Assembly (NCBI GenBank): GCA_965637545.1
Contig: OZ281494.1
Coordinates: 1,116,001-1,180,000 of the forward strand
Length of the DNA: 64,000 bases
Direction of reading: 5' to 3'
Origin: Phallusia mammillata
Taxonomy: Eukaryota
Below are positions 1 to 64,000 of this stretch, piece by piece. A model generated the notes under the pieces. That model saw only the letters and a program-made list of their open reading frames with translations. It was not told where the DNA came from and did no database searches. Both the position numbers and the translations under genes were made by a program. Position 1 is the stretch's first letter, and each line of letters begins with the position of its first letter.

Positions 1-3000
1 GGGGATTACCCGGTGTTGTTACTGTTGCATTGGATGTGATGTTTGTGTTGATTGAACCAGTAACAATCACTATGACCTGAAATCACAAACATACCTTTTG
101 TTTATGTACATGTTACGTTCCGGTTTCCGGAAAAGTTTATTAACGTTATTTTTCTGCTAAAACAGTGATTACTCAATTAACAAAAACACAGGCGACAGGC
201 TCTTACCTCAATGACATACGAAGTAGAGTGAGTGAGATCTTGTATTGTTGTGGAGTAGTCGAAATATGGAACAGAGACTGTTTGATTCAAACCGTCCACT
301 TGAATTTCAACCTGCATGTATATTGACATCAAATAACTGTTTAGCCACATACAAACTTGGTTTATACCTGAGCTGTTAGATTGTTGTTGTTGATGAATTG
401 ATCAAGTCCAGTCCAACTGACAAGCACAGTTGAAGCGTTGCATGGAAAAGTCTCGGCAGTCGTGTTTACTGTAATGCAAATAGGAAAGAAACATTGTGTC
501 AGGTTTTTAAAGTTTGTGTTTGCTAACATAGGTTGCTCGCTTCTTCGGAATTGTTCTTGCGAAACACTGGTATGAACTATGATTATTTTCCATACCTTCA
601 GTGCAACACTAAACCAAATTACGTTTGGTTTCTGCGACAATTTTTACCTTTAGGGTAACAACTTTGGGGGGGATTGCCCGGAGTTGTTACTGTCAGATTG
701 GATGTGATGTTTGTGTTGATTGAACCAGTGATAATTACTGTGACCTGAAATACTCAAATTACTTAAATGCATTCCGATAAAAAAGTAGTTGATTGTAAAT
801 AAAAGGTGTCCTGCAACTACTTCGATTAACTCAAATAGGAAAAAAGTGTTTTCACCTGAATTTCATAGAATGTTGAATACTCTAGATCTTCTATTAAAGT
901 CGAATTGTCAGAATATGGAACAGAGATTGTCTCACTTAAACTCTCGACTTGAATCACAACCTGTTTTAGTTTCGTTTTAAATGGTGGTTTAACAAACACA
1001 AACTCGGTTTAAACCTGCGCTGTTAGATTGTTTTCGTTGATGAATTGATCAAGTCCAGTCCAGCTGACAAGTACAGTTGAAGCGTTGCATGAAAATGTCT
1101 CTGCAGTCGCGTTTACTACAAAAAGGTGTTGTTAAAATTTAAAATTCAAATTTCACAGGTGACTTGTTTGCTTACATGGAGGATAGCAACTTGATGGGGG
1201 ATTTCCATACGTTGTTACTGATGTGGAAGTTGAGACGTTGGAGTTTAAACATCCAGTGAGCATTGTAGTAACCTGTTTTTATGTTTTCTAGTTAAGCTAT
1301 CTTTGTTTAAATATATTTGAAACTGTTTTCGTATCCGTTATTTCCTGGGTAAATTAGAAAACTACGTTGTAGTCCAATAACTTGATTCATATTTAAGCAT
1401 ACTATTTACAGGTTAGAACATTTTGTGCAAATATAATAGTTCAATAGCACTTGTCGAAGCGTAATCATGTTTTGTACAAAAATTCTGGCTCTGATTTTTT
1501 TTGTTATTGAACTGACCATTCATACTCCCCAATTAAATTTCAATAAATTGTGTTCAAATACTTTCAAACACACTTCACCTCAAAACTATATTGTGTTGCA
1601 AAACTTAGGTTTCCAATGGTTGTTGATAGATTTGCATACGGTGCCATAATTCTTCGGTTGAGCTCCAAAACATAAATCTCAACCTAAATACAACATTTAC
1701 AAAATGTTCAAATCGGGGATATTAGAAAAACGATTGCGGTTTTGCAACTCTACAGAACAGTGATTGTCGAAGGCCTCTGGATTGTGCCATTCTTCCTCAT
1801 AGCTGATGTACTATCTCCATTCTCGAAGATTTGTTTCAGTATTGAAGCGATATTTAAGAATAAATTAACATGTAGTTCCGAGTGCATTAAAATAGAGCAT
1901 TTGTTTATTCGCAGGAACTTGCTTTAGCCTCGCTTGACCCCTCCAAACACAGCTCCTATCGTAGTTGTGGACAAAACTTACGTAATTTAAATTGGGTAAA
2001 GAAAATGTCTTGACAGATCCGCTGGGTAGAGCTCTGTAGCGAATCTACATACCCGCGATTGTGCCTTTTTCTCGCATTATCCCTTTGATCGTGTTTGTCG
2101 CGCGTAAAGTCTTGTTCTTTTTTAATTTTGCCTATAAACAACGAACTCTCGCCATTGCGGTATATAATCTGTTACCTCTGCGAGTAGATCATAGCTTTCG
2201 ATGAACTGATCAAATCCAGTCCAATTGACCACCACAGTTGAAGCGTTGCATATATATTTATCCACAGTAGCTGTGACTTAAAAGTAAATCATCTGGTCAA
2301 ATGTCTATTTCGAAAGAAAATAAAATTAAATTTCAAAATTTCAAATTAGCTATAATATTACCAGGGAACATTGCAACTGTGTTTCAAATAAATCAAATCA
2401 ACTTAAACAGATTGTTTGAAGTTTACTCTCAATTTCGAATCAATTAACTACTTACATTTCACTTGACAAGCGTAGTAAGCTGGTTCCCCACTGCAGTTCA
2501 TGCTTGACTGCTCCCAGCCGATCCCATAATGCAATGCTCCCTGTTGGCAGGTTGTAACGTTGGGAACAGAAAAGTTTGCCGGAGATCCGTCGCTCCAATA
2601 CCAACCATTTAACGACTTGTTGTAACGAGCTCCAATTAGGACTTTAATGTCTGAAACCATTTTTGCGATGATTTTTAATGACACGAGCGACAGATTTTTA
2701 TGGTTGCAAGTTTTTGAAACCAAACGCTCACCTGGTGCCAGGAACGATCCTTTATAAGTTGTAAAGTTTTTGTACATTTCATTAACACTCCTCAACTTGC
2801 TTGAACGTAATTCAGTGTTATCATAATTGAATATATCTTTTTGGCGCTTGTTAATGTTAACATCGGAAAAGAAGGAATACTGAAACATCCACTCTGCAAA
2901 TAATTAGATAGCCTTATACAAGGTTTTGATTTGACTAAAAAGGAATAAATATGAAAAAAACGTGTACGTTGGTGTGATATATATAGCAAACTCGTGAAGA

Positions 3001-4403
3001 TTAAATGTGTAAAAACCGGTTGGTTTCATGGAATTTTTGACTGCCGAACTTTTATTCGATGCTTGACACAATGTCCACTTCACAATGCTGTTTGTCCTCC
3101 TGCTTTTGTTCTATTTTTGGTAACCACACAAGTGCTTATTAGCCCTGGTCACTTATATTAATGTAATAGTTCTATAGCTTTGTTACGGTCCTTAGCTACA
3201 AGATTCATTTTTGCGGTTGCCCAGTTACATTCCGCTACGTGGACATAATAGTCTTTTTTATTGTGCGTTGGTAAGGGTTCTTAAAAACGTAACGTTGGTG
3301 GTGTGATATACTAGCAAGTGTTTAGCGCCGAGCATTCATTCTATATTGTTATCCTATGGTACAATCGGATTTACTCCACGTTGAATTCTCAAACCTATTT
3401 CTGCTGGTGTGGATATTGCTCAGTTCTGAATCAATAAACGGTTCTACGGCAGGGGTCGGCAACCTTTTAGGCGACGCGTGCTTATTGACTTGTTATTTCA
3501 ATGTCTTAATGACCTCGCGTACCAACCTTTTTTCTATATAACAGTGGTTCGTGCCAGCTGATATCAACAATAAAAAGAAAGCAGAGCGTTTTGTGCATGT
3601 AATGCCAAATTTTAAAAGGCGAAAACCTTTATACTTACGGTGTATCACACAATCTTCTCCAATAGTTGCAATCCACCTCTCAGCATTAGGACCACTTCCA
3701 TAATTGCAAAAGTAAATTTGTTGCATGGTATTGTTAGGATTGCTATTTAACAAATTGCACGTTTTTATGGTTACAGATGTGTTAATGTTAAAATCTATTA
3801 CCTCTTATACAAGTCGAAATACCACAGATGTCCGAGTAATTCCGCACTATTCCAACCGTCTTCAGTCGAACTATTTGAGTACTTGTATCGTTCATGTTGG
3901 AACGTGTCGTAAAAAATATAAATTCTCTGCAAATCTGAAAAGATATTTGTTATTTATTTTTTCACAAATATTTCTAAAATAAAATGTGCAGCCATGAGTA
4001 AAGTCGTCTTTGCAATAATGATTTAAATCCTTTTTTGTGTCAAAATAAGTTTATTGTTAGATTTGTGGAATACAAGTTGGGGAAATAAACTATCATCAAC
4101 TTGAACCTGTTGTGTATTTGTCAGTCATGAGTTCAGTAAGAGTTGTGTTGATCTGTGGGTCATCAGTCATTGCAAGATTTCCACCCAGCAAAGAACATTT
4201 TTCCTGTGCAGTGTTTGCATCCACAAGATCGTCAGATAATATCAACACACTGTCCTTCACTGCTTGCATGGTTTTGTTACAATCTGACAAAAAATGAATG
4301 TTATAGCGTTGCTGTGATTGTTTACAGTATTCTACTTCTTACTTGCAGCTGATGACCATTGTGCAAGCAGCATCACGAAAAACGCCACAGTCCTGTTTAT
4401 CAT
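1..4403 (-). CDS. G9: CTLD-CTLD-FN3(>=3) receptor, 5' part only (3' end lies beyond the window start, cytoplasmic type unknown)
   Basis: Signal exon 4343-4403 ([20 protein letters not shown]). CTLD exons at ~4105-4283 ([14 protein letters not shown]), ~3797-3937, ~3630-3740, ~2730-2895 and ~2456-2655 ([19 protein letters not shown]...C...W...C..YYACQ). FN3 exon triplets start at ~2278, ~1118 and ~470 ([15 protein letters not shown] / STLIEDL.YSTFYEIQ / [26 protein letters not shown]). GT-AG junctions are in frame where I checked them. Confidence 0.8.
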
Positions 4404-5990
4404 GTTAAAAAAGTTCTGTGCTTCCAATGCTTCTTTATTCATGCAACAAACGTCTAATTGGAAATAAATGACACCATTTACTAGTTCAACTAGTTTAGCA
4501 AAACAGAACACACGAGACAGTTGCACCTGGCACATATCACCGTCCATGTGGCAACTCGAACTAAACTGAAAATTACTATTAACATTGGCATTAAACTGCT
4601 TTACGTCAAAATAAAACGTCAGTTATTTCGCCTATTTTGACGTAAGAAATATCTGGTGCAAATTAACTGACTGGTTTTAATGGTACACTACCATCAAGAC
4701 GCTCGTTATTGCGAAACCTCTCTGGCTAAACAAAAATCCAAACGAATATGACAAACTTGAATTTTTAGCTGTCAACGTACCGGTGCACCTACAGAAACGA
4801 AAGTAATTTGGCATTTTTCAATGTTCGCATTGACGTTGTCTGTTTACCGTCTTGTTTAATCGCGTGTGACCTATCGCAAACATTATGTTGGCGAGTGACA
4901 AATATTTACTGAACCTAAAAAAAACGGGTTCATTTCACTTTGCGACCTAAAAGCTCATCGTAATATGTGTTCGGGCTAACGTGTATTTCGTTATTCATTA
5001 GCATCAGATAAACAACCGTATAAGCAAGTCTGCGCACGACAGATTTTACTTTCCTTTTTACAAAATACTTTCCTTGTTGAAAGTCTACGAACATCACGTA
5101 TTAAGTAGCATGGATTAGATACAGAAACAATCATATGAAAACGATTCAACGTGAAACAGTCATTATTTTCTCTTTTTCAAAATAAGAATCAGCATTTAAA
5201 CGTGAACAAGAACAACCAAAAATGATCGAATATTTCAATACATTTTTCTTAACAACTTTACAAACTCCTGCTTAAAATATTTGCTATTTAATAGAAACTA
5301 TGCTTGTTACTCCTGGTATGAGTGCAGTTTGCTATGAGGATTAAAATTCGACATTGCTAAATCTTGCATAATTGATTTTTTATGATGTGAATTGATATGT
5401 AATGGTAATAAGAAAAAAAACCTTTCGCCTTACAGCAATTTTACACATGTTTTGACTTTGAACACCGCAGAGAAACGCAGGTGGTTTCTTATTCGGCCAT
5501 TGACGTTGCTTGATCATTGTCTGCTCCAACTTAGTTTGTTGGCTTTGTACAAACAATTTGCTGCTGGGTAATAGTTTTTTACCGCAGCCGTTACTGATTT
5601 TTGTTGAACTAGTGCTACATGGCTTTCAGCCTTTTATGCTCAATGTGTTTTAACGTAGTTAATGCGGCCTATTTTAATGCGGCATATTATTGTCACCAGC
5701 ATGCAGAGGTTGCTTATCATTTATTGCTTTAGTTCTTTTGTAACTTCACACTCCTGCTTATGATGCATACGTGGATACTCGAAACTTGATTACTCGTTTA
5801 AAGTGTGGTCCTGAGCGCTTTTTTCGTTTTAGGTTTTGCACCATTGCGAGGCAGCGATCATTTGTAAAAATGCAAAACCAAATGTTTTTGTTTGACTCGA
5901 ATCACAGATCACATGAAAAACAATAACTTCCCAAGCCACTCTAGACGGGTTCTTTGCTGCAGCCTAACTGAACCAATCTCCATGATAAAA
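2430..5990. repeat. Recent segmental duplicate of ~32960-36510 (G9 versus G5 5' region and upstream DNA)
   Basis: Near-identical by eye including introns. The ORF track gives near-identical translations (3356/33869, 3493/34006, 3725/34238, 4096/34609, 4332/34845). Confidence 0.9.
4560..5100 (-). promoter_or_regulatory. Conserved non-coding upstream block (candidate promoter) of MINRT-type genes; copies at ~16260-16800, ~35080-35620 and ~48560-49060
   Basis: The block stays alignable even in the divergent G4 copy, lies 150-700 bp 5' of the ATG, and contains inverted TGACGTAA sites (4601-4645). Confidence 0.5.
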
Positions 5991-8014
5991 TTGACAACAG
6001 CAGTTGGTTGTATTGTAACTAAATGTGTCATATATGTTTGCTAAAATAATAAAACTGTTTTCTGTTGTTTTTTTGCACAACCAATCTTTTAACACTTGAA
6101 TGACCTTGTTTGTATCAACTACAGTGCACCAAATGGCTTTAAATTGTATGTCAGTTCTACGATGTCATAGTTTTATATGACACACAAAAAAAATCTTTTT
6201 GTAACTATTGTTTTTGTACAGACTATACTGCTTTTGTTTTAAATCGACGACTAAACATATACGGCCATAAAAGCAAGTGAGTTTGCGCAAAGACAGACGC
6301 CAACTTTGTGTAAAAGTACAAAGGTTGGGTGACCACGAATTTTTAACAGTGCGTAAACACATCTCCTAAATCAGTCACTCGTGTTTGATAAGTGTGTAGA
6401 GGTAAGTAGTAAAGCACAGCACACTTGCATTGGCGTAAGAATTCACGTCACAATCCTCCCAGCAGGCACCTATACAAACCAATTCCTATTTTTTTAACCT
6501 AAATACTTCAGGTTATTACTAATTTTAGAGTGTTGTCAGTGCATGTTTTTTTGTCATGAGTATGATTGAAGTTGCAGTGTTGGACCAAAATGATTGTATA
6601 TGATGTCTTGTGAAACCTAAAGTTAGCTTCAATTGGTTACATTGTCAACGACAAGCGAAGCGTTAAAGTGGTTTAATATTAGATTCTCTTCTTTTAACAT
6701 TAACTCATCCAAATTTGGTTTTTGTTGGAGCAACAACGAAAAGTCTTCCACAATAAAAGTGGTTAAAGCTAAAAACATAAATCTAAAAGAAACTCAGCTC
6801 GCCAAAAAATTTTTCTTCGGCTGGTTTGGTGTCAAATTGAAAGCGGTTGAAAATCCCCATCAACCCAAAATTGGTCTTAAAATCCCCATCAACCCAGACT
6901 TGGACATGTAAGTGTAAAATAAAAGATAGAATAAGGCGAAAATAGTGACGGAGTTAAAAATATCCACTGATGCGAACAAAAAATCTGCAACCCACAACAA
7001 ACTATTTTATTTTTATTTCTGATTTACAAAAACACTTCTACTGATCAGTTATTTTCTACTTACATGAAGTTCTGACTTGTCAACAGAAAGAGACAACTTT
7101 AAAATGAAATAAACGTTATCTGCAATAAAGAATTGTGCGTTGCTAAAGTCATATTTGTCAAGCGCAGTTTAGGTTGTTCTTCCTACATCAAAACAAGCGA
7201 TAGTACACAGGTGATAGTCAAATTTGTAATAACCGAGATATATATTTTGCCTGCAAAGGCATCGTCGAAATCTGCAATCGCCAGGGAAAAATGAAGAGGG
7301 GCAGTTTCAAAAACAAAAAAGAAAAACATTGAATACATGTGGGGATTGGATCCAACACGTCACAGAAGCTATTGATTGTACCGAGAACAAGCCCATACAT
7401 CAGTCAGATATATAAAACGTAAGTTACCACATTATTTTTTGCCACATTATTGCCAAAAAACATCATGAATTTCCTAGGTTTTCATTTAAATTTGGTTATT
7501 TGGTTCGGTATCTTAGAATTGAACATGATCATTTGGCTTATAATATCAGTTTTAATGAAGCAGCTACCCGACAAAATTACCAGTGTTTTCAACAAATGCC
7601 ACAAAAAAATATTTTACTGTTTCTTAATTGAACAGAATCAAAACACTTATTTTAGCAGGTAAAAAAAACAAGTAGCACTGAAACTTGTTAAACAAAAAAA
7701 TACTTCAAAATTGGATACAAATTTCCAACAAACAATAGCCAACACTCAACATGTCTACATTGAACAATTCTGTAATGTCGTTGTCGTTGCGTAGTTCACT
7801 TATGACCTGAACAAATGTCAAAGCCTGAGAAATCGTTCACTGCCTCGAAGGAAATTATAACAAAAACAATACTGAATTGAGTACAGAAGTAACAACTTTG
7901 ACAATAACATGTGTAATTAACAAATGTTATAAAAATGAGACAAAAACTATCAACAAACGAAAAGCAAACGCTTGTTTCTTTATTTTCTTTAATGTCGTTG
8001 TCTTTCAGCGTGGA

Positions 8015-11000
8015 TCACTTGTAGTTTGAATAAGTGTCAAAGTCGGACAGATATTGCATGACGGCCGAGTAGCAGTATTTGTAGAGTTCCTGTAAAACCA
8101 TCAACATTGTATGAAGAGTCAGTCTTCATATCTCAATCTAAAGTAAAACGTTACCTTGTTGTCTACCATATTCGGTCTCATATCTCTCAGGTCTTTCACA
8201 GTTCGGAATACATCCACCCGCTTTTGTGTCTTCAAACGCTCAAAAATGTTCACCAGAGCGATGAACGTCCCAGTTCTTGTAGATCCGTTACTGAAAACAT
8301 GACAACATTATTTGATCTTCTTAACAGATGTATTATTTTCAGCAAGTTTTATTGGAGGTTTTTCGCATATCTTCGAATTAAAATATTCATGATTTTTAGT
8401 AGCACTTTTTGACAGGCCTATGGCACATTTTGCACGTTGGCTTAACAACAATAACGTTAGAAAATTAATAAGTTAATTGTTTTACCGAATCTCCAGAGTT
8501 TCTGTAAAATGCAAACAAAGCATTAACACATATTGGCAATTGTGTTTAGACTTCTGCCGTTGCATTTCCTCCTTAATTTTGATGAAATCCATTTTTTTCG
8601 GGGGTCGTTCCACATAACTCCATCCCTTGACTTGCAAAAGTATCAATTGCTGGGCAGTCTAAAAAAACAAATTTTCATTTTACCATGTTTAAAAAATATA
8701 TTACGAAACGTCTTTATATTTAAAAAAGTTGAATCATACTGTTACCAGATTCACCGTTTTGAAAGATTTTAGGCCTACATTTTTGTGTTCTAATGCACTC
8801 CAAAACATTCTAATACGTGTAAATTGTTGGGACATACTAGTGTGCAAAGAAAATTAGGTAATCAATAGAAATCCTCTTTAACTTTTTTCCACTTACGAAA
8901 GCGTTGGTTGCAGACTGGATGTTAACAGCTATCAGATTGTAAACGTTACGTTCAGTCACATCACGTACAGAAACCGAAATGTCTTCATATTGTAAAGCTG
9001 CATTTCTAATAACCTAAACGAGAAACAAATCAATAAAAAGATAATTAATAACGAGTTGGTTTTGAGCTATACTTCAATGCTGTTGTCGAAATCAACTATA
9101 ACCAACGCCTTTTTTTCCACAATCATCTTCCAGAAATTTTCCTTTTCTCCAGCAGCAGGGCTTCTTGCAGCAATAAAACATTCTGAAGATCCATGTTCCT
9201 GTGTACAATATAAACGTAAACTAAATTAAACTTAACTAAACTTGTGAATGACTTTATGAAACTAAAAAAAATACATTTAGCCAATGTTAAAGCCTGTAAA
9301 GCATTCATGCTGCCAAACCCTATGTGTAACAATCCTTGTTTAAACGCCTTAAAACCAATTATTATTAGATTATAGGTTTCTGAGAAAATGTTATCATTGC
9401 ATCAGCCAAGACAAGATGATATATATGGACAGATGGAAACTTAGTGGTTTCTTATATCACCTGAATATACGAAGCATCCAACTGTTGTAGAGTGTGACGT
9501 TGGTTGTCCCCAATTTTGACCAAAGTGTTCTTGTCTAAAAACAAAAGTTTGAGTGATAAGTTAAAATGTCAAACATTTTTCAATTATTTAGTTACATGTT
9601 CTCAGCTGTGGGTGACTTTCCTGCCATTCCTCACCAAATCTCCACAATGACAATGTCTTGAATTCTTGCTCTTGCATTTCCAAGCTGTAAACAAATTCTT
9701 CATTGTTGACTAAGGTTTTAATGATCATTCATTTACATTAAAAGCAAACAAAGACACTAAAAGAGAGACAGTGTTTGTGTACATCGCCAAGATAGCGCGT
9801 GTCGAAAGCTTTTAATCGATTTATAATTTGAAAAATTAAACAAATTGAACAGTCCTCTGCCATGTACCTACATTTAATGCATTAAACCTACAAATGCTCA
9901 CATTTCACTTGAAGTCATCGATTGTAGTTCGGTCACATCTCTATCTGTTTTCTCCAAATTCTCTCGCTCCATAAGCAGTTTGTAGACGAACATGTATTGT
10001 TTCTGTAGATACACAAGGTACGATAGACATGATACAATACACATTGTAATTGAAACGCCAGAGTATGAGTTATCAAAGATTACCGCATTTTGAATCATGT
10101 CTGTTCGGTTTTCTCTCATTCTCAACACGGTTCGTGGCACATCAACTGTTCCTTTGTCGTCAAGTTCATGAAACAAAGTGTCCATCGCTATGTAAGTACC
10201 TGTGCGGCCCACTCCAGCACTGCATACAAACATATGCTTTATTGATAGAACAAAACAACATAGGGTTTGTCAACGCTTTACCTGCAGTGCACAATGATTG
10301 GAGCATTTGTGTTTTGCAAATCATCGACCATGTTACGTAGGTGGATCATGTTGGATGTAGTTACTGGAATCCCATGATCGGGCCAAGTTGTAAACTGCAA
10401 CTGTGTTATGGTTCGTTGCTTCTAAGGATAAAACGCAATTGATCATGCTATTGAATGTTTCCAAAAATTTGGCGTGATAAATACGCTTGTCAAAAGGGTT
10501 TTATTACCAGACCAGGGATATATCTTAGTTTGTTTAACATTTACGTTTTTTTGGTTTACACATACTTTGTTTGAGGACAAAATTAATTGTCGTTGAACGA
10601 TTCCACCGATAGTCATTTCAAATTGACTTCTAACTTTCGACAGCAATTTAATTTCGGATTCAATGTCCGGTCAGTATTTTTCACATTTCGACTGCATGAA
10701 ACAAGTCAAAAAAGTTACAGTTTATTGAAAGTTAGAGATTGAAAATTAATTGTTAGCAAGCAGCTCTGTATTTTTGTCCGTGTAAAAACATGCCTAATCA
10801 AGAAATTTTTAACCGAAATGCGGTCCTGGTTTATACAATCAAACATCTCCGAGTTAATGAGGTTTTCCAAACATACTAACAAATGTATATTGACGTTAAA
10901 AGAAAAGCAAGTCCCAGAGTTAACCTTTCTTTTTTCCCTCAAGCCAGTTAGCATTACGATGATGTTGGAGTTTTCCTGCCAAACCATCAACCAGAAATCG

Positions 11001-14000
11001 TTGATTGTCTCCTTCTTCGGACCCTGAGTGGCGATGAACTTCCTCTCGTTATCGTAACCCGGTATATAAGCGGCGTTGATGTAATCGTTTCCACCGCTTC
11101 CTTGCAAAACCACTCGAGCATGATCGTCTGTTGAACAAATATTAGGAATAGCGAATATCTTTTTGCTCGTGTTGCAGTTTCATGGCAGATGGCATTCATT
11201 AAATTTTTTAAAAGAAATTTTATAAGCATGTAGAAATACCAATACATTATCATGTTTGACTTTGTACGTTGTTTCCGTTTAATCTTTTTTGTCATTATGA
11301 GGAATTTTATTAGTTATAAACAAAACCATTGAAATTAAAAATTAACTATGAATAAAAATAATTTGCTTCTGCTTATAGGCTTTAGCTATCATGCTGTTTT
11401 GCTGCATTCTTTTTTGTCACTGAAACAATATTGAACAATCGATTCCGGCAATCAATTAAGTGTTCTTATTCTCGTTGTGTAAATGTTTACCTAATTTCTG
11501 CCGAAATGAAACATTCAGCAAATTTTGTAATCAGCACTTAACAGTTTAATACTTAACCGAATACTTACAAGGGAAAATATTCTTGTATCGGTTTCTCACA
11601 GCATTTTCTGACAACTGTGACACGTCCCTTGTTCTTTGGTTGTTTTTGCTCTGTTTTTCAATTTCCTAAAAGAAAACATACAACTTTTTATTACGATAAG
11701 CGTTTTTTCATGTCTTTGATAAATCTACTCTCTGTTTATCAAATCTGACCAACGAAATTAAAACCTGTACCATATAAGGGTGTGAAAAAAAGTATAAATT
11801 GCAACGTTGCCAAACAAACCTTGAACTCGTTGACAAATAGAAGTCCTGACTCGACATTTTTCTTGAACACGTCAAACAAGTTGCTGACTCTGCACCCGGG
11901 AGAAGGAGATAGGTTTTCATACGTAACGTTTTCTTTATAAACCAAAATACAAGGTGTTGCAAGCATGAATTTGTATGCCCTTTTTTTCAATAAAGTTCTT
12001 GAAAACTTTGTAGTGACTGAGGAGCATAACATAAATGCAAAATTTACCTGAGGAAGAAGTTTCGGTTGAAAACTCAACTCGTGAAAGCTGATCTTTGTTC
12101 ATCCTGCAATCCCAGAAGCTTTGTTTTTCATGTTTTATTTTATGCCTTCTTAAACTCAAGCCATACAAGACATTCTTTGTAATAGCGCATAGCGGTTTTG
12201 ATTTAGTCAACTAAAGGTGTGAATCGATTTTTTCAACATCAGTTAAAGCTACAACGTATTTTCGCCTTAAGTCATATTAAGTTATATCTGGACAAACCTG
12301 TGCCGACGTATAAAGGTAACCACCAGTCCAACCATGGCAAGTAGCAGAAGAAACAGCCCGATCACCAGTCCAGTAATCATTCCAACACTCGTTGCAGATT
12401 TTATGTTATCTCCAGGAAAACAACTTGGAGGGGGATTATCCGGAGTTGTCACTGACATATTGCATGTGATGTTTGTGTTAACGGAACCAGTGACCATGAC
12501 TGTGACCTGAGATATCAAAACCCATTTTTGTTTATTAGTTGCAAAGAAATGTTCGATTGAGAAGCATGCAAAAATGTAAATATGCTTACCAGAATTTCAT
12601 ACGAAGTAGAGTAAGTTAGATCTTGTATTAAGGTTGAATTATCTGAGTACGGAGTAGAGTATGTTTGATTCAAACCCTGCCCGTCAATTTTAACCTGCAT
12701 GTATTTTGCTTTTTAAATAACCTTTAAACAACACACAAATTCGCTTAAACCTGTGCTAGCAGATCGTTGTTGTTGATGAATTGATCAAGTCCAGTCCAAC
12801 TGACGAGGACAGTTGAAGCGTTGCATGAAAATGTCTCTGCAGTCGCGTTTACTACAAAAATCGTTGTCAGATTTAAGGTTTAAATTCCATACGCGACATG
12901 TTCGCTTACGTGGAGGATAGCAACTTGATGGGGGATTTTCATAAGTTGTTACTAGTTTGGATGTTGAGACGTTAGCAGTCAGACATCCCGTTAGCATTGC
13001 AGTGATCTGTTAATTTTTATTAGATGGTAAAATAGAATACTAGTTTGTTTAGGTTTTATAGTTTCGCTATCTTTGATGAAAGTAATTCGATACTGTTTTC
13101 GTCTCCGTTATTTTCAGTGGAAAATAAGAAAAACTAGGTTGTAGTCCAATAACTTGATTGATACTAATATTGAGCTGGTCATTCATAATGAACAAACAAA
13201 TTCAAGTAAATTATGTTCAAATAGTTTCAAACACACTTTACCTCAAAACTATATTGTGTTGCAAAACTTAGGTTTCCAATGGTTGTTGATAGATTTGCAT
13301 ACGGTGCCATAATTCTTCGGTTGAGCTCCAAAACATGAATCTCAACCTAAATACAACATTTACGAAAAGTTCAAATCGGGGATATTAGAAACGATTGCGG
13401 TATTGCAACCCTACAGAACAGTGATTGTCGAAGGCCTCTGGATTGTGCCAACCTCTTCCTCATAGCTGATGTACTATCTCGATTCTCGAAGATTTGTTTC
13501 GGTATTGAAGCGATATTTAAGAATAAATTAACATGTAGCTCTGAGTCCATTAAAACAGAGCATTTGTTTATTCGCAGGAACTTGCTTTAGCCTCGCTTGA
13601 CCCCTCCAAACACAGCTCCTATCATAGTTGTTGGCAAAACTTACGTAATTTAAATTGGGTAAACAAAACGTCTCGACAGATCCGCTGGGTGGAGCTCTGT
13701 AGCGAATCTACATACCCGCGATTGTGCCTTTTTCTCGCATTATCTCTTTGATCGTGTTTGTCTCGCGTAAAGTCTTGCTCTTCTTTAATTTTGCCTATAA
13801 ACACCGAACTCTCGCCATTGCGGTATATAATCTGTTACCTCTGCGAGTAGATCATAGCTTTCGATGAACTGATCAAATCCAGTCCAATTGACCACCACAG
13901 TTGAAGCGTTGCATATATATTTATCCACAGTAGCTGTGACTTAAAAGTAAATCATCTGGTTAAATGTCTATTTCGAAAGAAAAACAAATTAGGCTATAAT

Positions 14001-16094
14001 ATTACCAGGGAACATCGCAACATAAGAGAAGCTGTGTTTCAAATAAATCAAATCAACTTAACCAGATTGTTTGAAGTTTACTCTCAATTTCGAATCAATT
14101 AACTACTTACATTTCACTTGACAAGCGTAGTAAGCTGGTTCCCCACTGCAGTTCATGCTTGACTGCTCCCAGCCGATCCCATAATGCAATGCTCCCTGTT
14201 GGCAAGTTGTAACGTTTGAAACGGGAAAGTTTGCCGGAGATCCGTCGCTCCAATACCAACCATTCAACGACGTGTTGAAACGAGCTCCAATTAGGACGTT
14301 AATGTCTGAAACCATTTTTGTGATGATTTTTATGACAGGAGCGACACATTTCTATGGTTGTAAGTTTTTGAAACCAAACGCTCACCTGGTGCCAGGAACG
14401 ATCCTTTATAAGTTGTAAAGCTTTTGTACGTTTCATTAACACTCCACAACTTGCCTGCACGTGTGTTAGTCCGTTCATAATTGAACATAGCCTTTTGGCG
14501 CTTGTTAATGTTAACATCGGAAAACAAGGAATACTGAAATATCCATGCTACAAATAATTAGATAGCCTGATGTGAGGTGTTTGTTTTGACTGAAAAAGGA
14601 ATATATATGAAAAAAAACGTGTAGGTTGGTGTGATATAGATAGCAACTCGTGAAAATTAATATTTTTTTGTATACCGGTTGTTTTCATGAAATTATAGAC
14701 TGCCGAACTTTTATTCGATGCTTTACACAATGACCACATCACAACGCTGTTTGTCCTGCTGCTTTTGTTCGATTTTTGGTAGCCACAAAAGGGCTTATTA
14801 GCCCTCTGGTCACTTTGATTCACGTAATATTTCTAACGCTTAACGCTTGTTACGGTCTTTAGCTACAAGGGTATTTTTTGCTGTTGCCCAGTTACATTCC
14901 GCTACGTGGACATGATAGTCTTTTGTATTGTGCGTAAGCAAGGGTATTCCAACCATCTTGAAAACGTAACGTTAGTGGTGTGATATATTAGCGAGTGTTT
15001 AGCGCCGAGCACTCATTCAATATTGTTATTCTGTGGTCGGATTTACTCCACGTTGAATTCTCAAACGTATTTCCGCAGGTGTAGATATTGTTCGGTTCAG
15101 AATCAATAAACAAAACCAAGAAATTTCTAAGCCGAGGTCGGCAACCTTTCACCCGACGCGTGCCAATTGACTTGTTATTTCAATGTCCTAATGATCTCGC
15201 GTGTCAACCTTTTTTCTATATAACAGTGATTCGTGTCAGCTGATATTAATAATAAAAAGAAAGCACAGCACTTTGTGCATGTAAAGCTGAATTTTAAAAG
15301 ACGAAAGCCTTATTACTTACAGTGTATCACACAATCTTCTCCAATAGCTGCAATCCACCTCTCAGCATTAGGACCACTTGAAAAATTGCAGAAGTAAATT
15401 TGTTGCATGGTGTTTTCAGGATTGCTATTCAAGAAATTGCATGGTTTTATTGTTACAGATGTGTTAATGTCAAAATCTATTACCTCTTATACAAGTCGAA
15501 ATACCACAGTTGTCCGAGTAATTCCGCACTATTCCAACCATCTTCAATCGAACTATTTGAGTATTTGTATCGTTCATGGTTGACCAATTTGTAAAAAATA
15601 TAAATTCTCTGCAAATCTGAATTAAACGATGTTTGTTATTTATTTTAACACAAATATTTCAAAAAATAAAATATGCAGCCATGAGTAAAGTCGTTTTGCA
15701 ATAATGATTTAAATCCTTTTTTGTGTCAAAATAAGTTTGTTGTTAGATTTGTGGAATACAAGTTGGGGTAATAAACTATTATCAACTTAAACCTGTTGTA
15801 TATTTGTCTGTCATGAGTTGAGTGAGAGTTGTGTTGATCTGTGGATCATCAGTCATTGCAAGATTTCCACCCAGCAAAGAACATTTCTCCTGTGCAGTGT
15901 TTGCATCCACAAGTTCATCAGATAACATCAACACACTGTCCTTCACTGCTTGCATGGTTTTGTTACAATCTGACAAAGAAATGAATGAATGTTATAGCGT
16001 TGCTGTGATTGTTTACAGTATTTTTCTTCTTACTTGCAGCTGATGACCATTGTGCAAGCAGCATCACGAAAAATGCCACAGACCTGTTTATCAT
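8015..16094 (-). pseudogene. G8: CTLD-CTLD-FN3x2-TM-PTP(D1)-PTP(D2) receptor tyrosine phosphatase with disrupted phosphatase region
   Basis: Signal exon 16034-16094; TM exon ~12297-12510 (GMITGLVIGLFLLLLAMVGLVVTFIRRHR). D1 motifs [27 protein letters not shown] and [11 protein letters not shown]2 exons end [24 protein letters not shown] (stop 8015-8017). TGG->TGA in the KCEKYW(P) motif at 10671-10673, and the D2 'C-S' splice donor near 8505-8530 is missing relative to paralogs. Confidence 0.75.
12730..14330. repeat. Recent duplicate block shared with ~19480-21050 (G7) and ~31610-33110 (G5)
   Basis: Near-identical exons and introns. The ORF track shows matching translations at 12785/19531/31667 and 13622/32505. 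Confidence 0.85.
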
Positions 16095-17929
16095 GTTAAA
16101 AAAGTTCTGTGCTTCCACTGCTTTTTTATCCATGCAACAATGAGCATTTACTAGTTCAACTAGTTTACTTTAGTAAAACAGAACACAAGAGACAGTTGCA
16201 CTTGCCACATATCACCGTTTTTTTCCATGCGGCAACTAAACTGAAAATTACTATTCACTTCAAAACAGCCCATTGGCATTAAACTGCTTCACGTCAAAAT
16301 AAAACGTCAGTTATTTCGCGTATTTTGACGTAAGAAATATCTGGTGCAAATTAACTGACTGGTTTTAATGGTATACTACCATCAAGACGCTCGTTATTGC
16401 GAAACCTCTCTGGCTAAACAAAAATCCACGCGAATATGATAAACTTAAATTTTTAGCTGTCAACGTACCGTTGCACCTACAGAAACGAAAGTAATTTGGC
16501 ATTTTTCAATGTTCGCATTGACGTTGTCTGTTTACCGATTTGTTTAATCGCGTGTGACCTATCGCAAACATTATGTTGGCGAGTGATAAATATTTACTGA
16601 ACCTAAAATTAACGGGTTCGTTTCACTTTACGACATAAAAGCTCGTATAATGAGTTTTGGCCAACGTGTATTTCGTTATTCATTAGAATCACATAAACAA
16701 TCGTAAAAGCAAGTCTGCACACGACAGATTTTACTTTCCTTTTACAAAATACTTTTCTTGTTGAAAGTCTACGAACATCACGTATTAAGTAGCATGGATT
16801 AGAACAGAAACAATCATCAGAATACGATTCACGTGCAACAGTTTTATTTTACCTTTTTAAAAATACGAATCTAACATTTGAACGTCTACTTGTGCCGTTT
16901 AATTAACAAGATCAAACAAAAGGCTTGATCATTTAAACACATTTTTTGTGATCAAACAATTTATATGTTATATGCTGTGAAAAAAACTTTCGCTTAACAG
17001 CAATTTTAAATCTGTTATGACTTTAAACACCGTACTGCTTCACCTAAAGAAACGCATGTGGGTTTACGATTCTGCCATTAACGTTGTCTGTTTATTGACT
17101 GTTTATTGGTGACTAAACTTAAGTTTGTTTGTCTTGTGCAAACGTCTTGTTGCTTAGTAGTAAATTATTGCAGATTTTTTTACTGATTTCGGTTGAACTT
17201 GTGCTAACTTCTAGCTCATCTTCGGCCGTTTTCACTGGCAAGTGCAATACAATAGTAAAACTTGTCACAAACTATCAATACTTGTTATATATTGGAGAAC
17301 TACGAGTGTCACGTTTACGAAAAAAACTTGTTCTGTTGGTCTGTTTGTTCAAATAGATAAATCACAAACTTGCAAACTCCTGTTTCCACTATACGGGTTT
17401 TTATCAGTGCAACTTATAACAAATCATAGATCGTTTTGGTTCGTGTAGTCCTCTAACGCCATGACTTTTCAGCTTTTCATGCTCGATGTGCCGTCAGATT
17501 CTTATTGTAGTCAGTGCAGCCTATGTCTTGTCACCAGACGGCTAAAGTTCTTTTTTTGTTCTTTTATAATAGCAAACCCCTACCAGACGTATTTGTGGAT
17601 AAAGAAACTCAATTTCCCGGTTATTTTTGTTTTAGGTTTTACACGACGAATTAAAAAAAATGCAAAACCAAAAGGTTTTTGTTTGCCTCCAACTACCGAT
17701 AAAAACTTTTATCGTGTGCAACAACAACTGCTTCAACAATTAATAAATGCATCACGTCACATAAAATGCAATAACTAGACACTCCAGACAGGATCGTAGC
17801 TAGTAGCTTAATTAAACGAATTTATATGATGGTATTGAGAACATTTCATTTGGAAAAAACAACGGTAAAATAAACCAAACAAGACATGCAACACATAAAG
17901 CCAAATGACAATGGTCAGATTTGACAAAA

Positions 17930-20900
17930 TTATGTTATTGTTTCGTATGTAGGGTTTTGATTCGTCTGTTCCAGGTTGATAACGGTTTCGTATTCGTGAT
18001 CACCCCTTTCGTATTCGAACAGGTTTCCGTTGGTAAAGGGCACTACAACTAAAGAATCAAATGATTTAAACTGGAAGTTTATTCTACATTACGATTTTCT
18101 TACCATCTACTCTTTTGTGTGGAAACGGGGCTTGTGTCGTTTGCTTTTCCGGTTGTCTATTCTGATTTGTTCTGAAAAAAAAAAAAAAAAAAAAACAATA
18201 ATAAGTTATTTCTTCACTATTTTTCGCTGAAAACACATAATTGTGTTTTTTCACATTTTTCTTCCCCAAGATCAGACGTAATGCATTCAAAAAAATACTG
18301 AATTACTAACATTTACGGTGTAAAATTCGTACCTGCGTATACGACGTATAAAGATGACTACCAGCACAACAATTACAAGTACCAAAAGTAACAGCCCGGT
18401 CACCAGACCAACAATCATTCCAACATTCGTTGCAGGAGTGGCCGTGTTATCTCCAGGAAAACAGCTTGAAGGGGGATCACCAGGAGTTGTTACTGTCAGA
18501 TTGGATGTGATGTTTGTGTTGATTGAACCAGTGACAATCACTGTGACCTACCATCACAAACATACGTATTGGTTGCGTGAATGTTATGTTGCGGACAAGC
18601 TTTTTACGTTATTTTTTCTGGTAAGCCAATGCTTGTTCAATTGACACCAAGAAAGGCATTAGTCTTTTACCTCAATGACATACGAAGTAGAGTGAGCGAG
18701 ATCTTCTATTGTTGTGGAGTAGTCAAAATACGGAGCAGAGACTGTTTGATTCAAACCGTCCACTTAAATTTCAACCTGCATGTATAGTGACATCAAATAA
18801 ACGTTTCGCAACATACAAACTTGGTTTAAACCTGAGCTGTTAGATGGTTGTTGTTGATGAAGTGATCAAGTCCAGTCCAACTGACAAGCACAGTTGAAGC
18901 GTTGCATGGAAATATTACTGCAGTCGTGCTTACTGCAATACAAATCAGAAAAAACGCTGTTTCTGGTTCCTGAAGTTTGTGTTTGCTGACATAGTTTTCT
19001 CGCTTCGGAATTATGGTTGCGAAACACAGGTGTGTTTTTTTGAACTATGTTTATTTTCCAAAACTTCAGTGCAACACGAAACCAAATCACGTTTGTTTTC
19101 TGAGATATATTTTACCTTTTGGGTAACAGCTTTGAGGGGGATTGCCCGGAGTTGTTACTGTCAGATTGGATGTGATGTTTGTGTTGATTGAACCAGTGAC
19201 AATCACTGTCACCTAAAATACTCAAATTACGTAAATGCATTGCGAAAAAAAAGTTTAAACTTAAAGTTGATAGTAAACAGAAGGTGTCCTGCAACTATAC
19301 TTGTTTAATTGACTGAATTAAGAAAAAATGTTTTCACCTGAATTTCGTAGAATTTTGAATAAACCAGATCTTCTATTAAAGTCGAATTGTCAGAATATGG
19401 AACAAAGATTGTCTCACTTAAACCCTCGACTTGAATCACAACCTGTTTTAGATTCGTTTTAATTAACGTATTAACAAAGACAAACTCGATTCAAACCTGC
19501 GCTGTTAAATCGTTGTTGTTAATGAATTGATCAAGTCCAGTCCAACTGACAAGCACAGTTGAAGCGTTGCATGAAAAAGTCTCTGCAGTCGCGTTTACTA
19601 CAAAAATCGTTTTCAGATTTAAGGTTTAAATTCCACACGCGACATGTTCGCTTACGTGGAGGATAGCAACTTGATGGGGGATTTTCATAAGTTGTTACTA
19701 GTTTGGATGTTAAGACGTTAGCAGTCAGGCATCCCGTTAGCATTGCAGTGATCTGTTAGTAATATTAGATGGTAAAATAGAATACTAGTCTGTTTAGGTT
19801 TTATAGTTGAGCTTTCTTTGATCAAAGTATTTCGATTCTATTTTCGTTGTTATTTTTAGTGGAAAATAAGAAAAACTAGTTTGTAGTCCAATAACTTGAT
19901 TGATAGTAATATTGAGCTGGCCATTCATAATGAACAAACAAATTCAAATAAATTATGTTCAAATAGTTTCAAACACACTTTACCTCAAAACTATATTGTG
20001 TTGCAAAACTTAGGTTTCCAATGGTTGTTGATAGATTTGCATACGGTGCCATAATTCTTCGGTTGAGCTCCAAAACATGAATCTCAACCTAAACACAACA
20101 TTTACGAAAAGTTCAAATCGGGGATATTAGAAAAACGATTGCGGTATTGCAACTCTACAGAACAGTGATTGTCGAAGGCCTCTGGATTGTGCCAACCTCT
20201 TCCTCATAACTGATGTACTATATCGATTCTCGAAGATTTGTTTCAGTATTGAAGCGATATTTAAGAAGAAATTAACATGCAGCTCTGAGTCCATTGAAAC
20301 AGAGCATTTGTTTATTCTCAGGAACTTGCTTTAGCCTCGCTTGACCCCTCCAAACACAGCTCCTATCGTAGTTGTGGACAAAACTTACGTAATTTAAATT
20401 GGATAAAGAAAATGTCTTGACAGATCCGCTGGTTGGAGCTCTGTAGCGAATTTACATACCCGCGATTGTGCCTTTTTCTCGCATTATCTCTTTGAACGTG
20501 TTTGTCGCGCGTGAAGTCTTGTTCTTTTTTTTAATTTTGCCAATAAACACTAAAATCTCGCCATTGTGGTATATAATCTGCTACCTCAGCTTGTAAATTG
20601 TTGTCTTTGATGACCTGATCAAGTCCAATCCAATTGACCACCACAGTTGAAGCGTTGCATATATTTTTCTCCACAGTAGCTGTGACTTAAAAGTAAATCA
20701 TCTGGTTAAATGTCTGTTTCGAAAGAAAATCAAATTAGGCTATAATATTACCAGGGAACATCGCAACATAAGAGAAGCTGTGTTTCAAATAAATCAAATC
20801 AACTTAACCAGATTGTTTGAAGTTTACTCTCAATTTCGAATCAATTAACTACTTACATTTCACTTGACAAGCGTAGTAAGCTGGTTCCCCACTGCAGATC

Positions 20901-22806
20901 ATGCTTGACTGCTCCCATCCGATCCCATAATGCAACGCTCCTTGCTGGCAAGTTGTAACGTTGGAAACGGGAAAGTTTGTCGGAGATCCGTCGCTCCAAT
21001 ACCAACCATTTAACGACGTGTTGAAACGAGCTCCAATTAAGACGTTAATGTCTGAAACCATTTTTGCGATGATGTTTAATGACACGAGCGACAGATTTTT
21101 ATGATTTTAGGTTTTTGAAACCAAACGCTCACCTGGTGCCAGGAACGATCCTTTATAAGTTGTGAAGCTTTTGTACATTTCATTAACACTCCACAACTTG
21201 CTTGAACGTGGGTTAGTCCGTTCGTAACTGAATATATCCTTTTGGCGCTTGTTAATGTTAACATCGGAAAACAAGGAATACTGAAATATCCACGCTACAG
21301 ATAATTGGCTAGCGTTATACAAGGTTTTGTTTTGACTGAAAATATAATATATATGAAATTAGAATATATATGAAAAAACGTGTATGTTGATGTGATATAG
21401 ATAGCATGAAAATATCTATGACTTGAATCTCAACATGTATGCTCATGAAAAATAAATGTTTATATACCGGTTGTGTTCTTGGAAATTTCGACTGCCGAAC
21501 TTTTATTCGATGCTTCACACCATGACCACATCACAACGCTGTTTGTCCTACTGATTTTTTTATATTTTTGGTAACCACACAAGGGCTTATTAGCCCTCTG
21601 GTCACCTATATTCATGTAATAGTTCTAACTCTTTGTTACTGTCCTTAGCTACAAGGGACCTTTTTTGCGGTTGTCCAGTTACATTCCGCAACGTGGACAT
21701 GATAGTCTTTTTTTATTGTGTTTATTGTGTGTTAGTTAGGGTACTTGAAATGGTACAATCGGATTTACTCCACGTTGAATTCTCAAACCTATTTCTGCTG
21801 GTGTGGATATTGTTTAGTTCAGAATTAACAAACAAAATCAACCAAGTTATACGGCACCAGTCGGCAACCTATTAGGAGACGCGTGCCAATTGACTTGTTA
21901 TAGCAATGTCATAATAACCTCACGTGCCAACCTTTTTCTATATAACAGTGGTTCGTGCCAGCTGATATCAATAATAAAAAGAAAACAGAGCGTTTTGTGC
22001 ATGAAAGGCTAAATTTGATAAAGCGAAGGCCTTTATACTTACAGTATATCGCACAATCTTCTCCAATAGTTGCAATCCACCTCTCATCATTAGGACCACT
22101 TCCATAATTGCAGAAGTAAATTTGTTGCATGGTGTTTTTAGGATTGCTATTTAACACATTGCCTATTTTATGGTTGCAGGTGCGTTAATGTCAAAATCTA
22201 TTACCTCTTATACAAGTCGAAATACCACAGATGTCCGAGTAATTTCGCACTATTCCAACCTTCTTCAGTCAAACTATTTGAATATTTGTATCGTTCGTTT
22301 GGAAACGTGTTGTAAAAAATATAAATCCTCTGCAAATCTGAAACGCTGTTTGTTATTTATTTTTTCACAAATATTTCAAAAATAAAATATGCAGCCATGA
22401 GTAAAGTCGTCTTTGCAATAATGATTTGAATCCTTTTTTGTGTCAAAATAAGTTTATTGTTAGATTTGTGGGATACAATTTGGGGTAATAAACTATCATC
22501 AACTTAAACCTGTTGTATATTTGTCTGTCATGAGTTGAGTGAGAGTTGTGTTGATCTGTGGATCATCAGTCATTTCAAGATTTCCACCCAGCAAAGAACA
22601 TTTCTCCTGTGCAGTGTTTGCATCCACAAGATCGTCAGATAATATCAACACACTGTCCTTCACTGCTTGCATGGTTTTGTTACAATCTGACAAAAAATGA
22701 ATGTTATAGCGTTGCTGTGATTGTTTACAGTATTCTACTTCTTACTTGCAGCTGATGACCATTGTGCAAGCAGCATCACGAAAAACGCCACAGTCCTGTT
22801 TATCAT
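17930..22806 (-). pseudogene. G7: CTLD-CTLD-FN3x3-TM receptor with short dual-tyrosine tail; nonsense codon in the last FN3 module
   Basis: Signal exon 22746-22806; TM exon 18333-18547; tail exons 18104-18171 and 17930-18048 are phase-consistent and give ...FEYERGDHEYETVINLEQTNQNPTYETIT*. GTT GAA ATT TAA at 18764-18766, where the paralogous G9 exon (~300) has CAA. Confidence 0.75.
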
Positions 22807-23007
22807 GTTAAAAAGTTCTGTGCTTCCAATGCTTATTTATTCATGCAACAAACGTCTAATTGGAAACAAATGACAGCATTTACTAGTTCAACTAGTTTAC
22901 TTTAGTAAAACAGAACACAAGAGAGATTTGCACCTGCCACATACCACCGTTCTTTCCATGTGGCAACTCGAACTAAACTGAAAATTACTGTTAACTTTAA
23001 AACAGCC

Positions 23008-23898
23008 TGATGCATTGCTTTGCTGCGGTTTTTAAAATCTGGAGAACATAACAAGTTCTAGAACCTGGACAACTTTACAAGTTACAGAACCTGGACAACT
23101 TAACAAGTTACAGAACCTGGACAACTTAACAAGTTAGAGAACCTGGACAACTTAACAAGTTCTAAAATCTGCACAAGTTAACAAGTTCTAGAATCTGGAC
23201 AACTTACACTTCCTAAGTTCTGAACTCTTGCGTTTCAGGCAACTCCAGTTTGTAGAATCAAACCTGAGGTTAAATGTGTAGCACTGAGGTGCAAAGTGCG
23301 AGTTGAAAAATTCTGCTGTTGTTTTCCTTGTGACAACATTCGGAGCAAACGTAATCTTAAGTACACCTGCGTGAGTGGTAGCATATTTGTTTTACCCTTT
23401 GTAATTTATTAACCTGTATAAAAATGTTGACTAGTTTTTTGTATTGGTATTTTGTCCATTGTCACTCGGTGGACAGTGTTTGTTGTTTATCATAATAACG
23501 AATGTTTGACTAGATTACCAAGATTTTAAACAAATTATGATTACTGTGTCATTACTGTTTATCTTATTCACCTATCTGTGTCAAATCATAGTACGCCAGA
23601 CCTATTGATTACATAATATCTTATAGTGCGCTATCAATGGCGTTATATTTTAAGGGGCTGGCGTACAATGACTTATAAATGAGTACATCGTGATCGCTGG
23701 TCTGCACGAACGCCTACAAGCTGATTCCAGTACGACTGTGTGTTCACCTTAGCTATCTGTATTAACTTATTTGCTGGTGCATTGATTATTATTGCTGTTA
23801 TTGCAACGTTACTTTTACTTGATTTATTCAACGCATGGTTAAGTATTGATCAGCTTGGTTACGATTGGTTGCTGTTAAATGTGTTTATCTGATTAGCA
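23008..23898. other. ~0.9 kb sequence unrelated to the array, joining the truncated G7 upstream region to the truncated G6 fragment
   Basis: Homology to paralogous upstream blocks stops after 'aaaacagcc' (23007). Homology to CTLD exon 3 starts at ~23899. The segment between has no counterpart elsewhere in the window. Confidence 0.6.
23034..23214 (+). repeat. 26-bp minisatellite, ~7 copies (AGAACCTGGACAACTTAACAAGTTAC)
   Basis: Units read directly at 23034, 23060, 23086, 23112, 23138, 23164 and 23190. Confidence 0.9.
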
Positions 23899-24455
23899 GA
23901 TCGAAATACCACAGATGTCCGAGAGATATTGTACTTTTCCATAAATCCTCTTTGGCCGAATTGTTTGAGTATTTGTATCGTTCATGTTTGTCTTCGTAAA
24001 AGATATAAATCCGCTGCAAATCTGAGAAGTTTTTTTGCAATGCAGTTGAACATGAGCATTTTTCAACAAAGGGTAACTACGCATTTACAGTCTTTCACCG
24101 GTTTTTAGTGCCGTTGAAGTATATCTGTCTGCTTACAAACGAAATAAACATAAGTACAAACCTGTCGTATATTTGTCTGTCATGAGTTGAGTGAGAGTTG
24201 TGTTGATCTGTGGGTCATCAGTCATTGCAAGATTTCCACCCAGCAAAGAACATTTCTCACAAGATCATCAGATAATATCGACACACTGTCCATCACGGCG
24301 TTCAGTGTCTTTGTGCAACCTGTCAATAAATGTTATATGTTTGCTTTGTATTTCTTTCCAAAATATATTTGGTTTCGATGTAACTTACTGTTGTGTTGAG
24401 TGAGTGAGTAGTGGACAAGAAACAACAACATCACAACCTTGTGACCAGAGATCAT
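23899..24455 (-). pseudogene. G6: 5' fragment (signal exon plus two CTLD exons) of a G2-type receptor gene, frameshifted and truncated
   Basis: Exon 1 24389-24455 MISGHKVVMLLFLVHYSLTQHN, paralogous to G2 exon 1. Exon 2 lacks 19 nt (GATGCAAACACTGCACAGG) at 24257/24258. Exon 3 breaks off at ~23899. Confidence 0.8.
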
Positions 24456-25565
24456 GACTAACATTGACAGACCAAAATATCAACAAATGACTTTTGGTTG
24501 CAAATCAAGCAATCTATCAATCACAAAGCTTCTTTTTAATCCTTCTATGACTATAATTCTCCAACAAATTACGTAACTAAAAAAAGCTCTTAAACGCTCA
24601 CTTACTTCTAAACGTTAAACACTGGAATTGCTCAACATCGGTTAATGCTGTGAGTGATTATTTTATGTTTGCTGTTAAAGGGTATAAATTGATGCAGCGT
24701 ATCCGCTGCCCCACGCAGCGACAGCATATTGCAGATAGGTGTACACAAACAAGTAGTAGATAATACGGAGAAACAGTTGTCCAAAGTAGTCACGCAACTT
24801 GTACATAATAGGCTTGTGCTAGTGCTAACTACTGACACTGCCTTGCTGGTTTTAGTGCTTTTCATGTTTCGTGCATACAGGTGGCGTTTTGTACTACTGA
24901 TGCTTTCTTAACTTGTTTAACGTATTTGGCAAATCAATCTAAAGTCAGTAGTCTATCTAAAACTTGTTTTTTGCTCAAAGTATTTTTCTAGGCCAAAATT
25001 TTAAGCCTATGTACCCAATACAAGAAAGGAAAAGGTTTTGTTCAAATACCGAGTCAACACATAAAAGTTCATCAGCTTGTGACAAATAGCTTGTCTGACC
25101 CTCCGCATTTTTCAGCAAGTTTTACTGCATGAAAATCGGCTCAACAGAAAATGCTTCACTGTCGCTGTGTAGGCTGCTTGTTATGTATTGTTATGACTAC
25201 TTTCATTTCTGACATGTAAACTGGATTTAGCAATTAACGACAAGCAAGACATTTCAGTGGGTTGATTATTCTAGCGGTATATATAACGAGAGTCCGTCAA
25301 ATAAATTAATTATGTATTGTATACACTTCTATTTTTTCTGCACAAGTTTTCTGTTCATGTTGTTGCTTCAAGGCAACATTGTGGGAATTTAAGTTTCAAC
25401 AAATTTTTCACATTCAATTATTTTACGGAAACGGAGCAGCACATGAGCATCAGATTGCATTTGAGCATGATTAAACATCAGTTGTTCCAAAAGTTACAAA
25501 AAAATTGTAAAGGAACAAAAGCAAACGTTTAGATTGCTTTAACAATGTCGTTGTCGGTTTGCAGA

Positions 25566-28500
25566 TCATTGGAAGTTTGAATAAGTGTTGAAATCAGACA
25601 GATATTGCATGACGACCGAGTAGCAGTATTTGTAGAGTTCCTGTAACAAGATAAACTATAGTGAAAAAGATTTCCATTTATCTAGACACTATGTCTTAAG
25701 TAAAAAGTTACCTTGTTGTCGACCATATTCGGTCTCATATCTCTCAGGTCTTTCACAGTTCTGAATACATCCACCCGCTTTTGTGCCTTCAAACGTTCGA
25801 GAATGTTCACCAAAGCGATAAAGGTTCCAGTTCTTGTTGATCCATTGCTGGGAACATATCAAAATATTTAACTTGTCAACATATTTATGATTTAGAAACT
25901 TTCATTAGCACTCTACTTTTGATTTGTTAACAAATAGTTGTAGCGAATCTCCTTGTTTTGTGTCAACTGAAAACAGAATTTTACCTGCAGGCAACCAGCA
26001 CATATTGACAAATCTGTTTGGCCTTTAGCCGTTGCATTTCCTCGATAATTTTGATGAAATCCATTTCTTTCGGGGGTCGTTCCACGTCACTCCATCCCTT
26101 GACTTGCAGTAGCATCAATTGAGTATCAGCCTGAAAACAATTAAAGCTAAGTTTCATTATACACGTTATAAAGCTGGTTTTTGAATGCTAAAAGCCGGTA
26201 AGTTGATCCCAGTAGTTACGCAAATTTTGAAATAATGCTATGTTGTAAACGGTATTTTTGGGTTGTTTTTTGATAGATTATCTACTGATTTGTTTTTCAC
26301 ACACAAGACCACAGCAAACTTTGTACTTTGTTCTGAAGCAATGCTGTTCTAAAGTTTTCAACTTACAAAAGCGTTGGTTGTTGACCAAACGTCAACAGTT
26401 GTCAGATTGTGGACGTTGCTTTCATTTACGTCACATACAGAAACCGAAATATCTTCGAATTGTAATGCTGCATTCACTGGAATCTAAAAACAATTTTATG
26501 TTTTAATACGTAAAGAAATTGTGATTTGAAAAAATGACAGCCTTACATTAATGCTATTCTCCAAGTCAATGACAACCATAGCTTTTTTCTCCACAATCAT
26601 CTTCCAGAAATTTTCTTTTTCTCCAGCAGCAGGATTTTTTGCAGCAATAAAACATTCCGAAGATCCTTGTTCCTGTATTTAAAACTAGATTAAAGTAGAC
26701 TAAAAGAATCAGTTAATAACAATGTTTTGTCACAAGTGCAACGATCATTTACATTCTGACTTGAATGTAAATCATTAAAAATTGTTGACATTGTACCTGA
26801 ACGGTTTGCTACTGATCTATGTGTGTAAAGTATTGATACAATACATACGCCACCAATTGAAATTGAAACCGTGATGTGATTTGAAACATTGTAGTTTGTA
26901 TTATCACCTGAATATACGAGGCATCCAGTTGCTGTATAATCTCAAGTTTTTTGTTCCAAATTTTTACTGCCGTGTTCTTATCTGAACACAATATTTCATG
27001 TGTCTAAGGTCATACATTATTTTGAGAAGTAAACTTACATGTTCTCAGCTGTGGGTGATTTTCCTGCCATTCCTCGCCAAATCGCCACACTGACAATGTT
27101 TCAAATTCTTGCTCTTGCATCTTCTTGCTGCAAAAAAAGCTTAAGTGACAGCTACCAATGTCGTACACCAACAAAATGCTTGCAAGGAATTAAAATTGTA
27201 TACTAGAAATGAGCCATGTGTTGTGATTAATGACAAATGAGTTACATTTCACTTGAGGTCATCGATTGTAGTTCTGTCACATCTTTATCTGTTTCAATTA
27301 AATTCTCACGCTCCATGAGAAGTTTGTAGACGTACATGTATTGTTTCTGAAGAAAAACAAATTTAGAAAAAAAAACATGATTGACGTTAGTCTTAGTTCC
27401 ATCATATGGCCCCCTATAGAGCAGTTAACATGTGGAATTTGTGCAGAATTCCTTCTTGTCGTTTTTTTATAGTTAAGTTAACGTTTGCAGCACATTACCG
27501 AGTTTTGAATCATGTCTGTTCGCTTTTCTCTCATTCTTAACACAGTTCGTGGAACATCAACTGTTCCTTTGTCGTCAAGTTCTTGAAACAAAGTGTCCAT
27601 CGCTATGTAAGTACCTGTGCGCCCCACTCCTGCACTGCATTTAAACGTTGGGTTTACTGATTGGTCAAAATAACACAGGGGTTGTCAAGTCTTTACCTGC
27701 AGTGCACAATGATTGGAGCATTTGTGTTTTGCAAATCATCGACCATGTTACGTAGGTGGATCATGTATGTAGTTACTGGAATCCCATGATCGGGCCAAGT
27801 TGTAAACTGCAACTGTGTTATGAAACGTTGCTCCTGGGAACGAAAACAAGTAATTACATGAATTATTACGTCAGTTTTACTGGAAAGGAACGTGTCATCC
27901 ACATGACGTGCAATGCGTGAGTCAAGAAAACATTAGGCAACGAAATTTTAGCAAGACAAATACTAGTTTGTTGGTCATTTACGTTTTATGGTTACATTTT
28001 CGTTATTTACACAAACCCTGGTTGTAGATAATTCGAACTGTCGATATATGATTCCTCCGAGACTTGTTTCATGTTGTGTTCGAACTTCCAAATTCGACGA
28101 CAATTTGATTTTGGAGTCCATATCAGGCCAATATTTTTCACACTTTGTCTGCATTTAAAATATATTTTGTTATCTTTAGACTAGTGGTTCTCAACCCGTT
28201 TCAGGCCATGGACCACCGTCGCAGCAAAAACAATATCGTGGACCATTACATTTTTAAGCAAGATTAAAGTAGGCCTATAAAATAATCATGTTTGCTTGAA
28301 ACATATTTATTCAAAACCTATTTACAAAAACGTAAATGCTATTCACAGGATCTGTTCCTCTAATAGTAGGCATGTTATTGTCCACGATCACTGAGTCAAA
28401 ACTCTTTCAGTAAAGGAATAATTAAGAAGCAAATGCTTTTGACTCAAATTCAGTAGACACTTACAAGAAGTGAGATAGAATTGCTGACAACTAACACGCT

Positions 28501-31500
28501 GACCGTTTTTTAAAATACAAAAAACAGTTTTTCACCAAGTTTATTTAACGTCCTGTGGACCACTCAAAAAGTCTTCATGAACCTCTAGTGGTCCAAGGAA
28601 CACCAGTTAAGAAACACTGCTTTAGACAAACAAAAACTCGTTTTCTATTCACTCTTTGGGAGATTTGATTTTTTCAATCAATGTATATTTGCCACATAAA
28701 AAACTCAACTTTTCCTTTTTCCACCAAGCCAGTAAGCATTACGATGATGTTGGAGTTTTCCTGCCAAACCATCAACCAGAAATCGTTGATTGTCTCCTTC
28801 TTCGGACCCTGAGTGGCGATGAACTTCCTCTCGTTATCGTAACCCGGTATATAAGCGGCGTTGATGTAATCGTTTTCACCGCTTCCTTGCAAAACTACTC
28901 GGGCATGATCGTCTATTGAATAAACGCCATTAATACTGAGATTTTATCACACGTGCAGAAGTGTTACAACAAATATCCACTGTAGCCAATAGTGTAATAT
29001 TTACCTCATACAAGTAAAATAGCAAAACCAACTATCTTAATAAAAACAATAAAAACAAAACAAAAACTGAGGATTTGAATTATGTTATGTCGCGGAAACA
29101 AATGTGCAACAACTATGCCAGTAATAAATCAAGGGATTTACAACACAACAAAGTGACTTTTCCCGAGACTTTGATCAATAGGAAAAATCAGCCAATTTCA
29201 TATACTCATTTGTTAAACTCATTTGTATTTCGTGTTTCAATACTTACATGGGAAAATATTCTTGTAGCGGTTTCTCACAGCATTTTGCGGCAATTGTGAC
29301 ACGTCCCTTGTTCTCTGGCTGTTTTTGCTTTGGTTTTCGACTTCCTGAAAAATGGTTAAAACGTAATGAAAGGAGTTTTTAAGGTTTGATTGTTTTCTTC
29401 TTGAATTGCTCGGACATAAATGTTGATTATAGTTTTCTCTAACCTTAAATTCGTTGACAAATAGAAGTCCTGACTCAACATTTTGCTTGAACACCTCAAA
29501 CAATTTGGTGATTCTGCAGTTTTTTGAGGGGACAACAGAAGAAGATAGGTTTTCGTATATCACGGGTCCTGTTGAAACCATTATGTATATTTCAGCATGG
29601 CTCTATGGTATTGTTTTCATCAATTTTGTGAAACCCTATTATTTAATTAGCAATTTTCGATAGTGAAAGTTACCTGCGGGTGACATTTGCGATGAAAATT
29701 CCACATGTGAAGGCGGATCTTTATTATTTCTGCAAACACAGAACAGCTTTGAGTTAAACTTTTTTAGTTGGTCATGTTTCTATTTAATTGTACGTGAGTG
29801 TATAATCTTTGCTTTAATAAAAAACAAGTTTGAATATTTATTCGTGATCTAAATTTCAGTCGGTGGTAAAAATTTGGTTACCGGGCATCATGAGCAGAAG
29901 AATTTTGTCCAAAATGTTTTGATCAAAAATATCTAAAACATATTTATGTTTTGTGAGCCAAATCAGTTAATGACAAACCTGTTTCGACGTTTAATCATAA
30001 CCACCAGCACAGCAATGACAAGTACCAGAAGCAACAGCCCGATCACCAGACCAGCAATCATTCCAACACTACTCGCAGGATTTGTTCCAGGATAACAGTT
30101 TGTAGGTGGATTTCCCAGAGTTGTTACTGTCAGATTGGATGTGATGTTTGTGTTGATTGAACCAGTGACTATGGATGTAATCTGTGATACAAAAAACTAC
30201 TTTCAGTTTAATTTTCAACAAAATGATTTTTAAGATTTTTTTCTGTTTATTTTTGCTTGGTCAAATATGAAAGAGAACAAGTCCTTACCAATATTTCATA
30301 CAAAGTAGAGTGAAGGAGATCTTCTATCATAGTTGATTTATCGCAATAAGGAACAGAGATTGTTTGATTCAAACCCTCGACTTCAATTTCAACCTGTATG
30401 TAATTTGGATGCAATGATGAATTTAGTTTTTTTCAGAAAGTTTGTCACACTTTCAGGTTCGTTTATCAAACAATGAAGACTCTAAAAACAGCAACAAAGA
30501 GTTTCCATTAGACCTGCGCTAACAGATCGTTGTTCATGAGAAATTGGTCAAGTCCAGTCCAATTGACAAGCACATTTGAAGCGTTGCATGGAAATGTCTC
30601 TGCAGTCGAGTTTACTGGAATAAAAGATTTACTGTTTCCGTTTTACAAAACTTACAGTAATTCAACAAATATTGTAGGCGTTTTAAAAATCGTGTTTGTT
30701 GATCACTTGTCTGCACTCCATATTTCTGTATAATTTTACTAAATCTATTACCTTCAGGATAGCAGCTTTGCGGGAGATTTCCCGGAGTTGTTACTGTCGC
30801 ATTAGATGTGATGTTTGTGTTGATTGAACCAGTGACAATAACTGTGACCTGAAAGTCATCAAACACGTAACTATTCTTGTACGTTTCACCTTAAATGTGT
30901 TAAATCAACTCTTAATGGAAAATAAATTCACCTGAATCTCGTACAACGTTGAGTGACTGAGATCTTCTATTAAGGCCGAATCGCTAAAGTACGGAACTGA
31001 AGTTGATTGGTTTAAACCCTCGATGTTTATCTCAACCTGCATGTAGTTTGGTTACAAATATTTGTTTGAGAAACACACAAACTTGCTGTCAACCTGCGCC
31101 ACGAGATCATTGTTGCTGATGAATTGATCAAGTCCAGTCCAACTGACAAGCACGGTTGAAGCGTTGCATGGAAATGTCTCCACAGTCGTGCTTACTGCAA
31201 TGCAAATAAGAAAGAAACGCTGTGTCAGGTTCTTAAAGTTTTTGCGATAATTTTTACCTTTTGGGTAACAGCTTTGAGGGGGATTTCCTGGAGTTGTTAC
31301 TGTCAGATTGGATGTGATGTTTGTGTTGATTGAACCAGCGACAATCACTGTGACCTGGAATACCCAAGCTACGTAAATACATTGCGATGAAAATGTTTAA
31401 ACTTGCAGTTGATTGTAAGCAAAAGGTGTACTGCAACTACTTCGATTAACTCAAACAAGAAAATAAATTGCACCTGAATTTCATAGACTGTTGAATAAAC

Positions 31501-34500
31501 TAGATCTTCTATCAAAGTCGAATTGTGAGAATATGGAACAGAGATTGTCTCACTTAAACCCTCGGCTTCAATCACAACCTGTTTTAGTTTCGTTTTAATT
31601 AACGGATTAACAAATACAAACTCGGTTCAAACCTGCGCTGTTAAATCGTTGTTGTTAATGAATTGATCAAGTCCATGCCAACTGACCAGTACAGTTGAAG
31701 CGTTGCATGAAAAAGTCTCTGCAGTTGCGTTTACTACAAAAATCGTTGTCAGATTTATGGTTTAAATTCCACACGCGACATGTTCGCTTACGTGGAGGAT
31801 AGCAACTTGATGGGGGATTTTCATAAGTTGTTACTAGTTTGGATGTTGACACGTTAGCAGTCAGGCATCCCGTTAGCATTGCAGTGATCTGTTAGTAATA
31901 TTAGATGGTAAAATAGAATACTAGTTTGTTTAGATTTTATAGTTTCGCTATCTTTGATGAAAGTATTTCGATACTATTTTCGTCTCCGTTATTTTCAGTG
32001 GAAAATGAGAAAAACTAGGTTGTAGTCCAATAACTTGATTGATACTAATATTGAGCTGGTCATTCATAATGAACAAACAAATTCAAATAAATTATGTTCA
32101 AATAGTTTCAAACACACTTTACCTCAAAACTATATTGTGTCGCGAAACTTAGGTTTCCAATGGTTGTTGATAGATTTGCATACGGTGCCATAATTCTTCG
32201 GTTGAGCTCCAAAACATGAATCTCAACCTAAATACAACATTTACGAAAAGTTCAAATCGGGGATATTAGAAAAACGATTGCGGTATTGCAACTCTACAGA
32301 ACAGTGATTGTCGAAGGCCTCTGGATTGTGCCAACCTCTTCCTCATAGCTGATGTACTATCTCGATTCTCGAATATTTGTTTCAGTATTGAAGCGATATT
32401 TAAGAATAAATTAACATGCAGCTCTGAGTCCATTAAAACAGAGCATTTGTTTATTCGCAGGAACTTGCTTTAGCCTCGCTTGACCCCTCCAAACACAGCT
32501 CCTATCATAGTTGTGGACAAAACTTACGTAATTTAAATTGGGTAGACAAAACGTCTTGACAGATCCGCTGGGTGGAGCTCTGTAGCGAATCTACATACCC
32601 GCGATTGTGCCTTTTTCTCGCATTATCTCTTTGATCGTGTTTGTCGCGCGTAAAGTCTTGTTCTTTTTTAATTTTGCCTATAAACACCGAACTCTCGCCA
32701 TTGCGGTATATAATCTGTTACCTCTGCGAGTAGATCATAGCTTTCGATGAACTGATCAAATCCAGTCCAATTGACCACCACAGTTGAAGCGTTGCATATA
32801 TATTTATCCACAGTAGCTGTGACTTAAAAGTAAATCATCTGGTTAAATGTCTATTTTGAAAGAAAATCAAATTAGGCTATAATATTACCAGGGAACATCG
32901 CAACATAAGAGAAGCTGTGTTTCAAATAAATCAAATCAACTTAACCAGATTGTTTGAAGTTTACTCTCAATTTCGAATCAATTAACTACTTACATTTCAC
33001 TTGACAAGCGTAGTAAGCTGGTTCCCCACTGCAGTTCATGCTTGACTGCTCCCAGCCGATCCCATAATGCAATGCTCCCTGTTGGCAAGTTGTAACGTTG
33101 GAAACGGGAAAGTTTGCCGGAGATCCGTCGCTCCAATACCAACCATTTAACGACTTGTTGTAACGAGCTCCAATTAGGACTTTAATGTCTGAAACCATTT
33201 TTGCGATGATTTTTAATGACACGAGCGACAGATTTTTATGGTTGCAAGTTTTTGAAACCAAACGCTCACCTGGTGCCAGGAACGATCCTTTATAAGTTGT
33301 AAAGTTTTTGTACATTTCATTAACACTCCTCAACTTGCTTGAACGTAATTCAGTGTTATCATAATTGAATATATCTTTTTGGCGCTTGTTAATGTTAACA
33401 TCGGAAAAGAAGGAATACTGAAATATCCACTCTGCAAATAATTAGATAGCCTTATACAAGGTTTTGTTTTGACTAGAATGGAATAAATATGAAAAAAATG
33501 TGTACGTTGGTGTGATATATATAGCAAACTCGTGAAAAATAAATGTGTAAAAACCGGTTGGTTTCATGGAATTTTTGACTGCCGAACTTTTATTCGATGC
33601 TTGACACAATGACCACTTCACAATGCTGTTTGTCCTCCTGCTTTTGTTCTATTTTTGGTAACCACACAAGTGCTTATTAGCCCTGGTCACTTATATTAAT
33701 GTAATAGTTCTATAGCTTTGTTACGGTCCTTAGCTACAAGGATCCTTTTTCGCGGTTGCCCAGATACATTCCGCTACGTGGACATAATAGTATTTAAAAA
33801 CGTAACGTTAGTGGTGTGATATATTAGCAAGAGTTTAGCGCCGAGCATTCATTCTATATTGTTATCCTATGGTACAATCGGATTTACTCCACGTTGAATT
33901 CTTAAACCTATTTCTGCTGGTGTGGATATTGCTCAGTTCTGAATCAGTGAACGGTTCTACGGCAGGGGTCGGCAACCTTTTAGGCGACGCGTGCCTATTG
34001 ACTTGTTATTTCAATGTCTTAATAACCTCGCGTACCAACCTTTTTTCTATATAACAGTGGTTCGTGCCAGCTGATATCAACAATAAAAAGAAAGCAGAGC
34101 GTTTTGTGCATGTAATGCCAAATTTTAAAAGGCGAAAGCCTTTATACTTACGGTGTATCTTACAATCTTCTCCAATAGTTGCAATCCACCTCTCAGCATT
34201 AGGACCACTTCCATAATTGCAAAAGTAAATTTGTTGCATGGTATTGTTAGGATTGCTATTCAACAAATTGCACGTTTTTATGGTTACAGATGTGTTAATG
34301 TTAAAATCTATTACCTCTTATACAAGTCGAAATACCACAGATGTCCGAGTAATTCCGCACTATTCCAACCGTCTTCAGTCGAACTATTTGAGTATTTGTA
34401 TCGTTCATGTTGGAACGTGTTGTAAAAAATATAAATTCTCTGCAAATCTGAAAAGATATTTGTTATTTATTTTTTCACAAATATTTCTAAAATAAAATGT

Positions 34501-34916
34501 GCAGCCATGAGTAAACTCGTCTTTGCAATTATGATTTGAATCCTTTTTTGTGTCAAAATAAGTTTATTGTTAGATTTGTGGAATACAAGTTGGGGAAATA
34601 AACTATCATCAACTTGAACCTGTTGTGTATTTGTCAGTCATGAGTTCAGTAAGAGTTGTGTTGATCTGTGGGTCATCAGTCATTGCAAGATTTCCACCCA
34701 GCAAAGAACATTTTTCCTGTGCAGTGTTTGCATCCACAAGATCGTCAGATAATATCAACACACTGTCCTTCACTGCTTGCATGGTTTTGTTACAATCTGA
34801 CAAAAAATGAATGTTATAGCGTTGCTGTGATGTTTTACAGTATTCTACTTCTTACTTGCAGCTGATGACCATTGTGCAAGCAGCATCACGAAAAACGCCA
34901 CAGTCCTGTTTATCAT
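25566..34916 (-). CDS. G5: apparently intact CTLD-CTLD-FN3x4-TM-PTP(D1)-PTP(D2) receptor-type tyrosine phosphatase (R4/PTPRA-PTPRE-like cytoplasmic region)
   Basis: Signal exon 34856-34916; four FN3 triplets ~32820-30290; TM exon ~29980-30180. D1: [69 protein letters not shown]2: [54 protein letters not shown]. Ends [24 protein letters not shown] (25566-25568). No stop or frameshift seen in the exons checked, only an in-frame 3-nt deletion after WPDHG. Confidence 0.85.
28182..28619. mobile_element. Non-autonomous hAT (Charlie-like) DNA transposon / MITE in a G5 intron
   Basis: Imperfect TIRs TAGTGGTTCTCAACC / reverse complement CAGTGTTTCTTAACT. 8-bp TSD CTTTAGAC at 28174-28181 and 28620-28627. 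The paralogous G4 intron (~42128) has the empty site CTCTAGAC once. Confidence 0.85.
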
Positions 34917-36859
34917 GTTAAAAAAGTTCTGTGCTTCCAATGCTTTTTTATTCATGCAACAAACGTCTAATTGGAAATAAATGACACCATTTACTAGTTC
35001 AACTAGTTTAGCAAAACAGAACACACGAGACAGTTGCACCTGGCACATATCACCGTCCATGTGGCAACTCGAATTAAACTGAAAATTACTATTAACATTG
35101 GCATTAAACTGCTTTACGTCAAAATAAAACGTCAGTTATTTCGCCTATTTTGACGTAAGAAATATCTGGTGCAAATTAACTGACTGGTTTTAATGGTACA
35201 CTACCATCAAGACGCTCGTTATTGCGAAACCTCTCTGGCTAAACAAAAATCCAAACGAATATGACAAACTTGAATTTTTAGCTGTCAACGTACCGGTGCA
35301 CCTACAGAAACGAAAGTAATTTGGCATTTTTCAATGTTCGCATTGACGTTGTCTGTTTACTGACTTGTTTAATCGCGTGTGACCTATCGCAAACATTATG
35401 TTGGCGAGTGACAAATATTTACTGAACCTAAAAAAACGGGTTCATTTCACTTTGCGACCTAAAAGCTCATCGTAATATGTGTTCGGGCTAACGTGTATTT
35501 CGTTATTCATTAGCATCAGATAAACAATCGTAAAAGCAAGTCTGCGCACGACAGATTTTACTTTCTTTTTACAAAATACTTTCCTTGTTGAAAGTCTACG
35601 AACATCACGTATTAAGTAGCATGGATTAGATACAGAAACAATCATATGAAAACGATTCAACGTGAAACAGTCATTATTTTCTCTTTTTCAAAATAAGAAT
35701 CAGCATTTAAACGTGAACAAGAACAACCAAAAATGATCGAATATTTCAATACATTTTTCTTAACAACTTTACAAACTCCTGCTTAAAATATTTGCTATTT
35801 AATAGAAACTATGCTTGTTACTCCTGGTATGAGTGCAGTTTGCTATGAGGATTAAAATTCGACATTGCTAAATCTTGCATAATTGATTTTTTATGATGTG
35901 AATTGATATGTAATGGTAATGAGAAAAAAAACCCTTTCGCCTTATAGCAATTTTACACCTGTTTTGACTTTGAACACCGCAGAGAAACGCAGGTGGTTGC
36001 TGATTCGGCCATTGACGTTGCATGTTTATTGACTGCCCCAACTTAGTTTGTTGGCTTTGTACAAACAATTTGTTGCTGAGTAATAATTTTTTACAGCAGC
36101 CGTTACTGATTTTTGTTGAACTAGTGCTGCATGGCTTTCAGCCTTTTATACTCAATGTGCTCAACGTAGTTAATGCGGCCTATTTCAATGCGGCCTATTA
36201 TTGTTACCAGCATGCAGAGGTTGATTATCATTTATTGCTTTAGTTCATTATAGCTTCACACTCCTGCTTATGATGCATACGTGGATACTCGAAACTTGAT
36301 TACTCGTTTAAAGTGTGGTCCTGAGCGCTTTTTTCGTTTTAGGTTTTGCACCTTTGCGAGGCAGCGATCATTTGTAAAAATGCAAAACCAAATGTTTTTG
36401 TTTGACTCGAATCACAGATCACATGAAAAACAATAACTTCCCAAAAGCAACTCTAAACGTGTTCTTTGCTGCTAGCCTAACTAAACCGATCTCCATGATA
36501 AAATTGACAACAGCAGTGGTTAAATCATGTGCGGTAAAATGTGTTTCTTATACAAGATCTTAATTTGTTGTTTTTAACATTTCTTGGTCAAACATTGATT
36601 TTTTTGTTCAAATGTAACTAAATGTGCAATATGTGTTTGTTAAAATGGTAAAGCTGTTTTGTGTTGTTTAAATTTTGCACAAACAATCATAAAACACTTG
36701 TATAACCTAAAAGGCGTGTATGATAAGCTTCACAACATAAAATACGGCGTTGGAAGGGCAAAATTTGGACGTGCTTCCAAAGGTAATATGGGAATTATGT
36801 TTCTAGTTTGAAGACTGAAAATCCGTTTCAAAGTGCTAAATACAAACGTAAAATGAACT

Positions 36860-36960
36860 AAATAAAACATGCAAGACGTAAAAAGGCAAAACGCAATGGT
36901 CAAATTTGACAAAATTACGTTATGGTTTCGTATGTATGGTAAAAGAGATTCTTCACACTT
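36860..36960 (-). pseudogene. Relic of the terminal exon and 3' UTR of a dual-tyrosine-tail gene
   Basis: Reads ...HTYETIT* (stop 36915-36917), followed by the same 3' UTR (ttttgtcaaatttgaccattg) as G7 and G3. There is an in-frame stop just upstream and no TM exon nearby. Confidence 0.7.
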
Positions 36961-37599
36961 CATACGTTGCAAATATTAATTATTTGTTTCTATCCCCACC
37001 AGTGGTCTATGTGGCTATAGTTTGAATGTCAGTTGTACATAGCTTTTGTTTGTGTTCATATCGTGGTCGTATATTCAAAAACCACATTTTCCTTTTCATT
37101 CTTACTGTTCTTTGCACCAACTTTACTGCATTTGTTTTGAATCGACGTCGACTAACTAGGCAATCAAAGCGAGCGAGTTTGCGCAAAGTCTGACGTCAAC
37201 TTTATGCAATCAATACATCCCTGGCACAAAGGTTGGTCAGAGCGCGAATGTGTAACAATGCGCAAACACAACTCCTAAAATTCCTAACTTAATGTACGTG
37301 TGTACTGGAAGGTGTATTTTTAAAATTATGCCGTCAAGCTCTACACACCATTCGGGGTAATTCGTTTTTTTTAACACATTTGTCGTTCATTTGGTGTAAT
37401 GTTAAGCATAATACTAGTTGTTTTCAGGAACGTATATTTTTGCTGACATTTCTCTCACCAGAACGGTAGGGCCGCGAGTAATGAATAATATATTGCGAGC
37501 ACACGGGCAAAATTGTGCATAACTAATATCCAATTGTTGGTGGGGAAGTTGGACGCAATAAACGGCAGAAAACGGGGCTGAGGCCTTTGTCATCTATGT

Positions 37600-37960
37600 G
37601 ATTTTGAACCTTCGCATTTGAGTTCATACATTAACTTTCAAAGACCAACCTCTTCAACCTATTGAGTTCCTGTTTCAAAATTTGGGCATCTTCCCAATTA
37701 ATGCGGTGATCAAATTCCAAAAAACTTGTTCGCAAAATGCAGACTTTTTAGCTTCGATATTCTTGACAGCCACTTCCTGTTCTTTGAGGCGTGAATTTAG
37801 ATTCCGTTTGGTTTGGTCAATGTACACCATATCGCAAACACGGCAAGGCACCTGGTAAATAACTGCTGTACGATGTTGTGGTATCTTTTTGTTTTGGTAG
37901 CATTTGGCCAATTGTTTCAAGAGGTTTCATTGCCACGTTTACCCCAGCATCGTTCAATAT
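37600..37960 (-). mobile_element. Degenerate Penelope-like element fragment (GIY-YIG endonuclease)
   Basis: ORF 37675-37920: VIYQVPCRVCDMVYIDQTKRNLNSRLKEQ...KKSAFCEQ matches the PLE GIY-YIG pattern with G->D and H->Q decay. A shifted frame continues with INWEDAQILKQE.NR.KR. Confidence 0.7.
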
Positions 37961-38172
37961 AAAACCTCGATAAAGACTTAACGCGGGTTTAAGGATAGAC
38001 TTGTTACACGCCTCTAAATTTTACAGCTGGCTGTGTGCAGTTAATCAACGCCACCACGAGACAAGGCCACTCGTACCAACCAACATTTACGTCATAAGGC
38101 ACTTTGAGTTAGCGGAATCGAAACAAATGCGAGCATTTAGGGTTGTCGCTAATCAATAAAGACCGCATTTGG

Positions 38173-38613
38173 TCACGGGGCAGACATTTGTGGGTACAAA
38201 GGTGTAGTAAATGGCCTTCGTAACCTGCTTAGCAACACCGTGCTTATGTTGGTAAACTTGCGTATAGCGTATAGATCGTGATAAAGATCAGCCTCGTCTG
38301 GATCTCTGATGATTAGTTGATTGAAGCTATACGTTGTAGTGATATAACTTCTGTTGGTATTGAATGAACTTATTTGCACGGCAATGTCTCTAGGCAAAAC
38401 ACCTTCGATGAACTCTTCTCTAGGGGGGAGTTCGAAATAGTCTACTAGATCAAAGAATCTAGCGCACCAGTCTCTGTATACGTTTCTGTAGAAAACCAGC
38501 GGACGGCGCGGTGGCACGCCAAGCGGTATTAAGTGTGGCAGGTAAAGACTACCTGTACTTTCGTCCTCACTTTCAGACTGTACCTCGTCAATCAATGTCA
38601 TGAGTCTCGACAA
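38173..38613 (-). CDS. Orphan intronless ORF (146 aa from TTG, 142 aa from the first ATG), unknown function, possibly retroelement gag-like
   Basis: Uninterrupted ORF in a locally GC-richer patch, single copy in the window, unrelated to the receptor family. Confidence 0.4.
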   Translation of the reverse strand: MSRLMTLIDEVQSESEDESTGSLYLPHLIPLGVPPRRPLVFYRNVYRDWCARFFDLVDYFELPPREEFIEGVLPRDIAVQISSFNTNRSYITTTYSFNQLIIRDPDEADLYHDLYAIRKFTNISTVLLSRLRRPFTTPLYPQMSAP

Positions 38614-39424
38614 ACAAGGGTTTTGTACCTCAAATTTGTTTATTATTATTCACATAGAATGTCTTATTCAAATAGACTTATTCAAATAGAATGTTTGGGA
38701 AACAAAAACATATCGTTAGAAATTAATAGTAATAACGTTTACATATAAATTAAAGTTTAACTAGCAACCAACACATTATTTCAATGCAAGTAATTAAACA
38801 GTAAGTCAAAGAGTTAACTGCGGTAGGACTAAAACTGCTATGAGCCATTACATCAGCGGTACGTTTTATAAATTCATAGCACGTGACATTAACTGTACAA
38901 CTATGCCTTTGCCGTTGGCGCTTGCACATTTTCTCACACACAAAACAGCGCCAAATTTACCACACAATACCAAAACATACGATTAAAGCGGGTAAACACC
39001 AGATAGCAAGGTCGAACAACCTCCTAATTTAACTGTAACAGGGAATATTATCAACTCGAGCATTTTAGCAAGTAAAACCAGCTAATTTGGTAAATAACTA
39101 TTGCAAGGTTTGCACAAATTATGACGTAATCGCTACACATTTTTACTCAACAACTCGGATTTAGCAATTAACTACAAGCAAAGATTTTATTATGTTTATA
39201 TATTATAGTGAGGACGCAGAAATATATGCCCCAAGGCAAATATCTGGGAATTTAAGTTTCAACAAATCTTACATACTTAATTATTTTACGACAAACGCAG
39301 AAGCACATAGACATCAGATTGTAGCTAAGCATGGTTGACAACACATGTGCAAAAATTATAGAAAATTTATTATTAAACACAAGAAACAGCTCATTTTTTT
39401 ATAATGTCGTTGCTTGGTAGCAGA

Positions 39425-42400
39425 TCATTGGAAGTTTGAATAAGTGTCAAAATCAGACAGATATTGCATCACGACCGAGTAGCAGTATTTGTAGAGTTCC
39501 TTAACAACATAAACTTAAGTTAAAAAAATGGTCACTTATCTCGCACCTAAACCTTAAGAAAAACATTACCTTGTTGTCGATCATATTTGGTCTCATATCT
39601 CTCAGATCTTTCACAGTTCGGAATACATCTACCCGTTTTTGTGCCTTCAAACGTTCGAGAATGTTCACCAGAGCGATGAATGTTCCAGTTCTTGTTGATC
39701 CGTTGCTGGAAAAATATCAATCTTATTTTTTTAATACTATTTGTCCTGCCAACATATTTATGTGTTTTACAACTTTTCTTCAGTTTTCCACTTTTGTACA
39801 TTGACATAATAAATTGTAGCGAATCTCCTTGTTTTGTTATAAATTTAAACAAAATGTTACCTGCAGACTACCAACACATAAGGGCAATTCTGCTTGGACT
39901 TCAGCCGTTGCATTTCCTCAATAATTTTGATGAAATCCATTTCTTTCAGGGGTCGTTCCACGTCACTCCATCCCTTTACTTGCATAAGCATCAATTGAAT
40001 ATCAGTCTGAAAACAGGTGAAACTATGTTTGATTATGCAACGTGTTAAATCCGGTCTTGAAAACCAAAAAAAAACCACGTGGTTTTCATTCAATTGCTAT
40101 GTTGTGCTATTTGTTTCTGGGCGTTTTCATGTTCTAATACATTATTTAATGCCAAATGGTTTACACACATTTGACCACAACTAAAATTGTTAATTTATGA
40201 GTAATATTATTTCAAAGTTTTAAACTTACAAAGGTCTTGGTTGCAGACCAGACGTTGACAGTTATCAGATTGTGAACGTTGAATTTATTCACATCACATA
40301 CAGATACCGAAATGTCTTTATATTGTAAAGCTGCATTCATTGGAATCTAAATAAAATTTAATGTTTTATTACGTAATGAAACTTTGCTTAAAAAAAAAAC
40401 GAATTTACATCAATGATATTCTCCAAATCAATGACAACCATAGCTTTCTTCTCCACAATCATCTTCCAAATATTTTCCCTTTCTCCAGCAGCAGGATTTT
40501 TTGCAGCGATAAAAAATTCTGAAGAACCTTGTTCCTATATTCAAAACTAGATTAAAGTGGATCAAAGAAAAGTTAGTTCACGAAAAAATGTTTTGTCACA
40601 AACACAAAGATCATTTACATTCAGACGTGTAAAGCAAATACATTTTTGACATTTTACATGAACGGTTTGTCAATGATGTCTGTGCGTAAAAGCGTTTATG
40701 CAAGCACTTAAAACCTATTCGACTTTACTGCAAAACACATTAGTACATGCGCCAACAATTGCAATTGAAATCGCGATGTTAAGGAATTGCGTAGTTTATA
40801 AAATCACCTGAATATACGAAGCATCCACCTGCTGTATAATCACAAGTTTCTTGTTCCAAATTTTTACTGCCGTGTTCTTATCTGAACAGAATATTTAATA
40901 TGGTTCAAGATCAATATTTCTATATTGTGAGAAATTCACTTACATGTTCTCAGCTGTGGGTGATTTTCCTGCCATTCCTCACCGAATCGCCACACAATGT
41001 TTTGAATTCTAGCTCTTGCACTTCTTTGCTGTAAAACATAAGTTTGTACGCGTGCTTACATCATTTCCAACCTAGTTGTTAAAAGCGGTTTGAACAATAA
41101 TCTCAACAAAGTGACTACCATTGTGTAACACCAACAAAATTCGTGCACTGGAAAAAAGGTCATGTAATTTGATTAACGAAAACAAAACGAGTTACATTTT
41201 ACTTGAGTTCATCGATTGTAGTTCTTGCACATCTCTATCGGTTTCTGTTAAATTCTCACGCTCCGTAAGAAGTTTGTAGACGTACATGTATTGTTTCTGC
41301 AATAATGCGAATTAAAAAAACACATCTACAATTAACAATGTGTTTCTGGTCTTAGGTACACTTTATGACCCTCTTCTTGCAAAAGTAACATGTGTTTTTT
41401 TACCAAATATATTCGTGTGGTTTTCCATTAATTAGTTTAGTTAACGTTTGCAGCACATTACCGAGTTTTGAATCATGTCTGTTCGATTTTCTCTCATTCT
41501 TAACACAGTTTGCGGAACATCAACTGTTCCTTTGTCGTCAAGTTCATGAAACAAAGTGTCCATCGCTATGTAAGTACCGGTGCGTCCCACTCCAGCACTG
41601 CATTCCAACCTTAGCTTTATTGAGTGATCAAACTAACACAGGGTTGATAAAGTCACCTGCAGTGCACAATGATTGGAGCATTTGTGTTTTGCAAATCATC
41701 GACCATGTTACGTAGGTGGATCATGTTGGATGTAGTTACTGGAATCCCATGATCGGGCCAAGTTGTAAACTGCAACTGTGTTATTGTTCTTTGTTCCTGA
41801 GAAACAAAACAAGTAATTGAACCAATTATTACGTAATTTTTACATCAAAGGAACGTGACACCCACATGTCGTGCAACATTGTGCGAGTCAAAAAACGTTA
41901 CGCAACGAAAGTTTAGCAAGACAAATACTACTTTGTTAGTGGTTTACATTTTTTGCCATTTAGCACATACTCTGTTTGAGGATAATTCGAACTGTCGATA
42001 TATGATTCCACCTAGACTTGTTTCATGTTGTGTTCGAACTTCCAAATTCGACGACAATTTGATTTTGGACTCAAGTTCAGGCCAGTATTTTTCACATTTT
42101 GTCTGCATTTCAAAACGATTTAGTTATCTCTAGACAAACAAAATACCTGTTTTCCATTAAATCGTTGGAAGAATTGATTTTGTCAATCAATGTATAATTG
42201 CCATAATGTAAACAACCAAACCCAACTCTTCCTTTTTCCACCAAGCCAGTAAGCATTACGATGATGTTGGAGTTTTCCTGCCAAACCATCAACCAGAAAT
42301 CGTTGATTGTCTCCTTCTTTGGACCCTGAGTGGCGATGAACTTCCTCTCGTTATCGTAACCCGGTATATAAGCGGCGTTGATGTAATCAAAACCACTCGA

Positions 42401-45400
42401 GCATGATCGTCTGTGAAACAATGACACGAAAAAAATGTTTAACCTTGTTAATCTAACTACTTCACATTTTGTGTTTCAGAAGTGTTACAACAAATATCCA
42501 GCGTAGTAATTAGGGTAAAAGTTGACTAATACTAGTCAAATAACAATACCTCTTTTTGTTAGTAACTATTACAATCAATAAAAATAAAACAAAGTCTGCT
42601 CAAATTTTACCGTGGATGTGAATTCTGTTATGACGCGAAAAAAAATGTACAACAACTATGCCAATTATAAATAAAAGGATTTCTAATACTTACAAGGATA
42701 AATATTCTTGTAGCGGTTTCTGACAGCATTTTGCGGTAATTGTGACACGTCCCTTGTTCTCTCGTTGTTTTTACTTTGGTTTTCGACTTCCTGAAAAATG
42801 GTCAAAACCAATGAAAGGAGTGTTAAAGGTTAAAGGTTTTTTTCTTGAATTGCTCGGAAATAAATGTTTAATATAGTTTTCTCTAACCTTAAATTCGTTG
42901 ACAAATAGAAGTCCTGACTCAACATTTTGCTTGAACACCTCAAACAATTTGGTGATTCTGCAGTTTTTTGAGGGGACAACAGAAGAAGATAGATTTTCGT
43001 ATATCACGGGTCCTGTTAAAACCATGATGTACATTTCAGCATGGCTCTATGGTATTGTTTTTATCAATTTTGTGAAACCTTATTAGTTAGTTAGCAATTT
43101 CGATAGTGAAAGTTACCTGCGGGTGACATTTGCGATGAAAATTCTACTTGTGAAGGCTGATCTTTATTATTTCTGCAAACACAGAATAGCTTATTTGATT
43201 TTGTTTAGAAACCTGCTTAGTGTGCCTTCTATTCAAATGTACGTGAGTGTTTAATCTTTGCTTTAATAAAATACGTTTATATTGTTAACCGTTATCTGAT
43301 TTTCAGCCAATGGTCAAAACTAATGAGTGGGGATTGCCAGCAGTAGGGAAGAAATCAACTAAATGTAAATCCAAAATGTTTTGCTTTGAAAGATCAAAAA
43401 CATATTCATGTTTTGTGAGCCAAATCAGTTAATGACAAACCTGTTTCGACGTTTAATCATAACCACCAGCCCAACAATGACAAGTACCAGAAGCAACAAC
43501 CCGATCACAAGACCAGCAATCATTCCAATACTCGTGGCAGGATTAGTTTCGGGAAAACAGCTTTGAGGGTGATTTCCTGGAGTGGTTACTGTCAGATTAG
43601 ATGTGATGTTTGTGTTGATTGAACCAGTGACAATCACTGTGATCTGTGAGACAAAAATTCTTTTAGTTTGAGAGTTTTAACAAAACGATTTTTAACATTT
43701 TTTTCTGTTTGTTTTTACTTAGCCAAAAAATGGAAAAAAAGGTCCTTACCAATATTTCATACAAAGTAGAGTGATGGAGATTTTCTATTATAGTTGATTT
43801 AAGAAAATAAGGGACAGATATTGTTTGATTAAAGCCATGGACATCAATTTGAACCTGTATGTAATTTAAAGCAATGAAGAGTAAAGTTCTTTTCAGCACA
43901 TTGATGCACTTCTAGGTACGTTTAACAAAATTAAAGACTCAAATATAAACAACAACAACGAAGAGCTAGTGTTATACCTGCGCTAACAGATCGTTGTTTT
44001 TGATGAATTGATCAAGTCCAGTCCAACTGAGAAGCACAGTTGAAGCGTTGCATGAAAATGTCCCTGCAGTCGCGTTTACTGCAACAAAATATTTACTGTT
44101 TTTGTTTTACAAAACTTGTAGTAATTCAATAAAGATTGCAGGCGTTTCAAAAATTGTGTTTGTTAATCACTTGTCTGCACTCCATATTTTGGTTTAAATT
44201 ATACGCAAAATATTACCTTCGGGATAGCAGCTTGGAGGGGGATTGCCCGGAGTTGTTACTGTCAGATTGGATGCGATGTTTGTGTTGATTGAACCAGTGA
44301 TTATTACTGTGACCTGAAATCACAAACATACGTTTTGGTTACGCGAATGTTAGGACAAGTTTATTAACGTTATTTGTTTCTGGTAAACCATTGCTTGTTC
44401 AATTGACAGCAAGAAAAGCATTAGTCTTTTACCTCAACGAGATACGATGTTGAGTGAGTGAGATCTTCTATTGTCATGGAGTATTCAAAATACGGAACAG
44501 AGACTGTTTGGTCTAAACCCTCGAATTGAATTTTAACCTGTATGTGTATTGGTTCAAATAATCGTTTAGCAACATACAAAATTGATTTGAACCTGCGCTG
44601 CTAGTTTGTTTTCGTCGATGAATTGATCAAGCCCAGTCCAACTGACAAGCACAGTGGAAGCGTTGCATGGAAATGTCTCTGCAGTCGTAATCACTGCAAT
44701 ACAAATAGGAAAGAAACGCTGTTTCTGGTTATTAACGTTTGTGTTTGCTAATATAGTTTGCTCGCTAATTCGGAGTTATGGTTGCAAAACACTGGTATGT
44801 TTTTCTAATCATGTTTGTTTTCCATAACTTCGGTGCAACACTAACCCAATTTAAATTTATTTTCACCTTTAGGGTAACAGCTTTGAGGGGGATTACCCGG
44901 AGTAGTTACCACCAAATTGGATGTGATGTTTGTGTTGATTAAACCAGTGACAATGACCGTGACCTGAAAAAAACATTGCGATGAAACAGTTTAAACCTGT
45001 AGTTTTGTAAATAGAAGGTGTCCTACAAGTAATTGTTGAATTAACTCAAATAAGAAAAACATGTTTTCACCTGAATTTCATACAATGTTGAATAATCAAG
45101 ATTTTCTATTGAAGTCGAATTGTCAGAATATGGAACAGAGATATTCTCACTTAAACCCTCGACTTGAATCATCACCTGTATATAGTTTCGATTTAATTAC
45201 CGGTTTAACTTACGTAAATGAAAACCAAACAACACAACGTTTCACACAAACTCGGTTTAAACCTGCGCTGTTAGTTCGTTTTCGTTGATGAATTGATCAA
45301 GCCCAGTCCAACTGATAAGCACAGTTGAAGCGTTGCAAGTAAATGTCTTCGCAGTCGTGATTACTGGAATAATTGTTGTTAAGATTTGAAATACAAATTT

Positions 45401-48389
45401 TATACGTAGCACGTATACTTACCTGAAGGATAACAACTCGATGGTGGGTTTCCATAAGTTGTTACTGTTTTTGATGTTGAGACGTTAGTGTTCAAGCATC
45501 CGGTAAGCATTGTAGTGGTCTGTTAATAAATATTAAGTTATGAAATAGCATAACATTTAAACCAGTTTGTTTTGGTTTCTGGTTAAGCTACGTTCGATTA
45601 ACGCATTGTGAAACTGTTTTCGTATTCTTTGTTTTGTTAGGTAAATTAGAAAACTATGTTGTAGTCAAATAACCTGATTCATATTTAGGTACACTATTCA
45701 CGGTTTTGAATAATCTCTGCAAAAAAATCAGATCCAGTATTTGCGTATAATTTCTGACTACCTGATGACAACAACAGCACTTGTAGAAACGCAGTCATGT
45801 TTTATACGCAAATACTGGTTCTGATTGTTTTTGCTTTGGTTCATGGTGTTATTGAGCTAGCCATTCAAACTCAACAAATAAATTCAAAATACTGATATTC
45901 AAACACCTCAAAAGTATATTGTGTCGAAAAACATAGGTTTCCAATTGTTGTCGATAGATCCACATACGGTGTCACTATTCTTCTGTTCAGCTCCAAAACA
46001 TGAATCTCAACCTAAATAAACCAGTAGTCAAAAACTGAAAATCCCAGACATATGAAACCATTTTGCGACACGCTACCCAACATCCATCAGTGCCCACAGC
46101 GCTATTAACCACATACTAAGTGTTTACTAATGGTATCGGCCTCCCTCAACGTTTCCGCACACAGGTTCTTTTAGAGTTTTCGATCTGGGTGACAAAACCT
46201 ACGTAATGCAATAGGCAAAGCTAAACGTCTTGAACAAAGCGCAACTTGACATTCACCGCCCTGATGTAGAAGGCCAGAAAATTGTCGCATAAACGGACCC
46301 ATCGCAATAAACGTCCGCCGTGGGGACTCTTTATCCGCTCTATAGGCAGCGATGTGTGCCTTTCTCTAGCGTTCTCTTCATGTCGTTTTGGTCGCGCGTT
46401 GGGATTCATACTTGTTTAGTCTCTGCGAATAAAGCAGCCTGAGTGGTATATTAAACATTACCTCTGCTAGTAGATTATTGTCTTCGATGATCTGATCAAG
46501 TCCAGTCCAACTGATTACCACAGTTGAAGCATTGCATACAGTTTTCTCCACAGTGGCTTTCACTAAAAATAAATTATACGGGTAAGATTCCGGTACGGAA
46601 AAAAGCAAATTTAATTACTCACATTTCACTTGACAAGCGTAGTAAGCCGTTTCCCCACTGCATTTCAAGCTTGACCGTTCCCATCCGATCCCATAATGTA
46701 ACACTCCCTGCTGGCAAGTTGTAACGCTGGAAACAGGAAAGTTTGTCGGAGATCCATCGCTCTTATACCAAAATTCCAACAGCGTGTTGTAACGAACTCC
46801 GATAAAAACGTTAATATCTAGAACACATTTGCAAATACTATCTATAAAGCGAGTCTGCCTTTTGTTGTTTTGAAGACCAAACGCTTACGTGGTGCAAGAA
46901 ACGATCCTTCATATACGTCGAATTTCCCAAACGGTTCATTGGCACTTCGCAACTTGCTTGAAATATTTTCTTTTCCTTTCCTTCTGTAGTTAAATATTTC
47001 TTTTTGATGTTTGCTTGTGTCATTGTCGGAAAACAAGGAATACCGAAATGTCCATCCTGACCCTTTGTGAAAAGATGTTTGTTTGATTTGCAAAGAATTT
47101 AAGTGTAAGTTGAAACGTGATGATGAACAACGAAAACTGGTTGTAGCGCTGCTTACTTGCGCGAGCCAAAACATAGAATTCCTACAACACAATGAAACAA
47201 GACGTTGCAAATAAAAAAGTGTACGAGACATATTCTGAGTTTCGGTTACAGAAAAATATTTGAAGCAAAACACCACGTTGTAAGGTGTTAAAAATGCAAT
47301 TTATAATTAGTTGTTTGAGAAATTGTGTATTCTTCCTTGTTTCGGTGCTGTTATTTAATATAACCGGATGTTTTTGTAATTGTTGTGCTAGTTTAAACGT
47401 AACATTTTAGCAACAAAACAAAAAAATTAACATCTGAAAACGTAATTTAGGCAGAAATGCTTTTGCTCTGTCAAAATCACTGAATAATGTAAAGCTTAAA
47501 CCTGGAACTGAACAATTTGTTCCGATGGTCACATACCACCTCTCCGACGTCGTTCCTGTTCCATAATCGCAGAAGTAAATAGTTGAACCCATGTTTTGAG
47601 GATTGCTGTTGAACAAAACCAATATTTAATGGTTACGAATTTGATTCCGTTCAAAGCTGTTACCTCCTATACAAGTCAAAATACCACAAATGTTCAAGAG
47701 ATTTTGTACTAGTCCAACCCACTTCAGTCCAACAATACGAGTATTTGTATCGTTGTGTATTTTTTTTTCTTCGATAAAAGATAAAAACCCGCTGCAAATC
47801 TTAAATAATTTACGATTACATCACAATGTCTTTTCTTCAGAAACGAAAGATGCATCCATGTAAACAATGAAACTGAAGGTTGTTTGTGCAACAACGATAA
47901 AAATCCTTTTATGTTAATAGATTTTTGTTAATAGGTTAATATTTTTATGTCAATAGTTTGTATTTAAAGTATGCGGAGTAAATTGCCATGTTCCTAATGA
48001 TATTCCTTTTACATTCAAGCAAACCTGATATGTATTTGTCTGTCATGAGTTGAGTGAGAGTTGTGTTGATCTGTGGGTCATCATTCATTGCAAGATTGCC
48101 ACCCAGCAAAGAACATTTCTCCTGCGCAGTGTTTGCATCCACAAGATCGTCAGATAATATCAACACACTGTCCTTCACTGCTTGCATGGTTTTGACACAA
48201 CCTGGCAAAGAAATGGATTAATATTGTAGCATTTCTGTGATGGTTTTGTTGCAACCTGACAAACAAGTTGGGGATTGCAAGTGTGTTTCTGAAATATTTT
48301 ACAATATAATACATCTTACTTGTTTGATTTGATGACCATTGTGCTGACGACCACAGCATAATGAAAAACGCCAGAGTCCTTTTAATCAT
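39425..48389 (-). pseudogene. G4: CTLD-CTLD-FN3x4-TM-PTP(D1)-PTP(D2) receptor with open ectodomain but frameshifted phosphatase region
   Basis: Signal exon 48320-48389; TM exon ~43440-43645; ends ...DFDTYSNFQ* (39425-39427). 19-nt deletion at 42388/42389 (compare G1 ~61598-61616) shifts the frame before DYINAA. A 4-nt deletion at ~40995 affects the first D2 exon. Confidence 0.78.
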
Positions 48390-49489
48390 ATTTAAAATGT
48401 TCTGTGCTACCAAGTTATATTTTATTTATGCAACAAACGTCTTACTGAAACAAATGGTCTTAGTTAACTTTAGAAAAACAGAACATAAGAGACAATTGCA
48501 CTTCCCACATATCATCGTTCTTCCCACATGGCAACTAGAACTAAACTGAAAATTACGATTCGCTTCAAAACACTTCATTGCTTCGCGTCGAAATGAAACG
48601 TTAGTTATTTTTCCATTTTTGATTTTGGAAGCATCTGATGCAAATTAATTGTCCTGTTTTAATGGTCTACAGTCTACACCTTCATGGTGCTCGTTATTTG
48701 CGAAATCCACCTGGCAAACCAAATCTAAATGAATATGAAAACCTCGATTTCACAGTCCACGGAACCGTTGCACCTACGGAAACGAAAGTAGTTTGGCATT
48801 TTCCGATGTTCGCATTGACGTTGACTGTTTACCGACTCGTTCAATTACGTGTGATCCACCGCAAGCATTGTGTTGGCGAGGCGTAAATGTTTACTAAGGC
48901 TAAAAATAACGTGTTCGTTTCACTTTACGACCTAAAAGCTCATCGTATATTGTGTGTTCAGGCTAACGTTTATTTCGTTATTCATTGGCATCAGATAAAC
49001 AATCGTAAAAGCAAGTCTGCACACGAAAGATTTTACTTTCTTTTGTTGGATGTCTACGAACATCATGTACGAAGTAAAATGGATTAAAAAAATGTTTCGA
49101 TTCGTATTTTTTTTTCAAAATGCGAATCAAACATTTGAACGTCTACTTGAGCCGCTTTAATAAACAAGTACAAGCCAGTATGCTTGATTATTAAAACACA
49201 TTTTTCTTCACAAATATACAAACTCAGGCTTGTGGTATTTGCTGTTTAGCAGAGACTAGACTCATGGTTTGAGAACAAGAAAAGAGTGTAATCTTGTCTG
49301 TTGCCTTTGCAAAAACACTGCTAAATCTTGCACAATTGTTTTTATTTATGATGGTAATTCATATGTTATGTTGATGAGCAAAAACAACTTTCGCCCTACA
49401 GCCATTTTACACCTGTTGTGACTTCTTACACCGCACCGCTGCATCTATGGATACGCAAGTGGTTTTACGATTGGGCCATTGACGTTCCC

Positions 49490-50360
49490 TGTTTATTGAC
49501 TGTTTATTGACTGCTTAAACTTCGTCTGTCGTCTTTGTACAAACGCTTTGTTGCGGGAGTGTAAGTCATTACAGAACTAGTGCTGACTGCTCAGTTCTGT
49601 TTGTGAAGTTTAGCTTATCTTTTAGCCGTCTTCACTAGCACGGACAAAGCAATGGTACAACTTGTCACAAACTACAAATCAAATATGTACACTTAATATA
49701 TAACGGAAGTCTACGAGTGTCACGTTCACGAAAAACACACGTCGGTTACTTTGTTTATTCAGGTAGAATTATCACAAGTGTACCAATTCCAGTTGCGACC
49801 TACATTTACGGCCTTATCAGAGTAACTGGTGATTCAGATTGCATTGGCTTTCAGTCTCTTACAAACTAGAGTGTCTATAGATAATTGCAATAGCCAAAAG
49901 GGCTTATATCTTGTAATCAGTTGCACTGAGACCTTGTGGGTTGAAAATGTGTGCAATGCCTGTCTTACTTATCATTTATTTGCTTTATGCTCTTATATTG
50001 ATGTCTGTTTATTGACTGCTCAAACTTAGTTTGTTGGCCTTGTACAAACGCTTTGTTGCTAATAAATCATAATAGAAGAATTTACTGATTTTGGTTAAAC
50101 TGGTGCTGACTGCTCAATTGTGTTTGTGAAGTTTAGCTCATCTTTAAGCGGTCTTCACTAGCACGGACACAGCACTAGTAAAATCTGTCAATTACAAATT
50201 ACAAATCAAATATTTACATACATTATATATTGGACGTCCACGAGTAATCTATTAGAAAATCTAGATATTCATTCATTCAAGTAGATGGATCACAAACTTG
50301 CAAACGCCTGTTTCGACCAACAATTTTTTTTGGTGCAACTGGTGACAAGGCATATATCGT
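49490..50360. repeat. Local tandem duplication (~49490-49830 and ~50005-50360) in intergenic DNA
   Basis: Both halves begin gtttattgactgc..aaactt.gt.tgt.g.c.ttgtacaaacgctttgttgc and each matches the single copy at ~17090-17450. Confidence 0.65.
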
Positions 50361-51488
50361 TTTGGTTCACGTAGGCTCCGACATGGCTATTCAGCTATTT
50401 ATGCTTTTTAGATATTCATGTTAGTCAATGCGGTCTGTGTCTTGTCACTAGCAGTCTGAGGTTGCTTATCATTTTTTGCTTTGGTTCTTTTATAGGTACA
50501 AACTCATAATTAAGATGTTTTTGTGGATATAGAAACTCAATTTCCCGTTTTCAGTGTTTTATCTTGTGCAACGACAACTAATAAAAATTATAATAAATTC
50601 AGCACATCACATGAAGTGCAATAACTTTCCAAGCCAGTCTTGACGGGTTCTTAGCTATTTGCCCAATTAATCCAATTTGCATGATGATATTGACAAAAAC
50701 AGTTGTTAAATCTTGTGCAGTATTATGTGTTTATTTTACATGGATACTAGTTTTGTTTTTTAACACATTTCTTCGTGAAATATTTATTTTTTGTTAATAT
50801 GTAACTAATCTTATCTGTCATATTTGTTTCACATGGAGAAGCTCTTTTGTATTGTTTAATAAACTTTGCACAAACAATCATCAAATACGTGTAAGACCTC
50901 AAAAGCAAGTATGATAAGCTTCACAATTAAAAGACGGGTTTACTAGGTCGATTATGATTTCATCGGTAACACGGGAATAACTTTTCTGATTCAAGTGGTG
51001 CAAACTTTTTTTATTTGGTAAAAGAAACGTGAAATGAACTAAACAAGTCATGTGCAACACATAGAGACAAATGACAATGGTCAAATTTGACAAAATTACG
51101 TTATTGTTTCGTATGTGTGGCGTTGATTTGTCTGTTCGAATTTGATAACGGTTTCGTATTCGTTAGCACCTGCGTTTCCGTTGGTAAAGGGCACTACAAC
51201 TAAAGAATGAAAGGATTTAAACTGGAAATTTATTCTACATTACAATTTTCTTACCATCTACCCTTTTGTGTAGACTTTGGGCTTGTGTCGTTTGCTTTTC
51301 ACGTTGTCTATTCTGATTTGTTCTGAAAAAAAAAAAACAACAACAATGATAATATTGATAAATCGATTCTGGGAATCATTCCCTGTCCTATTGCCATTGT
51401 TGCAACGATTTCCACCTTTCATATTTTATATATCACAAGTTTGGGAAATCTTTATTTCCAGGCTGAAATCAGTTGACAATTTTTTAAA

Positions 51489-51527
51489 AAACAAATATAT
51501 TTCGCGAAAAAAGCATCTTCAGTGTCT
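51489..51527 (-). ncRNA. Second copy of the candidate hammerhead ribozyme (inverted repeat)
   Basis: Exact reverse complement of 52708-52746. Confidence 0.55.
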
Positions 51528-51762
51528 ACAGAAAGCAATAAAAGGGATTAAAATTAAAAAAGCCAATAATAGTTCTTTAACAACCACGGTCACTCCACAA
51601 CTGAAAGCCTAGCAGACTAAACTAACTGTGAACACGCAATACAATGTAAGATAAGAAACGCGCGAAAGATAAAAACCGCAAAAGTGTAAAAGGCGAAGGA
51701 AAACACACGTCACTTACACCTGGGTAAATCCGTATCCGGATTACAGCAACAGTCTGAAGAGG

Positions 51763-52530
51763 TTGCAGCTAAAGGCGAGCTGCTCTGGGTTTTGTAAAAG
51801 AATGACCGCTGCAGTAATAGAGGAGGCAAAAGCTTGGAAGGAACAGCGCCATCAATACGCAAGGCATTCCAAGGACAGTACAAGTAAAAAAGCAAGGAAA
51901 CTCGTTTGGGCCACGCAATTTCCAGCGCTACTGCGCCTCTCAGATAAAGAAAAGGTACTCAAACCCAACTGTATGGTGACTTACAAACGACCACCCTCAC
52001 TCCAAGAACTGTTTTTATGCCCCAGGAAACTCGCTTTAGGGCGACTAAATCATTGCGCCCCATCAGGATGCTACCCCTGCGGGCGTTGTGCCCTGTGTGG
52101 CAACCATGGTAGCCACAAAATCGGCATGGTTAAATGTAGCGCATATCTACAAACCTCGATGCGCAGATTTAAGATCTCCCAACATCTAACATGTAGGAGT
52201 TATGGCATTTATGTCGCCACTTGCCTTTTATGCCATGAACAATATGTAGGCCAAACAAAAAATCGGTTTGCCACCCGGTGGTCGGGTCACCGCGCCATTT
52301 GGGCGAAGTTTGACACTTCGCAGCGCAATGACGGGACGGCGCTTTTGCACCACTTTAAAGACCGTCACCCCAACGAGTTTGCAAAAAAAACACCTATGGA
52401 AAGTTGTTATTGTGTCGCCTTTGTTGAACAACCACGTACTGCGGACCTGGATTTAGCCGAAGACAGATGGCTGAATAAAATTGATGCAAAAATTAACATT
52501 AAAAAAATGGTTTTACCCAGGTGTAAGTGA
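51763..52530 (+). CDS. C-terminal part of a Penelope-like polyprotein: linker, Cys motif and GIY-YIG endonuclease
   Basis: YKRPPSLQELFL linker, PCGRCALC, LTCRSYGIYVATCLLCHEQYVGQTKNRFATRWSGHR, ALLHHFKDRH, E..W...I. The frame stays open back to the inversion junction (~51729); the RT domain is absent. Confidence 0.85.
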   Translation: MQLKASCSGFCKRMTAAVIEEAKAWKEQRHQYARHSKDSTSKKARKLVWATQFPALLRLSDKEKVLKPNCMVTYKRPPSLQELFLCPRKLALGRLNHCAPSGCYPCGRCALCGNHGSHKIGMVKCSAYLQTSMRRFKISQHLTCRSYGIYVATCLLCHEQYVGQTKNRFATRWSGHRAIWAKFDTSQRNDGTALLHHFKDRHPNEFAKKTPMESCYCVAFVEQPRTADLDLAEDRWLNKIDAKINIKKMVLPRCK

Positions 52531-52707
52531 CGTGTGTTTTCCTTCGCCTTACACTTTTGCGGTTTTTATCTTTCGCGCGTTTCTTATCTTACATTGTATT
52601 GCGTGTTCACAGTTAGTTTAGTTTGCTAGGCTTTCAGTTGTGGAGTGACCGTGTTTGTTAAAGAACTATTGGCTTTTTTAATTTTAATCCCTTTTATTGC
52701 TTTCTGT

Positions 52708-52746
52708 AGACACTGAAGATGCTTTTTTCGCGAAATATATTTGTTT
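52708..52746 (+). ncRNA. Candidate minimal type I hammerhead ribozyme in the PLE terminal repeat
   Basis: AGACA-CUGAAGA-U-GC(UUUUUUC)GC-GAA-AUAUAU-U-UGUUU: 5-bp helix I (one G.U), conserved core, 2-bp helix II, palindromic helix III. Confidence 0.55.
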
Positions 52747-53418
52747 TTTAAAAGATTGTCAACTGATTTCAGCCTGGAAATAAAGATTTCCCAAACTTGC
52801 AATGATAATATTGCTAACAATATTTCTCTGCTGAAAACACATTATTTGCTTTTTCAGATGTGTTTTGAAGTTAGATTATGAAAAGTCTAATAAACGAACC
52901 CACACTTCTGCAAGATCAAACCTAATGCATTCTTATATAAATACCGTATCTTTTGCATTTAAAGTGTAAATTCGTACCTGTGTTTACGACGTATAAAGAT
53001 GATCACCAGCCCAACAATGACAAGTACCAGAAGCAACAGCCCGATCACCAGACCAGTAATCATTCCAACACTTACGGCAGGATTTGAGTTATCTCCAGGA
53101 AAACAACGTGGGTGAGGATTACCCAGTGTTGTTACTATTAGATTGGATGTGATATCTGTGTTGATTGAACCAGTGACAATTACTGTGACCTTTGATATAA
53201 AATAAGAGTGTTTGGGCGCACCAAATTATAAGAACTGTGCTTACCAGGATTTCATACAAGGTAGGGTTACATTCTTTGGTAATTATTTTACACATAGTTG
53301 TTTAGTGGCCTATCGGATTCAATTCTGCCATCAAACGAAAAGCATTGAATTCATGAATGAAATAAATGATTGTCTGTCGTTTAAAATATTTCAGGCAAAG
53401 TGGCAGGCGACCCCAATT

Positions 53419-53463
53419 GGACAGATATTGCATGACGACCGAGTAGCGGTATTTGTACAGTTC
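53419..53463 (-). pseudogene. Relic of the last exon of a phosphatase-type gene
   Basis: cag|GAACTGTACAAATACCGCTACTCGGTCGTCATGCAATATCTGTCC = [15 protein letters not shown], after which homology stops. Confidence 0.8.
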
Positions 53464-54410
53464 CTGCACAGTTTAATCAAACCTTACAATCTACGGTTTC
53501 TTGCGCAACAATACAATAGAAAAATAAAAGTGAAAGTGGTCATATGAGTCAAGCGCTCATCGTAATAAAATGATACCATATGTTACTATGTCATATGAAA
53601 TGTCAAAAGCAACATGCAAAGCAAACAATATTTCAACTTTAACCTCAAACTCATTCCGCTTTATTTCACATGTAACCTAACGACATCTTTTTCACTGCTT
53701 TCTCCTAAAACAAATGAATAGGGTCAGCTTCTAAAATTGTGGTTTGTTTCAACGCTTGTTTTGCATGTTTACCTGTATATTACCCGTCTTCTTTATTGAA
53801 ATTGGTCGCTGAAACAAACAAACTAAATCGATTAATTGATTGACTGGAGTTTACTTACGAGAGATCTGTGAAATGAACAACATTATTTTAGTTTGTTTTC
53901 CGCTGACATTTTATAATTAAAACGTTCAAGCAGTGATTTATTTCGCAATGTTTGGTGATTATTCTAAGCGTTTTCAGTTATTGCTCTATTCAGCGTTTTC
54001 AGTTCAGTTCAGTTGTTCGTAAACATTGTTGACATTCTACCTAGACTGGCCTTGGAAAATCTCAAACTGTGACATGCACAATCTTCGTGCGTTCCTCATT
54101 TTTATTTCAAAATGTAGTTGCTCGTAATTAAGTTGATGCAAACCGTCACAAAATCTGTAATTACTGCAACAACAATGACAACAAATTGTTATTATCTTGG
54201 AAAAAGTTACACTTTGCAAACCATTGACAAATAATGAAACAAAGTAAATACAAGCAATGCAGCTTTGGAACTTTACATAACTTAGTTTCCTAGCCATTTA
54301 ACATAATGCAGTTTATTACAAGGAATAAAAATGAGCGACACTACACAGACATTTAAACTGAAAAATTAAGCGGTTACAACAAATAACAAAATAAAACAAA
54401 AATAAACTAG

Positions 54411-57400
54411 TTATGTTATTGTTTCGTATGTAGGGTTTTCATTTGTTGGTTTGTAGTTTTCGTACTCATGTTCATCTGTAGTCTTGTCTGTAGTGTTTCT
54501 GCAAAACAGATTGTACAACCCATTGTTAACAGTTTGAAGGTTTTAACTCATAGAATAAGTTATTGGATGAGTAATGTGCTGGGTTTAAACTTTGTACGAT
54601 AAACTTGAGTTATTACGGTGCAAATTTTCCTTACCTTCGTTACTCTGATGTGGAAACTGTTCGTGAGTCTCTTGTTTTCCAGATATTCTGTGGAAACATA
54701 TTTCGCTTATTATGATGCAATGTGGGAATAACGAGTGTTTAGAATCGAAAGTTAGTTGGGTGGAAGCGCAATCTGACCAAGGGTTTGTGGTTCTAATCCC
54801 TGACCGTTTCGATTTTGAACAAAGTAAAAAAAAAATAGCTCAGTTGTTGGAACAAAAATAATTAAAACAGCTGCTGTTGCATGCACCTGCGTCTTCGGCG
54901 AATAAACATGACTATTAGCCCAACAGTGACAAGTAGCAGAAGCAACAAGCCGACCACCAGACCAGCAATCATTCCAACATTCGTTGCAGGATTGGCTCCA
55001 GGAAAACAGCTTTGAGGGGGATTACCCGGAGTTGTTACTGTCAGATTGGATGTGATGTTTGTGTTGATTGAACCAGTGACAATCACAGTGACCTGCAATA
55101 CAAAGATGTTTTGTTGTTGTACGTGAAAAACTATAATGGCATGTGTCAAAAACCGATGGATTATAATTCTACAAAAAGTTACTTACAACAATATGGTATG
55201 AAGTAGAAAGCTGGAGATCTTGTATTATTGTCGTGTTATCTGAATACGGGACGGAGATAGTTTGATTCAAACTCATGACAACAATCTGAACCTGAAGCAA
55301 GGTACAATTTGATTCAATAATTTATGTTTGTCGACTGGAAATCAAACCAAATCAAGACACAATATATTTTGTACATGTGCTGTTAAATTGTTGTTGTTGA
55401 TGAATTGATCAAGTCCAGTCCAACTGACAAGCACAGTTGAAGCGTTGCATGCAAATGTCTCTGCGGTCGTTTTTACTGCAAAATTTTGTTTGGAAATATT
55501 TAGAAATGAAATCCAATAAGTAGCACGTTTGCTTACCTGTGACCTGAAAATATTAAACAGTAGACCTAAATAACTATGAAGCGACTGCATGTCTTCACTT
55601 CAAACATTAGATTATCAAGGTCTGGGCTTCAAAGTATTTCGGAAACTGATACGATGCTCCTGCATGTGAAAAACAAACAATTTGTACCTACTATACTGTG
55701 CTTACGGTGATGTTATAGTTAGTGGCAAAACTGAGGTTTTCAATGGTTGTCGACAGAATAGCGTATGGTGCCATGAATTTTCTGTTCATGTCCAAAACAC
55801 AAATTTCAACCTAAATAAAACATTTGTTAAAATCAAGAACGAATGTAATAAACTATATATCACCTCGGCATAAAGTTTGTTGTTGCGGATGAACTGATCA
55901 AGTCCAGTCCAAGTGACCACCACAGTTGAAGGGTTGCATAGAAATGTATGCATTGTCGCTTTAACTAGAAAAAATTTGAATTATTCGTTCATAAAAAGTA
56001 TATTGTCTATAAAAATATGTGAAAAACATATTTGCAAAAAAACCATTGGATCACAAAATAATGTCAAGAATACGTTTATTTGCTTTTGCTCACTTAACTG
56101 GTTACTTGAAACTACTCACGTTTCACTTGGCAAGCGTAGTAAGCCGATTCACCACTGCAGTTCATGCGTGACTGCTCCCATCCGATCCCATAATGCAACG
56201 CTCCCTGCTGGCAAGTTGTAACGTTGGAAACGGAAAAGTTTGCCGGAGATCCGTCGCCCCAGCACCAACCATTTAACGACGTGTTGTAACGAACTCCGAC
56301 GAAAACGTTAATGTCTGGAAAAAAATTACCAATAGTATTTTTAAAGCGAACGGTTTTGTCGGCGTTTCCAAATGTTTGGAGACCGAACGCTCACTTGGTG
56401 CCAAGAACGATCCTTCATATCTTGTAAAAGTTTGATACGTCTCATTGACACTTCTTAACTTGTTTGAAAGTGGCTGTGTGGTGCTTCCATAGTTAAATAT
56501 GTCTTTTTGATGCTTTCTTGTGTCAGTGTCAGAAAACAAGGAATATTGTAATGTCCATCCTGCAAACAATCATTATCATTTAAGGTTCAAAAAGCCTTCT
56601 TAAAACAGCTTTTGACTTGGCTAACGTAATAAAGTAAAAATTGAAATGTGTAAGTTAAAATGAGATCGATGACAAACTGGTAACAGTAAAGAGCTTACTG
56701 TTTTAGTTATTGACCTAAAAACAGAAAATCATTTTCAATTTTCACCATTTGTTTATTCTGATATTTAGATGCTTGATAGGCACAAACGATTTGCAAATGT
56801 TGATTTGTCTTTTGATGTTTAGCATCAACGTTTCATAGTGTGTCAGAAAAAAATGCATAGCTTTTAAAAACGCAAACCATTCCATTTCCCGTTGGCCATA
56901 AGTTCTTCACAATTGCCTCCAATTGTCACATTCCACCTCAGGTCATTGGGATTAAGTTCATAATTGCAGAAGTAAACTGTTTGACTCGTGTTTTCGGGAT
57001 TGCTGTTGGAAAAATCGTATGGTTTGAGCTTAAATTTTGTTTCTGTCCAAGGTGTTACCTTTTGTACAAGTCGAAATACCATAGATGTCCGAGAGATTTT
57101 GTACTTTTCCAGAAGTTCACTTCAGCCGAATCATATGAGTACTTATAATGTTTACCGGTTTCTATTCCGTAAAAAATATAAACCCGCTGCAAATCTAAAA
57201 CAACAATAAAAGTCTGTTTGTAAAACATGTGATGATTTAGTGACAATGCAAACAAGATTTTGACTTGACTTGACTATACCGTGTTCCTAAAAGTGTTATC
57301 TTGCATCAAATTAAACCTGTCGTGTATTTGTCTGTCATGAGTTGAGTGAGCGTTTTGTTGATCTGTGGGTCATCAGTCATTGCAAGATTTCCACCCAGCA

Positions 57401-57626
57401 AAGAACATTTCTTCTGTGCAGTGTTTGCATCCACAAGATCGTCAGATAATATCAACACACTGTCCTCCTCTTCTTGATGAGTCTTTGTACAACCTGACAA
57501 AAAATATTTCTTACAGTTTTCGTGGATTTCATAATATAGTTGGTTTCGAGGCAACTTACTGTTGTGTTGAGTAAATGAGCATCGAACAAGAACCAACAAC
57601 ACCACGATCTTCCAACCACAAATCAT
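54411..57626 (-). CDS. G2: CTLD-CTLD-FN3x2-TM receptor with short tyrosine-motif tail (no phosphatase)
   Basis: Signal exon 57560-57626 (MICGWKIVVLLVLVRCSFTQHN). CTLD exons 57318-57495, ~57060-57196, ~56880-57008, ~56390-56560 and ~56115-56313. FN3 exons 55955-55185 include a 7-nt microexon. TM exon ~54887-55092; tail exon ~54635-54687; last exon ends ...EHEYENYKPTNENPTYETIT* (the acceptor choice is ambiguous). Confidence 0.72.
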
Positions 57627-58644
57627 GGCTAACAGTGAGAGATCAACAAAATCTTCTAGTTATATACGGTGTCACTCTTGGTAAAAAGGTTCCAATTATC
57701 TCAAATACCTTAACCCTCCCTTGGTTTTATATCTGATAGGCATTACGTGATTTCCACTCACAGTAGAAACGAAAGTCCTTGTGTCCTCCGACGAGGCATC
57801 GTCTGACACCTTGGTTTTTATCAACAGGTCAAGTGGTTTTTGTTTGATAGCAAGGAGTGACACCTCGACCCGCTATTGAATAAACATTGGCTTGTTGGTC
57901 GCAGTGATATCATGTTTAGTATAGACACGCAATGGTTGAAAGATTTATTTTTGCTGTGTTTTGTACCAGCCATATTGTGTGAACTCTGTAGATGTTATTT
58001 GGAAAATCAATATAAGCTCCGTAGTTGGGTTTATCTGAAAGCCCATGTGCCCAATATGAAGAATAAAAGGATGTTGTGAGGGTTCCAAAAACCTGCTCAA
58101 TGACCTACAGCCAAATTCAAACATCAGCCATCATGATTTGCCACAAAGGGCTTGTCTGTCTCTCAACGTTTTACAGCGAGATTAACCACATAAAAACCTC
58201 AACCGAAACATTAGATTGATTCTATCTTGCTGCTTTACTCAACTAAGTTATAAATACCACCAGTTTAAATTTCTGACATGAAAACTTGATTTTAGCTTTT
58301 ACCGGCAAGCAAAGATTTCATTGCGTTGATTATTGTAGCGGTATATCTTACGAGCAAACCTCAGATTAATTAGTTATTGCATTGTATACAACAATAATTT
58401 TCTGCACAAGTTTTTTTTTGTGGTGATGACCCAGAAATGTTTGCCTCAAGGCAAAATACTGGGAATTTAAGTTTCAACAAATCTTACACAGTTTAATTAT
58501 TTTACGACAAACGCTGCAACACATATCCCGGAGATTGCAGATCAGCATTGTTAAACAACAATTGTTGCAAACATTACAGAGTACATTGCAACAAACAAAA
58601 GCAAATGCTTAATATCTTTGATAATGTCGTTGTCGGTGTGCAGA

Positions 58645-61600
58645 TCATTGGAAGTTTGAATATGTGTCGAAATCAGACAGATATTGCATGACGACCGAGT
58701 AGCAGTACTTGTACAGTTCCTTAACAACATATCACAAGTTAAAAAGATGTCCAATTGTCTAGCCACTCAGCCTTAAAAGCATTACCTTGTTGTCAACCAT
58801 ATTCGGTCTCATATCTCTCAGGTCTTTTACAGTTCGGAATACATCCACCCGCTTTTGTGCTTTCAAACGATCGAGAATGTTCACCAGAGCGATGAAGGTT
58901 CCAGTTCTTGATGATCCGTTGCTAGAAAACATGTCAATATCATTTTTTTTTGTGTACTTATTGATGATTTTTAAAAACTGTCATTAGAATTGCACTTGTA
59001 CATTCAATTCATAACTAAAATTGTTGCAGCGAATCTGGTTGCTCTGTGTAAAATGTAATCGAATGTTACCTGCAGGCAACCAGCACATAAGGGCAGTTCT
59101 GTTTGGCCTTTAGTCGTTGCATTTCCTCAATAATTTTGATGAAATCCATTTCTTTCGGGGGTCGTTCCACGTCATTTCATCCCTTTACTTGCATAAGCAT
59201 CAATTGAATATCAGTCTGAAAACAGGTGAAACTATGTTTGATTATGCAACGTTTTAAAGCCGGTCTTGAAAAGCAAAAAAAAAAACACACGTGGTTTTCA
59301 TTCAATTGCTATGTGGTGCTATTTGTTTCTGGGCGCTTTCGTATTCTAATACATTATTTAATGCCAAATGGTTTACACACATTTGACCACAACTAAAATT
59401 GTTCGGTTATGAGTAATATTATTTCAAAGTTATCAACTTACAAAGGTCTTTGTTGCAGACCAGACGTTGACAGTTATCAGATTGTGAACGTTGAATTTAT
59501 TCACATTACATACAGATACCGAAATGTCTTCATATTGTAAAGCTGCATTCATTGGAATCTAAATAAAATTTAAAGTTTTATTACGTAATGAAACTTTGCT
59601 TTAAAAAAGCGAATTTACATCAATGATATTCTCCAAATCAATGACAACCAAAGCTCTCTTCTCCACAATCATCTTCCAAAAATTTTCCCTTTCTCCAGCA
59701 GCAGGATTTTTTGCAGCGATAAAAAATTCTGAAGAACCTTGTTCCTATATTCAAAACTAGATTAAAGTGGAACAAAGAAAAGTTAGTTCACGAACAAATG
59801 TTTTGTCACAAACACAAAGATCATTTACATTCAGACGTGTAAAGCAAATAAACTTTTTGACATTTTACATGAACGGTTTGTCAATGATGTCTGTGCGTAA
59901 AAACGACTTTACTGTAAAACACATTAGTACATACGCCAACAATTGCATTTGAAATCGCGATGTGATAAGGAATTGCGTAGTTTATAAAATCACCTGAATA
60001 TACGAAGCATCCAACTGCTGTATAATCTCAAGTTTCTTGTTCCAAATTTTTACTGCCGTGTTCTTATCTGAACACAATATTTAATATGGTTGAAGGTCAA
60101 ACAATGTGAGAAATTAACTTACATGTTCTTAGCTGTGGGTGATTTTCCTGCCATTCCTCACCGAATCGCCACATTGACAATGTTTTGAATTCTTGGTCTT
60201 GCATTTCTTTGCTATAAAACAAAAGCTTTATTGCTGCTCACACGATTTCAAAGCTAGTTGTAACTGCCGTTTAAATGATAATCTCAACAAAGTGACTACT
60301 AATGTGGTACACCAACAAATCGCTTAACAGGAATTAGACTTGTAAACTGGAAAACAAGTCATGTTATTTGATCTACGAAACACAAAATGAGTTACATTTC
60401 ACTTGAGGTCATCGATTGTAGTTCTTGCACGTCTTTATCTGTTTCTGTTAAATTCTTACGCTCCGTAAGAAGTTTGTAGACGTACATGTACTGTTTCTAT
60501 AAAAATGCAAATTTAGAAACAGTTATGGTTAACGCGTTGCTGGTTTTAGCTACATTATAAAACTCTCCTCTCGAAAAGAAACATTTTGATTTTATACCAA
60601 ATTCTTTCGTGTCTTTTGGCTGTGTCTTAGTTAAGTTAGCGTTTGTTGCACATTACCGAGTTTTGAATCATGTCTGTTCGGTTTTCTCTCATTTTTAACA
60701 CAGTTTGCGGTACATCAACTGTTCCTTTGTCGTCAAGTTCATGAAACAAAGTATCCATTGCTATGTAAGTACCGGTGCGTCCCACTCCAGCACTGCATAC
60801 AAACAAGTGCTATGTTAACTGATCAAAATAACATATGGTTTTTCAAGTCTTTACCTGCAGTGCACAATGATTGGAGCATTCGTGTTTTGCAAATCATCGA
60901 CCATGTTACGTAGGTGGATCATGTTGGATGTAGTTACTGGAATCCCATGATCGGGCCAAGTTGTAAACTGCAACTGTGTTATGGTTCGTTGCTCCTGAAA
61001 CACAAACCAAGTAATTGCACGAATTATTGCGTCATATTTACATACCAAAAACGTGGCGCCCACATGTCGTTTAAAATTGTGCGATTCAAGAAAGTTTTTC
61101 CAAGACAAATACTACATTGTTGGTGGTTTACATTTTATGGTTACATTTTTGCCATTTAGCACATACCCTGGTTGTGGATAATTCGAACTGTCGATATATG
61201 ATTCCTCCTAGACTTGATTCATGTTGTGTTCGAACTTCCAAATTCGACGACAATTTGATTTTGGAGTCCATTTCCGGCCAATATTTTTCACACTTTGTCT
61301 GCATTTCAAAACTATTTAGTTATCACTGGTCAAACAATATACCGTTTTCCCCATTAACTTGTTGTAAGATTCGATTTTGCCAGTCAATGTATATTTGCCA
61401 TAATGTAAACCACAAAAAAACAAAAAAAACTCAACTTTTCCTTTTTCCACCAAGCCAGTAAGCATTACGATGATGTTGGAGTTTTCCTGCCAAACCATCA
61501 ACCAGAAATCGTTGATTGTCTCCTTCTTCGGACCCTGAGTGGCGATGAACTTCCTCTCGTTATAGTAACCCGGTATATAAGCGGCGTTGATGTAATCGTA

Positions 61601-64000
61601 TCCACCGTTTCCTTGCAAAACCACTCGAGCATGATCGTCTGTAAAACAATGACACGAAAAAAATGTTTAACCTTGTTAATCTAACTACTTCACAATTTAT
61701 GTTTCAGAAGTGTTACAACAAATATCCAGCGTAATAAAAAACCGTTAACTAATACTAGTCAAATAACAATACCTCTTTTTGTTAGTAACTGTTACAATCA
61801 ATCAAAATAAAACAAAATTTACTCCAGTTTTACCGTGGATGTGAATTCTGTTATAACGCGGAAACAAATGTACAACAACTATGCCCATTATAAATAAAGG
61901 GATTTCTAATACTTACAAGGATAAATATTCTTGTAGCGGTTTCTCACAGCATTTTGCGGTAATTGTGACACGTCCCTTGTTCTCTCGTTGTTTTTACTTT
62001 GGCTTTCGACTTCCTGAAAAATGATCAAACCAATGAAAGGAGTGTTAAAGGTTTTTTTTTCTTGAATTGCTCGGACATAAATGTTTAATATAGTTTTCTC
62101 TAACCTCAAACTCGGTTACAAATAGAAGTCCTGACTCAACATTTTGCTTGAACACCTCAAACAATTTGATGATTCTGCAGTTTTTTGAGGGGACAACAGA
62201 AGAAGATATGTTTTCGTATATCACGGGTCCTGTTGAAACCATTATGTATATTTCAGCATGGCTCTACGGTGTTGTTTTCATCAATTTTATTAGCAATTTT
62301 CCTATTAGTTAATTAGCAATTTTCTATAGTAGAAGTTACCTGCTGGTGACATTTGCGATGAAAACTCTACTTTCGAAGGCGGATCTTTATTATTTCTGCA
62401 AACACAGAATAGCTTTAAGTTAAACTTTTTTATCTTTTTTGTTTCTATTCATTTGTACGTGAGTGTTTAATCTTTGCTTTAATAAAAAACAAGTTTGTAT
62501 ATTTAATCGTGATCTAAATTTCAGTCGGTGGTAAAAATTTGGTTACCGGGCATCATGAGCAGAAGAATTTTATCCAAAATGTTTTGATCAAAAAGATTAA
62601 AGAAATATATACGTTTTGTGAGCTAAATCAGTTAATGAAAAACCTGTTTCGACGTTTAATTATAACCACCAGCACAGCAATGACAAGTACCAGAAGCAAC
62701 AGCCCGATCACCAGACCAGCAATCATTCCAACACTAGTCGCAGGATTTGTTCCAGGATAACAGTTTGGAGGTGGATTTCCCAGAGTTGTTACTGTCAGAT
62801 TGGATGTGATGTTTGTGTTGATTGAACCAGTGACTATGGATGTAACCTGTGATACAAAAAAATACTTTCAGTTTAATTTTCAACAAAACGATTTTTAAGA
62901 TTTTTTTCTGTTTATTTTTGCTTGGTCAAATATGAAAGAGAACAAGTCCTTACCAATATTTCATACAAAGTAGAGTGAAGGAGATCTTCTATCATAGTTG
63001 ATTTATTGCAATAAGGAACAGAGATTGTTTGATTCCAACCCTCGACTTCAATTTCAACCTGTATGTAATTTGGATGCAATGATGAATTTAGTTTTTTTTT
63101 TCAGAAAATTTGTCACACTTTCAGGTTCGTTTATTAAACAATAAAGACTCAAAAAACAACAACAAAGAGTTTCCATTAGACCTGCGCTAACAGATCGTTG
63201 TTGATGAGAAATTGATCAAGTCCAGTCCAATTGACAAGCACATTTGAAGCGTTGCAAGGAAATGTCTCCGCAGTCGAGTTTACTGGAATAAAAGATTTAC
63301 TGTTTGTGTTTTACAAAACTTGCAGTAATTCAACAAATATTGCAGGCGTTTTAAAAATCGTGTTTGTTAATCACTTGTCTGCACTCCATATTTCTGTTTA
63401 ATTTTACTAAAAATGTTACCTTTAGGATAGCAGCTTTGCGGGGGATTACCCGGAGTTGTTACTGTCACATTAGATGCGATGTTTGTGTTGATTGAACCAG
63501 TGACAATCACTGTGACCTGAAAGATATCAAACACGTAACTAGTCTTGTAGGTTTCACCTTAAATGTGTTAGATCAACTCTCAATGGAAAACAAATTCACC
63601 TGAATCTCGTACAACGTTGAGTGACTGAGATCTTCTATTAAGACCGAATTGCTAAAGTACGAAACTGAACTTGATTTGTTTAAACCCTCGATGTTTATCT
63701 CAACCTGCATGTAGTTTGGTTACAAATATCTGTTTGAGAAACACACAAACTTGCTGTCAACCTGCGCCACGAGATTGTTGTTGTTGATGAATTGATCAAG
63801 TCCAGTCCAACTGACAAGCACAGTTGAAGCGTTGCATGGAAATGTTTCTGCAGTCGCAATTACTACAATGTATAAAAATAAGCCACTGATTATAGATTGC
63901 AAAGTTAGAGAAACACTTTGCCTGTTTCTTGGGAATTAGGGTCGCTAAATACTTAAAATTTGCATCAATGTTTACCTTCAGGGTAACAGCTTGAAGGGGG
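58645..64000 (-). CDS. G1: FN3(n)-TM-PTP(D1)-PTP(D2) receptor tyrosine phosphatase, 3' part (5' end beyond the window), apparently intact
   Basis: FN3 exons 62950-63990; TM exon ~62640-62850; D1 with NRY, KCEKYWP, WPDHG and [10 protein letters not shown]; D2 with ACS.GSTRTG; ends ...DFDTYSNFQ* (58645-58647). No disruption seen. Confidence 0.82.

What the first reader, a model, noticed from the sequence alone, without database searches (positions are those of the whole stretch)
1..64000. Paired-receptor array: the same lectin-like/FN3 ectodomain coupled either to a tandem tyrosine phosphatase or to a short dual-tyrosine tail
Seen: at least nine loci share SP-CTLD-CTLD-(FN3)n-TM exons. G1, G4, G5 and G8 continue into D1+D2 PTP domains, whereas G2, G3 and G7 end in a ~45-60 aa tail with EYE(T/N)x...TYETIT*. 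G7 (tail) and G8 (PTP) have near-identical 5' halves. Established: vertebrate PTPRA/PTPRE have short glycosylated ectodomains without CTLDs; CD45 and CD148 have FN3 stalks; immune paired receptors (KIR, PIR, Siglec, SIRP, Ly49) share ectodomains but differ in signalling tails. Inference: this is a lineage-specific recognition system in which one partner supplies kinase-substrate tyrosines and the other carries its own phosphatase rather than recruiting SHP-1/2. I do not recognise this architecture as a described family, but cannot exclude that it has been reported.
Basis: partly seen in the sequence, partly recalled or inferred. Interest (0 to 1): 0.9.

Follow-up and report, generated by a model that had tools for sequence, protein, structure and literature searches.

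The report
Sea squirt lectin receptors: phosphatase or tail
This sea squirt carries a row of receptor genes that put one lectin-like outer part on either a built-in tyrosine phosphatase or a short two-tyrosine tail; the family is real, is shared with another sea squirt and was not found in the papers searched, but most copies here are broken and no immune role has been tested.

Summary
The observation largely holds. On the minus strand lie nine loci of one family. Four are phosphatase-type: G1, G4, G5, G8. Three are tail-type: G2, G3, G7. G6 is a fragment and G9 is cut by the window edge.

Only G5 is intact: 33 exons, all GT-AG, 1297 aa. It reads signal peptide, two divergent C-type-lectin-like domains, four FN3-like units, a membrane span, then PTP-alpha/epsilon-like D1 and D2.

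- G1, G8 and G7 carry nonsense codons.
- G4 has two frameshifting deletions.
- G8 has also lost a splice donor.
- G2 is degenerate and G3 is only a membrane-span exon plus tail.

One RNA contig splices G7's membrane-span exon to the first tail exon. The join to the tyrosine-bearing exon is not shown.

Clavelina lepadiformis has both gene types in two clusters. Outer-domain trees group tail genes with neighbouring phosphatase genes in both species. Silent-site distances differ between the 5' and 3' halves of the same gene pairs.

So pairing is supported. Opposite signalling and an immune role are untested, and the tail is not a canonical ITAM or ITIM.

The scan noted this family before on other DNA of this genome (s1-355916, s1-382224, s1-363998). 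I found no paper describing it.

The parts
58648..64000 (-). G1, phosphatase-type, 5' end cut by the window edge. At least 2 FN3 cassettes, membrane-span exon 62846-62644, then D1 and D2 to 58648.
   Evidence: Spliced alignment to G5: 591/651 identical, 16 exons. FN3 map.
59177..59179 (-). G1 nonsense codon, TGG>TGA, at the D2 'GW(S/N)D' position.
   Evidence: DNA alignment of the four paralogues.
54411..57600 (-). G2, tail-type and degenerate. Exons E2 57497-57317, E3, E4, E5a, E5b; two FN3 units, the first lacking a recognisable c exon; membrane-span exon 55092-54869; t1 54687-54635; last exon ending TYETIT* at about 54414.
   Evidence: The tyrosine frame is reached only from the third AG (exon start 54475), not the first (54498).
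51096..53189 (-). G3, a fragment: membrane-span exon 53189-52978, t1 51322-51255, t2 51199-51099 plus stop. No lectin exons.
   Evidence: GT-AG sites and frame are intact. Tail reads ...NEYETVIKFEQTNQRHTYETIT*.
39425..48389 (-). G4, phosphatase-type pseudogene. Intact outer part with 4 FN3 units, membrane-span exon 43643-43441, D1 and D2 to 39428.
42388..42389 (-). G4: site of a 19-bp deletion in D1 exon P2, just after YDHARVV. It shifts the frame.
   Evidence: DNA alignment against G1, G5 and G8.
40990..41000 (-). G4: 4-bp deletion in exon P7, at the start of D2. It shifts the frame.
36915..36940 (-). Remnant of a tail exon (...HTYETIT*) with stop codons upstream, between G4 and G5.
   Evidence: The flanks are homologous to the tail and 3' regions of G7 and G3.
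25566..34916 (-). G5, the only complete intact gene: 33 exons, 1297 aa. ATG at 34916, TGA after 25569. Lectin-like domain 1 spans exons 34796-34152 and domain 2 spans 34152-32994. Four FN3 units span 32816-30089. Membrane-span exon 30181-29979. D1 29344-27246, D2 27127-25569.
   Evidence: 32 introns, all GT..AG. Pfam Y_phosphatase. Motifs found: [21 protein letters not shown], and [10 protein letters not shown] in D2.
23897..24317 (-). G6, a fragment: exons E2 and E3 only, with a frameshift.
   Evidence: 76/101 identical, 2-nt frameshift at 24260.
17930..22806 (-). G7, tail-type. Signal-peptide exon 22806-22746, lectin-like exons to 20858, three FN3 units, membrane-span exon 18547-18333, t1 18171-18104, t2 18048-17933 plus stop.
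   Evidence: RNA contigs join 18333|18171, 20088|19752 and 18832|18775|18547, and join E4 to E5b.
18764..18766 (-). G7 in-frame TAA in FN3 unit 3, exon b (18775-18671, 105 nt, phase 0 to 0). Paralogues read Q or N at this codon.
8015..16094 (-). G8, phosphatase-type pseudogene. Intact outer part with 2 FN3 units, membrane-span exon 12506-12298, D1 and D2 to 8018.
10671..10673 (-). G8 nonsense codon, TGG>TGA, in D1 'KYWP'.
8505..8520 (-). G8: the splice donor of D2 exon P11 is lost (TGCAG|GTAA replaced).
   Evidence: DNA comparison of G1, G4, G5 and G8.
1..4403 (-). G9, 3' end cut by the window edge. Intact signal-peptide, lectin-like exons and at least 3 FN3 units. Its 5' half is 96% identical in DNA to G5's.
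   Evidence: 272/277 amino acids identical to G5.

Best explanation
Shown:
- This is a birth-and-death tandem array of an ascidian type I membrane receptor family.
- The outer part has two divergent, NK-receptor-like C-type-lectin-like domains without sugar or calcium motifs. A stalk of 2 to 5 or more FN3-like units follows, each unit built from a symmetric three-exon cassette.
- One gene type continues into a PTP-alpha/epsilon-like tandem phosphatase. D1 has all catalytic motifs. D2 is divergent. The C-terminus carries a YxNF site.
- The other type ends about 60 residues after the membrane in a tail with two tyrosines (YE[TN]x, then TYETIT-COOH).
- Both types predate the split from Clavelina.
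- Within clusters, the 5' recognition block is exchanged or homogenised between neighbours whatever their 3' end. Copies are also lost quickly: in this window only G5 is intact.

Inferred:
- The two types bind the same or similar ligands.
- Ligand-driven clustering brings a PTP-alpha-like enzyme next to the tyrosine tail. In vertebrates PTP-alpha controls Src-family kinases.
- The tail's YETI and YEN sites look like SH2 docking sites for Src-family kinases and Grb2.
- The ratio of the two forms would then set signal strength.
For: Gene models and lesions.

PTP identity:
- Pfam Y_phosphatase on G5 exons.
- The Clavelina orthologue matches PTPRA (6uzt, E 1.9e-110) and PTPRE best.
- G5's cytoplasmic part is 40.6% identical to Clavelina P0018.
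- The C-terminal TYSNF resembles PTP-alpha's YANF, recalled from memory.

Lectin-like domains:
- All 17 PDB profile hits for domain 2 are C-type lectin domains, led by KLRG1 (E 0.0055) and CD94.
- 27 of 31 hits for domain 1 are C-type lectin domains, led by CLEC6A (E 0.0037).
- Atlas searches and the UniRef name agree.

FN3: Atlas TM 0.58-0.66 to tandem fn3 models.

Both gene types in Clavelina, in two clusters.

Exchange of the outer part:
- Tree result.
- dS discordance.
- Block identities.

Transcription and splicing of a G7-like tail gene.

dN/dS is 0.13-0.29 in the PTP part and 0.2-0.5 in the outer part, near 1 in a few recent pairs.
Against: - No intact tail-type gene lies in this window. 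Three of the four phosphatase-type genes are broken.
- The join from t1 to the tyrosine-bearing exon is not shown by RNA. The one contig there has an odd 46-nt skip and keeps an in-frame stop.
- Pfam does not recognise Lectin_C or fn3, and the AlphaFold model was poor, with pLDDT 47.
- The window's tails and the Clavelina tails are not significantly alike as sequences.
- The tail is not a canonical ITAM or ITIM.
- There is no ligand, cell-type or signalling evidence.
- A Ciona gene called Ptpra is expressed in the notochord (PMC11728170), which points towards development rather than immunity. It is not shown to belong to this family.
Confidence: 0.55

Rival explanations
1. Only the phosphatase-type gene matters. 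It is the ascidian PTP-alpha/epsilon-type receptor phosphatase, working in development or adhesion. The tail-type genes and most of this array are decaying by-products of tandem duplication with no function of their own.
For: In this window every tail-type copy and 3 of 4 phosphatase-type copies are disrupted. A tail remnant and two fragments are present. Ciona Ptpra is notochord-specific.
Against: Phosphatase-less members with open frames and tyrosine tails are annotated in two Clavelina clusters. Tail tyrosines recur in all copies. An RNA contig is spliced. dN/dS is below 1. The family has several clusters in this genome.
Confidence: 0.2
2. The tail form is a phosphatase-less regulator. It pairs with the phosphatase form through the shared outer part or membrane span and tunes its activity or surface level. 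It is a decoy or dominant-negative partner rather than a signalling receptor in its own right.
For: Outer domains of neighbouring tail and phosphatase genes are kept alike. From general knowledge, dimerisation regulates PTP-alpha-type enzymes. The tail lacks canonical ITAM or ITIM motifs and has no charged membrane-span residue.
Against: Two tyrosines in acidic context are retained at the C-terminus in both species, which a pure decoy would not need. No interaction data exist.
Confidence: 0.15
3. The array is a self/non-self or gamete recognition locus. Its outer parts are polymorphic, and the two gene types give opposing signals as in missing-self recognition.
For: The array shows copy-number and cassette-number variation, a variable loop in lectin-like domain 1, null alleles and exchange of outer-part blocks. 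Paired activating and inhibitory allorecognition receptors are described in Botryllus (PMC11507803 abstract).
Against: Average dN/dS of the outer part is 0.2-0.5, with no clear positive selection. There are no population data. In Clavelina, P0014 and P0021 lie 92 kb apart among unrelated genes.
Confidence: 0.1

Closest known systems
Vertebrate R4 receptor phosphatases PTPRA and PTPRE
   Same: Tandem D1 and D2. These are the best PDB matches for the Clavelina orthologue: 6uzt at E 1.9e-110 and 2jjd at E 3.1e-103. The intact D1 motifs and a C-terminal tyrosine in a YxNF context match PTP-alpha's Grb2/Src SH2 site (recalled from memory).
   Different: PTPRA and PTPRE have short, domain-free, glycosylated outer parts and are single genes. 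Here the outer part is about 690 residues with two lectin-like domains and 2 to 5 or more FN3 units. The genes form arrays and have phosphatase-less partners.
Paired NK and myeloid receptors with C-type-lectin-like domains (Ly49, CD94/NKG2, NKR-P1, CLEC families)
   Same: The lectin-like domains lack sugar and calcium motifs. PDB profile hits are led by KLRG1, CD94, CLEC9A and Dectin-1 for domain 2, and by CLEC6A, CLEC4A, CLEC12A and CD72 for domain 1. Genes are clustered, outer parts are shared between members with different cytoplasmic ends, and there is block exchange and many pseudogenes.
   Different: Those receptors are type II proteins. Their inhibitory members use an ITIM to recruit SHP phosphatases, and their activating members use a charged membrane-span residue to pair with ITAM adaptors. 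Here the proteins are type I, the phosphatase is covalently attached, and the tail form has its own tyrosines and no charged membrane-span residue.
CD45 and CD148 (large-ectodomain receptor phosphatases that gate ITAM signalling)
   Same: An FN3 stalk plus cytoplasmic PTP. A size-variable outer part built from cassette exons. Plausible control of Src-family kinases close to tyrosine-motif receptors.
   Different: CD45 and CD148 are single genes without lectin domains and without a partner that shares their outer part. The PTP domains here are closer to PTPRA/E than to CD45.
Uncharacterised Clavelina lepadiformis proteins: LOC143463404 (P0018), P0021, P0037, P0038 and the 'C-type lectin domain-containing protein' P0014
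   Same: The same family. The outer part is 27-31% identical over 300-366 residues and the cytoplasmic part about 40%. Both a phosphatase type and a short tyrosine-tail type exist, and they are clustered.
   Different: In Clavelina copies are fewer and look intact. P0014 and P0021 lie 92 kb apart among unrelated genes. The tail sequences differ (...IYENDIEPESMYQNTYEK* and ...EVYHIPVTIDHIYEKPFQNKS*). These are automatic annotations only; I found no study of them.
Other ascidian receptor phosphatases with Pfam Lectin_C (Styela clava LOC120335086 and LOC120334842, Ciona LOC100183702, Clavelina 'Lar-like' P0123)
   Same: A lectin domain, with or without Ig or FN3 domains, joined to a tandem PTP in ascidians.
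   Different: Their outer parts do not match G5's at E 1e-5. They are separate families, and I did not check them for tail partners.

Membership tests
Classical receptor PTP, R4 (PTPRA/PTPRE) type | Two tandem PTP domains, D1 with the KNRY, WPD, CX5R and Q-loop motifs. | tested here: met
   Pfam Y_phosphatase on D1 and D2 exons. [21 protein letters not shown] and QNSKQY found in G5; D2 has [10 protein letters not shown] and WSD.
Classical receptor PTP, R4 (PTPRA/PTPRE) type | Closest sequence relatives are PTPRA and PTPRE. | tested here: met
   The Clavelina orthologue's best PDB hits are PTPRA and PTPRE, but LAR and PTPRS are close behind at E 1e-102. No phylogeny was built, so the subtype assignment is provisional.
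Classical receptor PTP, R4 (PTPRA/PTPRE) type | Short, domain-free, glycosylated outer part. | tested here: not met
   The outer part is about 690 residues with lectin-like and FN3-like domains and 29 N-glycosylation sequons.
C-type lectin-like domain superfamily | Significant match to the Lectin_C profile. | tested here: inconclusive
   No Pfam hit at E<=1 on window exons or E<=0.1 on P0014 and P0018. One fragment, P0006, hits at E 0.0066, below the cut-off. PDB profile searches give only C-type lectin domains at the top, E 0.004-0.03. Atlas and UniRef name agree.
C-type lectin-like domain superfamily | Calcium and sugar-binding motifs (EPN or QPD, plus WND). | tested here: not met
   Absent on reading both domains of all copies. 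The loop between the cysteines is short, as in NK-type domains.
Fibronectin type III domain | Profile or structural match to fn3. | tested here: inconclusive
   No Pfam fn3 hit. The stalk of the Clavelina orthologue matches tandem fn3 models at TM 0.58-0.66 and feature score 0.94. The window's cassettes show the B-strand W and the YEIQV F-strand pattern.
ITAM | YxxL/I, then 6-8 (up to 12) residues, then YxxL/I. | tested here: not met
   G7 and G3 read YETV-x11-YETI. G2 reads YENY-x8-YETI, where the first motif ends in Y rather than L or I. Clavelina reads YEND-x6-YQNT-YEK.
ITIM | [S/I/V/L]xYxx[I/V/L]. | tested here: not met
   The tails read HEYETV and PTYETI, with H or P at position -2. The phosphatase forms do carry VIYENL or VTYENL near the membrane, which fits the pattern.
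Paired immune receptors (KIR, Ly49, PIR, SIRP kind) | Closely related outer parts on members with different signalling ends, encoded in one cluster. | tested here: met
   G7 (tail) versus G8 and G5 (PTP): 85-92% amino-acid identity, dS 0.07-0.15. On the tree, tail rows sit beside PTP rows in both species.
Paired immune receptors (KIR, Ly49, PIR, SIRP kind) | The activating member has a charged membrane-span residue that pairs with an ITAM adaptor. | tested here: not met
   The membrane spans of G7, G3 and G2 hold no K, R, D or E.
Paired immune receptors (KIR, Ly49, PIR, SIRP kind) | Shared ligand, opposite signals, immune-cell expression. | not testable with these tools
   No ligand, signalling or cell-type data. 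The RNA runs are coded and shallow.

The most novel reading that the evidence does not exclude
Ascidians run a paired-receptor system in which the restraining arm is a covalently attached PTP-alpha-like phosphatase, not an ITIM that recruits SHP. The other arm is a tyrosine tail on the same NK-like lectin outer part. The two are kept matched by block exchange within clusters and are used for microbial or self/non-self recognition by blood cells. This would be an independent, or ancestral, solution to balanced immune recognition in the closest relatives of vertebrates.
Probability: 0.25. Interest if true: 0.85.

Novelty: new variant of a known kind. Interest (0 to 1): 0.6.

Why it matters
Receptor families that share an outer part but differ in signalling end are a hallmark of vertebrate NK and myeloid recognition. 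They were thought to rely on ITIM/SHP against ITAM adaptors.

Here the closest invertebrate relatives of vertebrates couple an NK-like lectin outer part either directly to a PTP-alpha-type phosphatase or to a tyrosine tail. The outer parts of neighbouring genes are kept alike.

If the two forms act on one ligand, two things become testable:
- how balanced tyrosine-phosphorylation signalling was wired before the vertebrate immune receptors;
- what the unknown outer-part function of PTP-alpha-type enzymes may once have been.

Even on the modest reading, it documents a fast-turnover gene family with modular exon cassettes and frequent gene death.

Tried and rejected
- Splice-site-only exon chaining chose wrong short exons. 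I replaced it with a protein-guided spliced aligner.
- Exon P3 of G5 was first drawn 21 nt too long, which created false frameshifts in G1 and G4. I corrected it from the conserved donor.
- Pfam on single exons and on the Clavelina proteins gave no Lectin_C or fn3 hit.
- The AlphaFold model of the P0014 outer part was too poor to search with: pLDDT 47, with only residues 205-270 confident. I ran no fold search.
- I tested whether the tail derives from the membrane-proximal exons of the phosphatase gene. Neither protein nor DNA similarity exceeded shuffles, so I rejected it.
- Whole-tail alignment between this species and Clavelina was not significant.
- Metagenome contigs holding related lectin exons (L003, L005, L006) showed no phosphatase or tail exons within reach and add nothing.
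- I first considered runs X2 and X3 to be RNA. Their intron coverage, and depth peaks at the exons most conserved among paralogues, suggest DNA from many copies. I did not use them as expression evidence.
- The protein word search found only the Clavelina proteins. The window's own proteins are not in those collections.

Full report
**Layout**

The window has 36% G+C and no N. It is a mosaic of tandem duplications, and all genes lie on the minus strand. Notes from the scan say the genome is a sea squirt's. Reading from 64000 down to 1:
- G1: phosphatase type, 5' end cut by the window edge.
- G2: tail type.
- G3: a membrane-span exon plus tail only.
- G4: phosphatase type.
- A tail-exon remnant at 36932.
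- G5: phosphatase type.
- G6: a two-exon fragment.
- G7: tail type.
- G8: phosphatase type.
- G9: 3' end cut by the window edge.

Four WPDHGIP motifs mark the D1 domains. Four ...TYETIT* ends mark the tails, one of them degraded. The sequence downstream of each tail exon is homologous to the sequence upstream of the next phosphatase gene: 17096-17661 matches 50002-50588, and 36415-36939 matches 50603-51120. The duplicated unit was therefore a tail gene followed by a phosphatase gene.

**Gene model**

I built a protein-guided spliced aligner. With it I derived a complete model for G5: 33 exons, 32 GT..AG introns, ATG at 34916, TGA after 25569, 1297 aa. In order the protein has:
- A signal peptide.
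- Lectin-like domain 1, on exons E2-E4.
- Lectin-like domain 2, from the end of E4 through E5a and E5b.
- Four FN3-like units. Each is a three-exon cassette of 97, 101 and 105 nt, so the cassette as a whole keeps the frame.
- A membrane span.
- A membrane-proximal region holding VIYENL.
- D1, with [21 protein letters not shown] and the Q loop.
- A divergent D2, with [13 protein letters not shown] in place of WPD, and no KNRY tyrosine.
- The C-terminus, ...TYSNFQ.

Pfam finds Y_phosphatase in the D1 and D2 exons at E 1e-27 to 1e-8.

**Damage**

Aligning the other loci to G5, then checking at DNA level, shows that most copies are broken.
- G1 has TGG>TGA in D2 (59179).
- G4 has a 19-bp deletion in D1 exon P2 (at 42389/42388) and a 4-bp deletion in exon P7.
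- G8 has TGG>TGA in the D1 'KYWP' motif (10673) and has lost the donor of exon P11.
- G7 has an in-frame TAA (18766-18764) in the 105-nt b exon of its third FN3 unit.
- G2 lacks a recognisable c exon in its first FN3 unit. Its last exon reaches the tyrosine frame only from the third of three AG acceptors.
- G3 and G6 are fragments.
- G9's outer part is intact as far as the window goes.

FN3 unit numbers are 4 (G4, G5), 3 (G7), 2 (G8, G2), at least 3 (G9) and at least 2 (G1).

**RNA**

Only one lay of reads was allowed, and I used it on G7. Contigs of RNA runs X1 and X5 match the predicted junctions:
- E4 to E5b.
- F1b|F1c (20088|19752).
- 18832|18775 and 18671|18547.
- The membrane-span exon to the first tail exon (18333|18171).

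So a G7-like tail gene is transcribed and spliced. The same contig then runs past the predicted t1 donor and skips 46 nt without GT..AG, keeping an in-frame TAG. The junction to the tyrosine-bearing exon is therefore not shown. The contigs differ from the window by 1-6%, so they may come from another allele or a close paralogue. Runs X2 and X3 look like DNA.

**Relatives**

An exhaustive profile search with the lectin-domain-2 exon found only 20 clusters. Most are exon-sized fragments from metagenome assemblies. Two are full-length proteins of Clavelina lepadiformis:
- P0014, 592 aa, with no phosphatase. UniRef names it 'C-type lectin domain-containing protein'. Its tail reads ...IYENDIEPESMYQNTYEK*.
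- P0018, 1090 aa, with a tandem PTP. Its relative P0021 has 1151 aa.

P0014 and P0021 lie 92 kb apart on one contig. A second Clavelina cluster holds P0037, P0038 and a third phosphatase-type gene that the annotation splits in two. It also holds two phosphatase-less members, whose tail ends ...EVYHIPVTIDHIYEKPFQNKS*. Both gene types therefore predate the split of the two ascidians. A short tail with two tyrosines in an acidic context recurs, although the tails are not significantly alignable.

**Domain identity**

Pfam does not see Lectin_C or fn3, and the AlphaFold model was poor. The evidence for the domains is weaker but consistent:
- A profile of domain 2 hits only C-type lectin domains in the PDB: KLRG1 at E 0.0055, then CD94, CLEC9A, Dectin-1 and NKR-P1.
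- A profile of domain 1 hits 27 C-type lectin domains among 31 matches, led by CLEC6A at E 0.0037. All match its N-terminal half only.
- Atlas feature and structure searches give Lectin_C families for both domains.
- For the stalk, Atlas gives tandem fn3 at TM 0.58-0.66.
- No EPN, QPD or WND motifs are present.

I therefore call these NK-type lectin-like domains. Domain 1 is the less certain. The PTP part of the Clavelina orthologue matches PTPRA (E 1.9e-110) and PTPRE best, with LAR-type enzymes close behind.

**Exchange of modules**

Silent-site distances disagree between the gene halves.
- G5-G8: dS 0.05-0.12 in the lectin domains and first FN3 unit, but 0.29-0.53 in D1 and D2.
- G4-G5: dS 0.5-0.6 in the lectin domains, but 0.16 in D1.
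- G7 (tail) is 85-92% identical in amino acids to G8 and G5 (phosphatase).

On a tree of outer parts from both species, each of the four tail-type rows sits beside phosphatase-type rows. The tail label needs 4 changes, forced by well-supported branches. G7 groups with G8, G5 and G9 at 96/99 support. The Clavelina tail gene on L008 groups with P0038 at 96/93. Outer parts thus follow genomic neighbourhood and not signalling type, through block exchange or conversion.

dN/dS is 0.13-0.29 in the phosphatase part. It is 0.2-0.5 in the outer part, near 1 in a few recent pairs. This shows relaxed constraint but no clear positive selection. A 4-6 residue variable loop sits at the start of exon E3.

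**Mechanism (inferred)**

The two forms probably see the same or similar ligands. Clustering would place a PTP-alpha-like enzyme next to a tail whose YETI and YEN sites resemble Src-family and Grb2 SH2 docking motifs. Both the enzyme's role as a regulator of Src-family kinases in vertebrates and the motif resemblance rest on established knowledge, not on tests here.

The simple reading of 'activating tail against inhibitory phosphatase' is weakened in three ways:
- The phosphatase form carries its own tyrosine motifs.
- The tail is neither an ITAM nor an ITIM.
- The membrane span has no charged residue.

The rivals are a decaying array around one ordinary phosphatase gene, a phosphatase-less regulatory partner, and an allorecognition locus.

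**What is known**

Seven literature searches found no description of this architecture or pairing. A Ciona gene called Ptpra is notochord-specific with four YXNX motifs; the paper does not mention lectin, and the passages read do not describe its outer part (PMC11728170). Public ascidian protein sets hold many other receptor phosphatases with Lectin_C, but their outer parts are unrelated to G5's.

The scan has noted the same family in other places of this genome, and one follow-up judged it real but the immune logic unproven. I reach a similar view independently.

**Verdict**

This is a real and unusual gene family: a new variant of the paired-receptor and receptor-phosphatase themes. This window holds mostly damaged copies. 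Function is untested.

Noticed in passing
window 51274-52841 (ORF 51763-52527, + strand): A 255-aa ORF with a weak GIY-YIG nuclease hit (E 6e-4, below Pfam's cut-off). It is flanked by inverted repeats and sits in the 1.65-kb intron between G3's membrane-span exon and its tail exon, so it is probably a mobile element. A weak GIY-YIG ORF also lies upstream of Clavelina P0014 (L001 3928-4392).
   Followed up: partly
window 18033-18104: RNA contig X1 record 1 runs past the predicted donor of tail exon t1 and skips 46 nt (18079-18034) with no GT..AG. That is a net +9 nt against the GT-AG model, and an in-frame TAG is kept. It could be an allele, a paralogue or an assembly artefact.
   Followed up: partly
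window 21133-21294: RNA contig X1 record 4 has only 72 nt between exons E4 and E5b, where exon E5a is 162 nt. That is 30 codons shorter, suggesting an alternative splice site or a paralogue with an in-frame deletion in lectin-like domain 2.
   Followed up: no
L007 and L008 (Clavelina contig CAUIVY010000065.1): A second Clavelina cluster holds three phosphatase-type genes and two phosphatase-less family members. One phosphatase-type gene is split by the public annotation into a 522-aa and a 596-aa product (L008 23415-28092).
   Followed up: partly
proteins P0042, P0058, P0059, P0064, P0074, P0078, P0084, P0097, P0098, P0100, P0123: Styela clava, Ciona intestinalis and Clavelina have further receptor phosphatases with Pfam Lectin_C, some also with Ig or FN3. 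Their outer parts do not match G5's. Lectin-bearing phosphatases seem a general ascidian theme.
   Followed up: partly
window 34405-34440 and the same place in the paralogues (start of exon E3): A 4-6 residue stretch between the conserved IFY and (R/H)YKYS differs in every copy: NTFQHE, NTFPNE, KLVNHE, DTFQHE, RRKKNTQ, GIETGKH. In-frame 3-nt indels occur nearby.
   Followed up: partly
window 33189-33269: In G5 the 81-nt intron between E5a and E5b is open in frame, so the two exons read as one 151-aa ORF. In G7 the same intron holds stop codons.
   Followed up: yes
window 18166-18210 and 51325-51340: A long T run lies directly upstream of the acceptor of tail exon t1 in G7 and G3. The reads tool treated it as a repeat and cut alignments there.
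   Followed up: no
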